Source: a virus (taxonomy: Duplodnaviria > Heunggongvirae > Uroviricota > Caudoviricetes). Taken from it: a stretch of 55,157 bases of DNA. The DNA is taken from the IMG/VR virus record IMGVR_UViG_2721755660_000006, positions 1-55,157 of that record, one strand, 5' to 3'. This document shows, in pieces, positions 1 through 55,157 of the stretch; position 1 is the stretch's first letter; every line of letters begins with the position of its first letter. The position numbers were made by a program, and so were the translations under genes. A model generated the notes under the pieces. That model was given only the letters and a program-made list of their open reading frames with translations. It was not told the DNA's origin and did not search any database.

Positions 1-1446
1 ATGAGTATGTCATCCATACCGTCGTCCTCCCAATCCGGGAAGCTCTATGGCTGGGTCGAAAGAATTGGTAACAAGGTTCCCCATCCTTTTTTGCTCTTTA
101 TCTATTTGATAATCGTACTCATGGTGACGACGGCAATTTTGTCAGCCTTTGGCGTCAGTGCGAAAAACCCGACCGATGGTACGCCGGTGGTGGTGAAAAA
201 CCTGCTCAGTGTGGAAGGATTACACTGGTTTTTACCCAATGTGATTAAAAACTTTAGCGGTTTTGCTCCACTTGGAGCGATCCTGGCGCTGGTTTTAGGT
301 GCCGGCCTAGCGGAGCGCGTCGGCTTACTGCCAGCGCTAATGGTTAAAATGGCATCGCATGTTAATGCCCGCTACGCCAGTTATATGGTGCTGTTTATTG
401 CTTTTTTCAGCCACATTTCTTCCGATGCGGCGTTAGTGATCATGCCACCGATGGGTGCGCTGATTTTTCTGGCGGTGGGCAGGCATCCAGTTGCAGGTTT
501 ACTGGCCGCCATTGCAGGCGTAGGTTGCGGCTTCACGGCTAATTTACTGATTGTCACAACCGACGTGTTGCTGTCGGGGATCAGCACGGAAGCGGCGGCT
601 GCGTTCAATCCGCAAATGCACGTCAGTGTAATTGATAACTGGTATTTTATGGCCAGCTCCGTAGTCGTTCTGACGATTGTTGGCGGCCTGATAACCGACA
701 AAATCATCGAGCCACGGTTAGGTCAATGGCAGGGAAACAGCGATGAGAAACTGCAGACATTGACCGAAAGTCAGCGTTTTGGTTTACGCATAGCAGGTGT
801 CGTATCGCTACTTTTTATTGCTGCGATCGCGCTGATGGTGATCCCGGAAAACGGGATATTGCGCGATCCGATTAATCACACCGTGATGCCATCACCCTTT
901 ATTAAAGGTATCGTGCCACTAATCATTCTTTTTTTCTTTGTGGTTTCGCTGGCTTATGGCATCGCTACCCGCACAATTCGACGTCAGGCGGATTTACCGC
1001 ATTTAATGATTGAACCGATGAAAGAGATGGCGGGATTTATCGTGATGGTTTTTCCCCTCGCCCAGTTTGTCGCCATGTTTAACTGGAGCAACATGGGGAA
1101 ATTCATCGCCGTGGGGCTGACCGATATACTTGAAAGTTCAGGGCTTAGCGGCATCCCGGCGTTTGTCGGTCTGGCGTTGCTTTCCTCTTTCTTATGCATG
1201 TTTATTGCCAGCGGTTCCGCAATCTGGTCGATTCTGGCCCCCATTTTCGTACCAATGTTTATGCTACTTGGCTTTCACCCGGCATTTGCGCAAATCCTCT
1301 TTCGTATTGCCGACTCATCCGTATTGCCTTTAGCGCCGGTATCTCCTTTTGTTCCACTGTTTCTTGGATTCCTGCAACGCTACAAACCAGACGCAAAACT
1401 GGGTACTTACTATTCGTTAGTCTTGCCCTATCCGCTTATCTTTTGA
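1..1446 (+). CDS. abgT: AbgT-family p-aminobenzoyl-glutamate transporter (host gene, ORF starts at window position 1)
   Basis: 481-aa polytopic membrane protein; N-terminus MSMSSIPSSSQSGKLYGWVERIGNKVPHPF recognised as E. coli AbgT from memory; stop lies 70 bp before the attL core. Confidence 0.85.
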   Translation: MSMSSIPSSSQSGKLYGWVERIGNKVPHPFLLFIYLIIVLMVTTAILSAFGVSAKNPTDGTPVVVKNLLSVEGLHWFLPNVIKNFSGFAPLGAILALVLGAGLAERVGLLPALMVKMASHVNARYASYMVLFIAFFSHISSDAALVIMPPMGALIFLAVGRHPVAGLLAAIAGVGCGFTANLLIVTTDVLLSGISTEAAAAFNPQMHVSVIDNWYFMASSVVVLTIVGGLITDKIIEPRLGQWQGNSDEKLQTLTESQRFGLRIAGVVSLLFIAAIALMVIPENGILRDPINHTVMPSPFIKGIVPLIILFFFVVSLAYGIATRTIRRQADLPHLMIEPMKEMAGFIVMVFPLAQFVAMFNWSNMGKFIAVGLTDILESSGLSGIPAFVGLALLSSFLCMFIASGSAIWSILAPIFVPMFMLLGFHPAFAQILFRIADSSVLPLAPVSPFVPLFLGFLQRYKPDAKLGTYYSLVLPYPLIF

Positions 1447-1516
1447 ATGGATAACTTAATGAAATATTCATTTTTATTCAATGTGTTATGCTTTGTTTTT
1501 GTTTTTGATTTATCAT

Positions 1517-1538
1517 TTTGGTCACTATTTGGTACACA
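1517..1538. repeat. attL core: 22-bp direct repeat TTTGGTCACTATTTGGTACACA, identical copy at 55124..55145
   Basis: Exact 22/22 identity found by eye at both prophage ends; right copy abuts the integrase start. Confidence 0.8.
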
Positions 1539-1540
1539 AA

Positions 1541-1568
1541 AAGAAACGAGGCGTTAGCCTCGTTTCGC
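1541..1568 (-). terminator. Rho-independent terminator after the tail fibre gene
   Basis: Hairpin ACGAGGC-GTTA-GCCTCGT followed by a T-run on the minus strand, just past the tail fibre stop. Confidence 0.6.
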
Positions 1569-1595
1569 GCGGCGATGTTCTTCGCACATCACCTC

Positions 1596-4500
1596 TTATT
1601 TTTCGCTTCCGGTCAACTGCCGGACAAGCGCTTCAAGTTTAGTGATCCGCTCATCCATGACGGCAATGTTAGCTCGTAAGCTGGCGTTTTCTTCCTCCAG
1701 TTCGGTGACGCGGTTATCTGTTTCGCGTGCCACCTGAACAAGTAAACCAGTCACAGCCGCATAGTCAACATTAAGATAGCGCGTTTCTTCGCGTAGCTCG
1801 TTGCCGTCAATGGTCGGACCTTGTAACGCTTCACCGTAATGAGTAAACGATCCCACAGCTTCCGGAAGCGCCTCCATGACCTCCTGAGCGATAACGCCAG
1901 CGTAAGGCAGGCCGTTTTCCTTAAGCGTGTAGGTGTACCCGTTCATTTTACGGATTGCTTCAGTAGCATCGCCTATAACCTGAATGTTGTCCTTCAGGTC
2001 GCGGTCTGAAGACTGGTTTACTGTTACGCAGTTTACAGCACCATTAACCTGAAGTTGGCATGAATCATCAGTGTTTTGCTGTGCGTAAAAAAACCATGAA
2101 AGCGACGCGTTTGTGTCTGGATCTTTTATCTTGTACTCAAGTACAGTCGGACGGCTTGCTGCACCCCACAAATAAAGCTCGCCATTTCTTGCCGCTGAAT
2201 TTGCGACGGCTAAACTTACTTTTCTTGTGTAAGTATCAGCGAAAAACTCCGTAGATTTAAATTGCTGGTATCCAGTCCACCTTTGCGAAGATGCGTTAAG
2301 AGTAGCAATTTGACACCAGCCCTTATCTACTCCGGCCTCAAAACTTCTGGCATAGAATTTTGAATTACGTCCGGCGAATTGAGTTGCGTGGCTACCGCTA
2401 AATCCAACATGAAAACCACCATAAGTTAGGCTATTTTCAGGTGTATTAATGTTACCAGCAATAGGCTTAAATTTGCTTACGTTATCTGATTGTTGTGCGC
2501 TCCAGTCCTGATCTGAATATGTCGCAACCCCGTTTCCAGGCTGTATAGTTCCGTTTGATTGGATAACCTGGTAAGAATCACCATATTTATTGCGGTATGT
2601 ATCAGTGCAATAAAACCCTGTTGCACTCGATGTAAAATCAAGTAGGTTATTACTAATGCCGTAAGTGTCTAAATCAATACCATCAGAGGAATTAGTGATA
2701 CCCCATTTATAAGTCGGACTATCTGCTGTGTTAGCTGGCTTCCAGTCTGCTGTAGGTATTGTTACAGTACATCCAACCGTAACAGCGATGCGAATGGGGA
2801 AGGCATCACCGCGAACATAGATCGCGTTATGCTGATACTGCCCTTTATCAGTACCGCGAACGCAAAGTATCGCGTTTTCATTGTTTGCGTAACAGAAATA
2901 ATGACCAAATGCAGCCGCCCCCATATCTGACCAGCCACCATCACGTAACCATAAATGAATTGCGTTACAGTTAGGCTCTTCACTGCCAGATATTGACTTA
3001 GTTCTCATTGCAATTTCAACAAGGAAATCGCCGTTATAGTGTGAAGGATGGCTGACAATTACAGGGTAATATTTACCAGCTTCAGCACCAGTAGGGGCGT
3101 TGTAATCAACCCAATGCGCAATACCTGCAAACGGGATTTGCATATTGGTTTTAGTTTGTTCAAGGTTTGTAGGTACTGCAATTGCATTGACTTTCAGGTT
3201 AGGTACTTCTATTTCATCCCTTGCATAGTTGTAGCTCATTGAATTGCTTGTTTTCGTCCCGTCATATCCGTCTTTCTGAATACGCCAGTTACCACCATCA
3301 AAGACAAGGCTATAGTAAGGTGTATTTGATGGCCGATCCGTTTCGTTGAATCTGATGGTAGGATGAGCGCTTGATATTTCTACGGGATAATTAAAATTAG
3401 CTGTTAATCTTACACGCCTACCTATAAAATCACCGCTATTTAAAGAAAAGTCGCCGTCTTCGCTTAATCCTGCGTATTGGTTTTTATCTCCATTCTGTAG
3501 GTGAATTGTGGCCCATGATTTACCATCGCCACGGAATTCTGAATAAAAACGCGCTCGCGCTCTTTGTGCGCCTGATGCATCATTAAGGACGCTTTGTAAA
3601 ATACCGCCTGCCGTGGTTGCGACATCTGACGACCTAACAAGGTTAAGGTTTGTAAATTGCGGGCTATCAGTAAAATCAAGAGACTGAAATTTCTTCCATG
3701 CGGTCCACTCCCAACCAGAAGAGGAAGACTGAATGATGTGCTGGCGCATATAAAATGTACCAGTCGTGGCATTGTAAGGGAAATAAAGCTGCGTGCATCC
3801 TGCGTTACCGTTCGCATTATTTCTAATAACAAGCAATGCTCCCGCACTTGATACAGGATAACCGCGCGCAGTCGTGGCATTTGCGTTTAACCCCTGGTAA
3901 TAAAAACCGGAATACTCGCCTGTAAGCGTATTAATATCTGTGGAACCTAGATCTGATTTTTTCTCATACATAGCCTCAAGGTTAGTGCGAGCTTGTCCTG
4001 AATTAAGCCCGCCTGTACCACCATGTGCTACTTTTAACGGAACAAAAGCGCCTGCGGAATCATCATACACACCCCAATTAATAGTATCCCCTGTTCCACC
4101 ATCCCACAGAACAAATTTTTGTTTTCCTCCTGCGGCCCACAAAGCAGTCTCACTGCTACCCTGAACTAAGCGACTAACCTCATCTTTCCTTGCGTGGCGC
4201 GTCCATTGTGGGCCTGTTGATTCGCTCCACTTATAAGTGTAAGCACTTCCGGTCATCTGCCCTATAAAAAGGCCAGAAAATGCCGGGACACTGCCTAAAG
4301 TCGGGCAAATAAAGCCAGACAAATAGCGCTCACCTGAAGCAATAGAAGGCCACCCGGCAGCCCCTTCCATGATGCGCAGAAAGCCAAGATAACCTGATGG
4401 GTTTCCTGAAATATCCGGGCAATCTCTGGGGTTTGAGGAAAGACCAATGCTACTCCCGACAATACCTTGCGCCTGATTGCGATAGTTTAGCGCATCGGCT

Positions 4501-5078
4501 GCTGATTTTGCCGCATTGGTTTCACTGGTGGCAGCCGCCGTTTTGCTGTTGCTGGCTGATGTTTCGCTGGCTTTTGCTGCATCCTGTGACGCTTTCGCTG
4601 CGGTCGCTGAGTTTGCCGCTGCTGTTTTTGATGCCGCCGCCGCGTTTTTGTCTGATTCTGTTTTTTGAGCGTTGGCGGTTGATTGCGCTGTTTCTGCGCG
4701 AATGTTGGCAAGAAGCTGATCCATCTGACCATCTCCGCCGAAATCTTTCCACCACTCGACGGCTGCGGCGATCTCTGTTTCCTTGCCCTGGTAGTAACGC
4801 AGTGTTTCAGCTACGTCCTGAGCAAGACCATCAACTGAGATCGAGTCAGAAAGCAGAATGCTAAATTTTGTCCCTGCAGGAATGGCAGGATTAGCCGCAG
4901 GCGTTACTGATAATTCAGTACCGCTCTTAATTTCGGTGATAGTGAAAATCTGTACCGGATTTCCAATGGCAATGAGCGTGCACCCCACACGGATGAGAGA
5001 GAGCGGCGCGGAAAAGTTTGTTCCCGTGCCTGTAACAGTATTGCCGCTAATGGCAATTGTTCCCGTTGTATAAATCAT
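1596..5078 (-). CDS. Tail fibre protein with C-terminal intramolecular chaperone (peptidase S74-like) domain
   Basis: 1160 aa; Ala/Ser/Thr/Lys-rich repetitive N-proximal region as in lambdoid side tail fibres; C-terminal SSDRDLKDNIQVIGDATEAIRKMNGYTYT matches the conserved autoproteolytic chaperone motif. Confidence 0.8.
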   Translation of the reverse strand: MIYTTGTIAISGNTVTGTGTNFSAPLSLIRVGCTLIAIGNPVQIFTITEIKSGTELSVTPAANPAIPAGTKFSILLSDSISVDGLAQDVAETLRYYQGKETEIAAAVEWWKDFGGDGQMDQLLANIRAETAQSTANAQKTESDKNAAAASKTAAANSATAAKASQDAAKASETSASNSKTAAATSETNAAKSAADALNYRNQAQGIVGSSIGLSSNPRDCPDISGNPSGYLGFLRIMEGAAGWPSIASGERYLSGFICPTLGSVPAFSGLFIGQMTGSAYTYKWSESTGPQWTRHARKDEVSRLVQGSSETALWAAGGKQKFVLWDGGTGDTINWGVYDDSAGAFVPLKVAHGGTGGLNSGQARTNLEAMYEKKSDLGSTDINTLTGEYSGFYYQGLNANATTARGYPVSSAGALLVIRNNANGNAGCTQLYFPYNATTGTFYMRQHIIQSSSSGWEWTAWKKFQSLDFTDSPQFTNLNLVRSSDVATTAGGILQSVLNDASGAQRARARFYSEFRGDGKSWATIHLQNGDKNQYAGLSEDGDFSLNSGDFIGRRVRLTANFNYPVEISSAHPTIRFNETDRPSNTPYYSLVFDGGNWRIQKDGYDGTKTSNSMSYNYARDEIEVPNLKVNAIAVPTNLEQTKTNMQIPFAGIAHWVDYNAPTGAEAGKYYPVIVSHPSHYNGDFLVEIAMRTKSISGSEEPNCNAIHLWLRDGGWSDMGAAAFGHYFCYANNENAILCVRGTDKGQYQHNAIYVRGDAFPIRIAVTVGCTVTIPTADWKPANTADSPTYKWGITNSSDGIDLDTYGISNNLLDFTSSATGFYCTDTYRNKYGDSYQVIQSNGTIQPGNGVATYSDQDWSAQQSDNVSKFKPIAGNINTPENSLTYGGFHVGFSGSHATQFAGRNSKFYARSFEAGVDKGWCQIATLNASSQRWTGYQQFKSTEFFADTYTRKVSLAVANSAARNGELYLWGAASRPTVLEYKIKDPDTNASLSWFFYAQQNTDDSCQLQVNGAVNCVTVNQSSDRDLKDNIQVIGDATEAIRKMNGYTYTLKENGLPYAGVIAQEVMEALPEAVGSFTHYGEALQGPTIDGNELREETRYLNVDYAAVTGLLVQVARETDNRVTELEEENASLRANIAVMDERITKLEALVRQLTGSEK

Positions 5079-5255
5079 CGCAATGACTCCATTATGTTAA
5101 TTAACGGAATAATTCTACCATTTTGTGATCTGCGTTACATTTTTGACGCATACAAAATGTATTTATTGATTTATATCAATATACGAAATGTGGTTTTGTC
5201 GGATATTTAAGCCACCGGATGAACCGGACGAGCTAACAAGAATGAGGATTCAAAA

Positions 5256-5504
5256 ATGAAAAACATGTTCAAAGTGGTCTTATTCGCTGCGGCTGTAGCT
5301 CTTACTGGTTGCTCTGTTGACAAAGAGGCTGCATTGCACAACCTGCCAAATAGCGGAGTAATCCCACAAGAAATTGTCTATGATGCTGACGGTCATCTTG
5401 TATATGACACTGAAAAACTTCCGTATACTGGACAATGGTGTCATGAACTCGATCACAACATGCGCCGCATCGGTAGCCCGTCGAATTGCGTAGCTAACTA
5501 CTAA
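5256..5504 (+). CDS. Small lipoprotein moron, possibly Cor-like superinfection exclusion
   Basis: 82 aa with lipobox (LTGC) after a hydrophobic signal; sits between tail fibre and J on the opposite strand; own upstream element and terminator. Confidence 0.6.
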   Translation: MKNMFKVVLFAAAVALTGCSVDKEAALHNLPNSGVIPQEIVYDADGHLVYDTEKLPYTGQWCHELDHNMRRIGSPSNCVANY

Positions 5505-5511
5505 AAGAAAA

Positions 5512-5537
5512 CCCCGCGCGAAGCGGGGTTATTTTTT
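5512..5537. terminator. Bidirectional rho-independent terminator between lipoprotein gene and J
   Basis: CCCCGCGCGAAGCGGGG hairpin flanked by A-run and T-run, between convergent gene ends. Confidence 0.75.
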
Positions 5538-8500
5538 ATGCCCATGATCCTGAGCTTCTCGTAACAAGCGCAAGACCCGCCCTTCTTTCTGCGCCTGTGC
5601 TGGTGTTAGTGTATTCTTCCGTTATTTTTATAGTCACTTTTTGCGCCGTGATCCCTGCGACACAATGGGATACCGTAAATCCGAATTGAGGCGTTGATGC
5701 AGCCCTTACTACTGAATATGTTTTCTTATTGCCATTAATATCAATTGTTACTTTTATGGATGTTGATTGAGAATATTGATAGTAAGTCAGGTGATAAGGA
5801 ATCATCACAAAAACGGTTTTAGAAAGCGAACTCGAAGACGAATCTGTATAAGTTTTAGTAACAGAACGCGATGCACTGCCCGACTGGTCAGGGAATGATG
5901 CTTGAGGTATAAAGTTAGTTGACGCGACATCGCCTACAAAACTTGTAGCCTCTAGCGACCCTTTAAATTTACCGCTATTTGCATACACCGCCCCCCTTAC
6001 CGTTACGTTGTTAAGCTCCGCGCTACCGTTTTTATTAATCATCCAGCCAGCCGAACCGGCTTTATAGTTGGTTGACTGTATTTGCTGTGCAATTTTAGCT
6101 GTAGTGATTGCTGCATCTGCAATTTTAGCTGTCCCTATTGATGCGTCTTTAATAAACGCTTCGCGCACATACATTGCACCATTGGTGACATAGAAAGGCG
6201 TTTGATATGTGCCGTTTGCGGCGGTCATTAACACGAAGCGGTCAACAAGGAAAATACACTGCGATTGAACGTTAGTCCCGCTACCAGTCAGGCCAAGAGA
6301 CATGCCTGTTGCGTATTTTTTGCCGTTGTTGTCGGTGGCAATCTTGATTGACCATGACGCATCAACGTTACCTTTGAAGTCAGTTAACGCTTTCGATGTC
6401 GTCTCGATCGCCGTGGTGTTCCCGTTAACTGTTACTGTAAGCTGATCAATTTTGGTTGATAATGCCTCGTCCGCAGTTGTCATGGTCTGCGACCATTCCG
6501 TGATGCTTGAGTTTACAGCTTCGAAAGACGCTGAGATCTGGCTGAATTTTTCCGCGCTTGATGTTTCATGCGTAGAAAGTGCTGTTGACACTTCAGATAC
6601 TTTCGAATTAATCGTACTGGTAAGCGATGAGTTAAGACTACTTATTGCATCTGTGCGGGCCTTTGTCTCATCTGCAATAGCTTTGTCGATACGGGTCACA
6701 TTGCTTGTAACCTTGCTATCAAGCGTGCTGATGCTTGCATTCACTCCGCTGATAGCTTCGGTTCTTGCGCTCGTCTCATCTGCGATGGCTTTATCAAGAC
6801 GAGAAACACTTGCGTCTGTTTTGTTTTCAAGGCTGCTTATTGAGGCATTTACTCCGCTTATTGCTTCCGTTCTTGCCTGTGTTTCGTTTGCAATAGCTTT
6901 GTCTACTCGCGCTATCTCGCCTTTGATGTTTGAGTCCATCGTGTTCATCTCTGCGGTGATAGTTTCAAGCGCTTCTGCTGTTGCCTGTTTTTCGTCAGCA
7001 ATAACATTGTCTATACGGTCGATTTGCGCTTTAGTCTCACTGCGCCCTTTCTTGTATTGAGCGGTAAGAGTGACGCGCGTATTAGTTTGAGCAAGCGAAT
7101 TATTGATGAGCGCAAGCGATGCGTTTTGTAGGCTTGCTTTTGTCTGTGCCAGTTCGTTATCGACGTTTTCGCTTGATACCTCTAATGAGTCTATTCTTAC
7201 CTCATGTTTGCCTATTTCATCGGCGTTTTCTTCGACTTTTTTATAAAGGTCTTCAGTGTCTTTTTTAAGCGCGTCTGTGTCTGTTTTAAGGTTGTCTGTA
7301 GCTGTTTTAAGGTCGTCTGTAGCTGTTTTAAGGTCTTCAGTTGCACTTTCGATAATGTCTGCGCGGTCGCCAAGATCCTTAATGTCGCTTACCATTTCCT
7401 TGAACTGGTCTGAATTCAGCACGTCTTTAGTGACATAATCGCTGATTTCATCGAAGTTTTCTGTTGGCTGTCCTGATGCTTCTACGAAGTCAGAAACACC
7501 AAAAGCATTACGTGTGCGCACATAAACGTAATAAGTGTGGCCCGTATTCATGCCGCCGAAAGTCCACTGATACCCGCGCCCGGTAAACTGTGCCGCCGTG
7601 GTTATTTTTGCCGGATCTGTGATCTGGTTTTCCCCTGCATAGTAGAATTCGTACGCTGTATCAGTTGTTAGCGTTGTCTTGCTTATCGGGTACACTGTAG
7701 CCTGAAATACACCTGGAACCCAGTTAACGCCTACTGGCGCTGCTGGCGCACCGATAACAAGGTCAACGATACTTTCGGCACCCTTCATGCCAGTATCATT
7801 TCTTCCGCGAACCCCTAAAGAATACACGCCAGCGTCAATGCCATAAAAATCATAACTGTATTTCGTGGTTTCATAGCTTTTAACCACCGCACCATCTGCA
7901 TTATATATGCGGATCTCAAATGTCATACGATGCGTGGTTGTCTGTGTTTCCCATGTGGCGCGGCATTGAATTGTTTCCGATCCAATGTTTACCACCTTCA
8001 GATTTTCAATGTTCGGCACGCGGAAATGATTAAGCGTATCATTGTTGACCTCAAAGATTGCGCCTTCATCGACTATCGCTTGTTTGTTAGGGTCGTGCTG
8101 TGCGGCTTCGATAGTGTATACGCTGTTATTTTCTGTTTCTGCTACACTGGTGATCCGGCACAAAACGGGTTTTGCCACTTCAGTCGATACAGCAAAAACA
8201 GTGCCGTTTCTAATCCATGACGGGGCCGCCGCCAGTGTGATTTTGTTTCCGCTCACCCCGGTGATCTGATGTTTTTTAAACTTGCCATCGCTATCAAGAA
8301 GGCTGATTGTATCCCCAGCGGCAATATATTTAGCATCAACCTTGTCTACAGTTATTACTTTGCCGTTGTTCGCAACGATGCGACCGCCTAAGCGAGCGCC
8401 AGCGCGGTTATTATCGAGGATCTCGATGATATCCCCTGGCGTAAAGTGAATCGCGTCACGGGCCATTTTAAACGTGAATTTTGACGGCTCGCGTTTTGCT

Positions 8501-9864
8501 GTTTCTATCAGCCATTTGCCCGCGCGGTACGCTTGCCCGCGTGACGTGCACCCGAACGCCTCCAACGTGGTTTCGTTGTAACCATCACGGGCGATTAGCT
8601 CATCATCTGCTACATACTCTTTGGATTGCTCCCAGCCGTTTTCCGGGTCTGTCCATGACACAATCACGGCGTTGTAGCATTCTGCGCGGGCGATACTTGA
8701 ACGAGTAAACGCGCCATCAACGACATTTGCATTTGTAATGGTGGCGATCGGGTCTTGTGGTGCATCAATCATCACGGTAAGGCGTTGCCCGTCCCATAAC
8801 GCGATACCCCTGAACATCCCGGCGATATTGTCCAGTAAGTCGCGGGCGCTCATTTGCTCTGTGATGTAAGCGTTAAGCGTCATGCGAGGCTCAAGGCCGC
8901 CGTAGCCATCATCAACCAACTGGTCGCAGTATTGAGAAAGCGTATACAGTGCGCCGTCATCAACGTCAATATAGCCAGCATGACGGGCAAGGCCGAAACG
9001 CTCGTTTTTAACCAGGTAACGGAAGATCCACGCAGGGTTATTAGTGTAAGCCTGTTTCAAGCCGCCAAGCCATAAACCGGAATAAGTGCGCGTTTCCGGG
9101 TCGTAGTTATCAGGCACGTCGACAATAAGACCACGCAGGTGATAAGTGCGTGTAGGCGTGTCGGTGTACTGGTCGTGGTCAATTACCGCGCCTGCTACAG
9201 CGGTGTGAGGATAAGATAAATTATCGTCGATTATTTCGCTGTAGCTACTCCATCGCGTATCATTTCGCAATAGATCGCTTGTGCTATCAGCCGTTACGCG
9301 GCGAACGCGAATATCAAACGGTTTTTCATCCGGCGCGTTGATAATATGCGCTTCAAGATATTCTCCGCTGATCTTACCCGGACCTATAGTGACGTCTTTA
9401 ACAAGCGTCCACGTAGAAGAAGACGAAGGCTTCACGTCAATCATCATCATGACAGATGTATTATGTTGATTGCTTTGCTCGTCAGATTGTACAAGTGAAT
9501 CGACGCCGATATTCAGGCGCACGCGCGTAACGTTAGGATCTGATACAGTCCTGATTATTGGAGTATCGTGTTTCACCTGAGCGTTAACAATAACGGTTGA
9601 TTCGATGGCGCTAAAACCGTTAATAGGTGATTGATCTAGAGTACCATTGCGCCACGCCACGCTAACGCCAGGGATGCTGGTATTGCCGTTCGCGTCAGTT
9701 ACAGGGGTGTCATTAAGCATAACGCTGTTTAATGGCGCTTTCGTATTCACAGGTCCATAAATCGGACCTTCTGAAATAATATCCAGTACACGATAAAACT
9801 GTTTATGATACAGGTTGTCATTTATCAATGTTGGTGTTTTTGCTTTGCCGCCGCCGCTACTCAT
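5536..9864 (-). CDS. Host specificity / tail tip protein (lambda gpJ-like)
   Basis: 1442 aa; N-terminal region aligns by eye with lambda J (ISEGPI, LRGLIVDVP, FGCTSRGQAYRAGKWLIET); contains internal 36-aa and 7-aa tandem repeats. Confidence 0.9.
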   Translation of the reverse strand: MSSGGGKAKTPTLINDNLYHKQFYRVLDIISEGPIYGPVNTKAPLNSVMLNDTPVTDANGNTSIPGVSVAWRNGTLDQSPINGFSAIESTVIVNAQVKHDTPIIRTVSDPNVTRVRLNIGVDSLVQSDEQSNQHNTSVMMMIDVKPSSSSTWTLVKDVTIGPGKISGEYLEAHIINAPDEKPFDIRVRRVTADSTSDLLRNDTRWSSYSEIIDDNLSYPHTAVAGAVIDHDQYTDTPTRTYHLRGLIVDVPDNYDPETRTYSGLWLGGLKQAYTNNPAWIFRYLVKNERFGLARHAGYIDVDDGALYTLSQYCDQLVDDGYGGLEPRMTLNAYITEQMSARDLLDNIAGMFRGIALWDGQRLTVMIDAPQDPIATITNANVVDGAFTRSSIARAECYNAVIVSWTDPENGWEQSKEYVADDELIARDGYNETTLEAFGCTSRGQAYRAGKWLIETAKREPSKFTFKMARDAIHFTPGDIIEILDNNRAGARLGGRIVANNGKVITVDKVDAKYIAAGDTISLLDSDGKFKKHQITGVSGNKITLAAAPSWIRNGTVFAVSTEVAKPVLCRITSVAETENNSVYTIEAAQHDPNKQAIVDEGAIFEVNNDTLNHFRVPNIENLKVVNIGSETIQCRATWETQTTTHRMTFEIRIYNADGAVVKSYETTKYSYDFYGIDAGVYSLGVRGRNDTGMKGAESIVDLVIGAPAAPVGVNWVPGVFQATVYPISKTTLTTDTAYEFYYAGENQITDPAKITTAAQFTGRGYQWTFGGMNTGHTYYVYVRTRNAFGVSDFVEASGQPTENFDEISDYVTKDVLNSDQFKEMVSDIKDLGDRADIIESATEDLKTATDDLKTATDNLKTDTDALKKDTEDLYKKVEENADEIGKHEVRIDSLEVSSENVDNELAQTKASLQNASLALINNSLAQTNTRVTLTAQYKKGRSETKAQIDRIDNVIADEKQATAEALETITAEMNTMDSNIKGEIARVDKAIANETQARTEAISGVNASISSLENKTDASVSRLDKAIADETSARTEAISGVNASISTLDSKVTSNVTRIDKAIADETKARTDAISSLNSSLTSTINSKVSEVSTALSTHETSSAEKFSQISASFEAVNSSITEWSQTMTTADEALSTKIDQLTVTVNGNTTAIETTSKALTDFKGNVDASWSIKIATDNNGKKYATGMSLGLTGSGTNVQSQCIFLVDRFVLMTAANGTYQTPFYVTNGAMYVREAFIKDASIGTAKIADAAITTAKIAQQIQSTNYKAGSAGWMINKNGSAELNNVTVRGAVYANSGKFKGSLEATSFVGDVASTNFIPQASFPDQSGSASRSVTKTYTDSSSSSLSKTVFVMIPYHLTYYQYSQSTSIKVTIDINGNKKTYSVVRAASTPQFGFTVSHCVAGITAQKVTIKITEEYTNTSTGAERRAGLALVTRSSGSWA

Positions 9865-9878
9865 GGCTTTATCTCCTG

Positions 9879-10409
9879 TTAACTTACAACGTCTAAGGCG
9901 TCTTTATTGTTTGTTGTGTCTATGCCTAACGATCCTACATTTGAACCTACTTTCATTTCGCCCAATAAAATTGGCACTGGTCTACCCTGGCCCACCCTGT
10001 TTTCTATGCTGGTGTAACTGTTGTTTGTTATGGTGTTATCCTGTGCGCTTTCTGATGATGTTTTCACCTTCATGTTGCGAGACATGAAAATAGAAAATGC
10101 GACACTAACAACTGATATTCCGATCATAATCCAACCGACCACACCGATCCCTGCAATACCACCTTCCACTATTGGCGCAATAATTACCGTAGTCCCATCT
10201 GGATATTTGCTATTAACCGCAGCGGGCGCGGTCTTTTCGTCGTAATCTTTCCCGGCAATTCGTAAACGCAAAGGTGTATTTAAAAACTCCTTCTTGAATT
10301 CCTGATTCTGCGCGGTCAACAAGCGAAGTCCTTGCGCTGGCGTTTCAACGTTTAAATACACTTTGCTGTAATATCTTCGAAGATTGCCCGTAAATCTAAA
10401 TTTGAGCAT
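9879..10409 (-). CDS. Tail assembly protein (lambda gpI-like)
   Basis: 176 aa; pattern matches lambda I (RIAGKD, glycine-rich hydrophobic middle, PILLGEMKVGS); overlaps the K gene as in lambda. Confidence 0.8.
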   Translation of the reverse strand: MLKFRFTGNLRRYYSKVYLNVETPAQGLRLLTAQNQEFKKEFLNTPLRLRIAGKDYDEKTAPAAVNSKYPDGTTVIIAPIVEGGIAGIGVVGWIMIGISVVSVAFSIFMSRNMKVKTSSESAQDNTITNNSYTSIENRVGQGRPVPILLGEMKVGSNVGSLGIDTTNNKDALDVVS

Positions 10410-11083
10410 TTATCAGATCTCCATATTGAATGCGTTTGTCGAACATAAGCGGGCCGCATTTGCTCGCGGCGGCTTAGCAGTCCGGCATTGTCATGATGCA
10501 AAACAGTGTTATCTCCCAGGTAAATCATCGCGTGGCATGGGTCCGCGCCTTTAAACGGCTGCCGGATAATTACATCTCCAGGCTGGATGCTTTGCGCGTC
10601 AACCTGATAAAACCCGTTTAGCGGCAAGTTTTTTAAATACAGGTTTTCACCACGCAACCACCACCCATCAAGGCGCTCGAAGTCTGGCAGATCCACGCCG
10701 CAAAGGTGATAGGCGTCGCGGAAAAGCGCGTAGCAGTCTGTTTTCCCGTGTTCAAATTTTCTGCCTAACAGGTGCGCTACCGGACGGAATTTCCTGATCC
10801 TTCCGCCTGAATACAAAAGCCAGGGTAGGCCTGAAATAACTTGCTGTTGTCGATCCCGTGCAGACAATACCGGAATATCATCAACGTGAGAGTGAAAAAC
10901 GGCGGTTATAACGCCTAATTCGTCAGCTTTAATGTAATCGTCAGGCGAAATCTTGAAGCTGTTGTAAGGCGTTTCAGACACGTTAGCGCACGGGTAAAAA
11001 TATTCGTTATCTATTACCAGTCCGCAAACTTCTTCAAACGGATGCGCGGCGGCATAACGCAACATTTTGTCTTCCATCACCAT
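10352..11083 (-). CDS. Tail assembly protein (lambda gpK-like)
   Basis: Synteny between L and I; start refined to the internal Met (MVMEDKML) abutting the L stop. Confidence 0.75.
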   Translation of the reverse strand: MVMEDKMLRYAAAHPFEEVCGLVIDNEYFYPCANVSETPYNSFKISPDDYIKADELGVITAVFHSHVDDIPVLSARDRQQQVISGLPWLLYSGGRIRKFRPVAHLLGRKFEHGKTDCYALFRDAYHLCGVDLPDFERLDGWWLRGENLYLKNLPLNGFYQVDAQSIQPGDVIIRQPFKGADPCHAMIYLGDNTVLHHDNAGLLSRREQMRPAYVRQTHSIWRSDKCSNLDLRAIFEDITAKCI

Positions 11084-11085
11084 GA

Positions 11086-11790
11086 TTAACCTACCTTGCT
11101 GGAACCAGGGAAACAGGAAATTGGTAACGGATTTGGACGCGGGAAACGTAAACGACAACCGCTCAAGCGGTGGCTGCATCTGTCGGCTTTAGGATCGCTT
11201 GTCGGCTCGTCTTTATCGTTTGCCACTGGTCCGCCAGAGTACATACATCCGTCGCCTCTGTATTGCCACTGGCAAACGTCAGCAAGGATGGTGCGCCCAG
11301 GGATAACGGCCTTGTCAGCATCAATTGGGGTTGACAGTTCATATTGCACCTGATCCGCTGTTTCCTCGCTCATGGCCTCCACGACGTAAAAAGATACAGC
11401 CTCAATAGATGGATCTGCATCTGGATTGCCGTTTGGGAAGTTAACGGCGTCCAGGTATTTTACTTCCACCTGGCGGCGCGTAACCTTCATTCCTCGCAGG
11501 TCGTTGAAGTCGTTATTCATCCCTGTGATTAGCCCGCCGATATTGGCTACAACCATTTGAGGCCGCGAATAAACGCCCTCGTTTTTCATTTCGAAGCCAG
11601 TAGCCTCGATCGGGTAGCTGTTGTAAGTTAATCCCTTCCAGATAACCGGGCCGTAATAGCCATTCGCGCCGGAATGGAAGCGGATAACCTCGCCACCCAG
11701 GGGCGACAAGTCCAGTTCGAACAAGTCAATCACCGCTCCCACACCAGCGTCCACGGAATCAATAATCATCTCTGTAGGTATATTGCGCAT
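11086..11790 (-). CDS. Minor tail protein (lambda gpL-like)
   Basis: Aligns by eye with lambda L (FLDAVNF-NGN, DRCS-RLSGC); start refined to MRNIP, preceded by AGGTGA Shine-Dalgarno. Confidence 0.85.
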   Translation of the reverse strand: MRNIPTEMIIDSVDAGVGAVIDLFELDLSPLGGEVIRFHSGANGYYGPVIWKGLTYNSYPIEATGFEMKNEGVYSRPQMVVANIGGLITGMNNDFNDLRGMKVTRRQVEVKYLDAVNFPNGNPDADPSIEAVSFYVVEAMSEETADQVQYELSTPIDADKAVIPGRTILADVCQWQYRGDGCMYSGGPVANDKDEPTSDPKADRCSHRLSGCRLRFPRPNPLPISCFPGSSKVG

Positions 11791-11919
11791 TTTCTCACCT
11801 TCTGATTTTGTGATCTGCGTCACGCCAAATCATACCAAAATGGATTGATCGCGGTTTATACAATATGTATATTTTACTCAAACGGAAGCACAGTTAACAA
11901 AATGGCGCGGAGGTGTGAG

Positions 11920-12075
11920 ATGGCTGATAAGGTGTGGAGGTTGAAGGTATTTCTGACAGACGGAAGGGAAATGACTGTTGCCCTGTATAAAGATGAAGGC
12001 GATGCACTTACTGACGCGCTCTTACTCGCTGAAGACGAAAGAGTTTTGGGATACAGACTCGAACCTGTCAAATGA
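11920..12075 (+). CDS. Hypothetical small protein (moron island A, gene 1)
   Basis: 51-codon ORF with GGAGGTG Shine-Dalgarno; plus strand, antisense to the tail genes. Confidence 0.5.
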   Translation: MADKVWRLKVFLTDGREMTVALYKDEGDALTDALLLAEDERVLGYRLEPVK

Positions 12076-12087
12076 TGGTTTAACAAA

Positions 12088-12438
12088 ATGCAAAAATATA
12101 GTTTAGAAATATGGACTGATAAATGTGAATGGGAGCGCATGGGCCTGTTCGACACATACGTCGCAGCGCGTGATGAAGGTCGTGAGTTACTTCGCTGTTG
12201 GTCTAACGCTCGTGATTTTGATATTACTCCGGTGCAAGTGCCGGATAAGGTGGAAGAGATGAACCCGAAAGATATTAACTTTAACGTCAATGTTGAATTT
12301 GCAGACTCTATGGATCAGTCTTGCCCTGGTGAAATACACGCAAAAGGTTTCCCGGCAGACGATCCGCAAGCAAAACGCGAATACGAAAAAGCTGCGAAAG
12401 ACTTCTGCATAGATAACCTGGGCGCATTCGATAAATAA
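12088..12438 (+). CDS. Hypothetical protein (moron island A, gene 2)
   Basis: 116-aa ORF closely following gene 1 on the plus strand. Confidence 0.55.
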   Translation: MQKYSLEIWTDKCEWERMGLFDTYVAARDEGRELLRCWSNARDFDITPVQVPDKVEEMNPKDINFNVNVEFADSMDQSCPGEIHAKGFPADDPQAKREYEKAAKDFCIDNLGAFDK

Positions 12439-12447
12439 GGCGGCAAC

Positions 12448-12696
12448 ATGGGGCGGCGCAATCACGGTGATTATGTGTACACGTTGAAACAGGCCGCCCG
12501 CCTCATCGGTTATCATGAGCACGAATTTATTGATTTGCTGATTGAGCGCGGGATACTGTACCAGGTCTGTTTAACGCTGTACCCGAAAGCGAAATACCTA
12601 CAGGAAAAGTTATTCATCATCATGACGGATGAAAACCAGGTGAATCATTCATTCGTCACTGATAAGGGATTGACATACCTGAAGGGGGCGTTATGA
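12448..12696 (+). CDS. Hypothetical protein, possible HTH DNA-binding (moron island A, gene 3)
   Basis: 82-aa ORF 10 bp after gene 2; helix-turn-helix-like segment (TLKQAARLIGYHEHEFIDLLIERG); followed by a terminator. Confidence 0.5.
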   Translation: MGRRNHGDYVYTLKQAARLIGYHEHEFIDLLIERGILYQVCLTLYPKAKYLQEKLFIIMTDENQVNHSFVTDKGLTYLKGAL

Positions 12697-12767
12697 GATG
12701 TGCGAAAATTACGTTATGGAAGTGATTATTATCATCATTGGATTGTTATGTATTCTGCTATCGACAC

Positions 12768-12790
12768 TATAAACCCCGCTTCGCGCGGGG
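12768..12790. terminator. Bidirectional terminator hairpin between island A and a minus-strand small gene
   Basis: CCCCGCTTCGCGCGGGG hairpin between convergent ORF ends. Confidence 0.55.
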
Positions 12791-12796
12791 TCGTGT

Positions 12797-12997
12797 TTAT
12801 ACGCCATCAAGCAAAAATAATACTTCCCTACCCTCTCTCGATCTGCATCCGACATACCCGTCACCAACATCATGAAGATACCAGATCTCGCCATTATCAG
12901 CCTTTACAGTAAGATCGTTGATTTCATAGTCGTCAAACAATGTAAAAGCGCCAGTGCGGTCCACTACACAAATACCATACATATTAACCTCCATCAT
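12797..12997 (-). CDS. Hypothetical small protein downstream of gpM
   Basis: 66-aa ORF whose start overlaps the M stop region (coupling-like arrangement). Confidence 0.45.
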   Translation of the reverse strand: MMEVNMYGICVVDRTGAFTLFDDYEINDLTVKADNGEIWYLHDVGDGYVGCRSREGREVLFLLDGV

Positions 12998-13359
12998 CTG
13001 ACGACCTGCTCAAACGTTGCGTTTAGCGTGTACAAAGACCCGTCTTTAGTCATGCTCCATCGGCGGCAAACAAAAAGCCTTTGCACGTTATCCATCGACG
13101 GCGACCAGTAAAAAGCCTCGACAGCGCCGCGCGCCCTCAAGAATGCTTCCGCCTGGATCGCTACATTCCCACCATCGCCGCATCCTGCACTACTGCCTTT
13201 AAAAACCAGGGTGTAACTATCCAGTAATGTGTTAATCCCTTTCGCCTGGCGTTGTTCATACCCATCACCAAGTTTAATGACAGATACGTTTGGCTCCCTG
13301 GTCACGCTGTAGCTTCTTTGCGGCGTCCATCTGAAAACTTCCGGCATAAAACCCCCCAT
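12994..13359 (-). CDS. Minor tail protein (lambda gpM-like)
   Basis: 121 aa; aligns with lambda M (FRW, GDGY-QR, C-terminal FEQVV). Confidence 0.85.
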   Translation of the reverse strand: MGGFMPEVFRWTPQRSYSVTREPNVSVIKLGDGYEQRQAKGINTLLDSYTLVFKGSSAGCGDGGNVAIQAEAFLRARGAVEAFYWSPSMDNVQRLFVCRRWSMTKDGSLYTLNATFEQVVR

Positions 13360-13515
13360 AAGTTACATTTTGTATATATATTTACGCGCTTCTACGCGAA
13401 AAATGAGATCTTCATCACAATGATTATAGCTAGTTTACAAAATGGCTTCACATAGTACGAAACAAGATGTATACATAAAGCAAGAAGAAAGCAGTACCAA
13501 CGAAGGAGGCCCAAA

Positions 13516-13670
13516 ATGAAACGCTATGTAGTGGTAATGCTAAACAACGCATTCGAACAAGTGGAAATAGCAATCGTTAAGGGTTTCGACGACGCATTCA
13601 AATACGGTCAATTCATGATGAATGCAAAAGAAGATGAATACCGGGACTTCTTCCTGAAGGCACTTAACTA
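13516..13670 (+). CDS. Hypothetical small protein (moron island B, gene 1)
   Basis: 51-codon ORF (MKRYVVVMLNNAFEQ...DFFLKALN) with strong AAGGAGG Shine-Dalgarno; not in the supplied track (under 60 aa). Confidence 0.5.
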
Positions 13671-13688
13671 AGGATGATGGGGTGAGTT

Positions 13689-13943
13689 ATGAAACTGGTA
13701 GCGATTGACAAAAATCTGAAAGCACAGAAAAACGCGCCGGGACATGTAGTCAAAAAAGCAAAGGAACTTTTGAACGCGTTTTTAAACAAGAATGCGTCAC
13801 CCAAAAAATTGAAAGACGGTTACGGCTACGCCTTCCGCGCCAATTTAGACTGGCGAGTCTATAGCCAGGATCTGAAAGAGTGGGTGATTGTTGAACACCA
13901 TAAATTCAATGAATTGTCTGGCGTTCGCGGTTGCCATAAGTGA
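13689..13943 (+). CDS. Hypothetical protein, possibly RelE/ParE-like toxin fold (moron island B, gene 2)
   Basis: 84 aa; C-terminal KKLKDGYGYAFRANLDWRVYSQDLKEWVIVEHHK resembles the RelE/YafQ-type pattern by eye; unverified. Confidence 0.5.
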   Translation: MKLVAIDKNLKAQKNAPGHVVKKAKELLNAFLNKNASPKKLKDGYGYAFRANLDWRVYSQDLKEWVIVEHHKFNELSGVRGCHK

Positions 13944-14060
13944 GGTGGTATGGAGGACGATAAATTCACCTGGAGGGAGATCTGGAATATTTGGTTGGTG
14001 ATGTTTTCTCGCAGCTATATAGCCAGAAACGGAAGATTGTAATTTGCGGAGGAAAATAAA

Positions 14061-14237
14061 ATGAAAAACCAGGCAAATAAAAGCAATGTAAAACGTATAG
14101 CCTGGATCGTAAAATGGATGGATAGTAAAGGAGACACATATACTGAACCATTTTTCAAACATACTGATGCAGTATTTGCAAGAAGTGTAAGAGGCGGGAA
14201 AATTGAAAGAGGATATACAAGTTTTGAGAATAACTAA
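14061..14237 (+). CDS. Hypothetical small protein (moron island B, gene 3)
   Basis: 58-codon ORF with GGAGGA Shine-Dalgarno, followed by a terminator. Confidence 0.45.
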   Translation: MKNQANKSNVKRIAWIVKWMDSKGDTYTEPFFKHTDAVFARSVRGGKIERGYTSFENN

Positions 14238-14242
14238 AAGAT

Positions 14243-14266
14243 AACCCCGGCATTGTACCGGGGTTT
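14243..14266. terminator. Terminator hairpin ending moron island B
   Basis: CCCCGGCATTGTACCGGGG hairpin followed by a T-rich run; the tape measure gene begins beyond it. Confidence 0.6.
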
Positions 14267-14269
14267 CGT

Positions 14270-16618
14270 TTATTTGCGGCGCGGTTGCAATATTCCGCCT
14301 GGTCGTTGTGATTCCCTTGTTATCATTTTCATTGCTACACGTTCCATTGTCTGCTCAAGTCTGCGGCTGTCCTCGTCGCTAAATCCGTTTGTGGTCTGAA
14401 TGTTGATATTGACAGGCATACTAATGCCGCCGCCACCGCCAATGTCACGGCCAGGAATAACCCTGCCATTCTCGCCAGGGATCATATATTGATTTCCGTT
14501 AGATGTCTGGAATAGCTCCGGCCTGTTGTGTTCCCCTACACGGTACATATTGCCACCAATGACGCTACCACCATTAAAGCGACCGCCGCCAAAAATTGAC
14601 GTAGCCAGCGACATGATCGCAGTAAGTGCCGCAGAACCAGCCGCCGCCCAGCTACCGCCAGTTGCCGCCGCAGTTGCCGCCGCTGCCGGGGCCGCAGCCG
14701 CCGCAATGCTCCCCTGAGCGGCTACCGCGCTTGCCGTTGTGCTGGCCTGCGTGGCCTTGCTTTGTGTCTCCATCATGATCTGATCTGCTATCCAGTTGGC
14801 TGCTATGTCTGAGAGTCTGTTACCGATATTGCCGAGTATATTGCTTCCTAAGTTAGCAAAAACATCACTCAATGATTGAGTACCGTTTAACAGGCCAACA
14901 AGCGCATTGCTCATGCCACCTTTAAGGCCATTAACGCAATCACCGATCAGGCCGTTAGTGTCGCTTTGCGCTTGCCACTGCTCCCACTTCAGATCGCGGA
15001 TCTGTTGCTCATAGGCTAACAATTCCTGTTTCTGTTGCGCTTCAGTAACGCCCAGGTCGATAAGCATTTGCTTACGGACGGCCCATTCATTTTGTGCCTG
15101 CTGAATAGGGTCAACCTCGCCTTTAAGCTGATCCATCGGGCTTACTATTTGCGCCCATTTATCACGCAATTCATCTACCGGAATTTGCGCTAATTCTTCC
15201 TTCAGTTCCTTACCTATCCCTTTTTGCGCGGCGCGGTACTCAAGGAGAGTGATTTTACCCTGGGCGAATGCAGCATCAATGGCCTTGCCGTTCTCTAACG
15301 CTTTGCGCATAGCTGCGGCGTCTTTGTTGTACTGGTCGGATACTTTTATGCCTTCATCACCAAGCCGATCAGCTTCAGATTTCTTGTCTTTTTTCCCTTT
15401 TTTCCCTTTTTTCGGCTTGCCAACTGGCTGATCGAATCCGGTGATCTTGCCGTCATCAGCCTCGCCCTGTTTCTGCATAAACTCATCATAAACGGCGGTC
15501 GCATTTTTGATGTCATTTGCAAACGTCATGACCTTACCGACTGTAGGGCCGAATTTCTTTTCGTTGTTGCTGTTTAGCTCATTCTTGCGTTTATCAATGA
15601 TCTCCTTCATCCATTTGTAGCCATCCATTAGCGCTTTGATTGGCGTTACCATCCTGATAATCTCTTCCGCCACCTCACCAGCTTTAACAGCAACATCATC
15701 AAACATGTCGATAAACTCACTGCCAGCCGTTTTTAGTGTATTGAAACAGGTTGCGGCGAATTTTGCGCCTTTACCTAATCCCTCAACGCCACCAGTTATT
15801 AAGTCGATAGCTGACACAACGCCATCTGATATGCCGAAAAGATCATCAAGTTGTTCGACAAGTCCCATCACCTCGACTTTAAGCTCATTAAAAGCCATAC
15901 CGGACGTGCGCGGTAACTGTGCAAACTTCTCGTTTGTTTCCTGCGTAGCCGCCTGGATCGCGTTGAGCATCCTTTCAGCCGTGATCTTGCCGTCCAGCAT
16001 TTCGGCGCGGAACTGCCCCATAGATAACCCCATCTGTCGGGCCATTTCCTGTATGATTGTTGGGGTGTTATCACGTATTGAGTTGAACTCTTCCGCCTGC
16101 AACACGCCAGCATCAATAGCCTGGCGGAACTGAAGCATGGAGTTTGATAGTTGTTCCGCAGACACGCCGCCCAAGTTACCAAGTTTTTGCAGCGTGCTGA
16201 CCAGGTTGAGCACCTGGCCTTCTGTGGCGGATGTGTTTTTTAGCGATATAGCAAGACCTTGCCACAGGGCACCAGTATCCTTGAGGCTTTGGCCTGTTTC
16301 TTTTGATATTTCTTTCAGTCTGTTGAAAACCCGTTCCGTTGCCTCCGCTTCACCTGTAAGCAATTTGATTTTTACGCGAAGCATTTTTGCCTGTTCCGCC
16401 ATATCCATAAATTGGCGCACCGCTTCCGCAGCAAGTAGCAGATGGATGACCCTGGTCAGTGCTTTGATTGATGTCTTCAGCGTGTTTACCTGGCGGTCAG
16501 CACGTTTTGCGCCGCGCTCTATACGGTCAAAAGCCTGGTCGGCCTGGCGTTGTGCAACGAGAAGTTGACCAGTTTTAGCGTCAACCTCGTAATAAATTGT
16601 ACCTACACTGGTAGCCAT
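14270..16618 (-). CDS. Tail tape measure protein
   Basis: 782 aa, largely alpha-helical with Ala/Gly-rich hydrophobic C-terminal segment; positioned between chaperone and M as in lambda H. Confidence 0.8.
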   Translation of the reverse strand: MATSVGTIYYEVDAKTGQLLVAQRQADQAFDRIERGAKRADRQVNTLKTSIKALTRVIHLLLAAEAVRQFMDMAEQAKMLRVKIKLLTGEAEATERVFNRLKEISKETGQSLKDTGALWQGLAISLKNTSATEGQVLNLVSTLQKLGNLGGVSAEQLSNSMLQFRQAIDAGVLQAEEFNSIRDNTPTIIQEMARQMGLSMGQFRAEMLDGKITAERMLNAIQAATQETNEKFAQLPRTSGMAFNELKVEVMGLVEQLDDLFGISDGVVSAIDLITGGVEGLGKGAKFAATCFNTLKTAGSEFIDMFDDVAVKAGEVAEEIIRMVTPIKALMDGYKWMKEIIDKRKNELNSNNEKKFGPTVGKVMTFANDIKNATAVYDEFMQKQGEADDGKITGFDQPVGKPKKGKKGKKDKKSEADRLGDEGIKVSDQYNKDAAAMRKALENGKAIDAAFAQGKITLLEYRAAQKGIGKELKEELAQIPVDELRDKWAQIVSPMDQLKGEVDPIQQAQNEWAVRKQMLIDLGVTEAQQKQELLAYEQQIRDLKWEQWQAQSDTNGLIGDCVNGLKGGMSNALVGLLNGTQSLSDVFANLGSNILGNIGNRLSDIAANWIADQIMMETQSKATQASTTASAVAAQGSIAAAAAPAAAATAAATGGSWAAAGSAALTAIMSLATSIFGGGRFNGGSVIGGNMYRVGEHNRPELFQTSNGNQYMIPGENGRVIPGRDIGGGGGISMPVNINIQTTNGFSDEDSRRLEQTMERVAMKMITRESQRPGGILQPRRK

Positions 16619-16775
16619 GATTTAACCTCATACAAAATGTGATCTATGCCTCTATTTTATACAAAATGGCTTTACTGTAACGACTCCATTTTGTATAAAG
16701 AGGCTAAAGGAAAGGGATAGAGCAAAGGGATTTAAAAGGCCGGATTAACCGGGGGAAGCGAAGGAGGATAAGAAA

Positions 16776-16859
16776 ATGAAAAACGTAAACTACCGCCCCA
16801 ATGAACATGAACGCTATGCGGACTTCATCGAGGAAATGTTAAAAGCACTTAAAAAATAA
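16776..16859 (+). CDS. Hypothetical mini-protein (moron island C, 27 aa)
   Basis: GAAGGAGGA Shine-Dalgarno then ATG; sequence MKNVNYRPNEHERYADFIEEMLKALKK; C-terminus resembles island B gene 1. Confidence 0.35.
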   Translation: MKNVNYRPNEHERYADFIEEMLKALKK

Positions 16860-16927
16860 ACAATATGCGTGTATAACTAAGTTAAATGAAGCATTTAGCA
16901 AATTAGAATAAGCGGTAGGAGTTGATT

Positions 16928-17341
16928 ATGAAACGGTTAGCAAAAATGGCACTTACTGTGATTGCCGCACTCGCATTTAACGCGAACGCTAACGAGGCCA
17001 TAAGCATTAACTGTGAAGAAGTGGCAAACCATGTAGCCGCATATCACGACATGATCAAAAAAGAACCTGCCGCGCCAGCAATTCTTTTTAAGGCAATTGA
17101 TAAAAAATTTGAAGGTAAACCAGTTTATGCTCGTTGGTTTAATTATGGCCTTGTAAACGAGGCCGCTGTAGGCGTAGTCTTTGAAAATAATAGCGAAATA
17201 AAAAACAGGATAGCAAACGAGTGTAAGGCAAATAAAGTTGCTTTCGCGGAAAGAATTTTTAATGAAGGCGGCGCGGGTGCAAAAAATCACGCAATTGTAG
17301 ATTTGGGTAACGGTTTTATTGATATTGTTAGAATCAAATAA
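16928..17341 (+). CDS. Secreted/periplasmic hypothetical protein (moron island C)
   Basis: 137 aa with cleavable signal peptide (MKRLAKMALTVIAALAFNANA); TAGGAG Shine-Dalgarno; terminator follows. Confidence 0.65.
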   Translation: MKRLAKMALTVIAALAFNANANEAISINCEEVANHVAAYHDMIKKEPAAPAILFKAIDKKFEGKPVYARWFNYGLVNEAAVGVVFENNSEIKNRIANECKANKVAFAERIFNEGGAGAKNHAIVDLGNGFIDIVRIK

Positions 17342-17347
17342 GATGAA

Positions 17348-17372
17348 CGCCCGGATCTACCGGGCTTTTTCT
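17348..17372 (+). terminator. Rho-independent terminator after the secreted-protein gene
   Basis: CCCGGATCTACCGGG hairpin plus CTTTTTCTT. Confidence 0.65.
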
Positions 17373-18043
17373 TGCTTGCTATTTTTCATTCTTTCTAGTG
17401 CCTTTTTAGCGGCCTCCATTTGCTCGTCATAAGCACGTTTATTTATGTGAACGTTTGGCTTGCTTCTCTCGTTTCTTTCGTCTGGCGGCGTTTTAGCGCG
17501 TACAGCGGCCCTATATCCGGTCATTGTCATATTCCACGCTTCTGATTCAGATAATCCCAGGTGAGCTACGGCAGAATAAACGAATTCCAGCACGTTAAAA
17601 GTCGGCTTATATTCCCCTTCCCGGATCTCTCCGGCGTCTTCTTCTGGCCCGTCACCGATTAACCCGTGGTACATGCAATGTTGCGCCAGCGTGATAACGT
17701 CACTGGTCGGCATCAGTCCGGGTTTTAGTCGCAATTTGCCGGAAGGAGTAAACCTACATTCACCAAATAACGGGCCTATTTCGTCTTCTGAGCAACATTT
17801 CAGGATGTGTATTGACGTTTGCACTATCTCACCATAACACCGCGCCAGAATGCGATTGCGTAGGTCTGGATCTGCTGGCAATCGTGATGGATATTTGCCA
17901 CCGTGGATGGTTGCGAAGTATTCGACCAGTTCTCTGTCACTGCCGATCTTAGCCATTGCAGCGAAACAGGGATTAAACACATACCGCCTGCCGTCTACCA
18001 CCGCCGCAAATTGTCCTGTTCGAACATGAATCATAGTTTTCAC
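17357..18043 (-). CDS. Putative tail assembly chaperone
   Basis: 228-aa ORF in the position between major tail protein and tape measure; no family motif recognised. Confidence 0.4.
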   Translation of the reverse strand: MKTMIHVRTGQFAAVVDGRRYVFNPCFAAMAKIGSDRELVEYFATIHGGKYPSRLPADPDLRNRILARCYGEIVQTSIHILKCCSEDEIGPLFGECRFTPSGKLRLKPGLMPTSDVITLAQHCMYHGLIGDGPEEDAGEIREGEYKPTFNVLEFVYSAVAHLGLSESEAWNMTMTGYRAAVRAKTPPDERNERSKPNVHINKRAYDEQMEAAKKALERMKNSKQEKAR

Positions 18044-18051
18044 CCTAAAAG

Positions 18052-18072
18052 AAAGGGGCCAACGGCCCCGAT
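18052..18072 (-). terminator. Terminator after the major tail protein gene
   Basis: GGGGCCGTTGGCCCC hairpin followed by TTTCTTTT on the minus strand. Confidence 0.6.
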
Positions 18073-18087
18073 TATTAATATTGATTA

Positions 18088-18564
18088 TTATGCTGCTGGG
18101 ATGTCGCCAACCGTCACCTTACCAGCGCTTGAGCACTCAATAGACCAGGTGGAGACATCATCGTTCGGGTCTTCCTCTTTAAAGGAAGTGCAAAGGAATG
18201 GACCTTCAGTTACATCAACCGGAGAAACAAGTTTAAGCCACACATAAGGCTGAGATCCGGTTGTTTCACCAGGGTTAATAACGTGACGCTTCAGTTCTTT
18301 CTGATTATGGATTGCTTCAGTACGCGATACACCATCGCCGGAGAAAGAAACAGATTTGTAAGTAACCATTGATTCTTTCGTGTAGTCTGCTGATTTATCA
18401 GCGGTGGCGTCTGCGGTTTCCCATTCGACGGAAAGCGTTTTGCCGCGCATCATTCCTAACGCTTTGTAATCGTCATCTAACGGCTTCGCGTTAGGACAAG
18501 CGATAGCGTAGAATACAGCCACGTCGCGGCCCAAAAACGCGCCCTTTTCGCAAGTCTGAGACAT
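18088..18564 (-). CDS. Major tail tube protein
   Basis: 158 aa; position and size typical of siphovirus major tail protein; terminator downstream. Confidence 0.65.
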   Translation of the reverse strand: MSQTCEKGAFLGRDVAVFYAIACPNAKPLDDDYKALGMMRGKTLSVEWETADATADKSADYTKESMVTYKSVSFSGDGVSRTEAIHNQKELKRHVINPGETTGSQPYVWLKLVSPVDVTEGPFLCTSFKEEDPNDDVSTWSIECSSAGKVTVGDIPAA

Positions 18565-18576
18565 GTTTATTACCTC

Positions 18577-18963
18577 TTATCTAGATATGATGGTTTGAAA
18601 AGCTACGGTGAAAATAAAGCGCCCTTCTCTTGTCTGCATCGCAGGAATAGCGCCTACTGGCTTCATGTGTGTAATTTTATCAGTTTTATATTCTGTTAAC
18701 ATACTTTGACGGATGGCGTCGGCAAGGTCTTCCACTTCACTGATATTTGCGTCATTCCGCGCCGAAATAACCAGGATGCGGAAATAATCACGGGTTATTG
18801 CTTCCTCACCAGCCGCGCCGCCGTTTTGCTGGATAACAATGTATCGGTCGTTATTCGAATTGGATTTTTCATTCCAGAAACGGGCCTGCAAAATATAGCC
18901 TTTATCGTACCCGTGGGATTTAATCCAATCCCTTATTTCGTCGTATACTTCGCTGCGTTTCAT
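18577..18963 (-). CDS. Tail completion / tail terminator protein
   Basis: 128 aa; synteny between HK97 gp10-like gene and major tail gene. Confidence 0.55.
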   Translation of the reverse strand: MKRSEVYDEIRDWIKSHGYDKGYILQARFWNEKSNSNNDRYIVIQQNGGAAGEEAITRDYFRILVISARNDANISEVEDLADAIRQSMLTEYKTDKITHMKPVGAIPAMQTREGRFIFTVAFQTIISR

Positions 18964-19400
18964 GTTTTGTAACCTTCTACAATCTCTTTATAAATATCGT
19001 CAGCGTTGTTTGGATCTTCGAATGCCTTGCGCAAAAATTCCGGCTCCGCGTTTGGGTCCCAATATTTACCTTTTCCAGTACCGCCGCCGAATTCAACCCC
19101 TTCGCTAGTCTTGCCGAAATGTTCGCGCGGCTGTCCTTTTAATTTACCTGGCATATTGTGCACCCATTCAGCATACCGGGCCGTATATCCCAGCCGTAAC
19201 TGCATACCCTCCGCCGTGCTACCTATATACTGAAATTGGCTGTTAATTAAAAAACCCGTATCAACGGGGGTCATGTTCGCCGCGAAGCCACCAGCCAGCA
19301 TCCCTACACGCCATAACACTTCATGAGTTTTCTTATCTGTGATTTCCTTTAGCTCCTGCTTTAATCGCTCTCTGACACGTTTAACACCCTTGATAGGCAT
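18960..19400 (-). CDS. HK97 gp10-like head-tail joining protein
   Basis: 146 aa with PVDTGFLINS motif typical of the gp10 family. Confidence 0.65.
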   Translation of the reverse strand: MPIKGVKRVRERLKQELKEITDKKTHEVLWRVGMLAGGFAANMTPVDTGFLINSQFQYIGSTAEGMQLRLGYTARYAEWVHNMPGKLKGQPREHFGKTSEGVEFGGGTGKGKYWDPNAEPEFLRKAFEDPNNADDIYKEIVEGYKT

Positions 19401-19402
19401 AA

Positions 19403-19768
19403 TTAACCCCCTGTCACGATCTTATAATCCGGCGTGTCGTTAAACATGCTCATGTCCCATTCAACGATTCCTGTTATAACGTTCGCACCTGCCGCCAGCG
19501 GGTCGGAAATATCAGTGGTGTCACCAGTGGCAATCATCCAGCCTTTTTCCGGGCGCTGCACTGGCTGCATATTGTGAAGCAGTTCGGTAAATACGGTTAT
19601 TGTATTGCTAACCTCATTGCCGTTTGCGTCTGTTGCAGTGCCGTCTGTGCGTTCCCATGAGCAATCAATCAGGTATGGTGCACCGTATACATCGGAGTTT
19701 GTCCAGTCGTCACGCGTTACAGAGTAAATGGTTGCTAATGCCCTGTAGCTGAATCTCGCAATCTTACT
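19403..19768 (-). CDS. Head closure / head-tail adaptor protein
   Basis: Synteny and size; start set to the internal Met. Confidence 0.5.
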   Translation of the reverse strand, partial: SKIARFSYRALATIYSVTRDDWTNSDVYGAPYLIDCSWERTDGTATDANGNEVSNTITVFTELLHNMQPVQRPEKGWMIATGDTTDISDPLAAGANVITGIVEWDMSMFNDTPDYKIVTGG

Positions 19769-19949
19769 CATAGCCATAGCTCCATTTAACAATTTTCGGA
19801 TGGGTTTTCGCCACGCGCGGGCAAAGAATTACCCATTCGCCAGCATCATTGAGATAGGCGGCAACCTGTCGCCCGGTGTCAGTCTTCACCCATACGCGGG
19901 TGAATAGCTTCGGTAATACCGGGTCCGGTAACGTTAGGTCGTTCCACAT
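19764..19949 (-). CDS. Hypothetical small protein
   Basis: 61-aa ORF filling the gap between connector and adaptor genes. Confidence 0.4.
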   Translation of the reverse strand: MWNDLTLPDPVLPKLFTRVWVKTDTGRQVAAYLNDAGEWVILCPRVAKTHPKIVKWSYGYE

Positions 19950-19951
19950 GG

Positions 19952-20338
19952 TTACATCCTCCCACTCTTACCGATCCATAGTCCGGCATGTGCGGTGGCT
20001 TCAGGATCTGCGGGAATCAGTTCTGCTGTGCAATTATGCTTGTCAATCGAGCGTAGCAACGAGCAAGCCGCTCTCCATTTTTTATTGAAATCAACATAGC
20101 GGTAGGACTGGCTTGCACCGTTCGGACCTGTGTGTGAGGAAACGTATTTATTCGCCTGTGTGAGTCCTAACAGCCCGATCAGGTAAAGCTGAATTAATGT
20201 TGCAGTGGAGGCCTGATAGTTAGCATCAAGGCATTCATTAACGCTATTTGCCTGCTCCACCAGCAAAGATAAGATAACGTCTGGCAGGTCAATACCCTGG
20301 CTTTCAAGATATTCCCGCGCCTGTTCTGTAGTGACCAT
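19952..20338 (-). CDS. gp6-like head-tail connector protein
   Basis: Start set to MVTTEQAREYLESQGIDLPD, typical N-terminus of this family. Confidence 0.6.
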   Translation of the reverse strand: MVTTEQAREYLESQGIDLPDVILSLLVEQANSVNECLDANYQASTATLIQLYLIGLLGLTQANKYVSSHTGPNGASQSYRYVDFNKKWRAACSLLRSIDKHNCTAELIPADPEATAHAGLWIGKSGRM

Positions 20339-20361
20339 TTTGTTTGCTCCACATACAAAAA

Positions 20362-20392
20362 AAATCCCCGGCATCGCGCCGGGGAGTTACAG
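20362..20392 (-). terminator. Strong rho-independent terminator after the major capsid gene
   Basis: CCCCGGCGCGATGCCGGGG hairpin followed by ATTTTTTTT on the minus strand. Confidence 0.8.
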
Positions 20393-20403
20393 GAAATACG
20401 AAA

Positions 20404-21456
20404 TTATTTATGACCGTAAACTACGCCGGAACGGCCCAGCATGTCGCAGGTGATTTGTAAACCTTCGGCAGACATGATTTTGAAGTTATAGTTATCAGTC
20501 GGCATAAAGCGCGGTAACGGTACAACGCCAGTAGTCATACCAACCAGCGGGGTAATGACGTTGCGGCGGCGTTGGTAAGCAATGAACTCGTTTCCTTTCA
20601 GTGCAAAGGTCTGGCGGATTTCTTTAACCGGAATGAACGGTTTAACGATATTCAGCACAGTACCAACAACAGTACCGTTAGCAATGTGCGGCGCTGCCAT
20701 GTTAGCCATAATTTCAGGGGACACCCACATGATGTCATACTGATCAACACGGTTATTGCGGGCCATTACACCGAATGCACCAGTGGTGAAGAATTTGATG
20801 AGATCGTCAAATCCGTCAGTGGTGAGGTCTTCGGAGGTCATTACCAGCTGTTGGGTATTACGGTGATTTTTAATACCCTGGCCCGGTTTACCGTTGACGT
20901 TGATTTTTGCGTTACCGTTAAGGTAATAATCAACGCGGGCTTTGTTGAATTTTTGCAGTTTCAGGCGCTGGCTATCCAGTGCAAGGTCAATACCAACAGT
21001 TTTCAGACCTTCGGAATGACGCCAGTTGACACCGTAACCCGCTGCGAACATCGGGATCGGGTCGCCATCGCTACCGTATTCAGTGTGATCGAAGCCATGC
21101 GGAGCTTGACCATCAATACTAACTACGACTTCATCGTTAATATCACCGGATACGCTGTACATTTTCTCGGTTTTACCGATTGGTAATACGGTTTGCACAG
21201 CCATCAGGTCGTTTACAATTTCGATGCCAGTCTCTTCGGTGCTCATTTCGATAATCTGGTTATCGATAGCTTTCCAAAATTCCTGATCGAAGCCGCCAAC
21301 GGCATTACATGCCAGGATGTCAGCGGTCATGTTTGCCATATTTGCGGCAATAAGAGCGCCGTCACGATCATTGAACATGTTGCGCTGCGCCCAAAGGTGA
21401 TCCCACTGAGCACGAATGCGGCTGTTAGTAGCAAGGTTGTGTTTATTAAACAACAT
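20404..21456 (-). CDS. Major capsid protein (lambda E-type family)
   Basis: 350 aa; follows a lambda D-like decoration gene; strong terminator downstream. Confidence 0.8.
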   Translation of the reverse strand: MLFNKHNLATNSRIRAQWDHLWAQRNMFNDRDGALIAANMANMTADILACNAVGGFDQEFWKAIDNQIIEMSTEETGIEIVNDLMAVQTVLPIGKTEKMYSVSGDINDEVVVSIDGQAPHGFDHTEYGSDGDPIPMFAAGYGVNWRHSEGLKTVGIDLALDSQRLKLQKFNKARVDYYLNGNAKINVNGKPGQGIKNHRNTQQLVMTSEDLTTDGFDDLIKFFTTGAFGVMARNNRVDQYDIMWVSPEIMANMAAPHIANGTVVGTVLNIVKPFIPVKEIRQTFALKGNEFIAYQRRRNVITPLVGMTTGVVPLPRFMPTDNYNFKIMSAEGLQITCDMLGRSGVVYGHK

Positions 21457-21475
21457 AGTTTTTCACCTCTTATTA

Positions 21476-21877
21476 TTATGCAACGCGGACACGTACAAAA
21501 TCAGCCGCTTCAATGGTTACAGTTTCCTGGCAGAAAGCGAAAACCGGTTCTTCAGATGAGACTAATTTAAAACCACCTTCACCAATGGTGATGGCAGCGT
21601 CTTTGGTGTAAGTACCTTCAGGAAGCAGAATTGCGAATTCGCGTCCTTCTTCTGCGTAGTCAGCAACCACGGAATGACCAACCGGGATCGCATCTTCAAT
21701 GCCTAAACCTTCATGGTACGCCGGATTAACAACATAAATACGGCCTACGGTATCAGCGGCGGCAACGAATTTACCAGCCGTCATTTTTACCGGAGTACCC
21801 GGTTTAAGTGCTGCGGCAGATACTGCGGTTTCAGTAACGGATTTGCCGTCAATATTTACACGACGAAAACGGGACAT
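21476..21877 (-). CDS. Head decoration protein (lambda gpD-like)
   Basis: 133 aa immediately upstream of the capsid gene. Confidence 0.7.
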   Translation of the reverse strand: MSRFRRVNIDGKSVTETAVSAAALKPGTPVKMTAGKFVAAADTVGRIYVVNPAYHEGLGIEDAIPVGHSVVADYAEEGREFAILLPEGTYTKDAAITIGEGGFKLVSSEEPVFAFCQETVTIEAADFVRVRVA

Positions 21878-21887
21878 AATTCACCTC

Positions 21888-23198
21888 TTATGCGAAATAG
21901 TTGTTAATGTCAGGGGTAGCAGGTTTATTTCCACCAGCGGCTGAGTTTGCTGCCATTGGTGCTGCTTTACCCAGGGATTTAAACATTGCTTCTAACGCTT
22001 CACCGCTTAATGCGTTAGCAACAATTTCGCCGTGTACTTTCGCAACTGCGGCGCGTTTTTCTGCTTCTTCTTTATTTGCGTTTGCTGCGATCTCTTCTTT
22101 GATCGCTTTCTGATTGGTCTGTAATTCTTCAACGCTTGCCTGCACTGGTTTTAATGCCTCTGCTACTGCATTAGCGATATTAGCTGCTAAGCCTTCGTTA
22201 ATTTCTTTTACCAGTTCGGCGCGTTCTTCTTTGGTCAAAGGCATGGGATCGTCCTCCGATTTATTGGCCTTAATTTTTTCATTCAGGGAGAAAAGATTAG
22301 AAAGGTGTTCAGCGAACTGAGTAAACCAGGATTTACTTTCCTCGTTGGTTGCAAGCTCGCCATTATTGAGAATAATTTTATCAGCCTGTTTTTCATATGT
22401 GCAAACTTGAGCACTTTCAGTATTAGTGGCGATCGTCACTTCTTTATCAGTGAAGTCCACCACATACACATAATCGGCATCAGGGAATAATTCCCGCGCG
22501 GCGTCGGTTAATTGTTTCTCAAGTGTGCGGTAGCTGTTTTCTTTCATTGCCACCGCCATTAACGGTTTCGCCTGGTCAGTATTAACCATCAGGCCAACGC
22601 CTTGCTCTGGTGAGGCGGCTGGCGGCTCATGCAGCAAAATAGCGTCATGGTCGATAGACATGATTTTCACCACATGGTCGGCACCCTGGGCTTTCATCTC
22701 TTCAGTAGCTGGCATACGTTGACGATATACAGCGACGGATGACCAGATCGGATCTTTGCTTTCCCCTTTCTCCAGTGCTTCCAGTCTGCTTAATAATTCG
22801 CGGCCTTGCTCTGAATGGCTGGCGGTTTCCACATCCACCCATTTTTCCACATAAACACGGTTGCCGCGTAATTCAACGTTTCTATTCCACGCTCCACAAA
22901 AACCCGTGTTTAATCCTTCCGGGCTAAATGCGGAAACAAATTTACCGTCCACGGTAGGATGACCTAACGGGGCAAGTGTTCCCTCCAGCGACTGGTAATT
23001 AGCGATAATTTCAGCTTCCGGGTAATATTCCCGATTCATAACAATATTGAAGGGCAACGTATATGACGGAACTACAATGTGTTCACGCCCGTTATACGTT
23101 TCCCGGCGTATGGTATTAGCGGTTAATTTGGTATTAACCTGAATCAATTCTTTACTCACGGTTTTACTCCCAATCTTCGCCATATTTAGCGTGCGCAA
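21888..23198 (-). CDS. Putative prohead scaffold/protease
   Basis: 436 aa; N-terminal globular domain plus charged coiled-coil Ala/Glu/Lys-rich C-terminal half; position between head morphogenesis and decoration genes. Confidence 0.55.
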   Translation of the reverse strand: MRTLNMAKIGSKTVSKELIQVNTKLTANTIRRETYNGREHIVVPSYTLPFNIVMNREYYPEAEIIANYQSLEGTLAPLGHPTVDGKFVSAFSPEGLNTGFCGAWNRNVELRGNRVYVEKWVDVETASHSEQGRELLSRLEALEKGESKDPIWSSVAVYRQRMPATEEMKAQGADHVVKIMSIDHDAILLHEPPAASPEQGVGLMVNTDQAKPLMAVAMKENSYRTLEKQLTDAARELFPDADYVYVVDFTDKEVTIATNTESAQVCTYEKQADKIILNNGELATNEESKSWFTQFAEHLSNLFSLNEKIKANKSEDDPMPLTKEERAELVKEINEGLAANIANAVAEALKPVQASVEELQTNQKAIKEEIAANANKEEAEKRAAVAKVHGEIVANALSGEALEAMFKSLGKAAPMAANSAAGGNKPATPDINNYFA

Positions 23199-24060
23199 CC
23201 TTATAGTTTTCTTGCGCCCGATCTAATATTCGTTTGTTTAATATGTTACCGTCTTCGTCAACCAATACGGTAATCGTGCTACATTTGCAGTTAATTGAAT
23301 TTGGTGATCTGCTCCACCATTCGCGCTGCTCATCTATGGTGTATGTTTTCCCGTGCCGCTGCGCGTGCGATAGCCTGGTAGTCGGTGACAATGCCGAAAT
23401 GTGCATTTGCATGGTGCGCAGATTAAGCTCTTCTGTCGCCGCTTCTGCCTCATCCATACGCGCTGTGCGTAACGCTGTGCATATTTCAGTTCGGGCAATA
23501 CGTTTGCACCTGTATAGCGGCAATTGCGTTTCCTGCTGCAATGTGCGCGCTATTTCCAGTGGATTTAAACCACGGGCCATCCCTTCGGTTAATCGCCGGG
23601 CCATATCCTTCTTGATCTGTGCTGTTAGCCCGCGCATTTCCTCAAATACACGGGTACGAACAAGGGCAAGGCGCGTGCGGTAAGTCGTACTTGATAGCAC
23701 GGCGGATACATCAGGATAAGCGCTTGAGTAAGTAACAGACTGGTTGGCAAGGTTGGCGTATTCCTGTGCCGTGCCGCGCTGATATGCCACCTTCACGTAT
23801 TCCTGCCAAAACCAAAAACTTTCCGGGTCGGTTAGCTCGAATATCTCATCAATCATGTCGCTGGCGTCCTCCAGCATGTCGTGCAATTCATCCATGTAAA
23901 TCTGGAAGGTGTATTTTTTATTAACAGCCAGGCTATATTGTATTCTGTCCAGTATGGCGATATATGGATCGGCTATTTTCTTCAGGCAGGATTTGAAACG
24001 CTTAATAGCTCCCGACCGTAACTTACCTGTCATGGTCGGGTCTTCGGTGTTAGATGGCAT
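23164..24060 (-). CDS. Head morphogenesis protein (Mu F / SPP1 gp7-like)
   Basis: About 300 aa directly after the portal gene; start uncertain, internal Met chosen. Confidence 0.6.
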   Translation of the reverse strand: MPSNTEDPTMTGKLRSGAIKRFKSCLKKIADPYIAILDRIQYSLAVNKKYTFQIYMDELHDMLEDASDMIDEIFELTDPESFWFWQEYVKVAYQRGTAQEYANLANQSVTYSSAYPDVSAVLSSTTYRTRLALVRTRVFEEMRGLTAQIKKDMARRLTEGMARGLNPLEIARTLQQETQLPLYRCKRIARTEICTALRTARMDEAEAATEELNLRTMQMHISALSPTTRLSHAQRHGKTYTIDEQREWWSRSPNSINCKCSTITVLVDEDGNILNKRILDRAQENYKVAHAKYGEDWE

Positions 24061-25444
24061 TATCGCGGCGGGAGGTATTCGCCTGATTATTTTCTTCACC
24101 TTCATCATCGTTTTCCTCGTCTTCCAGTTCTACTTCACTAGCTGGGCCATCGTATCCGGCAGCTTCGCGGATCTCGTCACCGCTAAATATTTCCTCACCA
24201 GTAGCAAGACAAGCCTGATTGATTTGCGCCATTTTGTGTGCCGCTTCCAGTAGTTCGGCTTTTGTCATGGCGTTAAGGTCATCCCATAAAACTGATACAT
24301 CGACTGGCATACTGATAAGGCGGAGATCTGCCATCTTGCGGAATAGTTCCTCAAGCTCGCCTCCAATTTCCTCGCGGCGGGTCATACAGCGATTATTGAA
24401 GTAGCGTAGGTCTTCAGTTGATGCGCGTTCGCCCTGCTGATTCCCAACCAGGATACGCGTCGGGATGTCGATACCAGCGGCGGCAGTTTGCAGGTTGACG
24501 TCATAGGTTGCAGATGGATCGGCTACGGCAGTTACCAGCGGGCTAACACTTGCCCCTTGTAATGCCATCATCACATCATTACCCCTATTCATTTCTGCTG
24601 CTGCCTCGTTGAATTTCTCGCGTAGCTCTGTAACGTCGCAATCGTATGTTGCAGCCAGGGAACGGAAATCAATCTCTTTATCGAACGAGATAGCCAGTTG
24701 ACGAGCGGCATTTTTCAGGAATGACTCACCGCTACCGCCTTCCACTTTCTCCAGCGAAACGAAAGCGTTATAGGACGGCTCAAGGAAAGCGATAGCATCA
24801 TCAGAATAATCACCAAATATAAAGATCCTGTCTGGATGAATCTTTCTTGCTATGGTTTTACTGTTGATCCGCTCCTTGTATTCCCACCATGTCGGAAGGC
24901 CATAGTTTTCTTTATCCTGGTTTTCTTCGAAGTCCTTCGGCGTAAGAGCGCCAGCCCACACAGGGGTGAATTTGGCAATGCCTACGCCTTTTGTTACTGG
25001 CTGATCCCACGGCTGGTTATCTCTGACATGAATTAACAGGCCCGCATAACGACCGATGAGGCGGCGGCGATCGCATTCAGCTATGACGCGCCAGAAACGA
25101 TTATCAAATTGCTTTTTAATTTCTCTTTCCCACGGCGTTTCCGTTTCTGCTTTCTCGTCTTCCGTACCTTCAATCAGCGTTGGCCTGGTGCGCCAGCACG
25201 TAGTAACGATCTTCTCAATAGCACCGTGAGCGATACCACCGCGACGATACAGCTTGTAAAGATCTTCATAGGTGATTTCTTCTTTGAATCCGTATTCACT
25301 CCACGCAGCGTCACGTTTTGCATCAATACCCATTGAGAATGGGTTAGCGGCTGCATAGCGGGCAAAGGCCGCCTGGCGTTGTGACAAGGCAGCATTAACC
25401 GCCAATTCTAAATTGGATGGCATAATGTTTACTCCTGAATACAT
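24050..25444 (-). CDS. Portal protein
   Basis: 464 aa with acidic C-terminal tail, immediately downstream of the large terminase. Confidence 0.75.
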   Translation of the reverse strand: MYSGVNIMPSNLELAVNAALSQRQAAFARYAAANPFSMGIDAKRDAAWSEYGFKEEITYEDLYKLYRRGGIAHGAIEKIVTTCWRTRPTLIEGTEDEKAETETPWEREIKKQFDNRFWRVIAECDRRRLIGRYAGLLIHVRDNQPWDQPVTKGVGIAKFTPVWAGALTPKDFEENQDKENYGLPTWWEYKERINSKTIARKIHPDRIFIFGDYSDDAIAFLEPSYNAFVSLEKVEGGSGESFLKNAARQLAISFDKEIDFRSLAATYDCDVTELREKFNEAAAEMNRGNDVMMALQGASVSPLVTAVADPSATYDVNLQTAAAGIDIPTRILVGNQQGERASTEDLRYFNNRCMTRREEIGGELEELFRKMADLRLISMPVDVSVLWDDLNAMTKAELLEAAHKMAQINQACLATGEEIFSGDEIREAAGYDGPASEVELEDEENDDEGEENNQANTSRRDNAI

Positions 25445-25501
25445 GTTTACGCGTTGCTACGCGAAAAATAGAAAAATTCGTGAGGGGTTGTGAGGCAGAT
25501 T

Positions 25502-26986
25502 TTAAAATCCGCGCAGGCGCTTAGGTAACATGAGGCCTATTGCCTGTGGCTGGCTTAATTCAGTGATACCCCACACCATTGCGTCGAGGCGGTCCGGGGA
25601 TTTTTTAGCGGTAGCTGGCACGTATTCCATCATTTGATTTTCCAGCGTGTACAGGCTGCCTGTGTGGGCCACCCTTCCTTGTGCATACAGTGCCGATATT
25701 GGCTCGGCTCGGGCGAATTTACCCTTGCTTGCGTGCACCTTAACAATGCGGCCTTTGAATCCGGCATTACGTAGCGTGGCCTCCGCCATTTCGCCGCCCT
25801 GGTTGGTTTCGATAACTATCGCGTCAGCTTCATGGATGTTGTAGGCGTTCATTGATGCTTGCGCCCAGTCGTTAGGAGACATGCGGCCTGAGTAGTCACC
25901 GTCTACAGAATACTGAGCGTGCTTGCCGCCACCATAAGCGGAACATGCCACGATCCCGGTTTCGTCAGACTCATCAGATGATGTTGTTGCCGGGTCGATG
26001 GCTATCACCGTGCGGATCCTGTCCTGCGTTATCTGCATCCGGTGAGCGGCGGTTATCATCGCTTCAGTCCATAATGCGCCTTCTTCGTCGAATTTACGCG
26101 GGCGCTGCATGTACTGCGCCTCGAATGACCTGCGGTGTGCTTTCAGTCCGGCTTCATGGCTGTCATTGTGCTTTTTAGGCCATAGCCAGCCGTCCGGCAG
26201 GTTGTGAGCAATAGGAATAGCGAATTCGTTTTCCGGGTACAGATCCCAATAGTCGATGCTATTGTCGATCTTCACTGGCAGGTTAAGGTGATACCATTTC
26301 TCACCACTGCCACCGCGTAACAGGTAGCCGGACAAATCATCGTAGTGGATACGCTGCATAATGACGATAACAGGCGTCTCCTGTACGGCAAGACGTGAAG
26401 CGAGCGTGTCGTTGTAGTTGTTCTTTACCTTATCCCGCATCACATCAGAGTAAGCGTCAGCGGGCTTTAATGGGTCATCAATAATTAACGCGCCGTTGAA
26501 GCCTGGCTCCATGTAACCAGCACGAAAACCCGTGATCTGGCCGTGTGACGATGCGGCATATATCCCGCCGCCCTGTTCCGTCCACCACATTGATTTGGAG
26601 TTGGCATCATTGCGGATCCTCATAGGCCACATCGCTTGATACTCTGGCGAGCAAATCATATTTCTGACTGTCGATGAATTGAGTAATGCGAGGTTGTCGG
26701 AATAGGAGACATGAAGAAAACGCGTGCGGGGATTTATTGCGAGGGACCGCGCCATCATATTGATAGTTGCGATCATGGTCTTGCCGTACCCTGGGGGGAT
26801 GTTAATGATGAGGCGGGTAATCTCACCATTAATAACGCGTTGCAGTGCATCGCGGATAGCTATGTGATGGCCTGAGACAAACATCTTCGTACCGTTTGCT
26901 TGCTTGTAGAAATAGCGGTTGAAGAACAGGCCATCGTTTTCACATTTTGACTGAATAACCCTTTCTTTGATGGATAACATAATCAC
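25502..26986 (-). CDS. Terminase large subunit
   Basis: 494 aa; Walker A-like PPGYGKT, Walker B-like LIIDDP, C-terminal nuclease-like region. Confidence 0.9.
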   Translation of the reverse strand: MIMLSIKERVIQSKCENDGLFFNRYFYKQANGTKMFVSGHHIAIRDALQRVINGEITRLIINIPPGYGKTMIATINMMARSLAINPRTRFLHVSYSDNLALLNSSTVRNMICSPEYQAMWPMRIRNDANSKSMWWTEQGGGIYAASSHGQITGFRAGYMEPGFNGALIIDDPLKPADAYSDVMRDKVKNNYNDTLASRLAVQETPVIVIMQRIHYDDLSGYLLRGGSGEKWYHLNLPVKIDNSIDYWDLYPENEFAIPIAHNLPDGWLWPKKHNDSHEAGLKAHRRSFEAQYMQRPRKFDEEGALWTEAMITAAHRMQITQDRIRTVIAIDPATTSSDESDETGIVACSAYGGGKHAQYSVDGDYSGRMSPNDWAQASMNAYNIHEADAIVIETNQGGEMAEATLRNAGFKGRIVKVHASKGKFARAEPISALYAQGRVAHTGSLYTLENQMMEYVPATAKKSPDRLDAMVWGITELSQPQAIGLMLPKRLRGF

Positions 26987-27468
26987 ACCTCGTCTTCTAC
27001 TTCCTGGACGATACGGGCGATCTCTTCTTTCGTGACTTCAACCTGGACTGGCGCTTCTTCCTTGTTGCCAACGATCTCCTGTGTGACGCGTTCACCGTAT
27101 TTGCGCGGCTGAAGTTTTGCCAGTAGCCACTTGCGCGTTTCAATCATTAGTTGGTGGCGGCGTAGTTGGTCTTTATCAACGTTCTTAGCATCATCAGCTA
27201 TATCGAGGATCTCATCAGCTAATACCTCGAATCCTATTTCCTTCGCGCGCATGTACATGTCCGAGAATTCCGGCACGTCTCTAAACCATTTCAGGATTGT
27301 GGAACGGGTAGGCATACCAGGCATTTTCGAAATTTTGTTAACGCTCTGACCGTCCGCTACCAGTTCACAGATTTCTAACGCCTTTTCTTCGGTATAACCA
27401 TGCGGACGGCCCACCTTTTTAGCGGCTGGCTTTTTATCGTCAGCCTTTGCCTTTTTAGTGCGGGCCAT
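26983..27468 (-). CDS. Terminase small subunit
   Basis: 161 aa; GRPHGYTEEKALEICELVADGQSVNKISKMPGMPTRSTILKW matches the HTH-containing small terminase signature. Confidence 0.85.
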   Translation of the reverse strand: MARTKKAKADDKKPAAKKVGRPHGYTEEKALEICELVADGQSVNKISKMPGMPTRSTILKWFRDVPEFSDMYMRAKEIGFEVLADEILDIADDAKNVDKDQLRRHQLMIETRKWLLAKLQPRKYGERVTQEIVGNKEEAPVQVEVTKEEIARIVQEVEDEV

Positions 27469-27478
27469 ATTTCACCTC

Positions 27479-27562
27479 TCAATATTTATTGATGATATAT
27501 ACGCAAGCAACAAAACTTGCACAGTATGTTAATACTTCCAACCAGTCGAATAGCTCTTTCAT
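27479..27562 (-). CDS. Mini transmembrane peptide 11 of tandem array (27 aa)
   Basis: MKELFDWLEVLTYCASFVACVYIINKY; its ATG overlaps the stop of peptide 10 (ATGA). Confidence 0.5.
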   Translation of the reverse strand: MKELFDWLEVLTYCASFVACVYIINKY

Positions 27563-27702
27563 TGTTTACCCTTGAATCTCTGTTTTGATTCTCTGTAAAT
27601 AAGCCAGGTAATCATTACGATCACGTATACGCATAACATTAACGCAATAATAAGCACGCCAGAGCAAACTAAGAACATTAACAGATCTATAAACTCAAAC
27701 AT
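27559..27702 (-). CDS. Mini transmembrane peptide 10 of tandem array (47 aa)
   Basis: MFEFIDLLMFLVCSGVLIIALMLCVYVIVMITWLIYRESKQRFKGKQ; AAGAGG Shine-Dalgarno. Confidence 0.55.
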   Translation of the reverse strand: MFEFIDLLMFLVCSGVLIIALMLCVYVIVMITWLIYRESKQRFKGKQ

Positions 27703-27712
27703 GATTGCCTCT

Positions 27713-27784
27713 TTACATAATCGTAAGCGCCCAGGTAATAAGGACGATAGCTAAAACCATGTATATAAAATCTGACTCTCTCAT
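27713..27784 (-). CDS. Mini transmembrane peptide 9 (23 aa)
   Basis: MRESDFIYMVLAIVLITWALTIM; AAGGTGG Shine-Dalgarno. Confidence 0.5.
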   Translation of the reverse strand: MRESDFIYMVLAIVLITWALTIM

Positions 27785-27798
27785 ATTGTCCACCTTGT

Positions 27799-27867
27799 TT
27801 ACGTGAAGAAAACAATAACGACTAACAACGCGCTTATAGCCATGATTAAGAAATCACTGTTAGACAT
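27799..27867 (-). CDS. Mini transmembrane peptide 8 (22 aa)
   Basis: MSNSDFLIMAISALLVVIVFFT; start overlaps the stop of peptide 7; AGGGGTGA Shine-Dalgarno. Confidence 0.5.
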   Translation of the reverse strand: MSNSDFLIMAISALLVVIVFFT

Positions 27868-27934
27868 TGATAATCACCCCTACGATAATTAACGCGGCGA
27901 TACATACGAATAATACGGCTTCGATAACATCCAT
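27860..27934 (-). CDS. Mini transmembrane peptide 7 (24 aa)
   Basis: MDVIEAVLFVCIAALIIVGVIINV; AGGTGAG Shine-Dalgarno. Confidence 0.5.
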   Translation of the reverse strand: MDVIEAVLFVCIAALIIVGVIINV

Positions 27935-27942
27935 TCGCTCAC

Positions 27943-28011
27943 CTATTGAGTCAGTGCGGTCATGGTAAGAACAATCGCAACGATCAGGAAAAGGAAATCA
28001 AGCCATTTCAT
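27943..28011 (-). CDS. Mini transmembrane peptide 6 (22 aa)
   Basis: MKWLDFLFLIVAIVLTMTALTQ; ATG overlaps the stop of peptide 5 (ATGA). Confidence 0.5.
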   Translation of the reverse strand: MKWLDFLFLIVAIVLTMTALTQ

Positions 28012-28088
28012 TTTTTAATCTCCCGGTATACGTCCACGGCAATGACTGTAATAACAGCCACCAGCAATAGCATTTCATATGCGTTCAT
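28008..28088 (-). CDS. Mini transmembrane peptide 5 (26 aa)
   Basis: MNAYEMLLLVAVITVIAVDVYREIKK; AGGTGA Shine-Dalgarno; the track 61-aa ORF 28008..28193 is an upstream in-frame extension. Confidence 0.5.
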   Translation of the reverse strand: MNAYEMLLLVAVITVIAVDVYREIKK

Positions 28089-28096
28089 GCTTTCAC

Positions 28097-28171
28097 CTAT
28101 ACAACATTCTTCCACCAGAAATAGATAATGACAGCGACCAACGACCACCAGATGAGATCGTAAATATTCAT
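28097..28171 (-). CDS. Mini transmembrane peptide 4 (24 aa)
   Basis: MNIYDLIWWSLVAVIIYFWWKNVV; GAAGG Shine-Dalgarno. Confidence 0.5.
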   Translation of the reverse strand: MNIYDLIWWSLVAVIIYFWWKNVV

Positions 28172-28182
28172 GGTGAATACCT

Positions 28183-28269
28183 TCAGCTTTCAATGAATAT
28201 CATGATCGCCAGCCATACAGCGACGCAGGCAGAAAGGATAATGAGCGGGTCAATCATATTGTCACCCAT
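28183..28269 (-). CDS. Mini transmembrane peptide 3 (28 aa, or 24 aa from the internal Met)
   Basis: MGDNMIDPLIILSACVAVWLAIMIFIES; ATG directly follows the stop of peptide 2. Confidence 0.45.
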   Translation of the reverse strand: MGDNMIDPLIILSACVAVWLAIMIFIES

Positions 28270-28365
28270 CTAATATTTGCTCTTTACGGTTATCAGCACG
28301 GCGATAACAAAGCCAACCAGAAATATAGATATGCCTATTAATCCGGCGATGGTGCTGTCGTCCAT
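28270..28365 (-). CDS. Mini transmembrane peptide 2 (31 aa)
   Basis: MDDSTIAGLIGISIFLVGFVIAVLITVKSKY; TGA-TT-ATG junction with peptide 1. Confidence 0.5.
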   Translation of the reverse strand: MDDSTIAGLIGISIFLVGFVIAVLITVKSKY

Positions 28366-28367
28366 AA

Positions 28368-28451
28368 TCAACCTACGGGCCATTTTGGGGAAAACATTAC
28401 AATCGCAGTTCCAGCCGCGCCGATAAATACACCTAGCAGGAAAGTAAACAT
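28368..28451 (-). CDS. Mini transmembrane peptide 1 (27 aa)
   Basis: MFTFLLGVFIGAAGTAIVMFSPKWPVG; GGGGTGA Shine-Dalgarno; ATG two nt after the stop of the HExxH protein gene. Confidence 0.5.
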   Translation of the reverse strand: MFTFLLGVFIGAAGTAIVMFSPKWPVG

Positions 28452-28453
28452 AA

Positions 28454-28996
28454 TCACCCCCGTTTAAAGCTCATAACGCGCGGTACAAGCGCTTCTTTTG
28501 CTTTCGGCTTACGTTTGCCTTTCTTCGCGGTTTTTTCTTCTTCCTTCGGCTGTTCTGCCTGTTCTAATGCCTGCTCAACGACTTCAGCCGCCTGCATTGC
28601 TGCCACCTGTGATTCATTTGATTCTGCCAGGATGGGGAAGAAAGCATCAAAGATACGGCCCACCATGTAAGCGTAAGTCTCATTCGCCGGGTGAGTTTGA
28701 TCAGTTGTCGCTACGACGCCTACATCACTTAAAACGTGAAATGTCGTGTGAGCGCATTCATGCACCAGCGTTCCTAACTCATTGTCGAATACTGCGATCA
28801 CGTAGAAGTTACCGCCTTTCTCACCAGTGCAAGTAAGCGTCAATCCTCCTGCCAGTTCGAAATCAGGTTCTATTGGAATTCCTGCCTTCTCGCAAAATTC
28901 ATAAAACATCTCGCGGGTCGGGCAAAAGAAAACGGTTGTATGCTCAAAGAGCGGGATCTTGAATTGAGGCAACTTAATGCCTTTAGCCTTAGCCAT
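28454..28996 (-). CDS. Hypothetical protein with HExxH motif and lysine-rich C-terminal tail (possible zinc metallopeptidase-like)
   Basis: 180 aa; LVHECAHTTFHV contains HExxH; C-terminal KEEEKTAKKGKRKPKAKE; sits between the spanins and the peptide array. Confidence 0.6.
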   Translation of the reverse strand: MAKAKGIKLPQFKIPLFEHTTVFFCPTREMFYEFCEKAGIPIEPDFELAGGLTLTCTGEKGGNFYVIAVFDNELGTLVHECAHTTFHVLSDVGVVATTDQTHPANETYAYMVGRIFDAFFPILAESNESQVAAMQAAEVVEQALEQAEQPKEEEKTAKKGKRKPKAKEALVPRVMSFKRG

Positions 28997-29274
28997 CAGA
29001 ATATTCCTCTATCCTGAAAAATATAACCCCCGCAAAACTCGACACCGCAGGGAGTGAAAACAGCTATAAAACACTGAAAACGGCGCTTAATCAGTACCGT
29101 TTCCAGAATTTTATAAAATTGGTGAATGGCGCTTTCTTCTGCCCAGGTAGCGCCGACCTGTTAATGGGATGGATGATCCGGCATTACGTGTTTTTGACTA
29201 TTCCGCCGTCGCTCGCGGGAAGGATTGACCCGGTTATGGCTGGCTGGCGGAAACGGCGACACGTCCACGCGCTG

Positions 29275-29757
29275 TTATTCTTTGCGTATGCACTGCGTCT
29301 TGATGTAGTCCTGCAATCCGGTGATCTTCGCGTCTTTCTCTTTTAGTTGTTCTCTGAGGGATAGATAAGCCGATTCAGCGTCGGGAGTGAGTCTACAGGC
29401 GGCTCCATCAATGCGGCTGGCGGTTCCGGTGGCGTCTGGCACTCGCACGGGTATTGCGTTGACGTGCAACCTGATAGCACCGCTATCAATACCAGCACGC
29501 AGATCAGCAATGTCAGATCTGATAGCTTTAATCTCATCGTGATACCTCTTATCAAGTTTTGATAGTTCGGCGTTTCGCTCCTTCATCTGCTGAATAGTGT
29601 TACTTGCTGTTTTTAGTGCGCCCTGCGTAGTAGTTAGCTCGCTTTGCATTGTGTTTATCACTGACTGGCAGTGACTAAGCGCGGCAACAAGCCCAACAAC
29701 GACACAAACGATAGCGGCGATGATTAACGCCTTTATCTTGTCCACGTTTCCCCCCAT
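29275..29757 (-). CDS. i-spanin (Rz-like)
   Basis: 160 aa; N-terminal TM helix, coiled-coil body, C-terminal LQDYIKTQC resembling lambda Rz; embedded Rz1-like ORF. Confidence 0.8.
29343..29537 (-). CDS. o-spanin (Rz1-like lipoprotein) embedded in Rz in another frame
   Basis: [24 protein letters not shown] lipobox followed by proline-rich region ([12 protein letters not shown]), as in lambda Rz1. Confidence 0.75.
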   Translation of the reverse strand: MRLKLSDLTLLICVLVLIAVLSGCTSTQYPCECQTPPEPPAALMEPPVDSLPTLNRLIYPSENN

Positions 29758-30224
29758 TCACAAACGGCATATTCAACATCACGGCGGTTGATTAAACCTT
29801 GCCATTTTTGACCACCAGCATATATCCAGCGTTTAAGCTGGGCGCACGCTTCGGATTTCTTGCCGTCATTGAGTAGTTTTAACAGTGTGGATGTTTTGAA
29901 GTTGGTAGCGCCTACGTTATAGGCGAATGAATAAAGCGCAGCGCGGGTGAAATCTGATATTTCGACTTTAATATATGGGTCAATCGCTTTTGCGGTTTTG
30001 TGGAGATCCTTGTTTAACAAAGCATCGCATTCTGATTGCGTGTAAGTCTTACCAAGCATGATGTCTTTTCCGGTGTGACCATAGCAAACGGTCCATACGC
30101 CGATAACATCACGATAGGGATCGTACTCCACGCCCTCTAATGGTTTAACCATCACAGCCGCAATAGCGATCGCCCCACCAGCCGCCGCAGCAATAATCTT
30201 ATTCTTCAGCGATTGGCTAATCAT
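29733..30224 (-). CDS. SAR endolysin (phage lysozyme, P21 R-like)
   Basis: N-terminal signal-arrest-release helix ([15 protein letters not shown]) and lysozyme catalytic region [23 protein letters not shown] closely resembling P21 R; start set to MISQSL. Confidence 0.9.
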
Positions 30225-30225
30225 G

Positions 30226-30426
30226 TTACTTATTCCCCATTCGCGCGTCGTGTTCCTCTTGCGCTCGCTTGTTCTCCTGTGATTTGAAGTAATAATTAAC
30301 GGCAAATGTGCCTATGGTTGATAAGATACCCACAAAGACGGCAATATCATTGATGGTTATCGCGCCGAAAAAAGCAGTTACGGCCCCAGTCACATACGCG
30401 CACGCCTCCCGTATTCTGTCGAACAT
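30226..30426 (-). CDS. Class II holin (pinholin-like)
   Basis: 66 aa with two TM segments and charged C-terminus, directly upstream of and overlapping the SAR endolysin start. Confidence 0.8.
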
Positions 30427-30449
30427 AGATTTACCTCCAACAAAGCAAA

Positions 30450-30470
30450 AACCCGGCGCGGTGCCGGGTA
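30450..30470 (-). terminator. Rho-independent terminator immediately upstream of the holin (candidate tR-prime-like late antitermination target)
   Basis: Minus strand reads CCCGGCACCGCGCCGGG then TTTTTGCTTTGTT, followed by GGAGG Shine-Dalgarno and the holin ATG. Confidence 0.6.
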
Positions 30471-30531
30471 ATTACAATTTCGCATTGTTAGGAAATATTT
30501 TAATCTATTTGTTTTTTATGCGCGATTATGG

Positions 30532-30729
30532 TTACAAATCACCAACCTTGCGCCAGTATCTATGATTAACCATCGTGATAACTTCTTTCGCTGTCATAGG
30601 TAAAAATGGCTCATGCCACCGATCAAGACTACCGAGGCGCATCAAAACGTGCTCACCTTCGAGGCGGTAATAAGCTCGCGTAGCCAATGACTGATAAACT
30701 CCATCATATTCATGGTCGCTATTTCCCAT
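30532..30729 (-). CDS. Hypothetical protein
   Basis: 65 aa from the Met preceded by GGAGCG (MGNSDHEYDGVYQ...). Confidence 0.45.
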   Translation of the reverse strand: MGNSDHEYDGVYQSLATRAYYRLEGEHVLMRLGSLDRWHEPFLPMTAKEVITMVNHRYWRKVGDL

Positions 30730-30912
30730 TTTTACGCTCCTTAATGGCTCGCCTGATTTGCTCTGCCGTAGCGTCGAAGAAAGCAATAAAAACAGTCACA
30801 GGCCAAAAAGGAATCTCAAGTCCACCAGGTTCTGCACCGCTAAACTTAATAAAACATGACATCAGGATCGCGCCAGCGATATAAAGCAAAAACAATCACA
30901 GCTATAAGGCAT

Positions 30913-31044
30913 TCAATCATCTTCACCCCCAAGATCGTGATAAATATCGTTAGGGTCTTCACCATGTTCCTCGCAAAAACGCTCAAATAGCGCCCAATTT
31001 TCAGAAAGAAACATGATTAATAAATTTTTATACCACTCTTCCAT
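30913..31044 (-). CDS. Hypothetical small acidic protein (43 aa)
   Basis: ATG directly follows the stop of the upstream gene; MEEWYKNLLIMFLSENWALFERFCEEHGEDPNDIYHDLGGEDD. Confidence 0.35.
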   Translation of the reverse strand: MEEWYKNLLIMFLSENWALFERFCEEHGEDPNDIYHDLGGEDD

Positions 31045-31293
31045 TTAATCATCCTCATCGTCTTCATGTTCAGCCAGGAACTCATCAACCACGCGGTAAG
31101 TTACTGGCGGGATGTATTCGAAATCATCAGAATCAAGATCAAGCGTCCTGCTGTCGCCGTCGTCGTCCAGCGTATTCATCCCTAATTCACCGAAAGGGCC
31201 ATACCCAATGTGGCCCAGGTATTCGCAACCAGTCGTAAAGCCAGGGTATTCACCTTTACAACGGATTTTGTAAGGTCTATTTGATGCGCTCAA
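31045..31293 (-). CDS. Hypothetical highly acidic protein
   Basis: 82 aa; C-terminal half is Asp/Glu-rich (DDDGDSRTLDLDSDDFEY...EHEDDEDD). Confidence 0.5.
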   Translation of the reverse strand: MSASNRPYKIRCKGEYPGFTTGCEYLGHIGYGPFGELGMNTLDDDGDSRTLDLDSDDFEYIPPVTYRVVDEFLAEHEDDEDD

Positions 31294-31600
31294 TTTTCGA
31301 TCCCCCGTCTTCCGATTCTGTTATTTTGTATTCCGCGACCTTTTCCGCGCCAATTAATTCGACTTCGTTTTCCGGGAAAGGATTAAGCACCAGCGCAGCA
31401 AAAACAAAGCCCCTGACTTTATTTAGATCTTCAAGGTGTTTTGCATCAAAAGGCGGTTCAGATACGTGGAAGCATTTAACGTGCGCGTCGTCTTCAGTGG
31501 CTACACGGAAACATGCGCCAGGTTGTCCGGCGAATTGTCCATGTTTTTTATCTTCTGAAATAGTGCCACGGAAAACTTTAACGCTGATAAATTTACTCAT
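31277..31600 (-). CDS. Hypothetical protein
   Basis: 107-aa ORF in co-directional gene string. Confidence 0.5.
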   Translation of the reverse strand: MSKFISVKVFRGTISEDKKHGQFAGQPGACFRVATEDDAHVKCFHVSEPPFDAKHLEDLNKVRGFVFAALVLNPFPENEVELIGAEKVAEYKITESEDGGSKIERIK

Positions 31601-31603
31601 TGT

Positions 31604-31885
31604 TTATTCTCCTTCGTAAAGAGTCGTCACCAGTTCGGCGTCAATTAGCGTGTTATGATCTGTATAAAACCCGTGGCGCATTGCGAAAGCTATTTCACCA
31701 GCCATTTTCCGCCACATGGGTAAAGATTCATTCAAGTATGTTTTTTCCAATTCCTCATTGTATGCCAATTCATAAAACCGACCACGATTAACATCTTCAA
31801 TAACGCGGCTGTATTCGCCATCTAACTTGCTATTACCGCGCCATAGTCTGATAACAACCACTGTTTCACTCCTTATTGGGGCCAT
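31604..31885 (-). CDS. Hypothetical protein
   Basis: ORF; probable GTG start after AAGGAG at about 31861. Confidence 0.45.
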   Translation of the reverse strand: MAPIRSETVVVIRLWRGNSKLDGEYSRVIEDVNRGRFYELAYNEELEKTYLNESLPMWRKMAGEIAFAMRHGFYTDHNTLIDAELVTTLYEGE

Positions 31886-31898
31886 CCGGCCCCGTGTT

Positions 31899-32040
31899 TT
31901 ATTCTTCTTCGTCCCCCTTGAATCCTAAACACTCCGCGTATTCGTCAATGCTTAATGCTTCTTCACCTGGTGCCAGTTCTTCAAAATAGCGGGCGTATAG
32001 TTCAAAGACCCAGGCCGGATATTTAGCGTTAGCGTTCATT
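31899..32040 (-). CDS. Hypothetical small acidic protein
   Basis: 46 aa from MNANAKYPAWVFELY; acidic C-terminus. Confidence 0.4.
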
Positions 32041-32136
32041 TTCTTGTCTCCCCTTCCGTCTTTCCTTGACTTATATATAACAAAATGGCACTGCCTGAAC
32101 AATGCCATTTTGTAAACTTTGCGGGGTAGATCACGT

Positions 32137-32361
32137 TTATGTTTCTTCCGTAAAAGTAACCTTCATCGCCCCGTCCGAACTACGGACAACGTAGCGACCA
32201 ATCCCCCGGCGCGGCTCCGCATACCATAAGTGACCGTAAGTGTCAGTCACGACGATAAAAGGCAATTTAGGTGATAACCCCATTGGTTTTTCAGCCGTAT
32301 ACTGTGCGCCTTCCTCAAAACAGCCTAATTCCGACTCGTTACACGTTAAAATCATTTTCAT
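32137..32361 (-). CDS. Small paralog family member 1
   Basis: 74 aa from MKMILTCNESELGCFEEGAQY; shares an F-x-x-G-x-x-Y core and D-x-G-x-h-W pattern with its neighbours. Confidence 0.45.
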   Translation of the reverse strand: MKMILTCNESELGCFEEGAQYTAEKPMGLSPKLPFIVVTDTYGHLWYAEPRRGIGRYVVRSSDGAMKVTFTEET

Positions 32362-32606
32362 ACCCCTACATACGAAAACGCAGCAAAAGCACCACCACCA
32401 GCACGCGCATAAACAAGCGCCGTGCCGCACCCCATCTTATAAAAGCGCCATAACTGGCCTTGATCGTCAGTAATGGCGTGAATATATTCCTGATCCTTTG
32501 CGTCAACCAATGCCGCGCCGACTTCGTAGATCTTGCCATTCTTAAAAAACGCGCTGCATCGTGAATACGTGCATTGATATCTATGATTCCGACTCATAAC
32601 AACCAC
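32358..32606 (-). CDS. Small paralog family member 2
   Basis: 82-aa ORF; FKNGKIYEVGAALVDAKDQEYIHAITDDQGQLW. Confidence 0.45.
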   Translation of the reverse strand: MVVMSRNHRYQCTYSRCSAFFKNGKIYEVGAALVDAKDQEYIHAITDDQGQLWRFYKMGCGTALVYARAGGGAFAAFSYVGV

Positions 32607-32861
32607 CTATTCCGGTTTACTGCCTTCGCGTTCACAAAATACAGCCACTTCATGGAAGTCATACACAATGCGATAATACACCTTGTCTGTGTAATGGAAG
32701 CGGGTAACATAAGCGAAATAAACCTTATCATCATCACCAGTTATCGCCATAGCTCCATCGCCGCCAGGTGCGCCGTGAAGTTGAACGCCGCAATAAATCT
32801 TCCCTTCATCGAAGATATTGCGATCGCGCGTCTGCACTATCTCAAAATATAAATGTTTCAT
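32607..32861 (-). CDS. Small paralog family member 3
   Basis: 84-aa ORF; FDEGKIYCGVQLHGAP...ITGDDDKVYF. Confidence 0.45.
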   Translation of the reverse strand: MKHLYFEIVQTRDRNIFDEGKIYCGVQLHGAPGGDGAMAITGDDDKVYFAYVTRFHYTDKVYYRIVYDFHEVAVFCEREGSKPE

Positions 32862-32870
32862 GCTTGCCCC

Positions 32871-33083
32871 TTAATAACGCACAAAACTAGCGGAAAAATC
32901 AGTGCCTGATATTTCGCCACCCCGATAAGTTGGCATAAATCCCCACACATCCCCACAATCATCAATCAATACAAGCGCCACGCCAACATCACTAATACCA
33001 TTGCCATAAACGATGTGAACATCATAGATTCGCCCAATAGTGAAAACGCTGTCATTGCTTGAATATGAGCATTTAACTTGCAT
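32871..33083 (-). CDS. Small paralog family member 4
   Basis: 70-aa ORF; FTIGRIYDVHIVYG...LIDDCGDVWGF. Confidence 0.45.
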   Translation of the reverse strand: MQVKCSYSSNDSVFTIGRIYDVHIVYGNGISDVGVALVLIDDCGDVWGFMPTYRGGEISGTDFSASFVRY

Positions 33084-33360
33084 TGTCAGCCACCTTTAAA
33101 TAATTTTTCGTGTCAATATCTGCCGGATACCTGGAAAATTGCGCCAGCCATTGTCCGGTAATGTTTTTCACCAGTGCATAATCAAGATCGCCGCAGTAGA
33201 ATACCTGGTACATTGTCCCTTCGTTATCATCCATAACAAAGACCATCGGATCAGTAGTCGCATTGCGCAGCCTGTGAATCGTGTAGGCCTGGCCAGTAGT
33301 GAATTTGTACTCGTTACACGTTGTGCGGCAAAACATCCGGTCAAAATAGCTTTCCATCAA
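33073..33360 (-). CDS. Small paralog family member 5
   Basis: 95-aa ORF; FTTGQAYTIHRL...VMDDNEGTMYQVFY. Confidence 0.45.
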   Translation of the reverse strand: MMESYFDRMFCRTTCNEYKFTTGQAYTIHRLRNATTDPMVFVMDDNEGTMYQVFYCGDLDYALVKNITGQWLAQFSRYPADIDTKNYLKVADNAS

Positions 33361-33608
33361 AAAATCCCCTTATAATCGACCGTGTATTTTGCTATCAGCT
33401 TCCATTCACAATAGCTTTCCATGTCGCGCGGTTGCCAGCCTTTCATGCCTACAGCACCACGCACGCCGTGGCGACGATAATTATCGTTATAGTCAGCTAC
33501 GCACCACGGCTGAAGCACAAACATGTAATTGGCCTCGTTAACCAGGATCGCCACCTGCTTTCCTGTTGCCTTATCTTTCGCCCGGAAATAACTTACCCTG
33601 ATTTTCAT
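33357..33608 (-). CDS. Hypothetical protein
   Basis: 83-aa ORF with GAGGT Shine-Dalgarno. Confidence 0.45.
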   Translation of the reverse strand: MKIRVSYFRAKDKATGKQVAILVNEANYMFVLQPWCVADYNDNYRRHGVRGAVGMKGWQPRDMESYCEWKLIAKYTVDYKGIF

Positions 33609-33822
33609 TTTTAATTACCTCGATCAACATTTCTTCTTCCAGGTTAGCCGGACGTTTACGGAATATCCCGGCAAAAACCAGATCATCGAGTAGGTCTTTA
33701 CGCTTAAATAACCATTCCTTCATTATTACCCCGTCATCGCTGCGATATACGACGCCGTTTTTCAAAAAATAAAAAGTGTGGGTATTTGTCTGAAGGTATA
33801 GATCTTCGTAAACGTCCATGAT
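33571..33822 (-). CDS. Hypothetical protein
   Basis: 83 aa from MDVYEDLYLQ, start just after the upstream stop. Confidence 0.4.
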   Translation of the reverse strand: MMDVYEDLYLQTNTHTFYFLKNGVVYRSDDGVIMKEWLFKRKDLLDDLVFAGIFRKRPANLEEEMLIEVIKNENQGKLFPGER

Positions 33823-33823
33823 A

Positions 33824-34051
33824 TTAACCCTCGACCACTTGCAGCCCGCGCCCCTTGTCGCCAACGAAGTCGCCAAGACTGAACGTATACGACCACGCCG
33901 GATTGATATAATTATCATCAGCACCGTGAGCAATAAGATCCTTGCCCATAATGACGCAGGTCACATCATCAGAGTGAATAACGTCTACTGTTTCCCCTAC
34001 TACGCGTTTTAATGACGGGTAGCCGTGATCGTGCAAGAATTTAACTTTCAT
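33824..34051 (-). CDS. Hypothetical protein
   Basis: 75-aa ORF in co-directional string. Confidence 0.45.
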   Translation of the reverse strand: MKVKFLHDHGYPSLKRVVGETVDVIHSDDVTCVIMGKDLIAHGADDNYINPAWSYTFSLGDFVGDKGRGLQVVEG

Positions 34052-34287
34052 TCGTCTGCCTCCCAGCGGTCAATGCTGATTAAAAAATCCCGGATAGCGT
34101 GGCGTTCATCGCGTGATGGTTTGCGCTTCCGGTAAATTTTAAAATCAAACCATTCCTTTTCTTGTTCGAAGTCCAGATCGTAAGCAAGCGCCTCAATATA
34201 TCCGCATTCGTGATACTGGTACGCCACGCCAGCACGAACAAAAAAGCGGGTTTTATCCCGCTTGTGCTCATAGATTCGCATATTCAC
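34048..34287 (-). CDS. Hypothetical protein
   Basis: 79-aa ORF. Confidence 0.45.
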   Translation of the reverse strand: MNMRIYEHKRDKTRFFVRAGVAYQYHECGYIEALAYDLDFEQEKEWFDFKIYRKRKPSRDERHAIRDFLISIDRWEADE

Positions 34288-34291
34288 CCCG

Positions 34292-34522
34292 TTATGCTGT
34301 TGTGTAGCTGTCAGTCAGTATTTCATCTTTCATCCTGGCAAGCTGTGCGATGTTCATCGTGTAGCCGCCATCAGCGAAAAGCAATTCCGCCGCCGCGCGA
34401 CGAAAAGCAATATCATCATGGTTACGTGTCCATGTAGCGATCACAACGCGTTTCCCGTTAGTGGCGAACATAGACAATTCATTATCAACAACGTCGATAG
34501 CCTGCCAGATTTTTAATTCCAT
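34292..34522 (-). CDS. Hypothetical protein
   Basis: 76-aa ORF. Confidence 0.45.
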   Translation of the reverse strand: MELKIWQAIDVVDNELSMFATNGKRVVIATWTRNHDDIAFRRAAAELLFADGGYTMNIAQLARMKDEILTDSYTTA

Positions 34523-34890
34523 GATTTATCCCCGTAGATCTTGAATAGTTCGCGCTCTTCCTGGTCTTCAACTATCCCTATATGCAGATCACGCAGGCGG
34601 CGCATTGTGCGGAATCGTGGCCTGAACTCCTGACTGCGTTTAATGTATTTGCCGCCAATTGAATAAATATGACCGTATGAGTACCATCTATTCCCTACCC
34701 ATATTTCATATTCTTTGTCTTCGTAATTGAATTTTATCGTTAGCTCGCCGACTTCAACTATTAACCCTTTGTCAATAATGTCATTGAGCATTTCGTCCCA
34801 TTCTTTGAGGAATGGTTGTTGATAAAAACCAAAAAGCGTATTCACAGCATGGCAAAGATAATCAATGATTATTTGCATATTGTCACACAC
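34513..34890 (-). CDS. Hypothetical protein
   Basis: 125-aa ORF. Confidence 0.45.
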   Translation of the reverse strand: MCDNMQIIIDYLCHAVNTLFGFYQQPFLKEWDEMLNDIIDKGLIVEVGELTIKFNYEDKEYEIWVGNRWYSYGHIYSIGGKYIKRSQEFRPRFRTMRRLRDLHIGIVEDQEERELFKIYGDKSWN

Positions 34891-35102
34891 ATCATATAAT
34901 AAACGTTATCATCAGCTAATAAGTCGGCGTCATCCTGAGTCATGTGTCTGGCCTCAAGGAAAAAATCCTCATCATGCCATTCACTAACAAGTAATCGCGC
35001 CCATTTTCGGCGCTGGCGCTTATTGCGTCGCAGATCATCAAAAGCCTTTAACGCTTTGTCATACGCCCTTACCAGGCGTTTACGGTTACTTTTCATTTTC
35101 AC
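34869..35102 (-). CDS. Hypothetical basic protein
   Basis: 77-aa ORF, Arg/Lys-rich N-terminus. Confidence 0.4.
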   Translation of the reverse strand: MKMKSNRKRLVRAYDKALKAFDDLRRNKRQRRKWARLLVSEWHDEDFFLEARHMTQDDADLLADDNVYYMMCVTICK

Positions 35103-35433
35103 CTCTCAACATCCAATTTCTGTCACATTTAATTGCGAATACCTTAACAGGATCAGGGCCGAATAATGGATGAGTGATAGTTTTTACTTCGTACCCAAAA
35201 TAAGGAAGGTTAATAATCCTGTGTTTTTCGTGGTTGGCAGGGTATCCCCATTTAATAATCAGGCGTTCATATTCCCGCCCTTCCAGACGTTTACGCCAAT
35301 AGTCATTATAAAGCCGGTATTCCTCCACCTTCTTTCCAGTCCATATGGCGTGGAAATATTCCCCTTTCAGATTCAAATGCAGGTCTTTACTTGCCATCGC
35401 TATGATCCTGTAAACAGTCGTTATAGCCTTCAA
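35086..35433 (-). CDS. Hypothetical protein (possible ASCH/PUA-like fold)
   Basis: 115 aa; weak resemblance by eye to ASCH-domain proteins. Confidence 0.4.
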   Translation of the reverse strand: MKAITTVYRIIAMASKDLHLNLKGEYFHAIWTGKKVEEYRLYNDYWRKRLEGREYERLIIKWGYPANHEKHRIINLPYFGYEVKTITHPLFGPDPVKVFAIKCDRNWMLRGENEK

Positions 35434-35659
35434 TGTATCCGGTTAATCCCGTGTTACTCACTGACCAATCAGCCGAACGGCGCTTGATGGCATCATCCAT
35501 CGTTATTTCACCTTTGCGGTGACATCCTGCATCAATGTAACGGTTGACAACTGAAGACAACCGCCCGCGTAACTGTTGTGTTCCGGCGTAATGACGGGCC
35601 GTTTCCGTCAGATCGTTAACCAACTGGCGGTAAATATGCTCTTTTAATTTAGGCTTCAT
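35387..35659 (-). CDS. Hypothetical protein
   Basis: ORF from MKPKLKEHIYRQL. Confidence 0.4.
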   Translation of the reverse strand: MKPKLKEHIYRQLVNDLTETARHYAGTQQLRGRLSSVVNRYIDAGCHRKGEITMDDAIKRRSADWSVSNTGLTGYIEGYNDCLQDHSDGK

Positions 35660-35996
35660 TATCGTCACCCTCGAAATACTGCTCAATCGCACGCTTGACG
35701 TTCATTTCACGCTGATAATTGTTATCGCTATAGATTGCGGCTGCCGATACGTGATCGATAATTTGCTGCAATAAAGCAGGATGAATTTTTATTTTTTCGT
35801 CAAGGACAATACGCGATGGCTTAGGTGCGGTAGCAATATCATAAACGATTTCTATCTCACCACGACCACCGCATCGCGGGCAAACAAACTTATCGTCTTG
35901 ATACAGCATGAAGCCGCAACCTTTTTCAGTTTTTACTACCATGCCGTCATCGTCGCAGTTTTCGCAATACAGCCACCCAATATTAAGTATTTTCAT
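35649..35996 (-). CDS. Zinc-ribbon protein (CxxC...CxxC)
   Basis: MKILNIGWLYCENCDDDG...FVCPRCGGRGEIE gives two CxxC pairs. Confidence 0.45.
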   Translation of the reverse strand: MKILNIGWLYCENCDDDGMVVKTEKGCGFMLYQDDKFVCPRCGGRGEIEIVYDIATAPKPSRIVLDEKIKIHPALLQQIIDHVSAAAIYSDNNYQREMNVKRAIEQYFEGDDNEA

Positions 35997-36186
35997 TGTC
36001 GTTACTCCGCCCGTAAATATGAACCGGCTCAATTGGCACGGCTGGCAATTCACCTTCGTTTAATGCGCTCGCCATACCCAATACCAAACGCGCTTCAGCA
36101 CCAGTGACTTTCTTACACCATGCACCGCCTGTTTTATCTTCAAATAAGATAACGGCAAACTGATCGTTTATTTCCAGCTTATCCAT
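35983..36186 (-). CDS. Hypothetical protein
   Basis: 67-aa ORF. Confidence 0.4.
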   Translation of the reverse strand: MDKLEINDQFAVILFEDKTGGAWCKKVTGAEARLVLGMASALNEGELPAVPIEPVHIYGRSNDNENT

Positions 36187-36914
36187 TATTCACCCCGCGT
36201 CACTCGTTTAATTTCGTTGTCAGCCCGCGCCTCTTCTTTGAACAATTCAGCAATGGCGTCTTCATAGAAAGCCCGGTATTTCTTCCACCATGTTGATCGG
36301 CTTACCGGGAAAACAAGCTGATTAACCGCCTGCCGGACAAGATCTACAGGGAAACGCGAGTACCCACGCCCGCCGCAGTGCTGGCATGTTTTGAACACTG
36401 GCATTTCCGCCGCCTCGCTGGCTGCTTTATCCGGTACTTCGCCACGGCCCTTGCACCGCTGGCAATGGTTTTTAACGTAGCCTTTGCCGCCGCACCGTGC
36501 GCAAATTGTTGATGTGTATTTGCAATATGGATTTGGTAAATGCCCGTGACCGCCGCACTTAGGGCAAACTTTTTCGGTCGCTGCACTCTGGCAGTAATCC
36601 CGAAACGCGAAAACGGCAACAAGAATAATAAGTCCATTGCGCTGATCCTCGTTTAACTCCATCACGTATTCGTAATCTTTTGCCATCGATTTTAAGCGGT
36701 CTATAAGCAACGACACGGCTTTATTTTTTTCAGCTTGCGATAGCTCCATCTTTCCCAAAAAAGCGCTATATCCAAGCTCTACGCGCGATTGCGCCATACC
36801 CGCAGCGGTTAGCGCATCCGTCGTATTAAGAGCGCCCGGGGACGTGCCCCGGCTTTCGTCAGATAATCGCGGTGATTTAGGAAAGTGGAATTTTAGAATG
36901 GATTCTAAATTCAT
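36186..36914 (-). CDS. DnaJ-type zinc-finger protein; candidate late-gene antiterminator (Q-like)
   Basis: 242 aa with four CxxCxG(K/R/H)G repeats (CPKCGGHGH, CARCGGKGY, CQRCKGRGE, CQHCGGRGY); located after the NinG/RusA nin-like genes. Confidence 0.4.
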   Translation of the reverse strand: MNLESILKFHFPKSPRLSDESRGTSPGALNTTDALTAAGMAQSRVELGYSAFLGKMELSQAEKNKAVSLLIDRLKSMAKDYEYVMELNEDQRNGLIILVAVFAFRDYCQSAATEKVCPKCGGHGHLPNPYCKYTSTICARCGGKGYVKNHCQRCKGRGEVPDKAASEAAEMPVFKTCQHCGGRGYSRFPVDLVRQAVNQLVFPVSRSTWWKKYRAFYEDAIAELFKEEARADNEIKRVTRGE

Positions 36915-37096
36915 TATTTGCCCTCATAACGTGCCGCCAGCCGTTTACGATCAGAAATGGATTGCACCAGCTTTCTTTCGAACTCTTTCAGCGCAAGTAA
37001 TTCGCGCATGTGGAAAGCCTGGATTTGTCGGACCGTCTCTAAATCACGCTCGTCGCGCTGAATATCTATTTGCAGATCTTTAACTTCGTTTTTCAT
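36914..37096 (-). CDS. Hypothetical coiled-coil protein
   Basis: 60-aa ORF. Confidence 0.4.
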   Translation of the reverse strand: MKNEVKDLQIDIQRDERDLETVRQIQAFHMRELLALKEFERKLVQSISDRKRLAARYEGK

Positions 37097-37500
37097 TGCT
37101 CACCCCACATATTAGTCGCGTATTCGTCAATATCCGGTAGTAGGTCGCCGCGTTCGCGGATCTTAATAAACAAGCGTCCGCCTTTTACCTTCCGGCAGCG
37201 AACAATTTTTATTGAGTCGATTTGCCCGTCATCCTTCCAGAATCCGGCATAAGTAAGGCTGTCAAAAAGGCATTTAGGGATATTGTCCAGATCTCTGATC
37301 CGGTTATCCGGCGGCGCGGCGTAAATGGCAATTGCCAGTCGGCAAGGTAGGTTAATATTTAAATTTAATAGCTCGATGATGTCTCTTACCTGTTCCCTGT
37401 ATTCCTTCCCCACTTTGCTGATATAGTGAAAACCGCGCGAATGTCGGTAATAGCGATTATTCGATGGCGGGTAAGGCAGGCTAAAAGAATATTCATTCAT
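37093..37500 (-). CDS. rusA: Holliday junction resolvase RusA
   Basis: 135 aa; N-terminal LPYPPSNNRYYRH and downstream RDLDNIPKCLFDSL match the RusA signature. Confidence 0.85.
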   Translation of the reverse strand: MNEYSFSLPYPPSNNRYYRHSRGFHYISKVGKEYREQVRDIIELLNLNINLPCRLAIAIYAAPPDNRIRDLDNIPKCLFDSLTYAGFWKDDGQIDSIKIVRCRKVKGGRLFIKIRERGDLLPDIDEYATNMWGEQ

Positions 37501-38102
37501 GCTGCCTTTCTCCTTAAGGCGTCCAATTTAGCCTGATAGATGTTTATTAGCTCCTTACATTCTGCGATCGTCCATTTATGCGTATCATTGTTGTTTTCCA
37601 GTGCTACCACCCTTGCGAGGCCAATTTTTCGAATCAGTGCCGGGCGATACCCTCCTATGTTTCCGTCTAATGTCTGGTTGCAGTGCCTGCATTGTTTATG
37701 GCAATTATCCTCGTTAAAGCGAAGGTGTCCTGCGGCGGCAACCGTCCTGTAATGGCCCGCATCCCACCCGCATTGCTCACCGTAGTAAGTCCCGCAGGAT
37801 ATACACGGCAAGCGCGCGTCACGTTCGCGGATATAGGCGTTGAATACGTTTTGAACTTGCTTGATCCAGTAGCTGCGCGGATTTAACTGTTTCCGCTTCC
37901 GGTTGCGTTCTTCCCGCTGGCTATCGCGGCGTTTCTTCCGTTCCATCGCCTTCATAGCCTTTTCACGGTCGCGGCATAGCTGGTCAAACTTCAGTTCTTC
38001 CAGACATTCATCGCTGCACCACGTTTGATTATGATATTTAGGCTCAAAAAAAACGCCGCAGCACTTGCAACGGCGTCTTATGGGTTTTTTAGGGTTTTGC
38101 AT
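37497..38102 (-). CDS. ninG: NinG (Rap) recombination-associated protein
   Basis: Close match by eye to lambda NinG (RRRCK, PRSYWIKQ, RDLPCISCGT, DAGHYRT, LRFNE-N-HKQC); start refined to MQNPKK. Confidence 0.85.
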   Translation of the reverse strand: MQNPKKPIRRRCKCCGVFFEPKYHNQTWCSDECLEELKFDQLCRDREKAMKAMERKKRRDSQREERNRKRKQLNPRSYWIKQVQNVFNAYIRERDARLPCISCGTYYGEQCGWDAGHYRTVAAAGHLRFNEDNCHKQCRHCNQTLDGNIGGYRPALIRKIGLARVVALENNNDTHKWTIAECKELINIYQAKLDALRRKAA

Positions 38103-38113
38103 AAAAACCACCC

Positions 38114-38293
38114 CGATTATTTTTGATTCTCTGTTTCGTTCAGCCTTTCGGCGTGTCCGGCCATTAGCCAATGTTCTAAGCATTCGTTGCACTCGTTACA
38201 GCCTCCTTTCTTCGTGCTGCATACATTGCACATTGCACGCATAACGCTTTCTCGTTCATAGTCGTCATGCCATTGGTAATTATCAAAAGGCAT
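38114..38293 (-). CDS. Cys-rich small protein (zinc-finger-like)
   Basis: 59-codon ORF not in the track frame; AAGGAGAG Shine-Dalgarno; CNVCSTKKGGCNECNEC. Confidence 0.5.
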
Positions 38294-38452
38294 AATGCTC
38301 TCTCCTTTTCAGGTGATTTCTACGCATTTCAGCGCTGCCGGATTTTTAAAGAGCATTTTGTTTGCTTGAAGTATACAAAATGGATACGTGCTAACAAGGT
38401 GTAAAGCGCCATTATGTGACATTCATCACACAATGACGCCATTTTGTAAACT

Positions 38453-39217
38453 TCAGTCCGGCAAAACGCGGTTGAGCGTAGTACGATTGATGGCCCGGTC
38501 GTTAGCCAGGAATACAGCACGGGCGAAGCCACGCGGCGTTAGTGAGCGGATCATCTTTGTTCGCTTTGATTTTCCGCCTAACTTCGCGTGCTGCTTACTG
38601 TCTTCCCATTCATCTGGCATCGGCACAGGACGGAATAGCGGCTGCTTAAATCCATTCCCGCACCAAATACAAGTTTTCTTCGTGTAGGCGTCGCGGTCGG
38701 CAATGTATTCCGGGAAAGCGGGATGCTTATCATCTTCCGGCAGGTAGCCACCGTAAGCGCACGGATTGAAGATAAAATCCGGTTTACGCCATAACGTTGA
38801 CAGTGCGCCCACCGGATTTTCCACCATCCACGGCACGTTATGCATATTCGCCAGTTTTTCTACCAGTTTTGCGTTATGCGCCGCCTTCACCTGGAAGTCA
38901 GGGTCTTTTTTCCGTTTATCAGCGAACCAGCGAGCGCCTGAAACGGCGAGATTGTCGCATGGAGGAAAGCCCAGGATAATGTCAGGATCTGGATATACAG
39001 ACAATTCAGGGGAGAACATTACCAGAAAATGGCTATCAATCCAGACGTTAACATATTCAATATTTGGATGAATTATTTTTACCCCGTCATAATCACCGTG
39101 ATTAGCGCCGTCATAGTTGAAGCAATAACATTTATAACCAGCGTCCGCCCAATCTTTAACGGCGTACCCGCTGCCGTCATACAGCGACCACACCACCCAA
39201 TTTCTAATCCCGCTCAT
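38453..39217 (-). CDS. Putative DNA cytosine-5 methyltransferase-like protein (short form)
   Basis: 254 aa; motif-like segments YDGSGYA, GFPPCDNLAVSG (Pro-Cys) and MVENPVGA (ENV-like). Confidence 0.5.
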   Translation of the reverse strand: MSGIRNWVVWSLYDGSGYAVKDWADAGYKCYCFNYDGANHGDYDGVKIIHPNIEYVNVWIDSHFLVMFSPELSVYPDPDIILGFPPCDNLAVSGARWFADKRKKDPDFQVKAAHNAKLVEKLANMHNVPWMVENPVGALSTLWRKPDFIFNPCAYGGYLPEDDKHPAFPEYIADRDAYTKKTCIWCGNGFKQPLFRPVPMPDEWEDSKQHAKLGGKSKRTKMIRSLTPRGFARAVFLANDRAINRTTLNRVLPD

Positions 39218-39759
39218 TTCCTACCCTCAAACGTGAAGTAGCGGCGCATGATGATAGTAATCACCGTTACCGCTGCCATTTTTGAGATGAATTGCATAGC
39301 TGATATTTCCGGCATAAATGCCATAAACGATAGCGTCGGGAAAATTAACGCATCACCTATGGCGGACGCTATATTTGCAGGCCAACGTTTAGAATCAAAG
39401 TCACCAGGCAAAACCCGGTAAACGCCGCCAGAAATAAGCGCACCGGAAACAACCGCGACAAATGACGCGATCGCCACCATTCCGGCGTCGTAATTTATCA
39501 GCACAGTGATTGCGCCAGCGGCGGCGCATGTTGTAGCCGACCATTTCAGGCCGCCGTCATATAACAGGAGGTCACGGATCATCATATTGACACACACGGC
39601 GGCTACCGTGGTGATCGGAATTACCCACGGGCCGCAATGATTAACAATAAGATTGATGATCACAAAAACGGCGACATAAACGCAGGCTAATAACCTGTCA
39701 ATTGTCACCCTTTCCATTTGGATCGTACCTCTTATCATGAATACATTCTGATCTGTCAA
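39214..39759 (-). CDS. Integral membrane protein
   Basis: 181 aa with about five hydrophobic helices. Confidence 0.55.
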   Translation of the reverse strand: MTDQNVFMIRGTIQMERVTIDRLLACVYVAVFVIINLIVNHCGPWVIPITTVAAVCVNMMIRDLLLYDGGLKWSATTCAAAGAITVLINYDAGMVAIASFVAVVSGALISGGVYRVLPGDFDSKRWPANIASAIGDALIFPTLSFMAFMPEISAMQFISKMAAVTVITIIMRRYFTFEGRK

Positions 39760-40210
39760 ACCTCAAATCAAGCCGATTAGTGACCTCACCGTTAAACTTC
39801 ACAGTAGGAATTATTTTCCCCGGAATAATCGACGGGTCCGGCCCTAAAATATCAGAGTAAAGTTTTATCCCTCCGCTGATAGGGAGATCAAAAACAGCCT
39901 GTTTCTTTCTTTGTTCTTCCTCCCGCTCCGTTAATATTTGCTCCGCTTTTAGCGCGTTATAGCTAATCAAATCAATTAACGTGTCTGTCGGATCGCTGTT
40001 ATTGCTCAAAATGGCTTCTAATCGCGCCTCCTTGAGACAAATTAGCAGATCCCATACATCAAGCGGGGTTAAATCTGCCCCCTTCTTAGCGTTGTAAATA
40101 GTGGCTATTTTTGGCGCTGATTTTTCCTCTTTTTTGTCGTAGCCGTTTTGTTTACCTCTTTGCTCTATGGTTTCCGCTGCAAGCCTTAATAAGTCTGTTG
40201 CCTTAGTCAT
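39698..40210 (-). CDS. Hypothetical protein
   Basis: 170-aa ORF overlapping the downstream gene start by about 60 nt in another frame. Confidence 0.45.
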   Translation of the reverse strand: MTKATDLLRLAAETIEQRGKQNGYDKKEEKSAPKIATIYNAKKGADLTPLDVWDLLICLKEARLEAILSNNSDPTDTLIDLISYNALKAEQILTEREEEQRKKQAVFDLPISGGIKLYSDILGPDPSIIPGKIIPTVKFNGEVTNRLDLRFDRSECIHDKRYDPNGKGDN

Positions 40211-40743
40211 TGTTCTGAACCTCTCGCATATAGCTCTTTACGTGTTATTTGCGTGAAAATACATTCATGTCTGCAACGTGGATGCCAGATCAAGAACAAG
40301 CTCCCTTTATTGTTTCCACTTGCTGGTTTCCCTGTCGCAGCATTGATAAACGCCAGCCGCCCGCGCGTGATTAATCGGCATTCGTTTGCCGTCTCCACGC
40401 CGTTCATAAACCAGCTAACAGAAATGTCAGCGGGCAATAACATTACGCATCCGATATGGTTTCGGCTGTGTTCAAGCGCCGCTTTATCAACGAATGGCCC
40501 CGGATTAGAATATGGTGGATTAAGCCAGACATACTCACCAGGCATTGCCACCGCTCCCCACGGATAATGCAACGTGTCCATTTCTTCTGTTATATATCGC
40601 GGGATTAATGCGTTTGCCTTGTTTGCCGCCACGTCCGCGACGAATTCGAATTCCCGATCCATTCCTCTAAAAACGGGTTTTGGCGTTTGCCATAAGTCTT
40701 TTATTTCTTTCGGCGTATGGCTGCCGCCGTAATCATTTTTCAT
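40207..40743 (-). CDS. Phage-type DNA N6-adenine methyltransferase (Dam family)
   Basis: 178 aa; N-terminal WQTPKPVF and catalytic NPPY (LNPPYS) typical of small phage Dam methyltransferases. Confidence 0.8.
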   Translation of the reverse strand: MKNDYGGSHTPKEIKDLWQTPKPVFRGMDREFEFVADVAANKANALIPRYITEEMDTLHYPWGAVAMPGEYVWLNPPYSNPGPFVDKAALEHSRNHIGCVMLLPADISVSWFMNGVETANECRLITRGRLAFINAATGKPASGNNKGSLFLIWHPRCRHECIFTQITRKELYARGSEQ

Positions 40744-40752
40744 TACGCCCCC

Positions 40753-41037
40753 TTAGAAATAATCCTGATCTGTTCCCCAGCGGTTATTCAGATACCCCAC
40801 CAACCACACAAAACGCTCAATACTGATTAGCGGGGCGACCTTGCGATAATGCTTGTCGAGTATCAGACGCGTGGCTTTATCGCTGTAGCCGTTCTTTTCT
40901 ACCTCCGCTTTGCAGGCCGAAAGCGCGGCGCGGGCGGCAGTCTTTACGGCGTTAAATTGCGGCTCAGACATATTGAATAAAGCCATAGGATCACCATGTA
41001 TCATCCCAATCCGGCGCAGCAGTCCAGCAAAAACCAA
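40753..41037 (-). CDS. Hypothetical protein
   Basis: 94-aa ORF. Confidence 0.4.
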   Translation of the reverse strand: MVFAGLLRRIGMIHGDPMALFNMSEPQFNAVKTAARAALSACKAEVEKNGYSDKATRLILDKHYRKVAPLISIERFVWLVGYLNNRWGTDQDYF

Positions 41038-41242
41038 TGAATGCGCTCACAGCCAATAAAGCGCGGGCTGCAAAAAGAATATTCCCAATGTCGTTAAATT
41101 CAGGCAGCGACCACGTAATAAACATAGCCCCCAGCATGATAACACCGATAACAGTCAGGGCCGCAAGGAAAACAAAAAGCGTAGCCAAAAGCCACGCCCC
41201 AAACCAGTTAAAAAAGCTCTTAAGCATTTTAAACGTCCTCAA
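40991..41242 (-). CDS. Small membrane protein
   Basis: 83 aa with two hydrophobic helices. Confidence 0.45.
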   Translation of the reverse strand: MRTFKMLKSFFNWFGAWLLATLFVFLAALTVIGVIMLGAMFITWSLPEFNDIGNILFAARALLAVSAFIGFCWTAAPDWDDTW

Positions 41243-41432
41243 TTACCCCACCTTTCACGCGCTCTTTAATATCCCATACGTGAGGCTTGCATATTTCTTG
41301 ATAATAGTGATCCGGCCTGCTGCCGAAATACCATTTACCATCCATATAAAAATAAACGCCAGAAAAATTACCAGGTGCGGCCTTTGTTGCTGATTCTGGA
41401 ATTTTCCATTCTCTGTAATGTTTAAACCGCAT
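41229..41432 (-). CDS. Hypothetical protein
   Basis: 67-aa ORF; aromatic/Gly motif resembling the next gene. Confidence 0.4.
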   Translation of the reverse strand: MRFKHYREWKIPESATKAAPGNFSGVYFYMDGKWYFGSRPDHYYQEICKPHVWDIKERVKGGVIEDV

Positions 41433-41616
41433 GTAATGACACCTCCCGGATAAGTTTACTTAATTCAATGTCTGGTAGTCTGCGAAAATGCTGTACACCA
41501 TCGACAAAGCGCACGCAATAAATATCGCCTACATTGTTGTAGTAATAACAGCCGCTAAAACCAATTCCCGCCAATTTAGCGTTATCAGGCAACGTATAGC
41601 CGCCAACATTTTTCAT
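41422..41616 (-). CDS. Hypothetical protein
   Basis: 64-aa ORF. Confidence 0.4.
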   Translation of the reverse strand: MKNVGGYTLPDNAKLAGIGFSGCYYYNNVGDIYCVRFVDGVQHFRRLPDIELSKLIREVSLHAV

Positions 41617-41714
41617 AAATCACCTCATATGGTATTCAATAAACCACCTGATAAACAGGCATAAGGCAATAAAACCCCAGCAGCAGCACATATAAAACAA
41701 TGTATCGTCCATAA

Positions 41715-41933
41715 TTAAGCCTCAATAACACCGTAATCAAACGTGCCTAAATACCGTTCTATACTTACAACCTCAGCACCATCAATGCACCGTTTCCACA
41801 CAGACACCTGGCTTTCATTTTCTCTGAAGTGCATATTAGAAAGCACTTCATCGGCTGGATAGCCTTTCCCAGCGACGTAGGCATCGTGACCTACGCCACC
41901 TTCTACGCAATAAAGCATCAATTCGCGTTCCAT
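41715..41933 (-). CDS. Hypothetical protein
   Basis: 72 aa from MERELMLYCVEGG, preceded by GGAGGAAG Shine-Dalgarno. Confidence 0.45.
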   Translation of the reverse strand: MERELMLYCVEGGVGHDAYVAGKGYPADEVLSNMHFRENESQVSVWKRCIDGAEVVSIERYLGTFDYGVIEA

Positions 41934-42031
41934 TTTGCTTCCTCCGCACCGTAAACCTTTTGATTTTGGCTTACAAAACGGACATGCGATCACAATACAT
42001 AATGTATATTTATGTAATCGGAATCACTCGG

Positions 42032-42652
42032 TTAATGCAGTACACGTTTTTCCTGTTCAGGCATCGGCTGTGCGTTTTTCCGTGCATCATTAAGCACAGC
42101 GATAGCCGCCTGTACACCGAAATCATTTGCGCGCATATCATTGCCAACCATTTCACCGTAAAACAGCGGCATAAACGCTTTTACTTCTTCTTCTTTGTGG
42201 CCTTCCTCAATGCATTTCTGCAACATTTTAACTTCAAAGATGTTTTTCATCAGGCCGCGCATAGAATGCAGTGAAACACTACCAAACTGATCCTTGTTCA
42301 ACGGGAAAATAACAGCACTTCCGAACGCGAGCGGATCAACCTCTTCCGGCACTGGTACGCGTCCGAATTCTTCCTCCATGCGCTTCACAAAAGTAAGAGA
42401 GAATACATAACGCGCTACCGATGTTTTTTCTTCCATACTTAAAGACACGTAATCGCGGATTGACGCACCCATCACAATATCAACAACCTGCAGCGCCAGA
42501 TTCAAATCAGCGTCATACGCGCCAGCTTCCATATCTTTCAATACTTCGTGATAATCTTTAATTTCCACTTCGTGAAAGTTTGCATCATCTGTATAGCGAG
42601 TGATCAACATACCTTCATTACCGAGAGAGTAAGCTGTTTTGATGTCGTTCAT
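42032..42652 (-). CDS. Hypothetical protein
   Basis: 206-aa ORF. Confidence 0.5.
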   Translation of the reverse strand: MNDIKTAYSLGNEGMLITRYTDDANFHEVEIKDYHEVLKDMEAGAYDADLNLALQVVDIVMGASIRDYVSLSMEEKTSVARYVFSLTFVKRMEEEFGRVPVPEEVDPLAFGSAVIFPLNKDQFGSVSLHSMRGLMKNIFEVKMLQKCIEEGHKEEEVKAFMPLFYGEMVGNDMRANDFGVQAAIAVLNDARKNAQPMPEQEKRVLH

Positions 42653-42665
42653 GATATTTATCCTT

Positions 42666-42998
42666 TTATAGTGGGTGATGCCATTTCATTTCTGTTTCTG
42701 AATTAAACGGGTTTCCTTCGCTTGAAAGGAATAAATCACGCTCCCGTTTCAGTTCTTCCGGGCTTATTTCTATTTCATCAATCTGACCGAACGATCCCGG
42801 CATCATTCGTTTTAAATCAGATAGCGGACGCATAAGGCCGCAACCGCGTAACAGCATATCGACCGCGAATTGTCTACGTCCGGCGGCGTCATTAAAGCGC
42901 CGCGCCCAGGGCACAACCACGATCCGGCGTTCGAATTTGATAAATAGTGATAGCTTGTTTGTTTCGCTATCATATGCTTTATGGAATTTAATTTTCAT
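42666..42998 (-). CDS. Hypothetical protein
   Basis: 110-aa ORF. Confidence 0.45.
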   Translation of the reverse strand: MKIKFHKAYDSETNKLSLFIKFERRIVVVPWARRFNDAAGRRQFAVDMLLRGCGLMRPLSDLKRMMPGSFGQIDEIEISPEELKRERDLFLSSEGNPFNSETEMKWHHPL

Positions 42999-43179
42999 TT
43001 AACACCTCGACGTATTGCTCAAGATGCCATTTACCAACTTCATCCATGTTTTCGTCGTATATAATGACCTCTCCGCCTTGCCTGAATCTGAAAGCAGTGG
43101 CTGTAAATTCACGGCCCCACCACGCCTTTAAGCGCTCCCCACCTTTCAGGTGTTTAACCTTTACTTCTTTTATAGCCAT
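42988..43179 (-). CDS. Hypothetical protein
   Basis: 63-aa ORF. Confidence 0.4.
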   Translation of the reverse strand: MAIKEVKVKHLKGGERLKAWWGREFTATAFRFRQGGEVIIYDENMDEVGKWHLEQYVEVLNEN

Positions 43180-43442
43180 ACGCCGAACATCCCATTCAGT
43201 CCGGCGAACAATTTCCGCCAGTGGTTTTCAACATAAGCCCGGAACGGCTTAACGCGAACATTGCGGGCCTTCAGTTCAATCTTGTCGAAGAAACGCGGCT
43301 CTATAATTGTTCCGTCCAGATATTTAACTAGGATCGGGCGCTCAAGATCGTTATATGTCTTGTTCAGCACAACCAGACCAGGGTCTTTACGGTATTCCGG
43401 GAGCACAACAAGATCACCCGTTTTGATATTCATGAATGGCAT
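43170..43442 (-). CDS. Hypothetical protein
   Basis: 90 aa from the ATG overlapping the upstream mini-gene stop (TGATG). Confidence 0.45.
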   Translation of the reverse strand: MPFMNIKTGDLVVLPEYRKDPGLVVLNKTYNDLERPILVKYLDGTIIEPRFFDKIELKARNVRVKPFRAYVENHWRKLFAGLNGMFGVWL

Positions 43443-43558
43443 CACATCACCCCGCCGATATAGCTAATAATTGCCGCAGTCGCGCCAGCTATTACCACCA
43501 TGAAGACGAAAGCGACCACACAGAAAACAGCCTTGACAGTATTTTTGTCGACTCGCAT
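43442..43558 (-). CDS. Mini membrane peptide (38 aa)
   Basis: MRVDKNTVKAVFCVVAFVFMVVIAGATAAIISYIGGVM; GAGGT Shine-Dalgarno; coupled to flanking genes. Confidence 0.45.
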   Translation of the reverse strand: MRVDKNTVKAVFCVVAFVFMVVIAGATAAIISYIGGVM

Positions 43559-43565
43559 ATAAACC

Positions 43566-43673
43566 TCACATGTCAGTAATCAGCTTAACAATCGCCACAG
43601 TGATATAGAGTGACGCACTAAGGTAAACAGCCGCCACAGCAACGGCGGCGGATAACATTGCAATCTTTTTCAT
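43566..43673 (-). CDS. Mini membrane peptide (35 aa)
   Basis: MKKIAMLSAAVAVAAVYLSASLYITVAIVKLITDM; ATG overlaps the upstream stop (ATGA). Confidence 0.45.
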   Translation of the reverse strand: MKKIAMLSAAVAVAAVYLSASLYITVAIVKLITDM

Positions 43674-43894
43674 TTGCCACCCTCCGCAATGAACTTATCA
43701 AGCCATTTGTTATTAGCCAGCCGTTCGGCATCTTCGCCGAATGATTTACGTTCGCTTAATTCCTGTCGAGTAGGGAAAGGCCATTTATCAACCCAGCCCG
43801 CAGACGTCTCGAATTCGTACAGCCCGCCGCCGAAAGTGATAAGCTCATCAGCGCCGTCAGGAATTTCTCCGTCAACTTCTTTATCTTCGATCAT
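43670..43894 (-). CDS. Hypothetical protein
   Basis: 74-aa ORF. Confidence 0.45.
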   Translation of the reverse strand: MIEDKEVDGEIPDGADELITFGGGLYEFETSAGWVDKWPFPTRQELSERKSFGEDAERLANNKWLDKFIAEGGK

Positions 43895-43908
43895 GATTTA
43901 ATACCTCA

Positions 43909-44193
43909 TTAATCGTTAATAACCTGACCCATACGCCCGCGATATTTGCGCATACGTGGATCGACATATTCAGGCCAATGCATATCATCAGCTTTCTGTA
44001 GTGGGTAAAAACTTGCCTGCCAGTTGTCGAACCATATTTGCTTTGCGTACAGGTCACTAAATCTTTTCGCCATTCGATCCGCTGCCGTGCCGCATAAAAA
44101 AAGCCCGCGATCGATTTGATCACGGGCTTCTCTTAAAACTTGCTCTTTTGTTCGCGGCGGCGGCGGTGCTTTTAAATAATCACCCATCGCCAA
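43909..44193 (-). CDS. Hypothetical protein
   Basis: 94-aa ORF directly downstream of ssb. Confidence 0.45.
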   Translation of the reverse strand: MAMGDYLKAPPPPRTKEQVLREARDQIDRGLFLCGTAADRMAKRFSDLYAKQIWFDNWQASFYPLQKADDMHWPEYVDPRMRKYRGRMGQVIND

Positions 44194-44202
44194 CCTATTG
44201 AA

Positions 44203-44619
44203 TCAGAACGGAATATCATCGTCGAAGTCCATCGGCGGCGGATTATTCCCGTTATTATTTTGAGGCGGTGGCGCTTTCTGCTGCTGGCCTTGCTGCTGGC
44301 CTTGTTGGTTAACGTTCATGAATTCAAATTCGTTAACCGCCACTTCTACCGCCGTCCCCTTCGTGCCGTCGTTCCGGTCATATTGCCGAACATCTAGGCG
44401 ACCGCTTACCACTATTTTTCCACCCTTGCGGATATGTGGCGCTAATTTTTCCGCACGCTCACCAAATACCAGGCAAGTGACCCACATTGTCCGCTTATTA
44501 TCGCCGTAGCCATTCGTTACAGCTAACGGAAAACTACCAATCGCTTTCCCGTTTTGTGTGTAGCGAACCTCCATATCATTACCGATATTCCCGCCCAGCG
44601 TGATTGAATTTAAACTCAT
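44203..44619 (-). CDS. ssb: Single-stranded DNA-binding protein
   Basis: 138 aa; OB-fold-like N-terminus, Gln/Gly/Pro/Asn-rich linker and acidic tip MDFDDDIPF. Confidence 0.9.
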   Translation of the reverse strand: MSLNSITLGGNIGNDMEVRYTQNGKAIGSFPLAVTNGYGDNKRTMWVTCLVFGERAEKLAPHIRKGGKIVVSGRLDVRQYDRNDGTKGTAVEVAVNEFEFMNVNQQGQQQGQQQKAPPPQNNNGNNPPPMDFDDDIPF

Positions 44620-45260
44620 TAACCCATCTCCCCGTTAAGCTCTGCTACCCGGATGTCATAAACATCTTTTGCCTTGATTCGATGCTCCGATCCTTCCGGT
44701 AGTAATTTCCAGCATTTGCCAAATATTTCACGCAGCTTGTTAGCGTCCTGCGCTTTCGCTGCTGCATCACAGAAACGTGCTAATACTTCATCAGGATTTG
44801 GCGGCGCTTTATTCTGCTGCGGTTGTTGTTTTGGTGGGTTTTTCTGTTGTCGCGGCTGCTGGCCTGTCTGCTTCGCGTAAGCATCAGTATCAGGATCGCG
44901 AGCATCATCTATACAGAATAAACCGTTCAAAGCATATTTACGCGCGTAACTTGATGTTGCTCCTGTTAGCTGGCTGGCGTCCATACCCTTCTTGCTTTCT
45001 TCCTCCCTGGCATAAGCAGTTACCGCTATTACGTCTTCACCGTCGCTTAGCGTCGCCGTTGCTTTCACATAATAGCGATTGCCGATCAGGACAATTTCAT
45101 CACTAACAGTCAGCGTGATATTTTGAAGCAGTGGTTTAACCGCCTCTAAAATATCCTCCGCCGACCTGTAATTATATCCACCAAAATTATTACGCTGATT
45201 TTTCGGCGCGTTCAGCGTTTGCTGAATCGTCCATAGCTTTTTATGTAACTCTGTTTTCAC
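44619..45260 (-). CDS. erf: ERF-family single-strand annealing protein
   Basis: 213 aa; NFGGYNYRSAEDILEAVKPLL signature and Gln/Pro-rich C-terminal region; probable GTG start. Confidence 0.8.
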   Translation of the reverse strand: MKTELHKKLWTIQQTLNAPKNQRNNFGGYNYRSAEDILEAVKPLLQNITLTVSDEIVLIGNRYYVKATATLSDGEDVIAVTAYAREEESKKGMDASQLTGATSSYARKYALNGLFCIDDARDPDTDAYAKQTGQQPRQQKNPPKQQPQQNKAPPNPDEVLARFCDAAAKAQDANKLREIFGKCWKLLPEGSEHRIKAKDVYDIRVAELNGEMG

Positions 45261-45379
45261 TATTTAATCTCCCGTGCTGTTAACACTATGTATAAGGCTT
45301 TATTCGCGGCGCTCCACATTTCGGCATCGTGAAGCATTTCCGCTACTGCCAGTTTGAATTGAAGCGCCTGAATAACCAT
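45260..45379 (-). CDS. Hypothetical mini-protein (39 aa) upstream of erf
   Basis: MVIQALQFKLAVAEMLHDAEMWSAANKALYIVLTAREIK; its stop overlaps the erf GTG start. Confidence 0.35.
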   Translation of the reverse strand: MVIQALQFKLAVAEMLHDAEMWSAANKALYIVLTAREIK

Positions 45380-45409
45380 AATGTCATCTCCGGATGTTTA
45401 CATTTTGTA

Positions 45410-45661
45410 TTAATGATAGCGGACTTTATCCAGGGGTTTTTCCCCTAAATGTCGTGGTTGCGTTGCGTGGTAGTAGCTGCCGCTTTCATTTTCCGTATAC
45501 CATTTTACTGATCCTTTGCGACGTTCTTTAATGCTATTTGGTTTGCATCTTTCCTCGTTTGCAAATCGAATAGCTTTATCCACATTGTCTGTTTTATTGA
45601 TTGCAGGTGATGATTTTCTTTCGTTTTCTCTTTTTATCCTTCTGCGTTCCCTGGCATTCAT
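45410..45661 (-). CDS. N-like antitermination protein candidate (arginine-rich motif)
   Basis: MNARERRRIKRENERK resembles the lambda N arginine-rich motif (MDAQTRRRERRAEKQ); first gene leftward of the cI-like gene. Confidence 0.45.
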   Translation of the reverse strand: MNARERRRIKRENERKSSPAINKTDNVDKAIRFANEERCKPNSIKERRKGSVKWYTENESGSYYHATQPRHLGEKPLDKVRYH

Positions 45662-46200
45662 TTTGCTATCACATTTACCATATATAATTGTAACGCTCAT
45701 AATCTGATCTCCGTATATCCTTGATGATACTTAATAAAAAATCATCTTCGTTAATTGCCGCACTTCCAGCGGCTGACCAGATTGTTAATGAGCGGCTTAA
45801 CATCTTTCAACTAATCCCGCAATCATCGCCGTTCCCGGCGTGACCTTGCTCACTCCAAGCAAGCTGACTCGTCGCCTTGCGTGCGGTTTCGTGGGGGATG
45901 TAACGCTTTAAACACCCCATGCGCCTTGTTATCAGTGCCGCTTTCGGTCCCCAATCGGGGAGTTACTCCACGGTTGACAAGGTGTTAAGCCTGATTTTTA
46001 AAGTGCCAGGAAGTTGCTTTTGTTACCTGCGCCCTTCCTTTGACTCGCAATATACGCCCCGTAAAACATCGAGTCAATCCATTTTGTATACTTTTTTAAA
46101 ATATTTTATATGTCATTGATATTTAAATAATAAATAACGTTTTCTGTTTACGTTTTGGTGTTTTCCAGGCAAAGAAAAGCCGCCATTCGGCGGCTAATGT
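45662..46200 (-). promoter_or_regulatory. cI-to-N intergenic region (candidate pL/nutL-type region)
   Basis: About 540-bp non-coding gap between the repressor and the N-like gene; inferred from lambdoid organisation only. Confidence 0.3.
46170..46198 (-). terminator. Rho-independent terminator after the cI-like gene
   Basis: GCCGCCGAATGGCGGC hairpin followed by TTTTCTTTG on the minus strand. Confidence 0.65.
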
Positions 46201-46848
46201 TTATGGCAGGTTTACGATCTTCGCATCAACCACCACGCCTATAATTTTTGATTCTGGATTCATAGGGATTGGCGGATACAGCGGATTCAGCGAACGTAAA
46301 AGCCTTTGACCTCCATCAATAATCAACTGTTTAAACGTCGGTATCTGCCCTTCCTCAAGCTGGGCTATAACCAGTTTGCCGTCAATAGCTGGCGCGTGCG
46401 GGTCAACAAGTATCATCGTCCCCGCCGGGATGCTCAACCCCTGCGGCGCGTTCATTGATTCACCTTTGGCAACCAGCCAGTAACTATCATCTGAACAAAT
46501 AACGCTAGTCGTAACGTGTGGTAATGCTGATCGCCTTGTGTCATCCATATTGTTTACTGTGTCCTTCCAGTCAATAACCGGGTAACTACCTAAATCACGC
46601 GGCGGTGCGGCCTGAAGTGTATTAGAAACAGAATCATCAATGACCATACCATCATGTGTAACAGTGAACTGACGACGCCCAAGCGCCCGCATAATCCGCG
46701 CAATATCTTCAAGATTTGGCTCGCGGCGACCGTTAAGCCAGTGTGACAGGCCGCCTTTAGTTATCCCCATGAGATCTGCGAGTGAATCCTGACTCATGCC
46801 CTGCGCCCGCATGAGCTGCTTTGCTAAGTCATACCATTTTGTTTTCAT
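46201..46848 (-). CDS. CI-like repressor (HTH plus S24 LexA-type peptidase domain)
   Basis: 215 aa; N-terminal HTH (MSQDSLADLMGITKGGLSHWLNG) and C-terminal S24-like autocleavage region with GESM and DGKLVIAQL. Confidence 0.85.
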   Translation of the reverse strand: MKTKWYDLAKQLMRAQGMSQDSLADLMGITKGGLSHWLNGRREPNLEDIARIMRALGRRQFTVTHDGMVIDDSVSNTLQAAPPRDLGSYPVIDWKDTVNNMDDTRRSALPHVTTSVICSDDSYWLVAKGESMNAPQGLSIPAGTMILVDPHAPAIDGKLVIAQLEEGQIPTFKQLIIDGGQRLLRSLNPLYPPIPMNPESKIIGVVVDAKIVNLP

Positions 46849-46869
46849 GTCGCTACCCTATAACCTCAA

Positions 46870-46980
46870 AAAGTTTGATGCAAGTCACAAAACGTGTATT
46901 TTAAGCCTTGATCTTAAAATTCCATTTTGTAAACTTGCAGACAAGGTAAGGCCATACTTGCAAAGACGCAAGGAAAAAGA
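46870..46980. promoter_or_regulatory. Operator-like palindromes in the repressor/cro-position intergenic region
   Basis: Repeated half-site ACTTGC/GCAAGT: GCAAGTCAC near 46873, ACTTGCAGACAAGG near 46930, ACTTGCAAAGACGCAAGG near 46959. Confidence 0.4.
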
Positions 46981-47154
46981 TAACGGAAGGCACAAAAAGG
47001 CACTTACCTTAAGCTCTTTAAAAATCCGGTGTCGCTGCGAAGCGAAAAACAAATATCACGCAACGGCGGGATCTGTTGAGCGGTCAGTCACTGCTATCTA
47101 ATGCTAATGGGATGCCCGCCCGCGCGTTCACTCTAACCATAGGAGAAAAACAAG

Positions 47155-47409
47155 ATGAGTATGCACATGATGAATGAAGCATGGAACGTAAAACTTAACA
47201 GCCCGATCCAAAAACTTGTCTTAATTGCGTTTGCAGAAAAGGCAGACAACAAAGGCCGCGCACATGCTTCACGCGAAGAGATCGCAAAAGTGTGCGAACT
47301 GCCACTGCATACTACTGTTGACGCATTAAATTCATTGATCCGCAAAGGATTCATTAAACGCGCTGACGAATACGGCGACATTTATGACATTGCATTGCCG
47401 GAGGAATGA
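47155..47409 (+). CDS. HTH DNA-binding protein in the Cro position (replisome-organiser-type winged helix)
   Basis: 84 aa; KLVLIAFAEKADNKGRAHASREEIAKVCELPLHTTVDALNSLIRKGFI; stop 3 nt before the next gene. Confidence 0.55.
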   Translation: MSMHMMNEAWNVKLNSPIQKLVLIAFAEKADNKGRAHASREEIAKVCELPLHTTVDALNSLIRKGFIKRADEYGDIYDIALPEE

Positions 47410-47412
47410 TCT

Positions 47413-48471
47413 ATGAAGTGGTTTAAGCATGATAGCGATGCGAACCGCGATGAAAAACTTCAAAACGTTTTATTAGATTATGGCCTGGAAGGGTACGGGC
47501 TTTATTGGTATTGCCTAGAACTAATAACTTATGACGTAGATCAGCACAATCTAACTTTTGACCTACGACATGACGCAAGAATAATTGCGCGAAACGTCGG
47601 ATCTACTGAAAAACGTATAGAAGAAATGATGAAATACTTCATCGAAATTGGTTTGTTTGAATGTTCTCAAGGCCACATAACTTGTTTAAAGTTATTGAAA
47701 AGGCTGGACCAATCAATGACTTCTAAAAGCGCTTACAGGGCCGCCATAAACACAGCGAAGGAGCAATTAAAATTAGAAAAGTTAATCAATCCAACACAAA
47801 AAGGTCATGATAGGGTCATGACCGGGTCAGGAAAGGGTCATGAATTAGAATTAGAATTAGAAGTAGAAAAAGAAAGAGAAAAAGATATATACACTTCGTG
47901 TATTGTCGAAAATGAACAAAAAATGGTCAATCAGGATGGCGTAAACGAAGCGGCATTGCGTTGCCTTGCCTTCTACAACGACAAGGCAGGATGCAAATGT
48001 CGTGATGCTAAGCCATTCGTAGAACTACTGACAGAAACAAAAACACGTAAAGCGTATACGGAGGATGAGATCACATTAGTGATTGAGTGGGCTTTAACCC
48101 AATGGCGTAGCCGTGGTGGAGTACCTAAGCCTATCAACATTTGCCGGGTAACTAAGTTTGATGGGTATTTGGCTGATGCTGAACAATGGCGCAAGCTATC
48201 AGCTACTGTAAACGCTGCCGACGTGGTGGAAGCATTTAACAGCACGTTTGACGGCCTGTTACCACCTGCCGAACTGGATCGGGATCTTGAACGCAAGATC
48301 TATGCGTTCACTGACTACCTGAAAGACAAAAGCATTAACGGCTTTGTCGCCTACTTCGAAACGTTCAAAAACACGGCTTCAGATTTTTACTTCGGCAATG
48401 GCTTCACTGCGACACTTGATTTTCTGCTTAAACCAAAAACGCTACGTGATACGCGCGCTGGCGTTCTTTGA
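47413..48471 (+). CDS. Replication initiation protein / replisome organiser (lambda O-like role)
   Basis: 352 aa; N-terminal MKWFKHDSDANRDEKLQNV...GLEGYGLYWYCLELI typical of phage replisome-organiser N-domains; internal iteron block. Confidence 0.7.
   Translation: MKWFKHDSDANRDEKLQNVLLDYGLEGYGLYWYCLELITYDVDQHNLTFDLRHDARIIARNVGSTEKRIEEMMKYFIEIGLFECSQGHITCLKLLKRLDQSMTSKSAYRAAINTAKEQLKLEKLINPTQKGHDRVMTGSGKGHELELELEVEKEREKDIYTSCIVENEQKMVNQDGVNEAALRCLAFYNDKAGCKCRDAKPFVELLTETKTRKAYTEDEITLVIEWALTQWRSRGGVPKPINICRVTKFDGYLADAEQWRKLSATVNAADVVEAFNSTFDGLLPPAELDRDLERKIYAFTDYLKDKSINGFVAYFETFKNTASDFYFGNGFTATLDFLLKPKTLRDTRAGVL
47795..47895. promoter_or_regulatory. Candidate replication origin: four GGGTCATGA-type iterons plus AT-rich repeat tract inside the organiser gene
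   Basis: AAGGTCATGATAGGGTCATGACCGGGTCAGGAAAGGGTCATGA followed by ATTAGAATTAGAATTAGAAGTAGAAAAAGAAAGAGAAAAAG. Confidence 0.55.
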
Positions 48472-48603
48472 CCAATCACGATCCGCAAAAATCCAAAATT
48501 ACCCACAAAACAACCTCATCAGCGAGCTAAATCGCATGGGGGCTACACTTGCTTACCTTTTTGCGATTAGCTTGTTATGGAGCGTTTCAGAGAGGATTTA
48601 GCT

Positions 48604-48705
48604 ATGAACGGTAAACGCATGTTCGCCCTGGCTTTCGCGATCGCGATGGCTATCGCTGTTAACGTCGCCTTGTTCGGCGGCTTATATCTACTAGTTAATC
48701 CATAA
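48604..48705 (+). CDS. Mini hydrophobic peptide (33 aa)
   Basis: MNGKRMFALAFAIAMAIAVNVALFGGLYLLVNP; GAGAGGA Shine-Dalgarno. Confidence 0.4.
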   Translation: MNGKRMFALAFAIAMAIAVNVALFGGLYLLVNP

Positions 48706-48866
48706 CTACCCTTCTACCTTAAAAATCGAAAATTAGCCACCTGATTGCGCTTCTGGCGCAAAAAAGACACTGCACCCTTACAAGTGGGTTACGCGGTGGA
48801 TTTTTGCGTTGTAGCGCGTTTTACGGAAAATAAATATACATTCTGTAAACCGGAGGAATTAACGTT

Positions 48867-49985
48867 ATGTCACAAAGAAAGATCAGCGATGAACAGTTAA
48901 TCGCTGAACATAATAACGGTCTGACGTATAAACAGATCGCAGAAAAATATGGCATGGCAAAACGCAACGTCGAACGCCTGGGCGCACGGTTGGCGAAACG
49001 CGGTTTAATATCCACGCGCCGCGCACCGGGTTTTGGCGTCAATGCTGAGTCATTGCTCGTCGATAAGGATGGCAATGTGATTATGCGCTGGATTAAAACA
49101 GCCCGTGACCGCGATGAAATGGAAATGCTAATGCAATCTGCTTGTGACGCCTTCACGGAAGAAATACCCCGCGCGGAGGCCGTGCCAGTGCCGGAAATTG
49201 ATTTTCAAAAAAGCCTGGCCCTTTATCCGGTATTCGATCTGCATATCGGGGCGCTTGCTCATAAAGCTGAATGCGGTGAGAGCTACGACACCGGGATCGC
49301 TGAACGCGTGCTAAATGACTTCTTCGACTACGCGGTAGGCGCTGCGCCAATGTCTGAAAAGGCTGTTTTGCTTCTCGGCGGTGATGTGCTTCACACTGAC
49401 GGCCTGTTACCAGTGACGCCATCAAGTAATCACGTTTTAGATTGTGATTCACGCTACGCAAAACTGGTTTATGTGGCGATCCGGTCGGTCCGGCGTGCGG
49501 TCGGGAAGATGTTACTAAATCATAAGGATGTCGAGATCCAGGTATTATCCGGTAATCACGACCAATCAGGTATGATCTGGCTACGTGCTGCGCTGGCGGC
49601 TTTTTACGAAGATGAACCGCGTGTGACGGTTGATGTGTCACCTGCTATCGTCCATCACACACAGTACGGCAAAACATTTCTTGCTTACCACCACGGGCAC
49701 ACTATCAAAAAGCCAGAAAATTTACTTTCTGCCTGCGTTTCTGACTGGCGGGAGGATTTCGGCAAGTCGTCGTCTGTTTACGCTCATTGTGGACACTGGC
49801 ATCACCAACGGCTGATTGAATCATCGTTGGGCGTTGTTGAGTACCACGGCACGTTAGCTGGCAAAGACGCTTATTCAACGAATGGCGGCTGGCGGTCGCG
49901 GCGGCTGGCTGCGGTAATAATTTACAGTCCTGATCATGGGGAAATCGGGCGCTTTGTTTATTACCCTGAATATTCCATTTTGTAA
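48867..49985 (+). CDS. Calcineurin-like metallophosphoesterase with N-terminal HTH-like domain (Mre11/SbcD-like motifs)
   Basis: 372 aa; motifs DLHIG, GGDVLHTDG, GNHD, HHGH, GHWHH; N-terminus LTYKQIAEKYGMAKRNVERL. Confidence 0.65.
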   Translation: MSQRKISDEQLIAEHNNGLTYKQIAEKYGMAKRNVERLGARLAKRGLISTRRAPGFGVNAESLLVDKDGNVIMRWIKTARDRDEMEMLMQSACDAFTEEIPRAEAVPVPEIDFQKSLALYPVFDLHIGALAHKAECGESYDTGIAERVLNDFFDYAVGAAPMSEKAVLLLGGDVLHTDGLLPVTPSSNHVLDCDSRYAKLVYVAIRSVRRAVGKMLLNHKDVEIQVLSGNHDQSGMIWLRAALAAFYEDEPRVTVDVSPAIVHHTQYGKTFLAYHHGHTIKKPENLLSACVSDWREDFGKSSSVYAHCGHWHHQRLIESSLGVVEYHGTLAGKDAYSTNGGWRSRRLAAVIIYSPDHGEIGRFVYYPEYSIL

Positions 49986-50003
49986 ACCGGAGGCGATGCC
50001 ATA

Positions 50004-51425
50004 ATGATAACCGAACAAGTAAACTCATTGCGGCAAGAAAGAGAATCAGCGGTTATCGGTGGCCTGCTGTTAGGTGGGCTTACTCCTAACGCGCAAGATG
50101 TTCTCGCTACGCTTGATCCTGAAGTGTTCACTATTCCGCTGTATAAGCGGGCTTTTGAAATTATCCGGGCGCAAGCCAGAAACAGAAATCTTATCGACGC
50201 CTTGCTGGTTGGTGATGAGATTGGCAACGAAAATTTTGTACCGCTGATGCAAACGGCGCGATCGTGTCCTTCTGCTGCCAATCTGAAAGGATATGCGCGA
50301 CTACTACAGGAAGAACACCAGCGGCGGCAAATGCTGGAACTAATGGAAGACATTCGCTACAAACTGGAAACGGGGACGCTTGAAGTCGTCAGGGAGACGA
50401 TGAAAGATTTTGATTCCCGGTATTCAAAATTAAAGGTAACAAAAGATCAAATTATCCCGGTGCTGTTGCGCGATGCGGTCCAGGAATACACGGAAGTGTT
50501 AAGTAAACGCATGGAGTGTGGCGTGAACTCTGACAACATCAAAACAGGGATTGACCCACTCGACGAAATGTTAGGCGGCATTAACGCTACTGATCTGGTG
50601 CTTATCGCCGGACGCCCAGGGTCTGGTAAATCGGCGTTGGCGTTGGCAATTGCCCGCGCGGCGGCTGAACGTCCATACCCTGGCGGCGAAGGTCAGCGGG
50701 TCGGCGTTTTGCTGTTCACGCTTGAAATGTCGCTCGATCAGATGACTGAACGTGCTATCGCTGGCGCTGGGAACTTATCAACGGATTGCCTACGTAATCC
50801 GGTAAAACTGGATGACGAAGGTTGGGCGCACGTCGCCCAGGGAATGAGTGCCCTTGCCGATCTCGATGTGTGGATTGTTGACGCATCGCAGTTAACGGTC
50901 GAGGAAATACGCGCCACCGTCGAACGGATGAAACAGGACCATCCTAACCTGGGGATGGTAATGATTGACTACATCGGGTTAATGAAGCTGGCTAAGGCCG
51001 AACGTCATGATCTCGCCGTAGGGCAATTGTCGTGGTCATTGAAAATGATGGCGAAAGAGTTGCGCGTGCCAGTGGCGGCGCTGGCGCAATTATCCCGCCG
51101 CGTTGAGGAACGACCGAACAAGCGCCCGAACAATTCTGATCTGCGTGATTCCGGTAATCTTGAACAGGACGCAGACCGGATCATCATGGTCTACCGCGAC
51201 GGCTACTACAACGAACAATCGGTTGCCCGCGAATATATGGAGATCATCGTTTCAAAAAACCGTCACGGGAAAACGGGGACTGTTTACCAGCGGTTTGACG
51301 ATAACGGCAACATCATCCCATGCGACCAGGCCCGCGCGGCGTCCGCTTGCATTCAGTCAATGCAACAACGTCCGGCGGCAAGTCGATTCTCCACACGAAA
51401 CAGCCAGAACAACGCATCTTTTTAA
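50004..51425 (+). CDS. Replicative DNA helicase (DnaB-like)
   Basis: 473 aa; Walker A GRPGSGKS, then MIDYIGLM and SQLSRRVEER motifs. Confidence 0.85.
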   Translation: MITEQVNSLRQERESAVIGGLLLGGLTPNAQDVLATLDPEVFTIPLYKRAFEIIRAQARNRNLIDALLVGDEIGNENFVPLMQTARSCPSAANLKGYARLLQEEHQRRQMLELMEDIRYKLETGTLEVVRETMKDFDSRYSKLKVTKDQIIPVLLRDAVQEYTEVLSKRMECGVNSDNIKTGIDPLDEMLGGINATDLVLIAGRPGSGKSALALAIARAAAERPYPGGEGQRVGVLLFTLEMSLDQMTERAIAGAGNLSTDCLRNPVKLDDEGWAHVAQGMSALADLDVWIVDASQLTVEEIRATVERMKQDHPNLGMVMIDYIGLMKLAKAERHDLAVGQLSWSLKMMAKELRVPVAALAQLSRRVEERPNKRPNNSDLRDSGNLEQDADRIIMVYRDGYYNEQSVAREYMEIIVSKNRHGKTGTVYQRFDDNGNIIPCDQARAASACIQSMQQRPAASRFSTRNSQNNASF

Positions 51426-51503
51426 TTAACTTGAGCAAACGGCTTACCGGAAAGTTGACCGCTTTCTGGTGGCTGTTTTCGCGCTTAAAACGAGGCGAAA
51501 ACA

Positions 51504-52052
51504 ATGAGCATTGAACTTGAAGCAAAAATTATCAATATCCTTGAACTTGATGGCATCGCAACAATGCACCAGCTACGCCAGAAAACCGGATTATCAGCGG
51601 AATACGACGAAGCCGGATGCTTGCCGGAAACAGTTAAACACCTGATCGACACTAATCTGGTTGAGCGGGTGTATACATATTTTGGCCCGCGCCGCCGCTT
51701 GCTGGGCTATCGAATTAAATATTTATACGAACAACGACGCGAGCGTGTAGCCGCGTTATTTACTGACTACAACGTTAGAAAGCGAATGAGAGATATTAGC
51801 GCGGAAACTGGCATTCCGTGGAATTACCTTTCGCGCACGCTGCGTTTAATGGTGCTGGATGAAACGCTTTGCATAGATACCAATAAACACGGCCTTAATT
51901 TTTACTCACTGTTTAAACCTGGTCGCTTTGGTCACGCTAATGATCTCGCGTTTGATTTTGACAGCCGCCTGAACGAATACCGGAAAAATAACGGCCTGCT
52001 ACCGGATAAACCAGTATTTGAGATCGAAAAACTCAACGGGGAACGGGGTTAG
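51504..52052 (+). CDS. Hypothetical protein
   Basis: 182-aa ORF downstream of dnaB-like gene. Confidence 0.5.
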   Translation: MSIELEAKIINILELDGIATMHQLRQKTGLSAEYDEAGCLPETVKHLIDTNLVERVYTYFGPRRRLLGYRIKYLYEQRRERVAALFTDYNVRKRMRDISAETGIPWNYLSRTLRLMVLDETLCIDTNKHGLNFYSLFKPGRFGHANDLAFDFDSRLNEYRKNNGLLPDKPVFEIEKLNGERG

Positions 52053-52056
52053 AATT

Positions 52057-52263
52057 ATGAGACGGGTAATCTTTTATTCAGTTGAAACGTTTGTCGACGA
52101 TACGCGCATTTATTATCCGTGGGAAGTATACGACGCAAAGGTGTATACACCGCCACTGATGCGGAAATATAAACACGTAAAATTTAACCGGGTTTTCGTG
52201 CCAATGCGCGATGCATTACGGGCGCTGCGTGGGGAATTAAGAAACACAATGCGGATTGTGTAA
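52057..52263 (+). CDS. Hypothetical protein
   Basis: ORF from internal Met MRRVIFYSVETF. Confidence 0.4.
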   Translation: MRRVIFYSVETFVDDTRIYYPWEVYDAKVYTPPLMRKYKHVKFNRVFVPMRDALRALRGELRNTMRIV

Positions 52264-52272
52264 GGGGGAATT

Positions 52273-52500
52273 ATGAACAAGGATTTAGAATTGACCGTGG
52301 AGGATTTAAGCACGATCGCGGAATACAAGCGCGGCGGTGATCCTGATAAACCTGTTACGGTTGATATGAAATATTTAAAAGGCGCTTTTATGACTTCTTC
52401 AAGATTGATAAGTCTTAAAGCAATTATAAAGGCGCGCTGGGAAAGTTGGCAGGAATACAAAGCGAAAAATAAGGTGAAAAGAAATAATGCGGCAAATTAG
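52273..52500 (+). CDS. Hypothetical protein
   Basis: 75-aa ORF. Confidence 0.45.
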   Translation: MNKDLELTVEDLSTIAEYKRGGDPDKPVTVDMKYLKGAFMTSSRLISLKAIIKARWESWQEYKAKNKVKRNNAAN

Positions 52501-52915
52501 ATTTGAGATAGTCAACGACGCCGTGAAAGAAAACGCTATCAGGCAGATAAGAGAGATCCAGCCTGATAGCAAAAGCCCGCTGATAATTACCATCCAGGAG
52601 AAAACCCGCTCGCTAAGCCAAAACGCGTTGCTTTGGGCGCTGTTAACCGACATTAGCGATCAGGTTAATTGGTACGGTAAGAAGCTGTCGCCGGAAGACT
52701 GGAAAGCGGTATTTACTGCCGGGCTTAAGAAATATGGCGTCGTCCCTAACCTGGATAAATCCGGCTTTGTTGTATTGGGGACATCAACCAGCCGGATGAG
52801 TAAATCAGAATTCAGTGAACTAATCGAGCTGATCTACTCGTTCGGCGCTGAACATGATGTTCAATGGTCTGGCGATACGAAATTAAACGAGGAATTCATA
52901 AAACGCTGGGGGTAA
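52487..52915 (+). CDS. ninB: NinB (Orf-family recombination mediator)
   Basis: 142 aa; near-collinear with lambda NinB (ITIQE--RSL-QN--LWA-L-D-S-QV-W-G, VVPNL, GFVV-G-STSRM, KRWG). Confidence 0.85.
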   Translation: MRQIRFEIVNDAVKENAIRQIREIQPDSKSPLIITIQEKTRSLSQNALLWALLTDISDQVNWYGKKLSPEDWKAVFTAGLKKYGVVPNLDKSGFVVLGTSTSRMSKSEFSELIELIYSFGAEHDVQWSGDTKLNEEFIKRWG

Positions 52916-52917
52916 TA

Positions 52918-53094
52918 ATGGCGCGTTATTACATGGCTAAACCTACAGGAATTTTGTATAAGGTTGATGGCGAATATGTTTATTACTTCCACAACCAGGC
53001 GCGGGAGTGGCGATTGTGTCACGCGCACTTCAAGCACGAAATAGAAAATCACCCTGAATACTTTATCAAAGTTGACAATGTAACGGTGGCGTAA
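52918..53094 (+). CDS. Hypothetical small protein
   Basis: 58 aa from MARYYMAKPTG. Confidence 0.4.
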   Translation: MARYYMAKPTGILYKVDGEYVYYFHNQAREWRLCHAHFKHEIENHPEYFIKVDNVTVA

Positions 53095-53095
53095 T

Positions 53096-53746
53096 ATGGC
53101 AAATAAAACACCTCGTGCAATAGGCACAATGCTTCACAGGTTCCGCGTTGATATTCCGCCTTTCGAAGTGACAACGTTTTCGAGCTATTACGATTTTGGT
53201 ACGGAGTATTACGCAGGATCTAAGGTTGGCGGCGAATCTTATACGTTGATGGCTAATACGTGGCGCTTTATACGTTTCTCTGAAAAGGATGATGACGGTA
53301 TGAATAAAGAAAGTGAAATCATTGATGAATTAATCGAAGATGAGCGCCATGATTGCGATGCGCCGGAAGTTACGGAATGGAAACCAGGAGAAAAGCCGCC
53401 GTGCGGCGTGTGGCTTGATTGTATTGGATTAGCAAGTGATAGAGTGATTGATGTCGTTAAGTTTTTCTACCTGGGCGATAAGTGGTCTATTGCTCACAGT
53501 AAGTTAGAAACGGGTATAGAAACACCGATTGCATGGAAACAATACTCATACCGCATTCACATTGACCCGAAAGAAAAAGCAATGACACGAATTGCGTTTG
53601 CGCTGGCTGTTGAGGTTATTGGTGAAGATGCGGCAAAAGAGATTAACTTTAACCGCGACAACGAATTTTCGCGCGATTGGCGCAATATGGCAAAAGCCAT
53701 TATTAATGGCGATATTCCTTTTACTAATTACAATGGTGATGAGTAA
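53096..53746 (+). CDS. Hypothetical protein
   Basis: 216-aa ORF. Confidence 0.5.
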   Translation: MANKTPRAIGTMLHRFRVDIPPFEVTTFSSYYDFGTEYYAGSKVGGESYTLMANTWRFIRFSEKDDDGMNKESEIIDELIEDERHDCDAPEVTEWKPGEKPPCGVWLDCIGLASDRVIDVVKFFYLGDKWSIAHSKLETGIETPIAWKQYSYRIHIDPKEKAMTRIAFALAVEVIGEDAAKEINFNRDNEFSRDWRNMAKAIINGDIPFTNYNGDE

Positions 53747-53964
53747 TGGATAAGATCGGGACAATACTTATTAACCGTGAGCAAGTGCAAAAAATGTTAG
53801 GCGGGCTTAGCAAGTCCGCCTTTTTTAAGCTCGTTAAAAAATGGAAAGAAGCGGGAACTCCTTTCCCTGAACCTGTAAAGGGGATGCCAGCATTAAAGCG
53901 CGGGGGATCTCTTTACCGTTATCAGGACGTTATTTCATTTTGTAAATCTATGGGCTTCATGTAA
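53746..53964 (+). CDS. AlpA/Xis-like small DNA-binding protein (candidate excisionase)
   Basis: 72 aa; LINREQVQKMLGGLSKSAFFKLVKKWKEAGTPFPEPVK pattern; adjacent to integrase, 3-prime ends overlap convergently. Confidence 0.45.
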   Translation: MDKIGTILINREQVQKMLGGLSKSAFFKLVKKWKEAGTPFPEPVKGMPALKRGGSLYRYQDVISFCKSMGFM

Positions 53965-55121
53965 TAATCAGCCAGTTTATTCATCGCCTCGATTTGCTCC
54001 CTCACATAATCATACTGATCATATATAGCCATCATCCCCGCCAGTTTATGACCTAAAACCTTTTCGGCTACATGCGGCGCAACGCCAAGCGCTGAAAGGT
54101 TTGTCCTTACAGTGCGGCGCAAGTCGTGACACGACCACGGCTCGCCGCCCATCCTTAGCATCAAATCCCTTGCGGCTGTTTTCGGCACGCTCCTGTCTAC
54201 CGCTTCATCCCTTCCAGAAAGCACGGGAACGAAGATAAAATTAAAGCCGTGCAAATCCATAGCTTCACGCAATAAACCTACGCTAACGGCGGATAAACCG
54301 CGTTTAAACTCGTTTCTGTTCTTACTCAATGCACCCGGCACGGTCCACACACAGTTATCAAGATCGAAATGCTCGCGCCTTGCGTTTGTTAGTTCGCTTG
54401 TTCTGCATCCGGTGAATATAATCAGCTTCATCAATATCTGATTTAGCCGCGCCATTTTTGAACTGTCTATAATGCTGATTAGATGGTGAATCTCTTGTAT
54501 TGATAAGACGCGTTTTCTTTGCGCCGGGTTTTTGCCTACGTCTTTCACGCGTAGTAATGATATGTCGTCACGCTCCACGCGGCGGCGGCGCATGGCATAT
54601 TTTATCACCGCCTTCATCCTGTTTAAGACTATCCCGGCCTGAACCGGCGCGCCACCATTAGCTACCTTTCTAAAAATCCCCTCCCACATTATGGAGTCCA
54701 TATCATCGACGATATAGCTACCGCATGGTCTGACAATGTGCTTACTTAGCATCGCATCGACTTGCTTATAGTTGACCATGTTTCTTGCCTGCGGTGATTC
54801 CATGTACTCCCTAACAATATCTTCAATCGTTGCCCGTGTCGTAACGCGTGACAAGTTCATTCTTTTTACGATCGATGGATCTCGTCCTGAGTTTAAGACT
54901 TCCTTATGCTCCGCCACCGCCGCGCGGGCTTCTTTGAGTGTTATTTCTCCGTATGTGCCGATCTTCATCCGTCGAGGCTTGCCGTTGAATCGGTAGCGAT
55001 ACTGGAAAGATATAACTCCGCGCGGGCTTATCCTGGCAGACAATCCGCCCGCGTCCGGGACTTCTTCCGGGCCGTCATATGGCTTGCCGTGGATGTTTCG
55101 TAATTTGGTATCTGTAAGCAT
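53922..55121 (-). CDS. int: Tyrosine integrase (P4-type family)
   Basis: About 399 aa from MLTDTKLRNI; C-terminal catalytic region with HDLRRT and LGH motifs; attR core immediately upstream of the start. Confidence 0.9.
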   Translation of the reverse strand: MLTDTKLRNIHGKPYDGPEEVPDAGGLSARISPRGVISFQYRYRFNGKPRRMKIGTYGEITLKEARAAVAEHKEVLNSGRDPSIVKRMNLSRVTTRATIEDIVREYMESPQARNMVNYKQVDAMLSKHIVRPCGSYIVDDMDSIMWEGIFRKVANGGAPVQAGIVLNRMKAVIKYAMRRRRVERDDISLLRVKDVGKNPAQRKRVLSIQEIHHLISIIDSSKMARLNQILMKLIIFTGCRTSELTNARREHFDLDNCVWTVPGALSKNRNEFKRGLSAVSVGLLREAMDLHGFNFIFVPVLSGRDEAVDRSVPKTAARDLMLRMGGEPWSCHDLRRTVRTNLSALGVAPHVAEKVLGHKLAGMMAIYDQYDYVREQIEAMNKLADYYMKPIDLQNEITS

Positions 55122-55123
55122 AA

Positions 55124-55145
55124 TTTGGTCACTATTTGGTACACA
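55124..55145. repeat. attR core (second copy of the 22-bp direct repeat)
   Basis: Identical to 1517..1538; located 3 bp upstream of the likely integrase start codon (MLTDTKL at 55121). Confidence 0.8.
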
Positions 55146-55157
55146 CATTTTACGCAT

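Follow-up and report, generated by a model that had tools for sequence, protein, structure and literature searches.

The window analysed here (the whole stretch of DNA, 55,157 bp in length) opens with the host gene abgT and runs through nearly all of a prophage to a point just beyond the start of the integrase gene. The following features define its two ends.

1 to 1446, plus strand: abgT', truncated gene of the p-aminobenzoyl-glutamate transporter, 481 codons plus a stop codon formed at the junction
1429 to 1444, no strand: real att core at attL as mapped here, TATCCGCTTATCTTTT, a 16-bp identity of attP and attB inside abgT
1445 to 1538, no strand: P' arm of attP (phage DNA), identical to the attP of phage MagusPhagus and holding a 70-bp stretch and a 22-mer copy (1517-1538)
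1543 to 1566, minus strand: intrinsic-terminator-like hairpin (inverted repeat) with T-run, downstream of the tail-fibre gene
1596 to 5078, minus strand: tail-fibre gene (1160 aa), with which the phage genes start on the left
53922 to 55121, minus strand: tyrosine integrase gene, int (399 aa, start MLTDTK), with the domains Arm-DNA-bind_3, Phage_int_M and Phage_integrase; RefSeq CDS of 1200 bp
55122 to 55157, no strand: first 36 bp of the P arm of attP; the ATG of an alternative int ORF (411 aa) coincides with the window end
55124 to 55145, no strand: P-arm copy of the 22-mer, 2 bp upstream of the int start codon

Identity of the prophage

The prophage occupies window positions 1445 to 55157 and is cut by the right end of the window, from which about 125 bp of the P arm and the core are absent. 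Escherichia phage MagusPhagus (PP925836.1), a free phage of 54,396 bp, is collinear with the entire prophage at 86-99.9% identity. The end blocks (window 1429-6795 and 46201-55157) are 99.7-99.9% identical between the two, with 99.7% overall for the left block and an identical core, whereas the difference is concentrated in a variable block at 28088-31877, which shows 86-95% identity with gaps; most of the remainder is 97-99% identical. The annotation of the MagusPhagus record comprises N-like and Q-like antiterminators, a tape measure, J and further tail genes. Collinearity over the whole length was established with MagusPhagus alone, and the phages mEp010, mEp013 and mEp044 were compared at the prophage ends, where the identity amounts to 87-90%. 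The mEpimmI group has been described by its syntenic genome of about 54 kb, with a CI-like repressor, N-like antitermination and a siphovirus-type tail module among the core genes (PMC11893012). Judged by these alignments, the prophage is essentially the deposited phage MagusPhagus and a member of the mEpimmI group.

For mEpimmI phages with a type II integrase, integration in the 3'-terminal region of abgT has been reported (Front Microbiol 2025, PMC11893012). The type II members named there are mEp010, mEp013 and mEp044 together with the prophages of strains UMNK88, RM9245, GN04592, GN05505, E21845, 190, 127 and MLI107, and all eight of these prophage strains were recovered in our junction searches. 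The prophage in the window does not differ essentially from the type II phages, with which it shares the locus at the abgT 3' end, the attP arms, an integrase gene of about 90% nucleotide identity and probably the genome architecture. Integration of mEpimmI phages into abgT was known in substance before this analysis and is in itself an ordinary finding; as the phage group, the integrase type and the abgT site have been in print since 2025 and GenBank contains an almost identical free phage, the weight of the finding as a discovery is small. The text of PMC11893012 makes no mention of a 27-aa truncation, of arm repeats, of ogt or of NarL.

The attachment core lies inside abgT

A megablast search of window positions 1-1700 against 5,426 complete Escherichia coli genomes located abgT in 4,914 of them. 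The homology to native abgT stops at window position 1444 and not at 1516, both in the 4,190 full-length matches and in every prophage-free genome listed. After the shared sequence ...CTTATCTTTT the native gene continues with TGGTGGTATGG and the window with GAATGGATAAC, i.e., ...ATCTTTT / TGGTGG... stands against ...ATCTTTT / GAATGG..., and the latter junction recurs in about a dozen complete genomes. Seen from the phage side, the alignment with MagusPhagus opens at window position 1429, the first base of the 16-mer core, and ydaM-type prophages are, in their P' arm, homologous to the window from exactly 1445 onwards. The attP of MagusPhagus is arranged in the order int start, 22-mer, 121 bp, TATCCGCTTATCTTTT, 72 bp, 22-mer, terminator hairpin and tail-fibre gene, so that the core is separated by 72 bp from the 22-mer on its right and by 121 bp from the one on its left, next to the int start. 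These comparisons place the crossover within abgT codons 477-481, the junction at nucleotide 1444 of the 1527 of abgT and the core at 1429-1444.

Within the core, natural variants indicate the position of the strand exchange. Host alleles vary at core position 6 (A or G), and the phage cores occur in two forms, TATCCGCTT... and TACCTACTT.... In the lysogens UMNK88, N1286, RM9245 and GN04592, attL shows the host form and attR the phage form, so that the variable positions 3, 5 and 6 of the core go with the sequence to their left; this places the exchange to the right of position 6, within CTTATCTTTT (1435-1444). In assembly GCA_026364075.1, yegI adjoins the same phage arm, with the reading ...CCGCTTATCT and then CTGATG, and the native yegI sequence is GTGTACCGCTTATCTCTGATG; from this junction, yegI is recognizable as a secondary integration site that shares CCGCTTATCT with attP. 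Where the mappings from the lysogen variants and from yegI intersect, CTTATCT (1435-1441) emerges as the candidate 7-bp overlap. Its length is the right size for the overlap of a tyrosine recombinase. An inverted repeat GTTATCC/GGATAAC, which surrounds the core of the MagusPhagus attP and is centred on 1441, would favour an overlap at 1438-1444, and the yegI site favours 1435-1441; since the inverted repeat is poorly conserved in mEp010 or GN04592, it was given no weight.

The right end of the window falls short of attR. Only 12 bp of the window follow the right-hand 22-mer, and the continuation of the P arm beyond this point is seen in the loci L018, L003, L004 and L005. In UMNK88 and RM9245, about 125 bp more of phage DNA follow the right-hand 22-mer before abgT resumes with ...CTTATCTTTT / TGGTGG, and ogt-fnr-uspE is located to the right of attR. 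The succession of P arm, core, TGGTGGTATGG... and ogt is common to three lysogens (UMNK88, RM9245 and L018); in L018 (draft genome GCA_030899465.1) the last 4,100 bp are identical to those of the window, and attR and ogt are found as expected. Projected from the free phage and these other genomes, the true attR is situated some 125 bp past the right end of the window.

The 22-bp repeats in the arms of attP

The perfect 22-bp direct repeat TTTGGTCACTATTTGGTACACA is present at 1517-1538 and 55124-55145, and by our own estimate only about 1e-4 such pairs would be expected by chance in 55 kb. The two copies are 231 bp apart in the attP of MagusPhagus, one on each side of the core. The 22-mer comprises two ATTTGGT units, a third such unit is found 20 bp further into int, and the P arm additionally carries six copies of an ACGATAG-like repeat. 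One 22-mer overlaps the region of the int translation start, and the other overlaps the terminator of the tail-fibre gene at its T-run. The 22-mer has been kept in both arms by every type II phage examined, and phage mEp021, which has a type Ia integrase, integrates at ydaM and uses a different core, also carries it in both arms with one mismatch each.

The integrase matches PF00589 (E = 1.6e-16; profile positions 2-169 of 172), PF13356 (E = 1.7e-19) and the PHROGs family phrog_1, integrase (E = 1e-63), its N-terminal domain matches PDB entries 3JU0 and 3JTZ, and the motifs CRTSE, HDLRRT, LGH and IYDQY are visible in the sequence. With an Arm-DNA-bind_3 domain and a tyrosine recombinase catalytic domain, it resembles the P4/CP4-like integrases with an N-terminal arm-binding domain; the arm-binding family PF13356 is not known as that of lambda Int itself. 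The int region is 89-90% identical in nucleotide sequence to those of mEp010, mEp013 and mEp044 and corresponds to type II in the mEpimmI classification. The protein shares 50% identity overall with the type Ia integrase of mEp021 and about 73% over the first 60 aa (own count on the alignment).

Like a lambda-type attP, the attachment site has a short core of identity between two long, AT-rich arms, both of which contain repeated elements; the repeats are distinct from the core and conserved among relatives. Binding of Int to the 22-mer is a prediction made here. The two 22-mers are probably a pair of arm-type sites for the N-terminal arm-binding domain of the integrase. In our reading, the core specificity would have diverged with the rest of the integrase while the arm-binding domain was conserved. 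A divergence of core specificity with retention of arm binding is known from lambda and HK022. The sequence GTCACTAT inside the 22-mer presumably resembles the lambda arm consensus, which may be a coincidence.

A less likely explanation of the conserved 22-mers would be that they are not arm sites of the integrase and have been maintained as promoter or translation signals of int and as the tail of a terminator, or as Xis or IHF sites. The copy that abuts the int start codon and the one in the terminator T-run are in agreement with such functions, which could account for part of the conservation, and Int or Xis might instead bind the six ACGATAG-like repeats of the P arm. However, two unrelated contexts need not share an identical stretch of 22 bp, the identity is held in both arms of phages with different cores, and the arm-binding domain is the most conserved part between the integrase types, all of which argues for the interpretation as arm-type sites.

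Next to the integrase gene, a further small reading frame deserves mention.

53746 to 53964, plus strand: gene of a 72-aa putative small DNA-binding protein, overlapping the int 3' end (weak match to phrog_4745, DNA binding protein, E = 3.5e-4)

A Pfam search with this 72-aa ORF returned no match, and the mEp021 annotation has an HTH protein at the homologous position. As a guess, the protein might be a candidate excisionase or AlpA-like factor.

Truncation of AbgT

The original prediction had counted 481 codons for the abgT ORF, given 508 aa for AbgT of E. coli K-12 and suspected an altered C-terminus, and all three statements were confirmed. The ORF at 1..1446 translates into 481 aa, and the native gene measures 1527 bp (508 aa) in a K-12 derivative, in strain 00_3230 and in other strains; in the first two of these, ogt starts 10 bp after abgT. 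Over residues 1-481 the protein of the window shows 0 changes relative to full-length AbgT from strain 00_3230. The proposed alignment to prophage-free abgT loci, with its match ending at window position 1444 and a native gene of 508 codons, locates the alteration at the junction, where phage bases form the stop: in the TGA at 1444-1446 (plus strand), T is the last base of the core and GA are the first two bases of the phage, such that the native frame ATC TTT TTG GTG becomes ATC TTT TGA. The 27 residues 482-508 (LVVWLLMLLAWYLVGLPIGPGIYPRLS) are lost.

The last hydropathy peak of AbgT extends approximately over residues 473-499 and is interrupted at residue 481. The match of the 481-aa protein to the Pfam family ABG_transport (PF03806, E = 2.6e-197) covers profile positions 1-476 of 502, compared to 1-500 for the native protein; AbgT of the window is thus not a full-length member of this family and lacks its complete C-terminal transmembrane helix. 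The lost segment aligns to a C-terminus that is conserved in MtrF (4R1I) and YdaH (4R0C), two homologues of solved structure, and RefSeq classifies equivalent copies of abgT as pseudogenes ('incomplete; missing C-terminus'). From this, AbgT of the lysogen is deduced to lose most of its last transmembrane helix, and its function is probably lost; in abgT', no decay beyond the truncation is seen. Phage 21 and e14 likewise integrate in a 3' coding end, i.e., that of icd, and rebuild the host gene. In contrast to these, the abgT phage supplies a stop codon alone and no substitute C-terminus, which leaves the host protein 27 residues shorter.

Integration splits the ogt promoter

The promoter of ogt is located within the 3' end of abgT, and one of its regulatory sites is found in the window.

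1404 to 1419, plus strand: NarL I site of the ogt promoter, left behind at attL at a distance of about 54 kb from ogt

The sites NarL I (TACTTACTATTCGTTA, centred at -77.5) and NarL II (TATCTTTTTGGTGGTA, centred at -44.5) are defined by the primers in the supplement of PMC7419079, with NarL I taken from ogt101. Both are essential for the induction of ogt, and nitrate induction is already abolished when NarL I alone carries point mutations (PMC7419079). The phage junction falls at the dyad centre of NarL II (-44.5). Duplication of the core rebuilds NarL II, the -35 element and the extended -10 element at attR, where all three are intact. NarL I is left at attL, some 54 kb off, together with the Fis site that overlaps it, and a scan of the phage P arm from -60 to -100 for 7-2-7 NarL sites revealed nothing at the 10/14 score of the native sites and accordingly no replacement of NarL I. 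Since NarL I and the Fis site are left behind at this distance, lysogens are predicted to lose the nitrate- and NarL-dependent induction of ogt together with its modulation by Fis; attR and ogt themselves are situated outside the window. Basal or otherwise regulated expression of ogt could be kept in lysogens.

The coincidence of the integration site with the ogt promoter may be new, and it leads to a simple testable prediction, namely that common gut-coliphage lysogens lack NarL-dependent induction of ogt. Whether lysogeny by abgT-integrating mEpimmI phages rewires the regulation of host DNA repair, with the loss of both the nitrate-induced, Fis-modulated Ogt and the function of AbgT, is a tentative proposition to which we give slightly less than even odds. 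If this is true, mutation avoidance during nitrate respiration in the gut would be altered by the phage.

It is rather improbable that the truncation and the split promoter are both neutral, i.e., that AbgT(1-481) still transports and that attR drives normal expression of ogt. In line with neutrality, abgT' has not decayed and is widespread (458 blocks of the protein collection contain exactly this protein), and NarL II, -35 and -10 are kept at attR. But most of the last hydrophobic helix, which is conserved across the family, is gone, and the loss of nitrate induction by point mutations in NarL I (PMC7419079) speaks against a normally working ogt promoter.

Boundaries of the prophage

The best overall explanation of the locus, to which we assign a probability of about 0.92, is an mEpimmI prophage with an attB inside abgT, with the 22-mers as arm repeats of attP and with a split ogt promoter. 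In this explanation the phage was inserted by its own tyrosine integrase into an attB within the 3' end of abgT, using the core TATCCGCTTATCTTTT (1429-1444) shared by attP and attB, with strand exchange within CTTATCTTTT. Phage DNA begins at 1445, and its first two bases complete the TGA that ends AbgT at residue 481 instead of 508.

The original prediction had placed the prophage just downstream of abgT and had taken the 22-bp repeat as the attL core. The former view has to be corrected, as abgT homology reaches 1444 and the core at 1429-1444 is part of the gene. The latter was abandoned: the proposed search for the 22-mer at the native abgT 3' end was run, and the repeat is not present at the empty locus, since the native abgT loci (K-12 type and closest allele, 00_3230) contain no match with up to 3 mismatches. 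The candidate role of the 22-mer as attB was rejected on the same grounds, the nearest matches in these loci carrying 7-8 mismatches. The 70 bp between the stop and the 22-mer (1447-1516) had rightly been described as AT-rich (20% GC versus 49% in abgT), but they are neither host nor remnant DNA and belong to the P' arm of the phage. With respect to the event behind the altered 3' end, for which integration or a remnant had been offered, integration stands and a separate remnant event does not, the 70 bp being the phage's own arm. A nested or tandem element had also been considered for the 72 bp between the end of abgT homology and the 22-mer and was rejected, as the free-phage attP shows an ordinary phage arm.

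It is very improbable that the prophage integrated downstream of abgT, with the 22-bp repeat as its true core and with the 3' end of abgT and the 70 bp replaced earlier by the remnant of another element. The perfect repeat brackets almost the whole prophage and the AT-rich 70 bp are unlike abgT, as this scenario would require; however, the empty sites are devoid of the 22-mer, in the attP of the free phage the two 22-mers and the 70 bp form one continuous stretch around a different core, which refutes the scenario, and about 125 bp of phage DNA follow the right-hand 22-mer before abgT resumes. The anatomy of the locus is corrected in three respects by integration within abgT: the perfect repeat flanking the prophage is not the att core, abgT is truncated and not spared, and the window falls short of attR. 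For the repeat-based calling of prophage boundaries this is a warning, since the repeats in the arms can exceed the real core in length and match more cleanly.

The other option of the original prediction, an AbgT that is short by nature and has no connection to the prophage, can practically be dismissed, as the length of the ORF and nothing else speaks for it, whereas phage bases form the stop codon, strains without the prophage have a 508-codon gene without the 70-bp tail, no prophage-free strain with a 481-codon abgT and the same 70 bp was seen when this combination was checked, and a phage tail-fibre or tail gene adjoins the identical 481-aa protein in 6/6 of the contexts listed. The tail genes next to abgT' differ in type among these six contexts, which fits recurrent lysogenisation. 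All type II phage arms examined start with GAAT, and every type II lysogen should hence end AbgT at residue 481.

Attachment-arm repeat shared with a different integrase type

Both attP arms of phage mEp021, which has a type Ia integrase and inserts at ydaM, retain with one mismatch the 22-mer that occurs as a direct repeat in the prophage described here (positions 150 to 175 of L016 and 365 to 390 of L017, the two mEp021 arms, versus window positions 1517 to 1538 in the P' arm and 55124 to 55145 in the P arm). The two phages differ in integrase type, core and host site, whereas the 22-mer in both arms is common to them. Position 1445 is the exact point at which the window becomes homologous to the P' arm of ydaM-type prophages. 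Taken together, the conserved 22-mer and the onset of this homology suggest that the integrase gene, P arm and core were exchanged as a module against a common P' arm. In the attP of MagusPhagus, the P arm between 22-mer and core is occupied by six ACGATAG-like heptamers in two clusters (positions 1960 to 2055 of L005, outside the window), which are candidate sites for Int, excisionase or a host factor.

The integrase gene itself can be read from either of two starts:

53922 to 55157, minus strand, integrase ORF with two possible starts

The upstream ATG at 55157, which is the right edge of the window, gives a 411-aa integrase, as annotated in MagusPhagus and mEp010, and translation would then run through the 22-mer. 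The start at 55121 yields the 399-aa RefSeq form with the N-terminus MLTDTK; in this shorter protein, the profile of the arm-binding domain has its position 1 aligned to residue 2.

Integration sites and the ogt promoter

Within the ogt promoter, NarL site II and the att core coincide (window positions 1404 to 1444; attR at positions 2830 to 2900 of L018, the attR/ogt locus of lysogen GCA_030899465.1). Integration leaves NarL site I and the Fis site at attL, and the remaining ogt promoter is rebuilt at attR.

The integration locus was abgT/ogt in 23 of the 24 contigs read and yegI in one. In the latter, GCA_026364075.1, the phage encodes an identical integrase of 399 aa and adjoins yegI, a protein-kinase gene, rather than abgT (positions 2840 to 2900 of L019), the junction reads ...GCGTTATCCGCTTATCT|CTGATGCAGG, and CCGCTTATCT is present in native yegI of strain Nissle (positions 110 to 140 of L020). 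This looks like a secondary attachment site in use.

For MLI107, the left-junction match begins only at window position 1497, and the 5' part of abgT is nonadjacent. A footnote to Table 2 of the mEpimmI paper (PMC11893012) lists an insertion site with a deletion of ~7 kb; the strain is unnamed in the accessible portion of its text.

Divergence from MagusPhagus and a tandem repeat

The sole block differing appreciably from MagusPhagus (positions 28088 to 31877; 95% and 86% identity) sits between the lysis genes and small early genes and includes unaligned gaps at ~30531 to 31045. The tail-gene region contains a tandem pair of 30-nt units that are 80% identical (positions 6088 to 6147).

Follow-up and report, generated by a model that had tools for sequence, protein, structure and literature searches.

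Morons of lambdoid phages, such as bor and lom of lambda and the morons of HK97, consist of a gene with its own promoter and terminator placed between late genes. Class I activation by CRP is a textbook mechanism; at lac P1 the CRP site is centred at -61.5, which is 26.5 bases from the start of the -35 hexamer. CRP sites that activate have their centres at -41.5, -61.5, -71.5, -82.5 or -92.5 from the transcription start. At the ansB promoter of E. coli, FNR at -41.5 and CRP farther upstream act as co-activators. The mEpimmI phages are a group of mEp021-like, Nus-dependent, non-lambdoid temperate coliphages for which abgT is given as the integration site; plasmid-expressed lipoproteins of this group, with Lpp driven from Ptac, exclude superinfecting phage, and lipoproteins of this type exclude phages that use LamB (PMC11893012). 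That paper does not describe the operators and promoters of the mEpimmI phages and makes no mention of CRP, and a wider literature search for control of prophage cargo genes by CRP found none.

The stretch of DNA analysed here (the window; 55,157 nucleotides) is a prophage of the mEpimmI (mEp021-like) group sitting in abgT. A 4 kb segment of its tail region (4000-8000) shares 97.5% identity with Escherichia phage MagusPhagus and 84-88% with mEp013, mEp554, mEp044, mEp010, mEp515 and mEp021. The left end encodes an AbgT-family transporter (1-1446), in agreement with the published integration site. Most genes from 1596 to 46848 lie on the minus strand, and the tail genes are broken up by four islands on the plus strand: the lipoprotein gene Lpp (5256-5504), island A (11920-12696), whose product has a KilAC (antirepressor-type) domain, island B (13516-14237), which encodes a ParE-like toxin, and island C (16776-17341). 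These islands are placed between conserved phage genes, as is expected of morons, and each has its own plus-strand terminator-like hairpin, at 5510-5530 after Lpp, 12773-12791 after island A, 14243-14265 after island B and 17349-17365 after island C; those after Lpp, B and C are bidirectional. The case for a promoter of their own is convincing for island A (9/12 matches, conserved) and weak for B, C and Lpp. Relatives differ in their cargo, with alignments diverging 3' of conserved promoter blocks. As plus-strand units amid minus-strand tail genes, with a conserved promoter block, a terminator and variable cargo, the islands resemble the lambdoid morons; they differ from them in that the mEpimmI carrier is non-lambdoid and in that four units have one promoter design, which includes a CRP-type site.

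The first-pass annotation of this DNA had claimed a shared element upstream of the lipoprotein gene and island A, and this is borne out. The sequence ATTTTGTGATCTGCGTYAC is matched exactly at 5120-5138 and 11805-11823, where shuffled sequences give an expectation of 0.02 matches at three or fewer mismatches. The repeat itself therefore stands as annotated, although its coordinates had been off by one, and the identity given as 17 of 18 bases becomes 18 of 19. Both copies of the 19-mer are intergenic, and about 43 related phage contigs retain the element at each of the two places. Copy 1 (5120-5139) lies between the start of the tail-fibre gene (ATG at 5078, minus strand) and the lipoprotein gene (5256, plus strand), and contains the CRP-type 16-mer TGTGATCTGCGTTACA at 5124-5139, centred at 5131.5. 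Copy 2 (11805-11824) lies between the start of the minor tail gene L (ATG at 11790, minus strand) and island A (11920, plus strand), and contains the 16-mer TGTGATCTGCGTCACG at 11809-11824, centred at 11816.5, which we refer to as site A. Both 16-mers match the core TGTGA-N6-TCACA at 9 of 10 positions, and a site at 38415-38430 matches it at 10 of 10. A third copy had been placed at 16638, in front of island C; TGTGATCT is indeed found there (16638-16645), but as a weak CRP-type site, of which only the TGTGAT half-site is conserved; the 16-mer TGTGATCTATGCCTCT at 16638-16653, with its poor right half, scores 8.3 bits (9th percentile) in the analysis described below.

A plain count of TGTGA-N6-TCACA at two or fewer mismatches shows no enrichment in the window (27 against 21.3 expected), and we therefore scored the sequence instead with a symmetric CRP matrix of 16 positions, derived from 68 ChIP-seq sites of ETEC H10407 (PMC4287617, Table 1; Haycocks et al. 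2015), on which the genuine (training) sites have a median of 13.1 bits. With this matrix, seven sites in the window reach at least 13.5 bits, against 0.47 expected, a number reached in 0 of 300 shuffles; five of them fall in the 5.9 kb of intergenic DNA, defined as that outside genes of at least 150 bases, against 0.043 expected and again in 0 of 300 shuffles. The best match, at 11809 upstream of island A, scores 17.6 bits and stands at the 93rd percentile of genuine sites. It is followed by 38415 in an internal early region (17.2 bits), 13404 upstream of island B (TGAGATCTTCATCACA, 13404-13419; 15.5 bits), 46874 in the rep and early rightward region (15.1 bits), 49380 in coding sequence (14.2 bits), 5124 upstream of Lpp (13.8 bits, approximately the median of genuine sites) and 45839 in the PL leader (13.7 bits). 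The weight-matrix check that had been proposed for the CRP likeness of the two repeat copies thus supports it, at 17.6 and 13.8 bits.

Related loci were fetched with three proteins, namely tail protein L (80 loci, 43 of them close relatives), the repressor (46) and NinG (79). Site A is found in all 43 close relatives at 13.6-18.7 bits, with TGTGAT and TCACG kept and the five bases between them in at least 12 forms. Across the 34 unique sequences, 1 of 10 half-site columns is variable against 5 of 6 spacer columns (Fisher p = 0.008); in the remaining intergenic region around the site 41 of 92 columns are variable. The site at 38415-38430 occurs as 18 different 16-mers in 45 loci, with GTGAT and TCACA invariant and scores of 16.7-20.8 bits. 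At the Lpp, island B and island C sites the constraint falls on one half only. The Lpp site has TTACA or TTGCA as its right half, and TGTAA replaces TGTGA on the left in three unique relatives; the island B site has a nearly invariant TCACA with a varying left half and spacer (median 9.7 bits); and the island C site keeps TGTGAT invariant at 4.4-15.5 bits (median 12.4). The proposal that the cargo genes have a common CRP-type input is thus upheld in part, by the good dyads at both copies, the fixed half-sites and free spacer of site A and the islands' own terminators; it is weakened by the poor and variable right half at Lpp, where scores among relatives run from 6.9 to 13.8 bits. The relatives are 85-100% identical, and shared ancestry therefore explains part of the conservation. 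Phages with an L protein of about 71% identity are without the element, and high-scoring sites occur at 0.16 per 10 kb in tail-gene relatives outside the lineage against 0.84 within it. Among 5,426 complete E. coli genomes, 23 carry the promoter block of island A.

These alignments bear on the idea that the repeat was left behind by duplication or recombination and is a mosaic joint for cargo swaps with no regulatory role. Both copies in this phage do have the same spacer, TCTGCG, and the cargo 3' of the conserved blocks does differ among relatives. However, the spacers diverge in relatives while the half-sites are fixed, which is the opposite of the neutral decay of a duplication, and the enriched high-scoring sites include ones that share neither spacer nor flank with the repeat. 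We consider this origin very unlikely as a full account of the element.

The placement of the dyads relative to predicted promoters is consistent with a regulatory role. Island A has a predicted plus-strand sigma-70 promoter at 11845-11873 (TTGATC-17-TATATT, 9/12 matches), the -35 and -10 hexamers of which are conserved in the 34 unique relatives while the spacer is partly variable; the CRP centre lies 28.5 bases from the start of the -35, or 27.5 bases in mEp021-type sequences. The candidate plus-strand promoter of island B (13436-13475) comprises the sequence TACAAAATGG at 13436-13445, TTCACA at 13447-13452 and, after a 17-base spacer, TATACA at 13470-13475; that of island C (16660-16699) comprises TACAAAATGG at 16660-16669, TTTACT at 16671-16676, a 17-base spacer and TATAAA at 16694-16699. 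Both -10 hexamers are without T at position 6, and these two are therefore weak promoter predictions; the distance from CRP centre to -35 start is 35.5 bases at island B and 25.5 at island C. A search for sigma-70 promoters with at least 8 of 12 matches found none for Lpp or island C.

Two further sites of this kind precede early promoters, and both of these promoters are well supported by the alignments. In the internal early control region on the minus strand (38370-38448), a copy of the TACAAAATGG motif at 38448-38439 is followed by the perfect CRP core TGTGATGAATGTCACA at 38430-38415 and by TTGTTA (38397-38392), a 16-base spacer and TATACT (38375-38370). Directly after this promoter, at about 38360-38330, lies a boxA/boxB-like nut site, and the third nut site of the group has been placed at the same spot (PMC11893012). 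In the early rightward region on the plus strand (46874-46935), the CRP-type site TTTGATGCAAGTCACA at 46874-46889 precedes TTGATC (46908-46913), a 16-base spacer and TAAACT (46930-46935). The CRP centre is 26.5 bases from the -35 at the 46874 site and 25.5 at the 38415 site. Across the promoters, then, this distance is 25.5-28.5 bases at four and 35.5 at the fifth, and if the starts are placed according to the predicted -10 hexamers, the sites are centred at about -59.5 to -63.5, -70.5 and -82.5. The predicted starts are near 11880, 13482, 16706 and about 5214 on the plus strand and, for the early promoters on induction, near 38363 (minus strand) and 46942 (plus strand).

In having a 16-base dyad 25.5-28.5 bases 5' of the -35, these regions resemble class I CRP promoters such as lac P1; site A is one to two bases farther from its -35 than at lac P1, and the island B site is one helical turn farther. 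They also have, like class I promoters, A/T-rich DNA between the CRP site and the -35, which is the seat of the alpha C-terminal domain. In contrast to lac P1, the sites are on a prophage and are repeated at no fewer than six predicted promoters of one 54-kb element, and a precisely conserved 10-base motif takes the place of generic A/T-rich DNA at -47 to -38.

We propose that the CRP-type dyads are bound by the cAMP-CRP of the host and activate the cargo promoters from upstream in the class I manner, with the same design at the two early promoters; on the sequence patterns described here we judge this rather probable. cAMP-CRP would bind the TGTGA-N6-TCACA dyad at about 60-64 bases from the predicted start at island A and, as a weak copy, at island C, at about 70 bases at island B and at about 82 at Lpp. 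From there it would contact the alpha C-terminal domain of RNA polymerase, seated on the A-rich stretch that separates CRP from the -35, so that the cargo, comprising the exclusion lipoprotein, the KilAC/antirepressor-like protein and the ParE-like toxin, would go up when glucose is absent. We infer the positions of the promoters and of the transcription starts, CRP as the binder and the sign of its effect. CRP-type control of this kind is plausible and would be a fairly ordinary arrangement.

The sites at 46874-46889 and 38415-38430 also bear on the scope of this control. The first-pass annotation suggested that the cargo genes share an input independent of the lytic programme. The input is neither specific to the cargo nor clearly independent of that programme, as sites of equal or better quality lie at the same distance upstream of the predicted early promoters. 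With the same design at the early rightward promoter and at the internal promoter before the third nut site, the CRP input looks like a general feature of mEpimmI promoters and not a private switch for the cargo. The earlier reading is therefore largely sound as a hypothesis, and incomplete in that the input is not cargo-specific and the quality of the sites varies.

The dyads could also act on the tail genes. CRP might bind and mainly repress or roadblock overlapping leftward promoters, and hindrance of this kind could be a rival to activation or an additional effect. Candidate leftward elements do overlap three of the sites: with the minus-strand extended -10, TGGTAGAAT, at 5120-5112, the Lpp site would be near -26; with TATAAT at 13428-13423 (minus strand), which is perfect and conserved, the island B site would be at about +5; and with GTTACA-16-TAAAAT at 16681-16654 (TAAAAT at 16659-16654) the island C site would be at about +1. 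On this reading leftward starts would be expected near 5105, 13416 and 16647. The highest-scoring of the four, site A, leaves no room for such a promoter, since the Shine-Dalgarno sequence of gene L adjoins it; moreover, the -35 hexamers of the leftward candidates are poor or unconserved, and the late genes are expected to be expressed from a Q-dependent late operon (the Q gene lies at 36186-36914). As the main function of the dyads we find leftward repression unlikely.

The same leader regions raise the possibility that the element works at the RNA level, where it would form a small hairpin (GUGA...UCAC) in the late-mRNA 5' leaders of gene L and the tail-fibre gene, and the minus-strand copies do lie 13-40 bases 5' of the L and tail-fibre start codons. 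The minus-strand sequences fold no better than shuffled ones (z = +0.37 and -0.44), the stem positions are invariant and not co-varying, there is no Rfam match, and similar dyads are also found where no start codon follows; a role in RNA is therefore extremely improbable.

The Lpp promoter region, where the CRP-type site lies farthest upstream of the predicted start, contains a second regulator-like box. The FNR-consensus sequence TTGATTTATATCAA at 5166-5179 (centre 5172.5) is the sole perfect match to TTGAT-N4-ATCAA in the window, and its centre is 41 bases 3' of that of the CRP-type site. In 33 relatives the box is present in 30 and perfect in 22, with a variable 4-base spacer and conserved half-sites; mEp021 itself is without it. 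The candidate -10 of Lpp is GATATT at 5202-5207; GATATT or GATACT stands at the right distance from the FNR box in 18 of the 33 loci, and 10 of the 33 have no good -10 there. If FNR were bound at -41.5, the CRP-type site would fall at about -82.5 with GATATT as the -10. The region is in this respect like ansB, with a perfect FNR consensus and a CRP-type site 41 bases 5' of it that is predicted to be on the same face of the helix, and unlike ansB in that the candidate -10 is a modest one.

The second component of these promoters is the motif already met at islands B and C, which the first-pass annotation did not mention. The 9-mers TACAAAATG and, overlapping it, ACAAAATGG are the two most over-represented in the window; TACAAAATG occurs in 14 exact copies, and in 45 at one or no mismatch against 22.6 expected. 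The motif's consensus can be written approximately as (a)gt(T/A)TACAAAATGG; every mEpimmI locus has 3-8 copies per 10 kb, and distant tail relatives have almost none. A literature search for the motif returned nothing relevant. Nearly all of the CRP-site-bearing promoters described here are accompanied by it. In forward orientation it stands one base 5' of the -35 at the strong leftward early promoter PL (TTGACT-17-TATATT, 46077-46049), as well as at the candidate island B and C promoters, with a second copy opposite the island C promoter at 16686-16695 on the minus strand; directly 5' of the island A -35 is a variant with a one-base insertion, TACCAAAATGG (11833-11843, plus strand). In reverse, as CCATTTTG with TAWACT, it forms the -10 region of both CRP-associated early promoters, and at the predicted rightward early promoter the reversed copy that adjoins the -10 reads CCATTTTGTA; the longest word common to the two early control regions is TCCATTTTGTA. 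A palindromic form, ATACA-N3-TGTAT, has copies at 5151, 11859, 13364, 41996 and 45399. The copy at 11859-11869, TACAATATGTA (TATACAATATGTATA), covers spacer and -10 of the island A promoter, that at 5151-5161, TACAAAATGTA, lies between the CRP-type site and the FNR-like box of Lpp, and that at 45399, in the gap separating the N-like gene from the gene that follows, hardly changes among relatives.

The motif and the dyad meet in the repeated element itself, the 5' part of which (CATTTTGTG) is a reversed copy of the motif with one mismatch, fused to a CRP half-site (TCACAAAATGG); this fusion recurs at 38409-38419. Such an arrangement suggests another reading of the dyads, in which they are bound by a phage-encoded regulator of CRP-like specificity, or in which the functional unit is a composite, TCACA(A/T)AATGG, that merges dyad and lineage motif. 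The sites are lineage-specific and always found together with TACAAAATGG, TCACA continues directly into (A/T)AATG(G) in three cases (5118-5128, 38409-38419 and, in most relatives, site A), and several phage proteins have no family assignment. However, among the 20 phage proteins scanned against Pfam and PHROGs there is no CRP/FNR-family protein, nor was any other candidate dimeric regulator of such specificity found; the fit to the CRP matrix equals that of genuine chromosomal sites, including the preferred TGTGAT....ATCACA extension; and dyad and motif are 21 to 32 bases apart, a variable spacing that speaks for independent binders. This reading appears improbable to us, and we retain the cAMP-CRP of the host as the favoured binder of the dyads.

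With regard to the motif itself, a known counterpart is the proximal subsite of the UP element; Estrem and colleagues are said to have described it in 1999 as AAAAAARNR at -46 to -38. TACAAAATGG lies at -47 to -38 of PL and of the candidate B and C promoters and agrees with this subsite at 7 of 9 positions in register. It is unlike an UP element in that its non-A positions (C and TGG) are as strictly conserved as the A-tract, and in that other copies are reversed within -10 regions, are palindromic, or lie in intergenic DNA with no obvious promoter. This context fits a sequence-specific protein better than a generic contact of the alpha subunit, and the presence of the motif in both orientations, at activating as well as occluding positions, suggests such a protein, perhaps the phage repressor, which is a homologue of lambda CI. 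The phage also encodes a 182-residue MarR-like protein (51504-52052). As Rep is the same in all full-length relatives (91-100% identity), covariation of motif and repressor is uninformative. The repeats ACTTGCA/TGCAAGT and TTGACTCG...CGAGTCAA are also seen in the PL and PR regions.

Other readings of the motif were tried and set aside. As a -10 in its own orientation, TACAAAATG (CAAAAT) has a -35-like hexamer only at island B (ATCACA-18-CAAAAT) and fails at A and C; TTTACA of the motif taken as a -35 has no -10 at 16-18 bases; and a sigma-54 reading of the TGGC after the motif has no GC element at the right spacing. Compared with what we take to be the sites of host regulators, among them OmpR, CpxR, KdpE, EvgA, NrdR, TyrR, Fis, IHF, LexA, DnaA, NarL and ArcA, the motif presumably has partial likeness only: the OmpR C1 site, as we take it to read, shares TTTACATTTTG with the reverse strand at 45399, and the sites assumed for EvgA and NrdR are TACA-N2-TGTA and CACAATAT, respectively. 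On these assumed forms, none of the host-regulator sites fits the motif in both spacing and flanks, and we treat them as leads only.

A more speculative proposal, which we hold to be possible but doubtful, is that mEpimmI phages build nearly all of their promoters, for the cargo, the early rightward transcript and the extra nut site, from one portable cassette. The cassette would combine a host CRP site near -60 with a lineage-specific element of 10-13 bases, TACAAAATGG or ATACA-N3-TGTAT, bound by a phage protein, possibly the CI-like repressor, that would activate from -42 and repress from over the -10. Repressor and host carbon status would then jointly set which of the cargo genes are on, and the cassette would serve as the joint for cargo swaps.

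Taken together, these predictions provide a first candidate promoter map for the mEpimmI phages. A possible reason for the third nut site in these phages is the conserved CRP-type promoter directly upstream of it. LamB is itself CRP-dependent, and the exclusion factor may therefore be co-regulated with the receptor that it guards. If the assignment of the dyads to host cAMP-CRP is true, a gut-prevalent group of prophages ties its cargo of exclusion lipoprotein, antirepressor-like and toxin-like genes to the carbon-starvation signal of the host, and the two early promoters are probably tied to the same signal.

The window is bounded on its left by the host abgT gene (1-1446), and on its right (53922-55157) a gene of 411 residues occupies the position at which mEp021 has its annotated integrase. 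These two ends show the window to be an integrated prophage with an abgT-type attachment site, as described for the mEpimmI group. The host-specificity gene J carries four 108-base repeats and five 21-base tandem repeats (6641-7024 and 7225-7350), in agreement with the repeat region reported for the J proteins of this group.

The most over-represented 9-mer of the window is TACAAAATG, along with the overlapping ACAAAATGG. Fourteen exact copies of TACAAAATG are present, starting at 5151, 13366, 13436, 16631, 16660, 16687, 32106, 38374, 38440, 45401, 46080, 46923, 49976 and 53936; the consensus of the motif is approximately agtWTACAAAATGG. The motif is restricted to the mEpimmI lineage, is almost always intergenic, and is kept by mEp021 at corresponding positions; we found no mention of it in the searchable literature. 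A further copy, AACAAAATGG, is seen at 11896-11905, in the stretch predicted to be the 5' leader of island A, a plus-strand cargo unit, where it marks the boundary between sequence conserved in the related phages and variable cargo.

The motif also occurs in a palindromic form, TACA-N3-TGTA (ATACA-WWW-TGTAT), which is found at seven sites in the window against an expectation of about 0.8, five of them intergenic; copies lie at 5151-5161, 11859-11869, 13364-13374, 41996-42006 and 45399-45409. At 11859 the palindrome overlaps the -10 element of the predicted promoter of island A. At 45399 it falls in the interval separating the N-like gene from the small gene that follows, and there it is nearly invariant across 43 relatives while its flanks vary. 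At 32079-32135 two copies of the motif stand face to face across a 16-base gap (ACAAAATGGCA and TGCCATTTTGT), the same gap as at 16660/16686, with a GTGATCTA half-site 21 bases upstream on the minus strand. The surroundings consist of small genes, with Q on one side and the lysis genes on the other, and this region may be another promoter.

Upstream of the exclusion lipoprotein gene there is a perfect FNR consensus, TTGATTTATATCAA, at 5166-5179, the sole example in the window. Of 33 relatives, 22 carry this FNR-like box without a mismatch; the half-sites are conserved and the spacer is variable, which suggests that the lipoprotein gene is under anaerobic control. In the same region TGTTAATTAA (5096-5105), flanked by the Shine-Dalgarno sequence of the tail fibre gene on one side and a CRP-type site on the other, is invariant across all relatives; it resembles one ArcA half-site.

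Promoter-like signals directed leftward into the tail genes are visible on the minus strand at two places: an extended -10, TGGTAGAAT, at 5112-5120 upstream of the tail fibre gene, and a perfect and conserved TATAAT at 13423-13428 upstream of the minor tail gene M, each of them overlapping or adjoining a CRP-type site. Upstream of gene M there is also one copy (13371-13404) of a 34-base repeat whose other copy (25436-25469; 85% identity) lies between the gene for the large terminase and the portal gene. Within the repeat, TACGCG-N4-TACGCG precedes AAAAAT. In the sense of the late mRNA this reads as a small hairpin with a GC stem and a loop rich in purines (CGCG UAGAAG CGCG), and the repeat could be a boxB-like RNA element.

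Candidate early promoters are seen in the regions 46849-47154 and 45990-46200. The rightward candidate, TTGATC-16-TAAACT (46908-46935), is accompanied by a CRP-type site at 46874-46889, and its leftward counterpart, TTGACT-17-TATATT (46077-46049), is downstream of the terminator of rep, the CI-like repressor gene. The interval from the rightward promoter to the first replication gene (47155) shows no evident cro-like gene. ACTTGCA/TGCAAGT repeats at 46879, 46933 and 46956 are possible repressor operators.

A further early control region is found on the minus strand at 38330-38448, where a perfect CRP core (38415-38430) is upstream of a conserved promoter, TTGTTA-16-TATACT, directly followed by a boxA/boxB-like sequence (GCTCTTTAAAAATCC, then CGCTGAAATGCG). 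In mEp021 the CRP palindrome is annotated as a terminator (TERM_4). With a perfect CRP core and a conserved promoter placed directly before boxA/boxB-like sequence, the 'extra' nut site of the mEpimmI phages may have its own CRP-dependent promoter.

Follow-up and report, generated by a model that had tools for sequence, protein, structure and literature searches.

In phage lambda, the CI repressor acts through a switch with two operator regions (OL1-3 and OR1-3), and Cro and CI use the same operators. Other immunity repressors act through sites dispersed over the phage genome. The C1 protein of P1, a temperate phage of E. coli, is a monomer unrelated to CI. Its 22 operators are distributed across the genome and follow an asymmetric consensus of 17 bp, ATTGCTCTAATAAATTT (PMC8546580). 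The repressor of mycobacteriophage L5 (gp71, cluster A) is a monomer composed of a helix-turn-helix (HTH) and a unique "Stoperator" domain, and its sites show strict polarity with respect to transcription and block elongation (PMC9283540).

The window analysed here, the whole 55,157-nucleotide stretch IMGVR_UViG_2721755660_000006:1-55157, is a mEp021-like (mEpimmI) E. coli prophage inserted at abgT. The following gene encodes its repressor, annotated as a LexA family protein:

46201..46848, minus strand: rep, 215 aa, the equivalent of Rep021/gp15 and the proposed binder of the motif described below

Rep carries the Pfam domains HTH_3 and Peptidase_S24 and matches lambda CI (3bdn) over its full length with E=1e-19, and so is judged from its sequence to be a genuine relative of lambda CI. 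A small divergent HTH gene (47167-47409, 80 aa, Pfam HTH_36) lies next to rep. When expressed, the mEp021 homologue of Rep blocked all six mEpimmI phages tested (PMC11893012).

The first-pass annotation of this DNA had reported a motif scattered through the prophage in both orientations. Repetition of this motif, CCATTTTGTAWAC, was confirmed, and the claimed over-representation held when checked against shuffled sequence: the word CCATTTTGTA occurs nine times on both strands of the whole window (13436, 16660 and 38374 on the minus strand; 16686, 32105, 38439, 46079, 46922 and 49975 on the plus strand), whereas dinucleotide-preserving shuffles contain it 0.21 times on average and never more than twice. 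With up to two mismatches, the 13-mer CCATTTTGTAWAC gave 22 matches in the window against 3.8 expected. An unbiased k-mer scan with a third-order Markov expectation ranked CCATTTTGTA and its sub-words top for k = 8 to 12, and CCATTTTGT was counted 15 times versus 0.84 expected (P=2e-14). A matrix derived from the motif copies returned 29 matches in the window and 4.2 in simulated sequence; 24 of the 29 are intergenic, in agreement with the earlier observation for most copies, although intergenic DNA makes up 10.6% of the window (binomial 2.5e-19). These 24 matches form 12 separate loci between 5.1 and 50 kb.

Nearly all positions given in the first-pass annotation were accurate to within a few bases, but five of the copies proved to be variants rather than exact words: 5117 (CCATTTTGTGATC), 13365 (ACATTTTGTATAT), 45400 (ACATTTTGTATTA), 48839 (ACATTCTGTAAAC) and 53935 (TCATTTTGTAAAT). 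A reverse copy placed near 32081 is present in the form CCATTTTGTTATA at 32076-32088, while a supposed variant at 11838 had to be replaced by two sites, 11858-11870 and 11893-11905. The inverted pairing of copies was recovered, as was the overlap with gene ends at 53935 and 49975, the latter copy overlapping the end of the preceding gene and being invariant in 25 distinct relatives.

The information-rich core of the motif spans about 13 bp and is asymmetric, and its copies, which number more than 20, lie in promoters and in short gaps between genes; on the opposite strand the motif reads GTWTAC-AAAAT-GG. Two forms of the site were distinguished, a full dyad (e.g. ATACAAAATGTAT) and the commoner one-sided nnCC-ATTTT-GTAWAC, with one consensus half-site. 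Perfect ATAC-N5-GTAT dyads are located at 5150, 11858 and 41995 and one-mismatch dyads at 13363 and 45398, and the roughly 12 most conserved copies have nnCC instead of ATAC in one half. Five of nine close neighbour pairs are spaced 29-30 bp apart, and this spacing recurs across divergent, direct and convergent arrangements. In gaps between same-strand genes there are five sense copies (32076, 38371, 41969, 48838, 49975) and three antisense ones (32105, 38439, 46079).

Both early promoters beside rep carry the motif, with a nut boxA downstream of each. The sites of this region are as follows:

46922..46934, plus strand: one-sided copy CCATTTTGTAAAC, over the -10 of the leftward early promoter, toward nutL and the replication genes
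46885..46897, unstranded: degenerate dyad TCACAAAACGTGT, an arm of the 27-nt inverted repeat I1
46079..46091, plus strand: one-sided copy CCATTTTGTATAC, 1 bp upstream of the -35 of the rightward early promoter
45398..45410, unstranded: near-dyad TTACATTTTGTAT, at the stop codon of the N-like gene, kept in relatives

In relatives, the promoter toward nutL (TTGATC-N16-TAAACT, 46908-46935) keeps its -35 and the motif, with a variable spacer between them and C, T or A at motif position 6. The promoter toward nutR1 and the N-like gene (TTGACT-N17-TATATT, 46077..46049, minus strand) keeps the motif and both hexamers, with a variable promoter spacer, and the same arrangement is found in the P0008 phage L131. 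Of the conserved elements common to both early-promoter regions, the motif stands out most clearly; a repeat search revealed one other, weaker direct match there (75% identity). The degenerate dyad at 46885, which is 37 bp from the 46922 copy and immediately precedes a putative -35 of the promoter of rep itself, was assigned by eye against the family consensus, and is a weak candidate for an operator copy. The boxA sequences (47013-47029 at nutL, 46006-45990, and 38354-38343 at nutR2) are separate from the motif, and its identification as a nut site (boxA/boxB) was rejected, as it lies upstream of the boxA elements and on both strands.

Further copies are found at nutR2, at the replication genes and at neighbouring loci:

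38371..38383, minus strand: one-sided copy CCATTTTGTATAC, inside the promoter-like TTGTTA-N16-TATACT (38397..38370)
38439..38451, plus strand: one-sided copy CCATTTTGTAAAC, opposite facing, 68 bp from 38371
32076..32088, minus strand: one-sided variant CCATTTTGTTATA, 29 bp centre to centre from 32105
32105..32117, plus strand: one-sided copy CCATTTTGTAAAC
41969..41981, minus strand: variant CCGTTTTGTAAGC, kept in 26 distinct relatives
41995..42007, unstranded: perfect dyad ATACATAATGTAT, about 24-26 bp from the 41969 variant
48838..48850, plus strand: variant ACATTCTGTAAAC, directly before the Shine-Dalgarno CGGAGG of a 372-aa replication-region gene
49975..49987, plus strand: one-sided copy CCATTTTGTAAAC, immediately ahead of the CGGAGG Shine-Dalgarno that serves the DnaB-like helicase gene

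The 38371 copy lies 16 nt upstream of the nutR2 boxA. At this site, 32 distinct relatives share an invariant -35 (TTGTT), motif and boxA, and differ at six spacer bases. A hairpin at 38407-38438, between the 38371 and 38439 copies, corresponds to the predicted terminator TERM_4 of mEp021.

The late operon and its accessory cassettes contain the remaining sites:

16628..16640, minus strand: variant ACATTTTGTATGA, first of three sites with spacings of 29 and 29 bp
16657..16669, minus strand: one-sided copy CCATTTTGTATAA, inside the promoter-like GTTACA-N16-TAAAAT (16681..16654) that precedes the tape-measure gene
16686..16698, plus strand: one-sided copy CCATTTTGTATAA, pointing at the reverse-strand gene 16928-17341
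13433..13445, minus strand: one-sided copy CCATTTTGTAAAC, before the tail gene 12994-13347
13363..13375, unstranded: near-dyad TTACATTTTGTAT, 68 bp from 13433, facing a reverse-strand cassette with a ParE-like toxin gene
11893..11905, minus strand: one-sided variant CCATTTTGTTAAC, at the -35 (with overlap) of TTGTTA-N18-TAAAAT (11900..11871), a promoter-like sequence ahead of tail L
11858..11870, unstranded: perfect dyad ATACAATATGTAT, covering the -10 hexamers, which overlap each other, of a face-to-face pair of promoter-like sites (plus, 11845..11873; minus, 11900..11871)
5256-5504, reverse strand: lipoprotein gene with a lipobox
5150..5162, unstranded: perfect dyad ATACAAAATGTAT, in the divergent region between the tail-fibre-like and lipoprotein genes
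5118..5130, plus strand: one-sided variant CCATTTTGTGATC, 30 bp from the dyad at 5150
5089-5101: weaker copy CCATTATGTTAAT, 29 bp further from 5118
1596-5078: tail-fibre-like gene

The 16628/16657/16686 triplet occupies the divergent region between the tape-measure gene and the secreted-protein gene 16928-17341, whose product has a signal peptide. An invariant TATAAT (13428..13423) is located 4 nt downstream of the 13433 copy, and in relatives the -10 of the promoter-like sequence before tail L is TAAAAT or TACAAT only.

Conservation in related phages, on which the first-pass annotation had made its claim depend, was found: in about 45 mEpimmI phages and prophages the motif is near-invariant and the adjacent bases vary, at early and late sites alike. 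That a 13-mer is so strictly kept while the bases around it change indicates that the site itself is under selection. The word CCATTTTGTA is present in 71 copies in 545 kb of mEpimmI tail-region loci versus none in 803 kb of other phages with a homologous tail gene.

Sampling of homologous repressor loci extended 6-10 kb to either side of the gene for the repressor or the helicase. In 11 unrelated prophages, the Rep homologue is flanked by two- to three-site arrays of ATAC-N5-GTAT, which the window motif matches. The suggestion in the first-pass annotation that the motif binds a phage regulator is supported by this match, as well as by the copies on both early promoters beside rep. In L134-L139, with repressors about 40-50% identical to Rep and a different genome layout, ATAC-N5-GTAT was confined, within the 6-10 kb sampled to either side, to the two intergenic regions that adjoin the repressor gene, with two or three sites in each; L136-L138 have four exact sites each, versus 0.2-0.3 expected. 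The one-sided form also occurs within such operator triplets (AATACAAAATGGAAC in L134 and AATACAAAATGGTAG in L139). Among 24 further loci found through the helicase gene, all six with a recognition helix of the type [ST][KQ]G[GA][VLI][SG]H[WY] have 3-5 exact sites apiece, nearly all of them arrayed next to the repressor gene or close to it, while the other 18, with a different repressor or none, have no exact site apart from one locus with a single site. Across 17 loci the operator type co-varies with the recognition helix of the CI-like repressor. In the syntenic P0008 phage (L131-L133), Rep is 55% identical overall and its recognition helix, ITKGGLSHWLNGRREPN, is identical; the same dispersed motif is present, at the same spot beside the early promoter -35.

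We consider it probable that the motif is the operator of Rep, a CI-type immunity repressor, and that its copies form a dispersed network. This reading draws on the observed enrichment, intergenic placement, conservation, match to the homologues' operator type and overlap with promoter hexamers. Judged by sequence, the operator of the family is the 13-bp dyad ATAC-N5-GTAT, and the window motif is this site with just one half matching the consensus. Where the motif sits with respect to the promoter hexamers varies: it may cover the -10 or the -35, fall in the spacer, or lie upstream of the -35. It spans about -20..-8 at 46922 and 38371 and -29..-17 relative to the TATAAT at 13433, covers the -35 at 11893, and occupies -49..-37 on the other strand at 46079. 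Such site-to-site shifts point to the behaviour of an operator and not of a fixed promoter element.

Rep dimers would bind the dispersed sites, probably with cooperation between neighbours 24-37 bp apart, most often 29-30 bp. As the sites lie over or adjoin sigma-70-type hexamers, binding would be expected to shut these promoters in the lysogen. Rep would then silence both early promoters beside rep, the internal promoter ahead of nutR2, ninG, rusA and Q, the promoter-like sites at which late-operon transcription would start again beyond each of four reverse-strand accessory cassettes, and the cassette promoters in the same divergent regions. The copies at 48838 and 49975, each directly ahead of a replication gene's ribosome-binding site with no space for a promoter, may serve as roadblocks or auxiliary sites.

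Several observations count against the operator reading. A CI-type dimer would be expected to favour a dyad, yet most dispersed copies are one-sided, with an invariant CC for which the operator model does not account. The only recognisable site of the promoter toward the N-like gene lies at -37..-49; lambda CI activates PRM from the same position, so repression from there is not assured. The lipoprotein gene is of a type linked to superinfection exclusion (PMC11893012) and would be expected to be on in lysogens, yet its region bears operators.

It is unlikely that the motif is mainly a promoter element, in which CCATTTTG and TAWACT form a special -10 region with an upstream extension that defines a co-regulated promoter class and is read by the host RNA polymerase, alone or with a phage activator or sigma-like factor. 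TAWACT contains A2 and T6, the key bases of a -10 hexamer, a conserved -35 lies 16 nt upstream at 46908-46935 and 38397-38370, and most copies point at a downstream same-strand gene start. The promoter element proposed in the first-pass annotation stands insofar as TAWACT doubles as a -10-like hexamer at several sites, but without a fixed promoter position. The distance to conserved hexamers is not constant: the 13433 motif has its invariant TATAAT further downstream, the 11893 motif overlaps a -35 with the -10 18 nt further on, and the 46079 copy lies upstream of the -35, on the strand opposite to the promoter toward the N-like gene. Moreover, the copies at 48838, 49975 and 16628 touch a Shine-Dalgarno sequence and leave no room for a start site, three perfect copies (32105, 38439 and 46079) point into gene 3′ ends, and no sigma-like or activator gene was recognised among the 20 window proteins scanned against Pfam. 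The same sequence type also forms the operator triplets around homologous repressor genes.

There is little reason to expect that the main binder is a phage protein other than Rep, such as a Cro-like regulator or the 80-aa HTH_36 protein, which would turn down the early promoters during lytic growth. The sharing of operators by lambda Cro and CI and the position of the small HTH gene divergent from rep speak for such a protein. However, the divergent gene is not conserved with the motif, being replaced in the P0008 phage by an unrelated HTH_3 gene, and the operator type tracks the recognition helix of the repressor in the 17 loci. Shared sites would merely add a second binder, which is compatible with binding by Rep.

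A recombination or mosaic-boundary sequence, or a mobile-cassette remnant, with no regulatory role, is very improbable. Several copies do lie at junctions of late genes with reverse-strand cassettes, and the 32076/32105 pair of this prophage is not present in mEp021 or mEp515. The cassettes, however, carry copies on their promoter side only, the far side being a bidirectional terminator; copies also occur at the core early promoters and nutR2, and the 13-mer is strictly kept while its flanks vary. Finally, RNA hairpins or signals (terminators, processing sites, targets of antisense RNA or RNA-binding proteins) are scarcely credible, for although 16657/16686 and 32076/32105 could form stems of about 11-13 bp with loops of about 16 nt and several copies stand right ahead of ribosome-binding sites, many copies are single, pairs of all three orientations share one spacing of 29-30 bp, the potential stems lack a T-run after them, no Rfam family matched anywhere in the window, and the 46079 copy lies upstream of the start site of its promoter.

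The proposed operator network of Rep shares with lambda-type CI and lambdoid CI/C2 systems a homologous repressor with HTH_3 and S24 domains, sites at the early promoters that flank the repressor gene, and neighbouring sites separated by a few helical turns; in lambdoid prophages, homologues of the repressor have ATAC-N5-GTAT sites in classical triplets. Unlike in those systems, the sites extend beyond the immunity region and occupy about 12 loci over 50 kb, some of them inside the late structural operon. Most copies, moreover, have a single consensus half-site, and within the immunity region each early promoter has one strong site, not three. As with P1 C1, operators of the immunity repressor of an E. 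coli temperate phage would be dispersed over many transcription units, but the site is 13 bp long, different in sequence and dyad-derived, and the protein is CI/LexA-like; identification as the 17-bp P1 C1 operator was rejected on sequence and length. The operators and stoperators of L5 are similar in site length, copy number and intergenic placement. In contrast to L5, the repressor is CI-like (HTH_3 and Peptidase_S24, homologous to lambda CI throughout), the orientation is mixed (five sense, three antisense) and most sites overlap promoter-like hexamers. The copies abutting Shine-Dalgarno sequences at 48838, 49975 and 16628 are candidates for L5-like elongation stops. A network like that of P1 C1 or L5, with a CI-type protein, appears to be the best reading. 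Its unusual feature is the presence of a CI-like operator type at about a dozen genome locations and not just beside the repressor gene. These operators are not defined in the available literature, though an earlier description may exist.

More speculatively, a CI-type repressor might have expanded from a switch with two operator regions to genome-wide silencing, each divergent region of the late operon being a small copy of OR; we regard this as possible but doubtful. Rep would shut the structural-gene promoter on one side, and the accessory gene on the other, which encodes a lipoprotein, a secreted protein, a toxin or an ANT-domain protein, would be allowed expression or be activated. If so, a dozen dispersed operator clusters would lock the specificity of the repressor, which would explain why phages from nine genera form one immunity group with a 96%-similar repressor (PMC11893012).

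One possible extra copy was noted within the repressor coding sequence, as part of repeat family D1:

46545..46557, plus strand: CCATATTGTTTAC

The window corresponds to E. coli 09-00049 (NZ_CP015228.1), reverse strand, position 1701715 onward (100% in the compared part, window 36000-55157). It carries an mEp021-like prophage whose identity is 95% to phage MagusPhagus and 87-90% to phages mEp010, mEp013, mEp021, mEp044, mEp515 and mEp554, which form the "mEpimmI" group (PMC11893012). One end of the window holds the 3′ part of abgT, a host gene that is among the integration sites given for mEpimmI phages (PMC11893012), so the prophage is inserted at the abgT site. Since the integrase gene occupies the other end, nearly all of the window is prophage. 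The gene layout is as follows.

1-1446, host gene abgT, 3′ part (Pfam ABG_transport, E=3e-197)
Within the tail region, plus strand, four short accessory cassettes interrupting it
5256-5504, plus strand, lipoprotein gene (MKNMFKVVLFAAAVALTGC..., lipobox)
13689-13943, plus strand, 84-aa protein with a ParE-like toxin domain (PF24732, E=1e-7), in a cassette inside the tail operon
16928-17341, plus strand, gene for a signal-peptide protein
46848 to 46201, minus strand, repressor gene rep
From 47167, plus strand, operon of a small HTH gene, replication genes and ninB
Minus strand, long series of an N-like gene, recombination genes, ninG-rusA-Q, lysis, head and tail genes
53922-55121, integrase gene

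The gene in the portal position (24050-25423, minus strand) bears the RefSeq name "anti-CBASS protein Acb1 family protein", and its mEp021 homologue is annotated as a portal protein; the Acb1-family label is probably a naming artefact.

The strong over-representation of a short motif, claimed in the first-pass annotation, was borne out. The word CCATTTTGTA occurs 9 times in the window versus 0.21 in shuffles, the 13-mer, two mismatches allowed, 22 times versus 3.8 expected, and the motif word ranked top at each k from 8 to 12 in an unbiased k-mer scan. A position matrix derived from the copies gave 29 matches versus 4.2 in simulated sequence, 24 of them intergenic (intergenic share of the window 10.6%, P=2.5e-19). 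The positions first assigned were right to within a few bases, but several of the named copies deviate from the exact word, and the single variant placed at 11838 is actually two sites, 11858-11870 and 11893-11905. Copies are either one-sided, nnCC-ATTTT-GTAWAC (e.g. CCATTTTGTATACT; GTWTAC-AAAAT-GG on the opposite strand), or dyads, ATAC-N5-GTAT (e.g. ATACAAAATGTAT). Perfect dyads start at 5150, 11858 and 41995, and one-mismatch dyads at 13363 and 45398. The copies fall into 12 loci, listed by start coordinates.

Locus 1: 5089, 5118, 5150, between a tail-fibre-like gene and the lipoprotein gene (lipobox LTGC)
Locus 2: 11858, 11893, between tail gene L and the cassette whose last gene codes for an ANT/KilAC-domain protein
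Locus 3: 13363, 13433, between a tail gene and the cassette with the ParE-like toxin gene
Locus 4: 16628, 16657, 16686, between the tape-measure gene and a secreted-protein gene
Locus 5: 32076, 32105
Locus 6: 38371, 38439, around a predicted terminator, upstream of nutR2
Locus 7: 41969, 41995
Locus 8: 45398
Locus 9: 46079
Locus 10: 46885, 46922
Locus 11: 48838
Locus 12: 49975

Close neighbours are separated, centre to centre, by 29, 30, 29, 29, 29, 24, 37, 68 and 68 bp, the 29-30 bp spacing recurring irrespective of relative orientation. Hairpin 38407-38438, considered as two degenerate motif copies, is better explained as the predicted mEp021 terminator t4.

Conservation was examined in loci from viral contigs, 46 at the repressor gene and 31 at a tail gene. 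Among mEpimmI relatives the motif block is almost invariant at each site, while the immediately adjoining bases vary, as in the six spacer bases upstream of 38371, the loop 16657-16686 and the bases bordering 13433 and 11893. The motif 10-mer has 71 copies in 545 kb of mEpimmI tail-region loci and none in 803 kb from 49 loci of other phages with the same tail gene. A block kept amid changing flanks, together with its absence from those other phages, marks the motif as a selected feature of this lineage. It is retained in relatives, and a by-product of base composition, named in the first-pass annotation as a ground for rejection, is ruled out. The motif was absent near three distant Rep relatives (38% identity); these are uninformative, as the phages that carry them are unrelated lambdoid ones with many Chi sites.

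The earlier suggestion that the motif is a binding site for a phage regulator or a promoter element can be sharpened: judged from sequence, the copies probably form a network of operators for the CI-type immunity repressor, dispersed over the phage genome. Operators are favoured over promoter elements by the varying position of the motif relative to conserved hexamers, its sharing by both early-promoter regions, and the homology of the 215-aa repressor, Rep, to λ CI. The motif does form spacer and -10 of two promoter-like sequences, TTGATC-N16-TAAACT (46908-46935), upstream of the antitermination site nutL, and TTGTTA-N16-TATACT (38397-38370), 16 nt upstream of the nutR2 boxA. At 13433, however, a TATAAT invariant in relatives lies 4 nt downstream of the motif, and the copy at 11893 overlaps the -35 of TTGTTA-N18-TA(A/C)AAT. 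The promoter toward the N-like gene is near-consensus (TTGACT-N17-TATATT, 46077..46049) with a spacer variable in relatives, and there the motif stands on the opposite strand, 1 bp upstream of the -35. A promoter element as sole explanation was therefore rejected. Between 11845 and 11900, plus-strand TTGATC-N17-TATATT and minus-strand TTGTTA-N18-TAAAAT form face-to-face promoter-like sites with overlapping -10 hexamers, covered by the perfect dyad 11858, and predicted starts about 16 bp apart; one would serve tail gene L and the other the cassette ending in the 82-aa ANT/KilAC-domain protein. Copies touching the Shine-Dalgarno sequences of two replication genes leave no space for a promoter.

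The motif is the clearest conserved element common to both early-promoter regions. A repeat search of the immunity region, aimed at an alternative, palindromic operator, left it as the best shared direct repeat, ahead of a single further direct match (D2, weaker, 75% identity), and the inverted matches were boxA elements. CTTGC/GCAAG pentamers near the leftward promoter were dismissed as operators, since the rightward promoter does not have them. RNA-level models were rejected as well, as there were no Rfam matches, arrangements were mixed and no T-run followed potential stems. The -10 element of σ32 promoters is CCCCATNT; neither this nor σ54, FliA, IHF, OmpR, TyrR, CpxR, PhoP, ArcA, GalR/LacI-type half-sites or the Tus Ter site, compared by eye, was in register across copies.

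Rep is a full-length homologue of λ CI (Pfam HTH_3 and Peptidase_S24; 3bdn, E=1e-19). Its homologues were collected and the surrounding DNA inspected, to a distance of 6-10 kb in either direction from the repressor or helicase gene. In five prophages of different layout (L134/L135, L136, L137, L138 and L139), whose repressors are approximately 40-50% identical to Rep, two or three copies of ATAC-N5-GTAT occur per intergenic region flanking the repressor gene. In L136 one flank holds ATACGTTTCGTAT, ATACATTTTGTGT and ATACAGTTCGTAT, the opposite flank ATTCCTTTTGTAT, ATACATTTTGTAT and ATACGTTTTGTAT; L136-L138 each contain 4 exact dyads versus 0.2-0.3 expected, with none elsewhere in the locus. In a second, independent sample drawn from a helicase alignment, all six loci with the recognition helix [ST][KQ]G[GA][VLI][SG]H[WY] hold 3-5 exact dyads each, almost all arranged in arrays next to the repressor gene or at 2-3 kb from it. 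The 18 loci of this sample with another repressor type or no Rep match had no dyads, bar one locus with one. Genome contigs searched with the helicase gave no match. The one-sided form also occurs inside relatives' triplets (AATACAAAATGGAAC in L134, AATACAAAATGGTAG in L139), and by sequence comparison the window motif corresponds to the family site with a single half matching the consensus. In the syntenic P0008 phage (L131-L133), Rep is 55% identical overall with an identical recognition helix, and an unrelated HTH gene replaces the divergent neighbour of rep. The dispersed motif and its placement beside the early-promoter -35 are retained there despite this replacement, which favours Rep as the binder and disfavours the small HTH protein.

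Repressors with this helix and flanking ATAC-N5-GTAT arrays were seen in L134, L136-L139, L184, L189, L197, L198, L200 and L203. The central five bases are A/T-rich with K-type helices and G/C-richer with Q-type ones (e.g. ATACCGTAGGTAT).

Two features run counter to the operator model. A symmetric dimer would be expected to favour a dyad over the one-sided form, in which CC is invariant. λ CI activates PRM, and the sole site at the rightward early promoter (-37..-49) has the geometry for such activation.

The mechanism as a whole, which we largely infer, would be as follows. In the lysogen, Rep dimers would occupy the sites. Like λ CI dimers, they probably aid one another in binding, here over gaps of 24-37 bp; the C-terminal domain of Rep is homologous to that of CI. 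Not only the two early promoters would be silenced but also dispersed secondary σ70-type promoters, including a candidate driver of ninG-rusA-Q and those before the tape-measure and tail genes; on loss of Rep, all would open together. The copies at the two Shine-Dalgarno sequences, where a promoter has no room, may act as roadblocks. Should the lipoprotein be needed in lysogens, its promoter would have to be spared or activated by Rep, as PRM is by CI. This type of gene has been linked to superinfection exclusion, and the product of mEp021 gp81, when expressed, excluded mEp021 and mEp515 (PMC11893012); gene 5256-5504 lies at the position of gp81, also a lipoprotein gene.

The P1 C1 network comprises 22 dispersed asymmetric 17-bp operators (PMC8546580). 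The system described here would work like it, but its repressor is CI-like and its site sequence differs, as they also do from those of L5 gp71, so that it is a member of neither type. L5 stoperators have strict polarity, whereas the window copies between same-strand genes are 5 sense and 3 antisense. By homology it is affiliated with λ-type CI operators, yet their defining confinement to OL and OR is broken. Operators of the mEp021 counterpart, Rep021, may differ from those of λ and were themselves left undefined (PMC11893012). Of 140 papers matching the motif string, the 20 listed were all unrelated.

Operators are proposed for a common group of E. coli phages of the human gut. Should Rep bind these sites, many dispersed promoters would be under the direct control of a textbook CI-type repressor, among them one before the gene for antiterminator Q and several within the tail operon; such a design had so far been known mainly for P1 C1 and L5 gp71, repressors unrelated to CI. 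Such a network would offer a tangible explanation of why immunity is so unusually conserved in the mEpimmI group. About 20 defined sites are available for gel-shift, ChIP-seq and reporter work, and the ATAC-N5-GTAT rule with its recognisable helix could help annotate immunity regions in many enterobacterial prophages.

boxA-like elements of all three nut sites were recognised, along with a further boxA/boxB-like pair and a hairpin.

47013-47045 (plus) and 38354-38338 (minus), boxA-like elements of nutL and nutR2, GCTCTTTAAAAATCCGG, identical 17-mers
Within 47013-47045 (plus), hairpin 3′ of the nutL boxA, TCGCTGCGAAGCGA
46006-45990 (minus), boxA-like element of the nutR1 region, GCACTTTAAAAATCAGG
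45794-45757 (minus), second boxA/boxB-like pair just before the N-like gene, CGCTCATTAACAA and hairpin GCCGCTGGAAGTGCGGC

The mRNA of λ cI is leaderless. A -10-like TTATAG lies 9 nt before the ATG of rep (46846-46863, minus strand), and homologous repressor genes have TATAAT about 7 nt before their own ATG (L138); with a -10 so near the ATG, the predicted rep mRNA is probably leaderless or nearly so.

The accessory cassettes, on the strand opposite to the tail operon, have the motif copies on their promoter side and a bidirectional terminator at their end. These terminator-like hairpins lie at 5510-5530, 12772-12791, 14243-14265 and 17349-17365. The first two share an almost identical stem (AACCCCGC...GCGGGGTT) and the third is similar, which suggests a repeated cassette-end module.

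Follow-up and report, generated by a model that had tools for sequence, protein, structure and literature searches.

Variable repeat arrays in the J gene of an mEpimmI-group prophage, probable modules of a coiled-coil central-fibre shaft

The central tail fibre gpJ of phage lambda, a receptor-binding protein that is trimeric in its solved structures (8iyk, 8xcg, 8xcj), passes nearly directly from its FNIII domains into a Phage_Tail_Tip beta-prism at approximately residue 838. The fibre of the F-type pyocins (PyoF10/PA0641; 25vf, 25vj, 26ci) likewise begins with a J-like hub and FNIII domains and ends with a beta-prism, with a long helical shaft of ~165-170 residues between them that has been resolved as a trimeric coiled coil (PMC13455828; bioRxiv 10.64898/2026.02.24.707460). 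Three side-fibre trimers dock at a negatively charged kink of this shaft, and no 36-residue tandem modules or copy-number series have been reported for it. [quoted passage not shown] With the F7 pyocin, the fibre was shown to switch its fold, and a switch was likewise predicted in 21 of the 24 central fibres considered from siphophages; lambda and T5 are noted as phages without one (He et al., preprint, PMC12874032). In phage T1, gp33 (9l9p) carries tandem units after its FNIII domains; its C-terminal 350 residues were too flexible to resolve, and a fibre of ~37 nm was predicted for them.

Closest of all are the mEpimmI (mEp021-like) coliphages, whose J corresponds to the gene described here and has the same neighbours in the same order. 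Their variable repeats are already known; the C-terminal part of J was noted in 2025 to contain "repeats of different length (positions 950-1,475)", and the receptors of the mEp phages were assigned in the same paper (PMC11893012). What is new relative to that account is the definition of the units, their counts and the tracing of individual changes; the fibre design is of a known kind.

The DNA analysed here (the window) is a stretch of 55,157 nucleotides from an IMG/VR caudoviricete record, IMGVR_UViG_2721755660_000006. Its J gene is a single uninterrupted open reading frame on the minus strand (5536..9864), encoding 1442 amino acids plus the stop codon. Pfam recognized FNIII-A_GpJ, Phage-tail_3, Ig_J, Ig_J_second and Phage_Tail_Tip in the product, PHROG 31 ("central tail fiber J") matched it with E = 0, and lambda gpJ (8iyk) matched residues 1-850 with E = 1e-186; the NCBIfam model lambda_TipJ scored 740 bits, under its lambda-specific cut-off of 1950. 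The N-terminal hub and FNIII/Ig domains that are common to lambda J occupy residues 1-811 (7432..9864, minus strand), and the Phage_Tail_Tip (DUF1983) beta-prism residues 1152-1299 (5968..6411, minus strand; PF09327, E = 6e-40), for which the sole significant Foldseek match was the lambda gpJ central fibre 8xcj. Comparison of relatives delimited a variable C-terminal end, presumed to bind the receptor, at residues 1300-1442 (5539..5967, minus strand). Upstream in the tail-tip cluster, Pfam scans identified a Phage_tail_L gene (11086..11823) and a K-like gene with NlpC/P60 and JAB domains (10352..11179). The gene at 9879..10409 was without a match in the Pfam scan; it was taken as a putative I homologue because its syntenic counterpart in relatives, a gene of 531 nt, carries the annotation "tail assembly protein I", and the annotated order in relatives (L, K, I, J, lipoprotein, fibre) agrees. 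With its domains and its position in the cluster, the window J is a central tail fibre of the lambda J type, as the initial annotation had it. An antisense open reading frame within J (6452..7060, plus strand, 202 aa) was treated as spurious since it had no match in the PHROG search and lies opposite a strongly conserved frame.

The window opens with abgT (1..1446), and the 3' end of abgT is one of the att sites documented for the mEpimmI phages. The element is an Escherichia coli prophage of the mEpimmI group integrated at that site; the assignment combines synteny and integration site with a nucleotide comparison limited to the J region, in which identity was 97.6% to MagusPhagus, the nearest phage, and 82-84% to six mEp phages.

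Between the N-terminal domains and the beta-prism, the window J departs from lambda. Its Pfam domains end at residue 811 and restart at residue 1152, and the alignment with lambda J extends over residues 1-850 and resumes only from approximately residue 1146. A single-sequence AlphaFold2 model placed helices at residues 819-893 (7186..7410, minus strand) and 912-1165, separated by a low-confidence break at residues 894-911 (7132..7185, minus strand; pLDDT 42-49), where no helix was predicted and which may represent a kink or a docking site. Both repeat arrays sit in this predicted helical segment of ~330 residues, which lambda J does not have. The first helix contains the shorter repeats and gave matches to SMC and Rad50 that are weak and of the coiled-coil type. 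Residues 999-1253 of the window protein aligned to the F2-pyocin fibre at its residues 917-1166 (E = 1e-25). The alignment with the pyocin is significant across the shaft end and the beta-prism; homology with the C-terminal part of the pyocin coiled coil (25vf_A) is clear at window residues 1098-1167 (pyocin residues 1014-1083), and homology is weak across the 36-residue units.

The longer repeats form an array at 6592-7023, corresponding to residues 948-1091 of J, in which a repeat search recovered four units of 36 amino acids spaced at exactly 108 nt. In codon register on the minus strand these are unit 1, a degenerate N-terminal copy that begins IDRIDNVIADEKQ (6916..7023, residues 948-983), unit 2 (6808..6915, residues 984-1019), unit 3 (6700..6807, residues 1020-1055) and unit 4 (6592..6699, residues 1056-1091). 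The lag-36 amino-acid autocorrelation was 54 of 108 positions, compared with 9.7 +/- 3.0 (maximum 22) in 5000 shuffles, and the lag-108 nucleotide autocorrelation 181 of 324, compared with 88 +/- 8 in shuffled sequences. Amino-acid identity among units 2-4 is 50-67%, while nucleotide identity between the 108-nt units is only 50-62% and the longest in-register exact run is 15 nt. The units are old paralogues, which selection at the protein level, rather than recent duplication, has probably kept alike. Across 140 distinct units, hydrophobic residues recur with a periodicity of 3.6, the core falling at positions 1, 4, 8, (11), 15, 19, 22, 26, 29 and 33; Glu11 is present in 100% and Arg15 in 93% of them, and the motif ETxAR is found in window units 2-4. 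A 36-residue module would provide ten core positions at 3.6 residues per turn, in the pattern 7+11+7+11, with an invariant Glu in every module followed by an Arg four residues on.

For the shorter array, Tandem Repeats Finder reported a period of 21 nt at 7263-7335 (3.5 copies, 88% matches, score 111), and reading in codon register extended this to five heptads at 7240..7344 (minus strand, residues 841-875), namely ATEDLKT, ATDDLKT, ATDNLKT, DTDALKK and DTEDLYK. Two adjacent 21-mers (7294-7314 and 7315-7335) are identical and constitute the longest short-lag exact repeat in J, where shuffles reach 8-12 nt. Ala and Leu are spaced by four and three residues, as in a canonical heptad core, and the 21-nt units would encode ordinary heptads; Asp and Glu are abundant in them. 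An inter-array segment (residues 876-947; 7024..7239, minus strand) contains a block that does not vary in length: 70 residues separate the DLYKKV anchor and the beginning of the 36-residue units in every relative in which both anchors were located. This segment also carries ASLQNASLALINNSLAQTNTRVTLTAQYKKGR, which is duplicated in long alleles. The initial annotation had described three repeats of each kind, in frame within J, with a 21-nt consensus beginning GTCTGT. Both arrays are real and lie within the one 1442-aa frame, but the counts are four (with the extra degenerate N-terminal unit) and five, and the consensus letters are those of the antisense, plus, strand of the codons. Its reading of the repeats as coding holds; a CRISPR array or other non-coding repeat was rejected because the units are contiguous in-frame codons, free of spacers, in a conserved open reading frame.

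A comparison of J copy number among relatives, which had been set in advance as a check, revealed that the numbers are not identical. Among 29 related J genes (21 IMG/VR loci and seven phage records were compared), 36-residue units number from 4 to 13, always with a spacing of exactly 36 residues, and the heptad segments measure 30, 37, 44, 51, 58 or 72 residues, i.e. 2+7n. The window, with four units, has one of the shortest shafts; MagusPhagus J has exactly one 108-nt unit more, and the window/Magus lineage has one heptad more than the related allele L011. The unit-1 type stands first wherever an allele has its array complete, and the last unit is one of two conserved types (window unit 4 being the commoner); with these terminal types conserved, it is the internal units that differ between alleles. 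Several classes of C-terminal end occur among the J genes and combine freely with shaft length. The OmpA-type end was found on 5- and 13-unit shafts and the LamB-type on shafts of 5-13 units, and no receptor-binding end is confined to short shafts or to long ones. The window protein itself finishes in …TRSSGSWA, an end unlike both the OmpA-type and the LamB-type ends of the six characterised phages.

Taken together, these observations are probably best explained if the repeats are modules of a coiled-coil shaft whose number is altered by in-register recombination. The predicted helices, with a periodicity of 3.6 residues in the 36-residue units and Ala and Leu four and three residues apart in the heptads, agree with the core repeat of 3.5-3.67 residues expected of a coiled coil, and the trimeric state of gpJ, the resolved pyocin shaft, the homology with the latter and the periodicity itself, by analogy, point to a bundle of three chains. 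Such a shaft would follow the last Ig/FNIII domain and lead into the beta-prism at the tip, each 36-residue module adding an estimated ~5.3 nm and each heptad ~1 nm, giving perhaps ~50 nm in the window J and up to ~110 nm in relatives. Its length would set the distance of the receptor-binding end from the tail tip, whichever receptor were bound. The mEpimmI paper describes tails of ~130 nm and makes no mention of central fibres of 50-110 nm; the shaft may consequently be bent, folded or flexible, and the lengths above would then be upper bounds. Against the earlier expectation that the repeats vary the length of the tail tip, the part that varies is the fibre shaft below the tail tip and not the tip complex.

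How unit number changes could be traced in two cases. The J of mEp515 is that of mEp021 minus exactly 1002 nt, with no other difference over 4182 nt; the deletion joins non-adjacent units with the loss of nine, and its breakpoint is in register and adjoins a 35-nt block identical between the two units involved. In the other, the window and MagusPhagus are identical on both sides of a cassette that has diverged and measures 150 and 258 nt, respectively. These changes are an in-register recombinational deletion and a cassette swap, not slippage. The number of units would change through homologous recombination in register, both within a gene and between J alleles when a phage meets a co-infecting or resident one. 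The initial annotation had favoured slippage, and on that account J would be a contingency locus at which replication mispairing constantly yields length variants. The exact unit steps by which relatives differ, the adjacent identical 21-nt pair and the extra heptad of the window/Magus lineage over L011 speak for it, but near-identical tandem units prone to slippage are not found in the 108-nt array, given the 50-62% identity and 15-nt run noted above, and within the 21-nt array are confined to the two identical copies. In all 29 alleles, moreover, the most similar pair of units within one gene is only 52-82% identical, and of the two traced events one is a deletion spanning units that are not neighbours and the other the replacement of a cassette. 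Classical contingency loci are better slippage substrates than two perfect 21-nt copies. A slippage-driven contingency locus is accordingly quite improbable; the one place where slippage stays plausible is the perfect 2 x 21-nt duplication, which could additionally change in this way. That mEp515, with nine units fewer, still forms plaques, and does so on the same receptor as mEp021, shows that a change in length is tolerated and does not demonstrate adaptive tuning, whatever selective value length might have.

Two other roles have to be weighed for the arrays. The acidic heptads, perhaps with the break at residues 894-911, might be the attachment site of the side tail fibres, the repeat number setting their position or number. 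Pyocin side fibres sit on a kink of a helical shaft, Asp and Glu are frequent in the heptads, the AlphaFold2 helix is broken at those residues, and a gene for a side fibre of 1160 residues (1596..5078) lies downstream of J. Scans of its product against Pfam and PHROGs, however, gave nothing linking it to pyocin side fibres, the side fibres of Ur-lambda sit at the tail-tip collar and not on the fibre of J, and mEp515 and mEp021 share the heptad array despite a different gene downstream of J; docking at the heptads is thus unlikely. Alternatively, the 36-residue units could form a metastable coiled coil that turns into layers of beta-prism after receptor binding, as do residues 921-1083 of the F7 pyocin. 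The fibre would become several-fold shorter and opening of the tail tip would be aided, and copy number would then determine both reach and stored energy. Such a switch is compatible with the shaft explanation, to which it adds a step. In its favour, the corresponding region of the F2 pyocin can be aligned with the window shaft, and both the pyocin switch motif and its Glu-Arg pair are present in the window J. Counting forward and reverse matches together, SxSxxMxxLxS was found 16 times in residues 912-1165 (4.4 +/- 2.0 expected; none of 5000 shuffles reached 16, although the shuffles do not preserve coiled-coil periodicity), never in the heptad helix and only six times in the other ~1190 residues of J, and most 36-residue units have one forward and one reverse match. 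Each unit also holds a Glu...Arg (i+4) pair, which forms a buried salt bridge in He et al. (PMC12874032); in the pyocin pattern Glu or Asp takes the M position of the motif, paired with Arg at i+/-4. Furthermore, residues 1102-1165 (6370..6561, minus strand), a segment outside the repeats, were modelled as alpha-helix from the single sequence and as beta-strands with an alignment of 49 sequences, both being monomer models; this is the shallow-versus-deep behaviour that He et al. reported. On the other side, only this non-repeat segment flipped: with the alignment, units 3 and 4 stayed helical at pLDDT 95-97, in what is a monomer model with a shallow alignment at that place. The excess of motif matches may reflect an Ala-rich coiled coil alone, since the spacing of the motif is that of a coiled-coil core and such a coil may match it without switching. 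The pyocin work is a preprint, which itself excepts lambda and T5. The switch, shown for the F7-type pyocin fibre, is for the window J therefore a tentative and somewhat doubtful proposal.

The two arrays covary in size (Spearman coefficient 0.90 among 25 alleles and 0.75 among the 12 distinct combinations). Phylogenetically independent contrasts gave r = 0.85-0.88 without mEp515 and 0.07-0.59 with it, and because the outcome turns on the treatment of the zero-length branch between mEp021 and mEp515, the covariation is reported as unexplained and not as a finding; the shared ancestry of arrays 250 nt apart may account for it. The two arrays being matched parts of one fold-switching machine, with the heptads kept in step with the units, is decidedly improbable. 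Were this so, the 36-residue units would refold into beta-hairpin layers after receptor binding and leave a fibre ~five-fold shorter, the heptad array would become a "spine" along the prism, and copy number would tune fibre reach together with the energy that opens the tail tip.

As modules of a probable coiled-coil shaft, the repeats provide a natural series of fibre lengths in which the same tail tip and receptor-binding ends are carried on shafts of 4 to 13 modules, and the mEp021/mEp515 pair, in which J differs solely by nine modules, forms part of it. The series could be used to test central-fibre length against adsorption through O-antigen or capsule layers and, if a pyocin-type fold switch applies, the size of the switching element against genome delivery. 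Beyond the group, a profile of the 36-residue unit matched only 21 of 1.84 billion cluster representatives at E <= 1e-3. Distant tail-fibre proteins (P0016, P0025, P0027, P0028 and P0030) carry the motif IA-[DN]-E-x-x-A-R in tandem units, and the units of T1 gp33 have the same core motif; in these proteins unit length (33-42 aa) differs from that in the window, and sequence identity is low. A scan of genome contigs for shaft peptides gave 87 pattern matches, none of which was confirmed. Searches for homologous proteins returned only proteins shorter than ~1.75 times the query length, most of them partial C-terminal fragments. For annotation, the shaft arrays explain both why the J genes of close phages can differ by hundreds of codons and why many database entries are C-terminal fragments of J.

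The repeats lie in a single uninterrupted ORF of 1442 aa (5536..9864, minus strand), which is assigned by PHROGs to central tail fibre J and whose residues 1-850 match lambda gpJ (8iyk; E = 1e-186). Pfam recognizes FNIII-A_GpJ (aa 88-214), Phage-tail_3 (aa 335-492), Ig_J (aa 609-707), Ig_J_second (aa 709-811) and Phage_Tail_Tip (aa 1152-1299), and returned no significant match for aa 811-1152. Homologues of L and K are found 5' of the gene, together with a gene in the position of I that is without a Pfam match. The window opens with the Escherichia coli transporter gene abgT (1..1446, plus strand; 99% identity to many E. coli chromosomes), and hence represents a prophage adjoining the 3' end of this gene, where mEpimmI phages that carry a type II integrase are known to integrate. 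The J region shares 97.6% identity with that of Escherichia phage MagusPhagus and 82-84% with those of six mEp021-group (mEpimmI) phages; given this similarity and the abgT site, comparison at the sequence level indicates that the window is an mEpimmI-type prophage of E. coli.

The initial annotation described three 108-nt and three 21-nt in-frame repeats within J. Both arrays are indeed coding, each being in codon register within the one ORF, but the copies had been undercounted. A repeat search recovered four 108-nt copies at exact 108-nt spacing, and in codon register units 1 to 4 occupy 6916-7023, 6808-6915, 6700-6807 and 6592-6699 (minus strand), together aa 948-1091; unit 1 is degenerate, which explains the earlier count of three. 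Amino acid identity at a lag of 36 residues amounts to 54/108 positions, compared to 9.7 +/- 3.0 in shuffles. The 21-nt array was placed at 7263-7335 by Tandem Repeats Finder (score 111), and codon register gives five heptads at 7240-7344 (minus strand). Two of its 21-mers are identical (7294-7314 and 7315-7335); in shuffles of the gene, identical runs never exceeded 12 nt. A third in-frame repeat has a 30-nt (10-aa) unit in two copies, TAKIADAAIT and TAKIAQQIQS when translated (6092..6158, minus strand), and is located just past the Phage_Tail_Tip core; one copy is present in mEp021, mEp515 and mEp010, and two in the window, mEp013, mEp044 and mEp554. An antisense ORF at 6452..7060 had no family match.

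The reading with the best support is that the two arrays form a modular trimeric coiled-coil shaft, which would hold the beta-prism and receptor-binding end at a distance from the tail tip. A single-sequence AlphaFold2 model of J aa 801-1200 comprises a helix containing the heptads (aa 819-893), a low-confidence break (aa 894-911), and one long helix containing the 36-aa units (aa 912-1165), with beta-strands beginning at aa 1168. Searches of this helical stretch against NCBIfam gave only SMC/Rad50-type coiled-coil noise. Within the heptads, Ala and Leu are spaced four and three residues apart. The consensus of 140 distinct units from 29 J proteins, V-S-R-L-D-Q-A-I-A-D-E-T-S-A-R-A-E-A-I-S-G-V-N-A-S-I-S-T-L-D-S-K-T-D-A-S, has hydrophobic residues at positions 1, 4, 8, 19, 22, 26 and 29, with Glu11 invariant and Arg15 present in 93%; the hydrophobic period of 3.6 residues is read here as a 7+11+7+11 pattern. 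With a standard rise of ~0.148 nm per residue, each unit would contribute ~5.3 nm and each heptad ~1 nm, such that the two helices of the window would extend to at most ~50 nm and those of the longest alleles to at most ~110 nm. Descriptions of the only reported micrographs give tails of ~130 nm and are silent on the fibre.

Alignment with lambda J ends at approximately aa 850 and resumes at approximately aa 1146, and thus the helical stretch of ~330 aa, which lambda J lacks, is an insertion relative to lambda. Residues 917-1166 of the F2-pyocin central fibre (25vf) align to aa 999-1253 of the window protein (E = 1e-25), clearly at aa 1098-1167 and weakly over the units; the corresponding region of F-type pyocins is a resolved three-stranded coiled-coil shaft. 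T1 gp33 (9l9p) has 33-aa units that share the IA-x-E-x-x-A-R core, and flexibility prevented its distal 350 residues from being resolved. The window shaft is a well-resolved further case of the known helical shaft of J-like central fibres. Among 1.84 billion proteins, a profile of the 36-aa unit matched only 21 cluster representatives, several of them distant tail-fibre proteins with the core motif in tandem units of 33-42 aa. Five such tail-fibre or host-specificity proteins (P0016, P0025, P0027, P0028 and P0030), from apparently non-enteric hosts judging by sequence, carry 4-10 tandem units with the core [IV]-A-[DNG]-E-x-x-A-R-x-x-A-[IVL], which suggests at the sequence level that the core is an old and widespread fibre-shaft module without a Pfam family. 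Numerous database entries for J (P0001-P0012, P0014 and P0034-P0036) are C-terminal fragments labelled "partial", 180-450 aa in length, whose start lies in or just past the units, as short-read assemblies broken in the repeat region would give; three of them have a precomputed Pfam domain, PF28217.1.

In the F7-pyocin fibre, a homologous coiled coil of 163 residues converts to a beta-prism on cell contact, a switch predicted for most siphophage central fibres and associated with the motif SxSxxMxxLxS and buried Glu-Arg (i+4) pairs (He et al., PMC12874032). That the 36-aa units likewise refold is conceivable, but we regard it as rather improbable. Counting both orientations, there are 16 instances of the motif in aa 912-1165 (4.4 +/- 2.0 in shuffles, a control that does not preserve coiled-coil periodicity) and none in the heptad helix, while ETxAR is found in each good unit. 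When AlphaFold2 was given a 49-sequence alignment, aa 1102-1165 changed from helix to a beta-meander running into the tip domain, and the lambda gpJ fibre was the only significant match in a structural search with this model. In the same run, however, the units remained helical (pLDDT 95-97), although the alignment is shallow across them.

Variation in copy number among relatives, as initially proposed, was confirmed by comparison of the J genes of MagusPhagus, six mEp phages and 21 IMG/VR contigs; repeat number is not equal in all relatives, with 4 to 13 units per J as counted by HMM, and heptad segments between fixed anchors of 30, 37, 44, 51, 58 or 72 aa. Unit spacing is always exactly 36 aa, save for a step of 75 or 82 aa at an inserted second copy of an upstream block (ASLQNAS...KKGR). 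Both anchors could be located in all but four relatives, and wherever this was so the DLYKKV anchor precedes the first unit by a constant 70 aa. The total shaft ranges from 356 aa in the window, the shortest measurable, to 761 aa. In long alleles (mEp044, mEp554, mEp010, mEp021 and several IMG/VR loci), the ~46-aa block ASLQNAS[IL]ALINNS[IL]AQ...KKGR is present twice, together with a new first unit, so that the units fall into two sub-arrays separated by the 82-aa step; in the window the block occurs once, at about 7024-7160. Repeat variability in the mEpimmI group is already in print, in one sentence stating that J proteins vary in size and hold "repeats of different length" (PMC11893012). 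Every C-terminal end class occurs on short and long shafts, and OmpA is used by mEp515 (5 units) and mEp021 (13 units), LamB by mEp013 (5), mEp010 (10), mEp044 (13) and mEp554 (13) (PMC11893012); there is thus no fixed link between shaft length and receptor.

Slippage, the mechanism first proposed, is not supported for the 108-nt units given their low identity and the two changes that could be traced. In the window, they are 50-62% identical, with a longest in-register exact run of 15 nt, and unit pairs within any allele never exceed 82% identity; these are old paralogues rather than products of fresh duplication. The units at the two ends of the array are of conserved types across alleles; the internal units vary. 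Across 4182 nt, the J genes of mEp515 and mEp021 differ solely by an in-frame gap of 1002 nt in mEp515, whose junction lies in register at GATAA beside a 35-nt block that units 5 and 13 share without a mismatch. The gap is a recent deletion, since the whole clade has the long architecture. Between the window and MagusPhagus, identical flanks surround a diverged cassette (150 and 258 nt, respectively) that ends inside units; the change is an exchange with another allele and not a slip. Slippage is plausible at the perfect 2 x 21-nt pair; as the main mechanism it was wrongly invoked, whereas the coding nature and variable copy number of the repeats were correctly recognized.

Unit number and heptad-segment length increase together (Spearman 0.90 over 25 alleles; 0.75, p = 0.005, over 12 distinct combinations). 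When a local tree was used for independent contrasts, r was 0.85-0.88 without mEp515, a recent deletion mutant, and 0.07-0.59 with it, depending on the treatment of zero-length branches; in close allele pairs, only one array is altered at a time. The covariation could arise from linkage and ancestry or from selection for matched lengths, for instance if the heptad helix were to turn into the "spine" of a prism formed by the units.

The neighbourhood of J also differs among these phages. In mEp515 and mEp021, I and J are separated by a 567-nt gene (937-1503 of both loci), annotated as a hypothetical protein and a putative HNH endonuclease, respectively; neither the window nor MagusPhagus has it, nor do the other mEp phages. 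On the 3' side of J, a small lipoprotein gene on the opposite strand (5256..5504, plus strand; 82 aa; phrog_12984) is followed by the side tail fibre gene (1596..5078, minus strand; 1160 aa), whose product has a Peptidase_S74 intramolecular chaperone domain in its C-terminal part (aa 1024-1075). In mEp021 and mEp515 this position is taken by a different gene, with the annotation virion structural protein. MagusPhagus and the LamB-type mEp phages have the lipoprotein gene at the same location, and the lipoprotein possibly belongs to the Lpp superinfection-exclusion proteins that PMC11893012 discusses.
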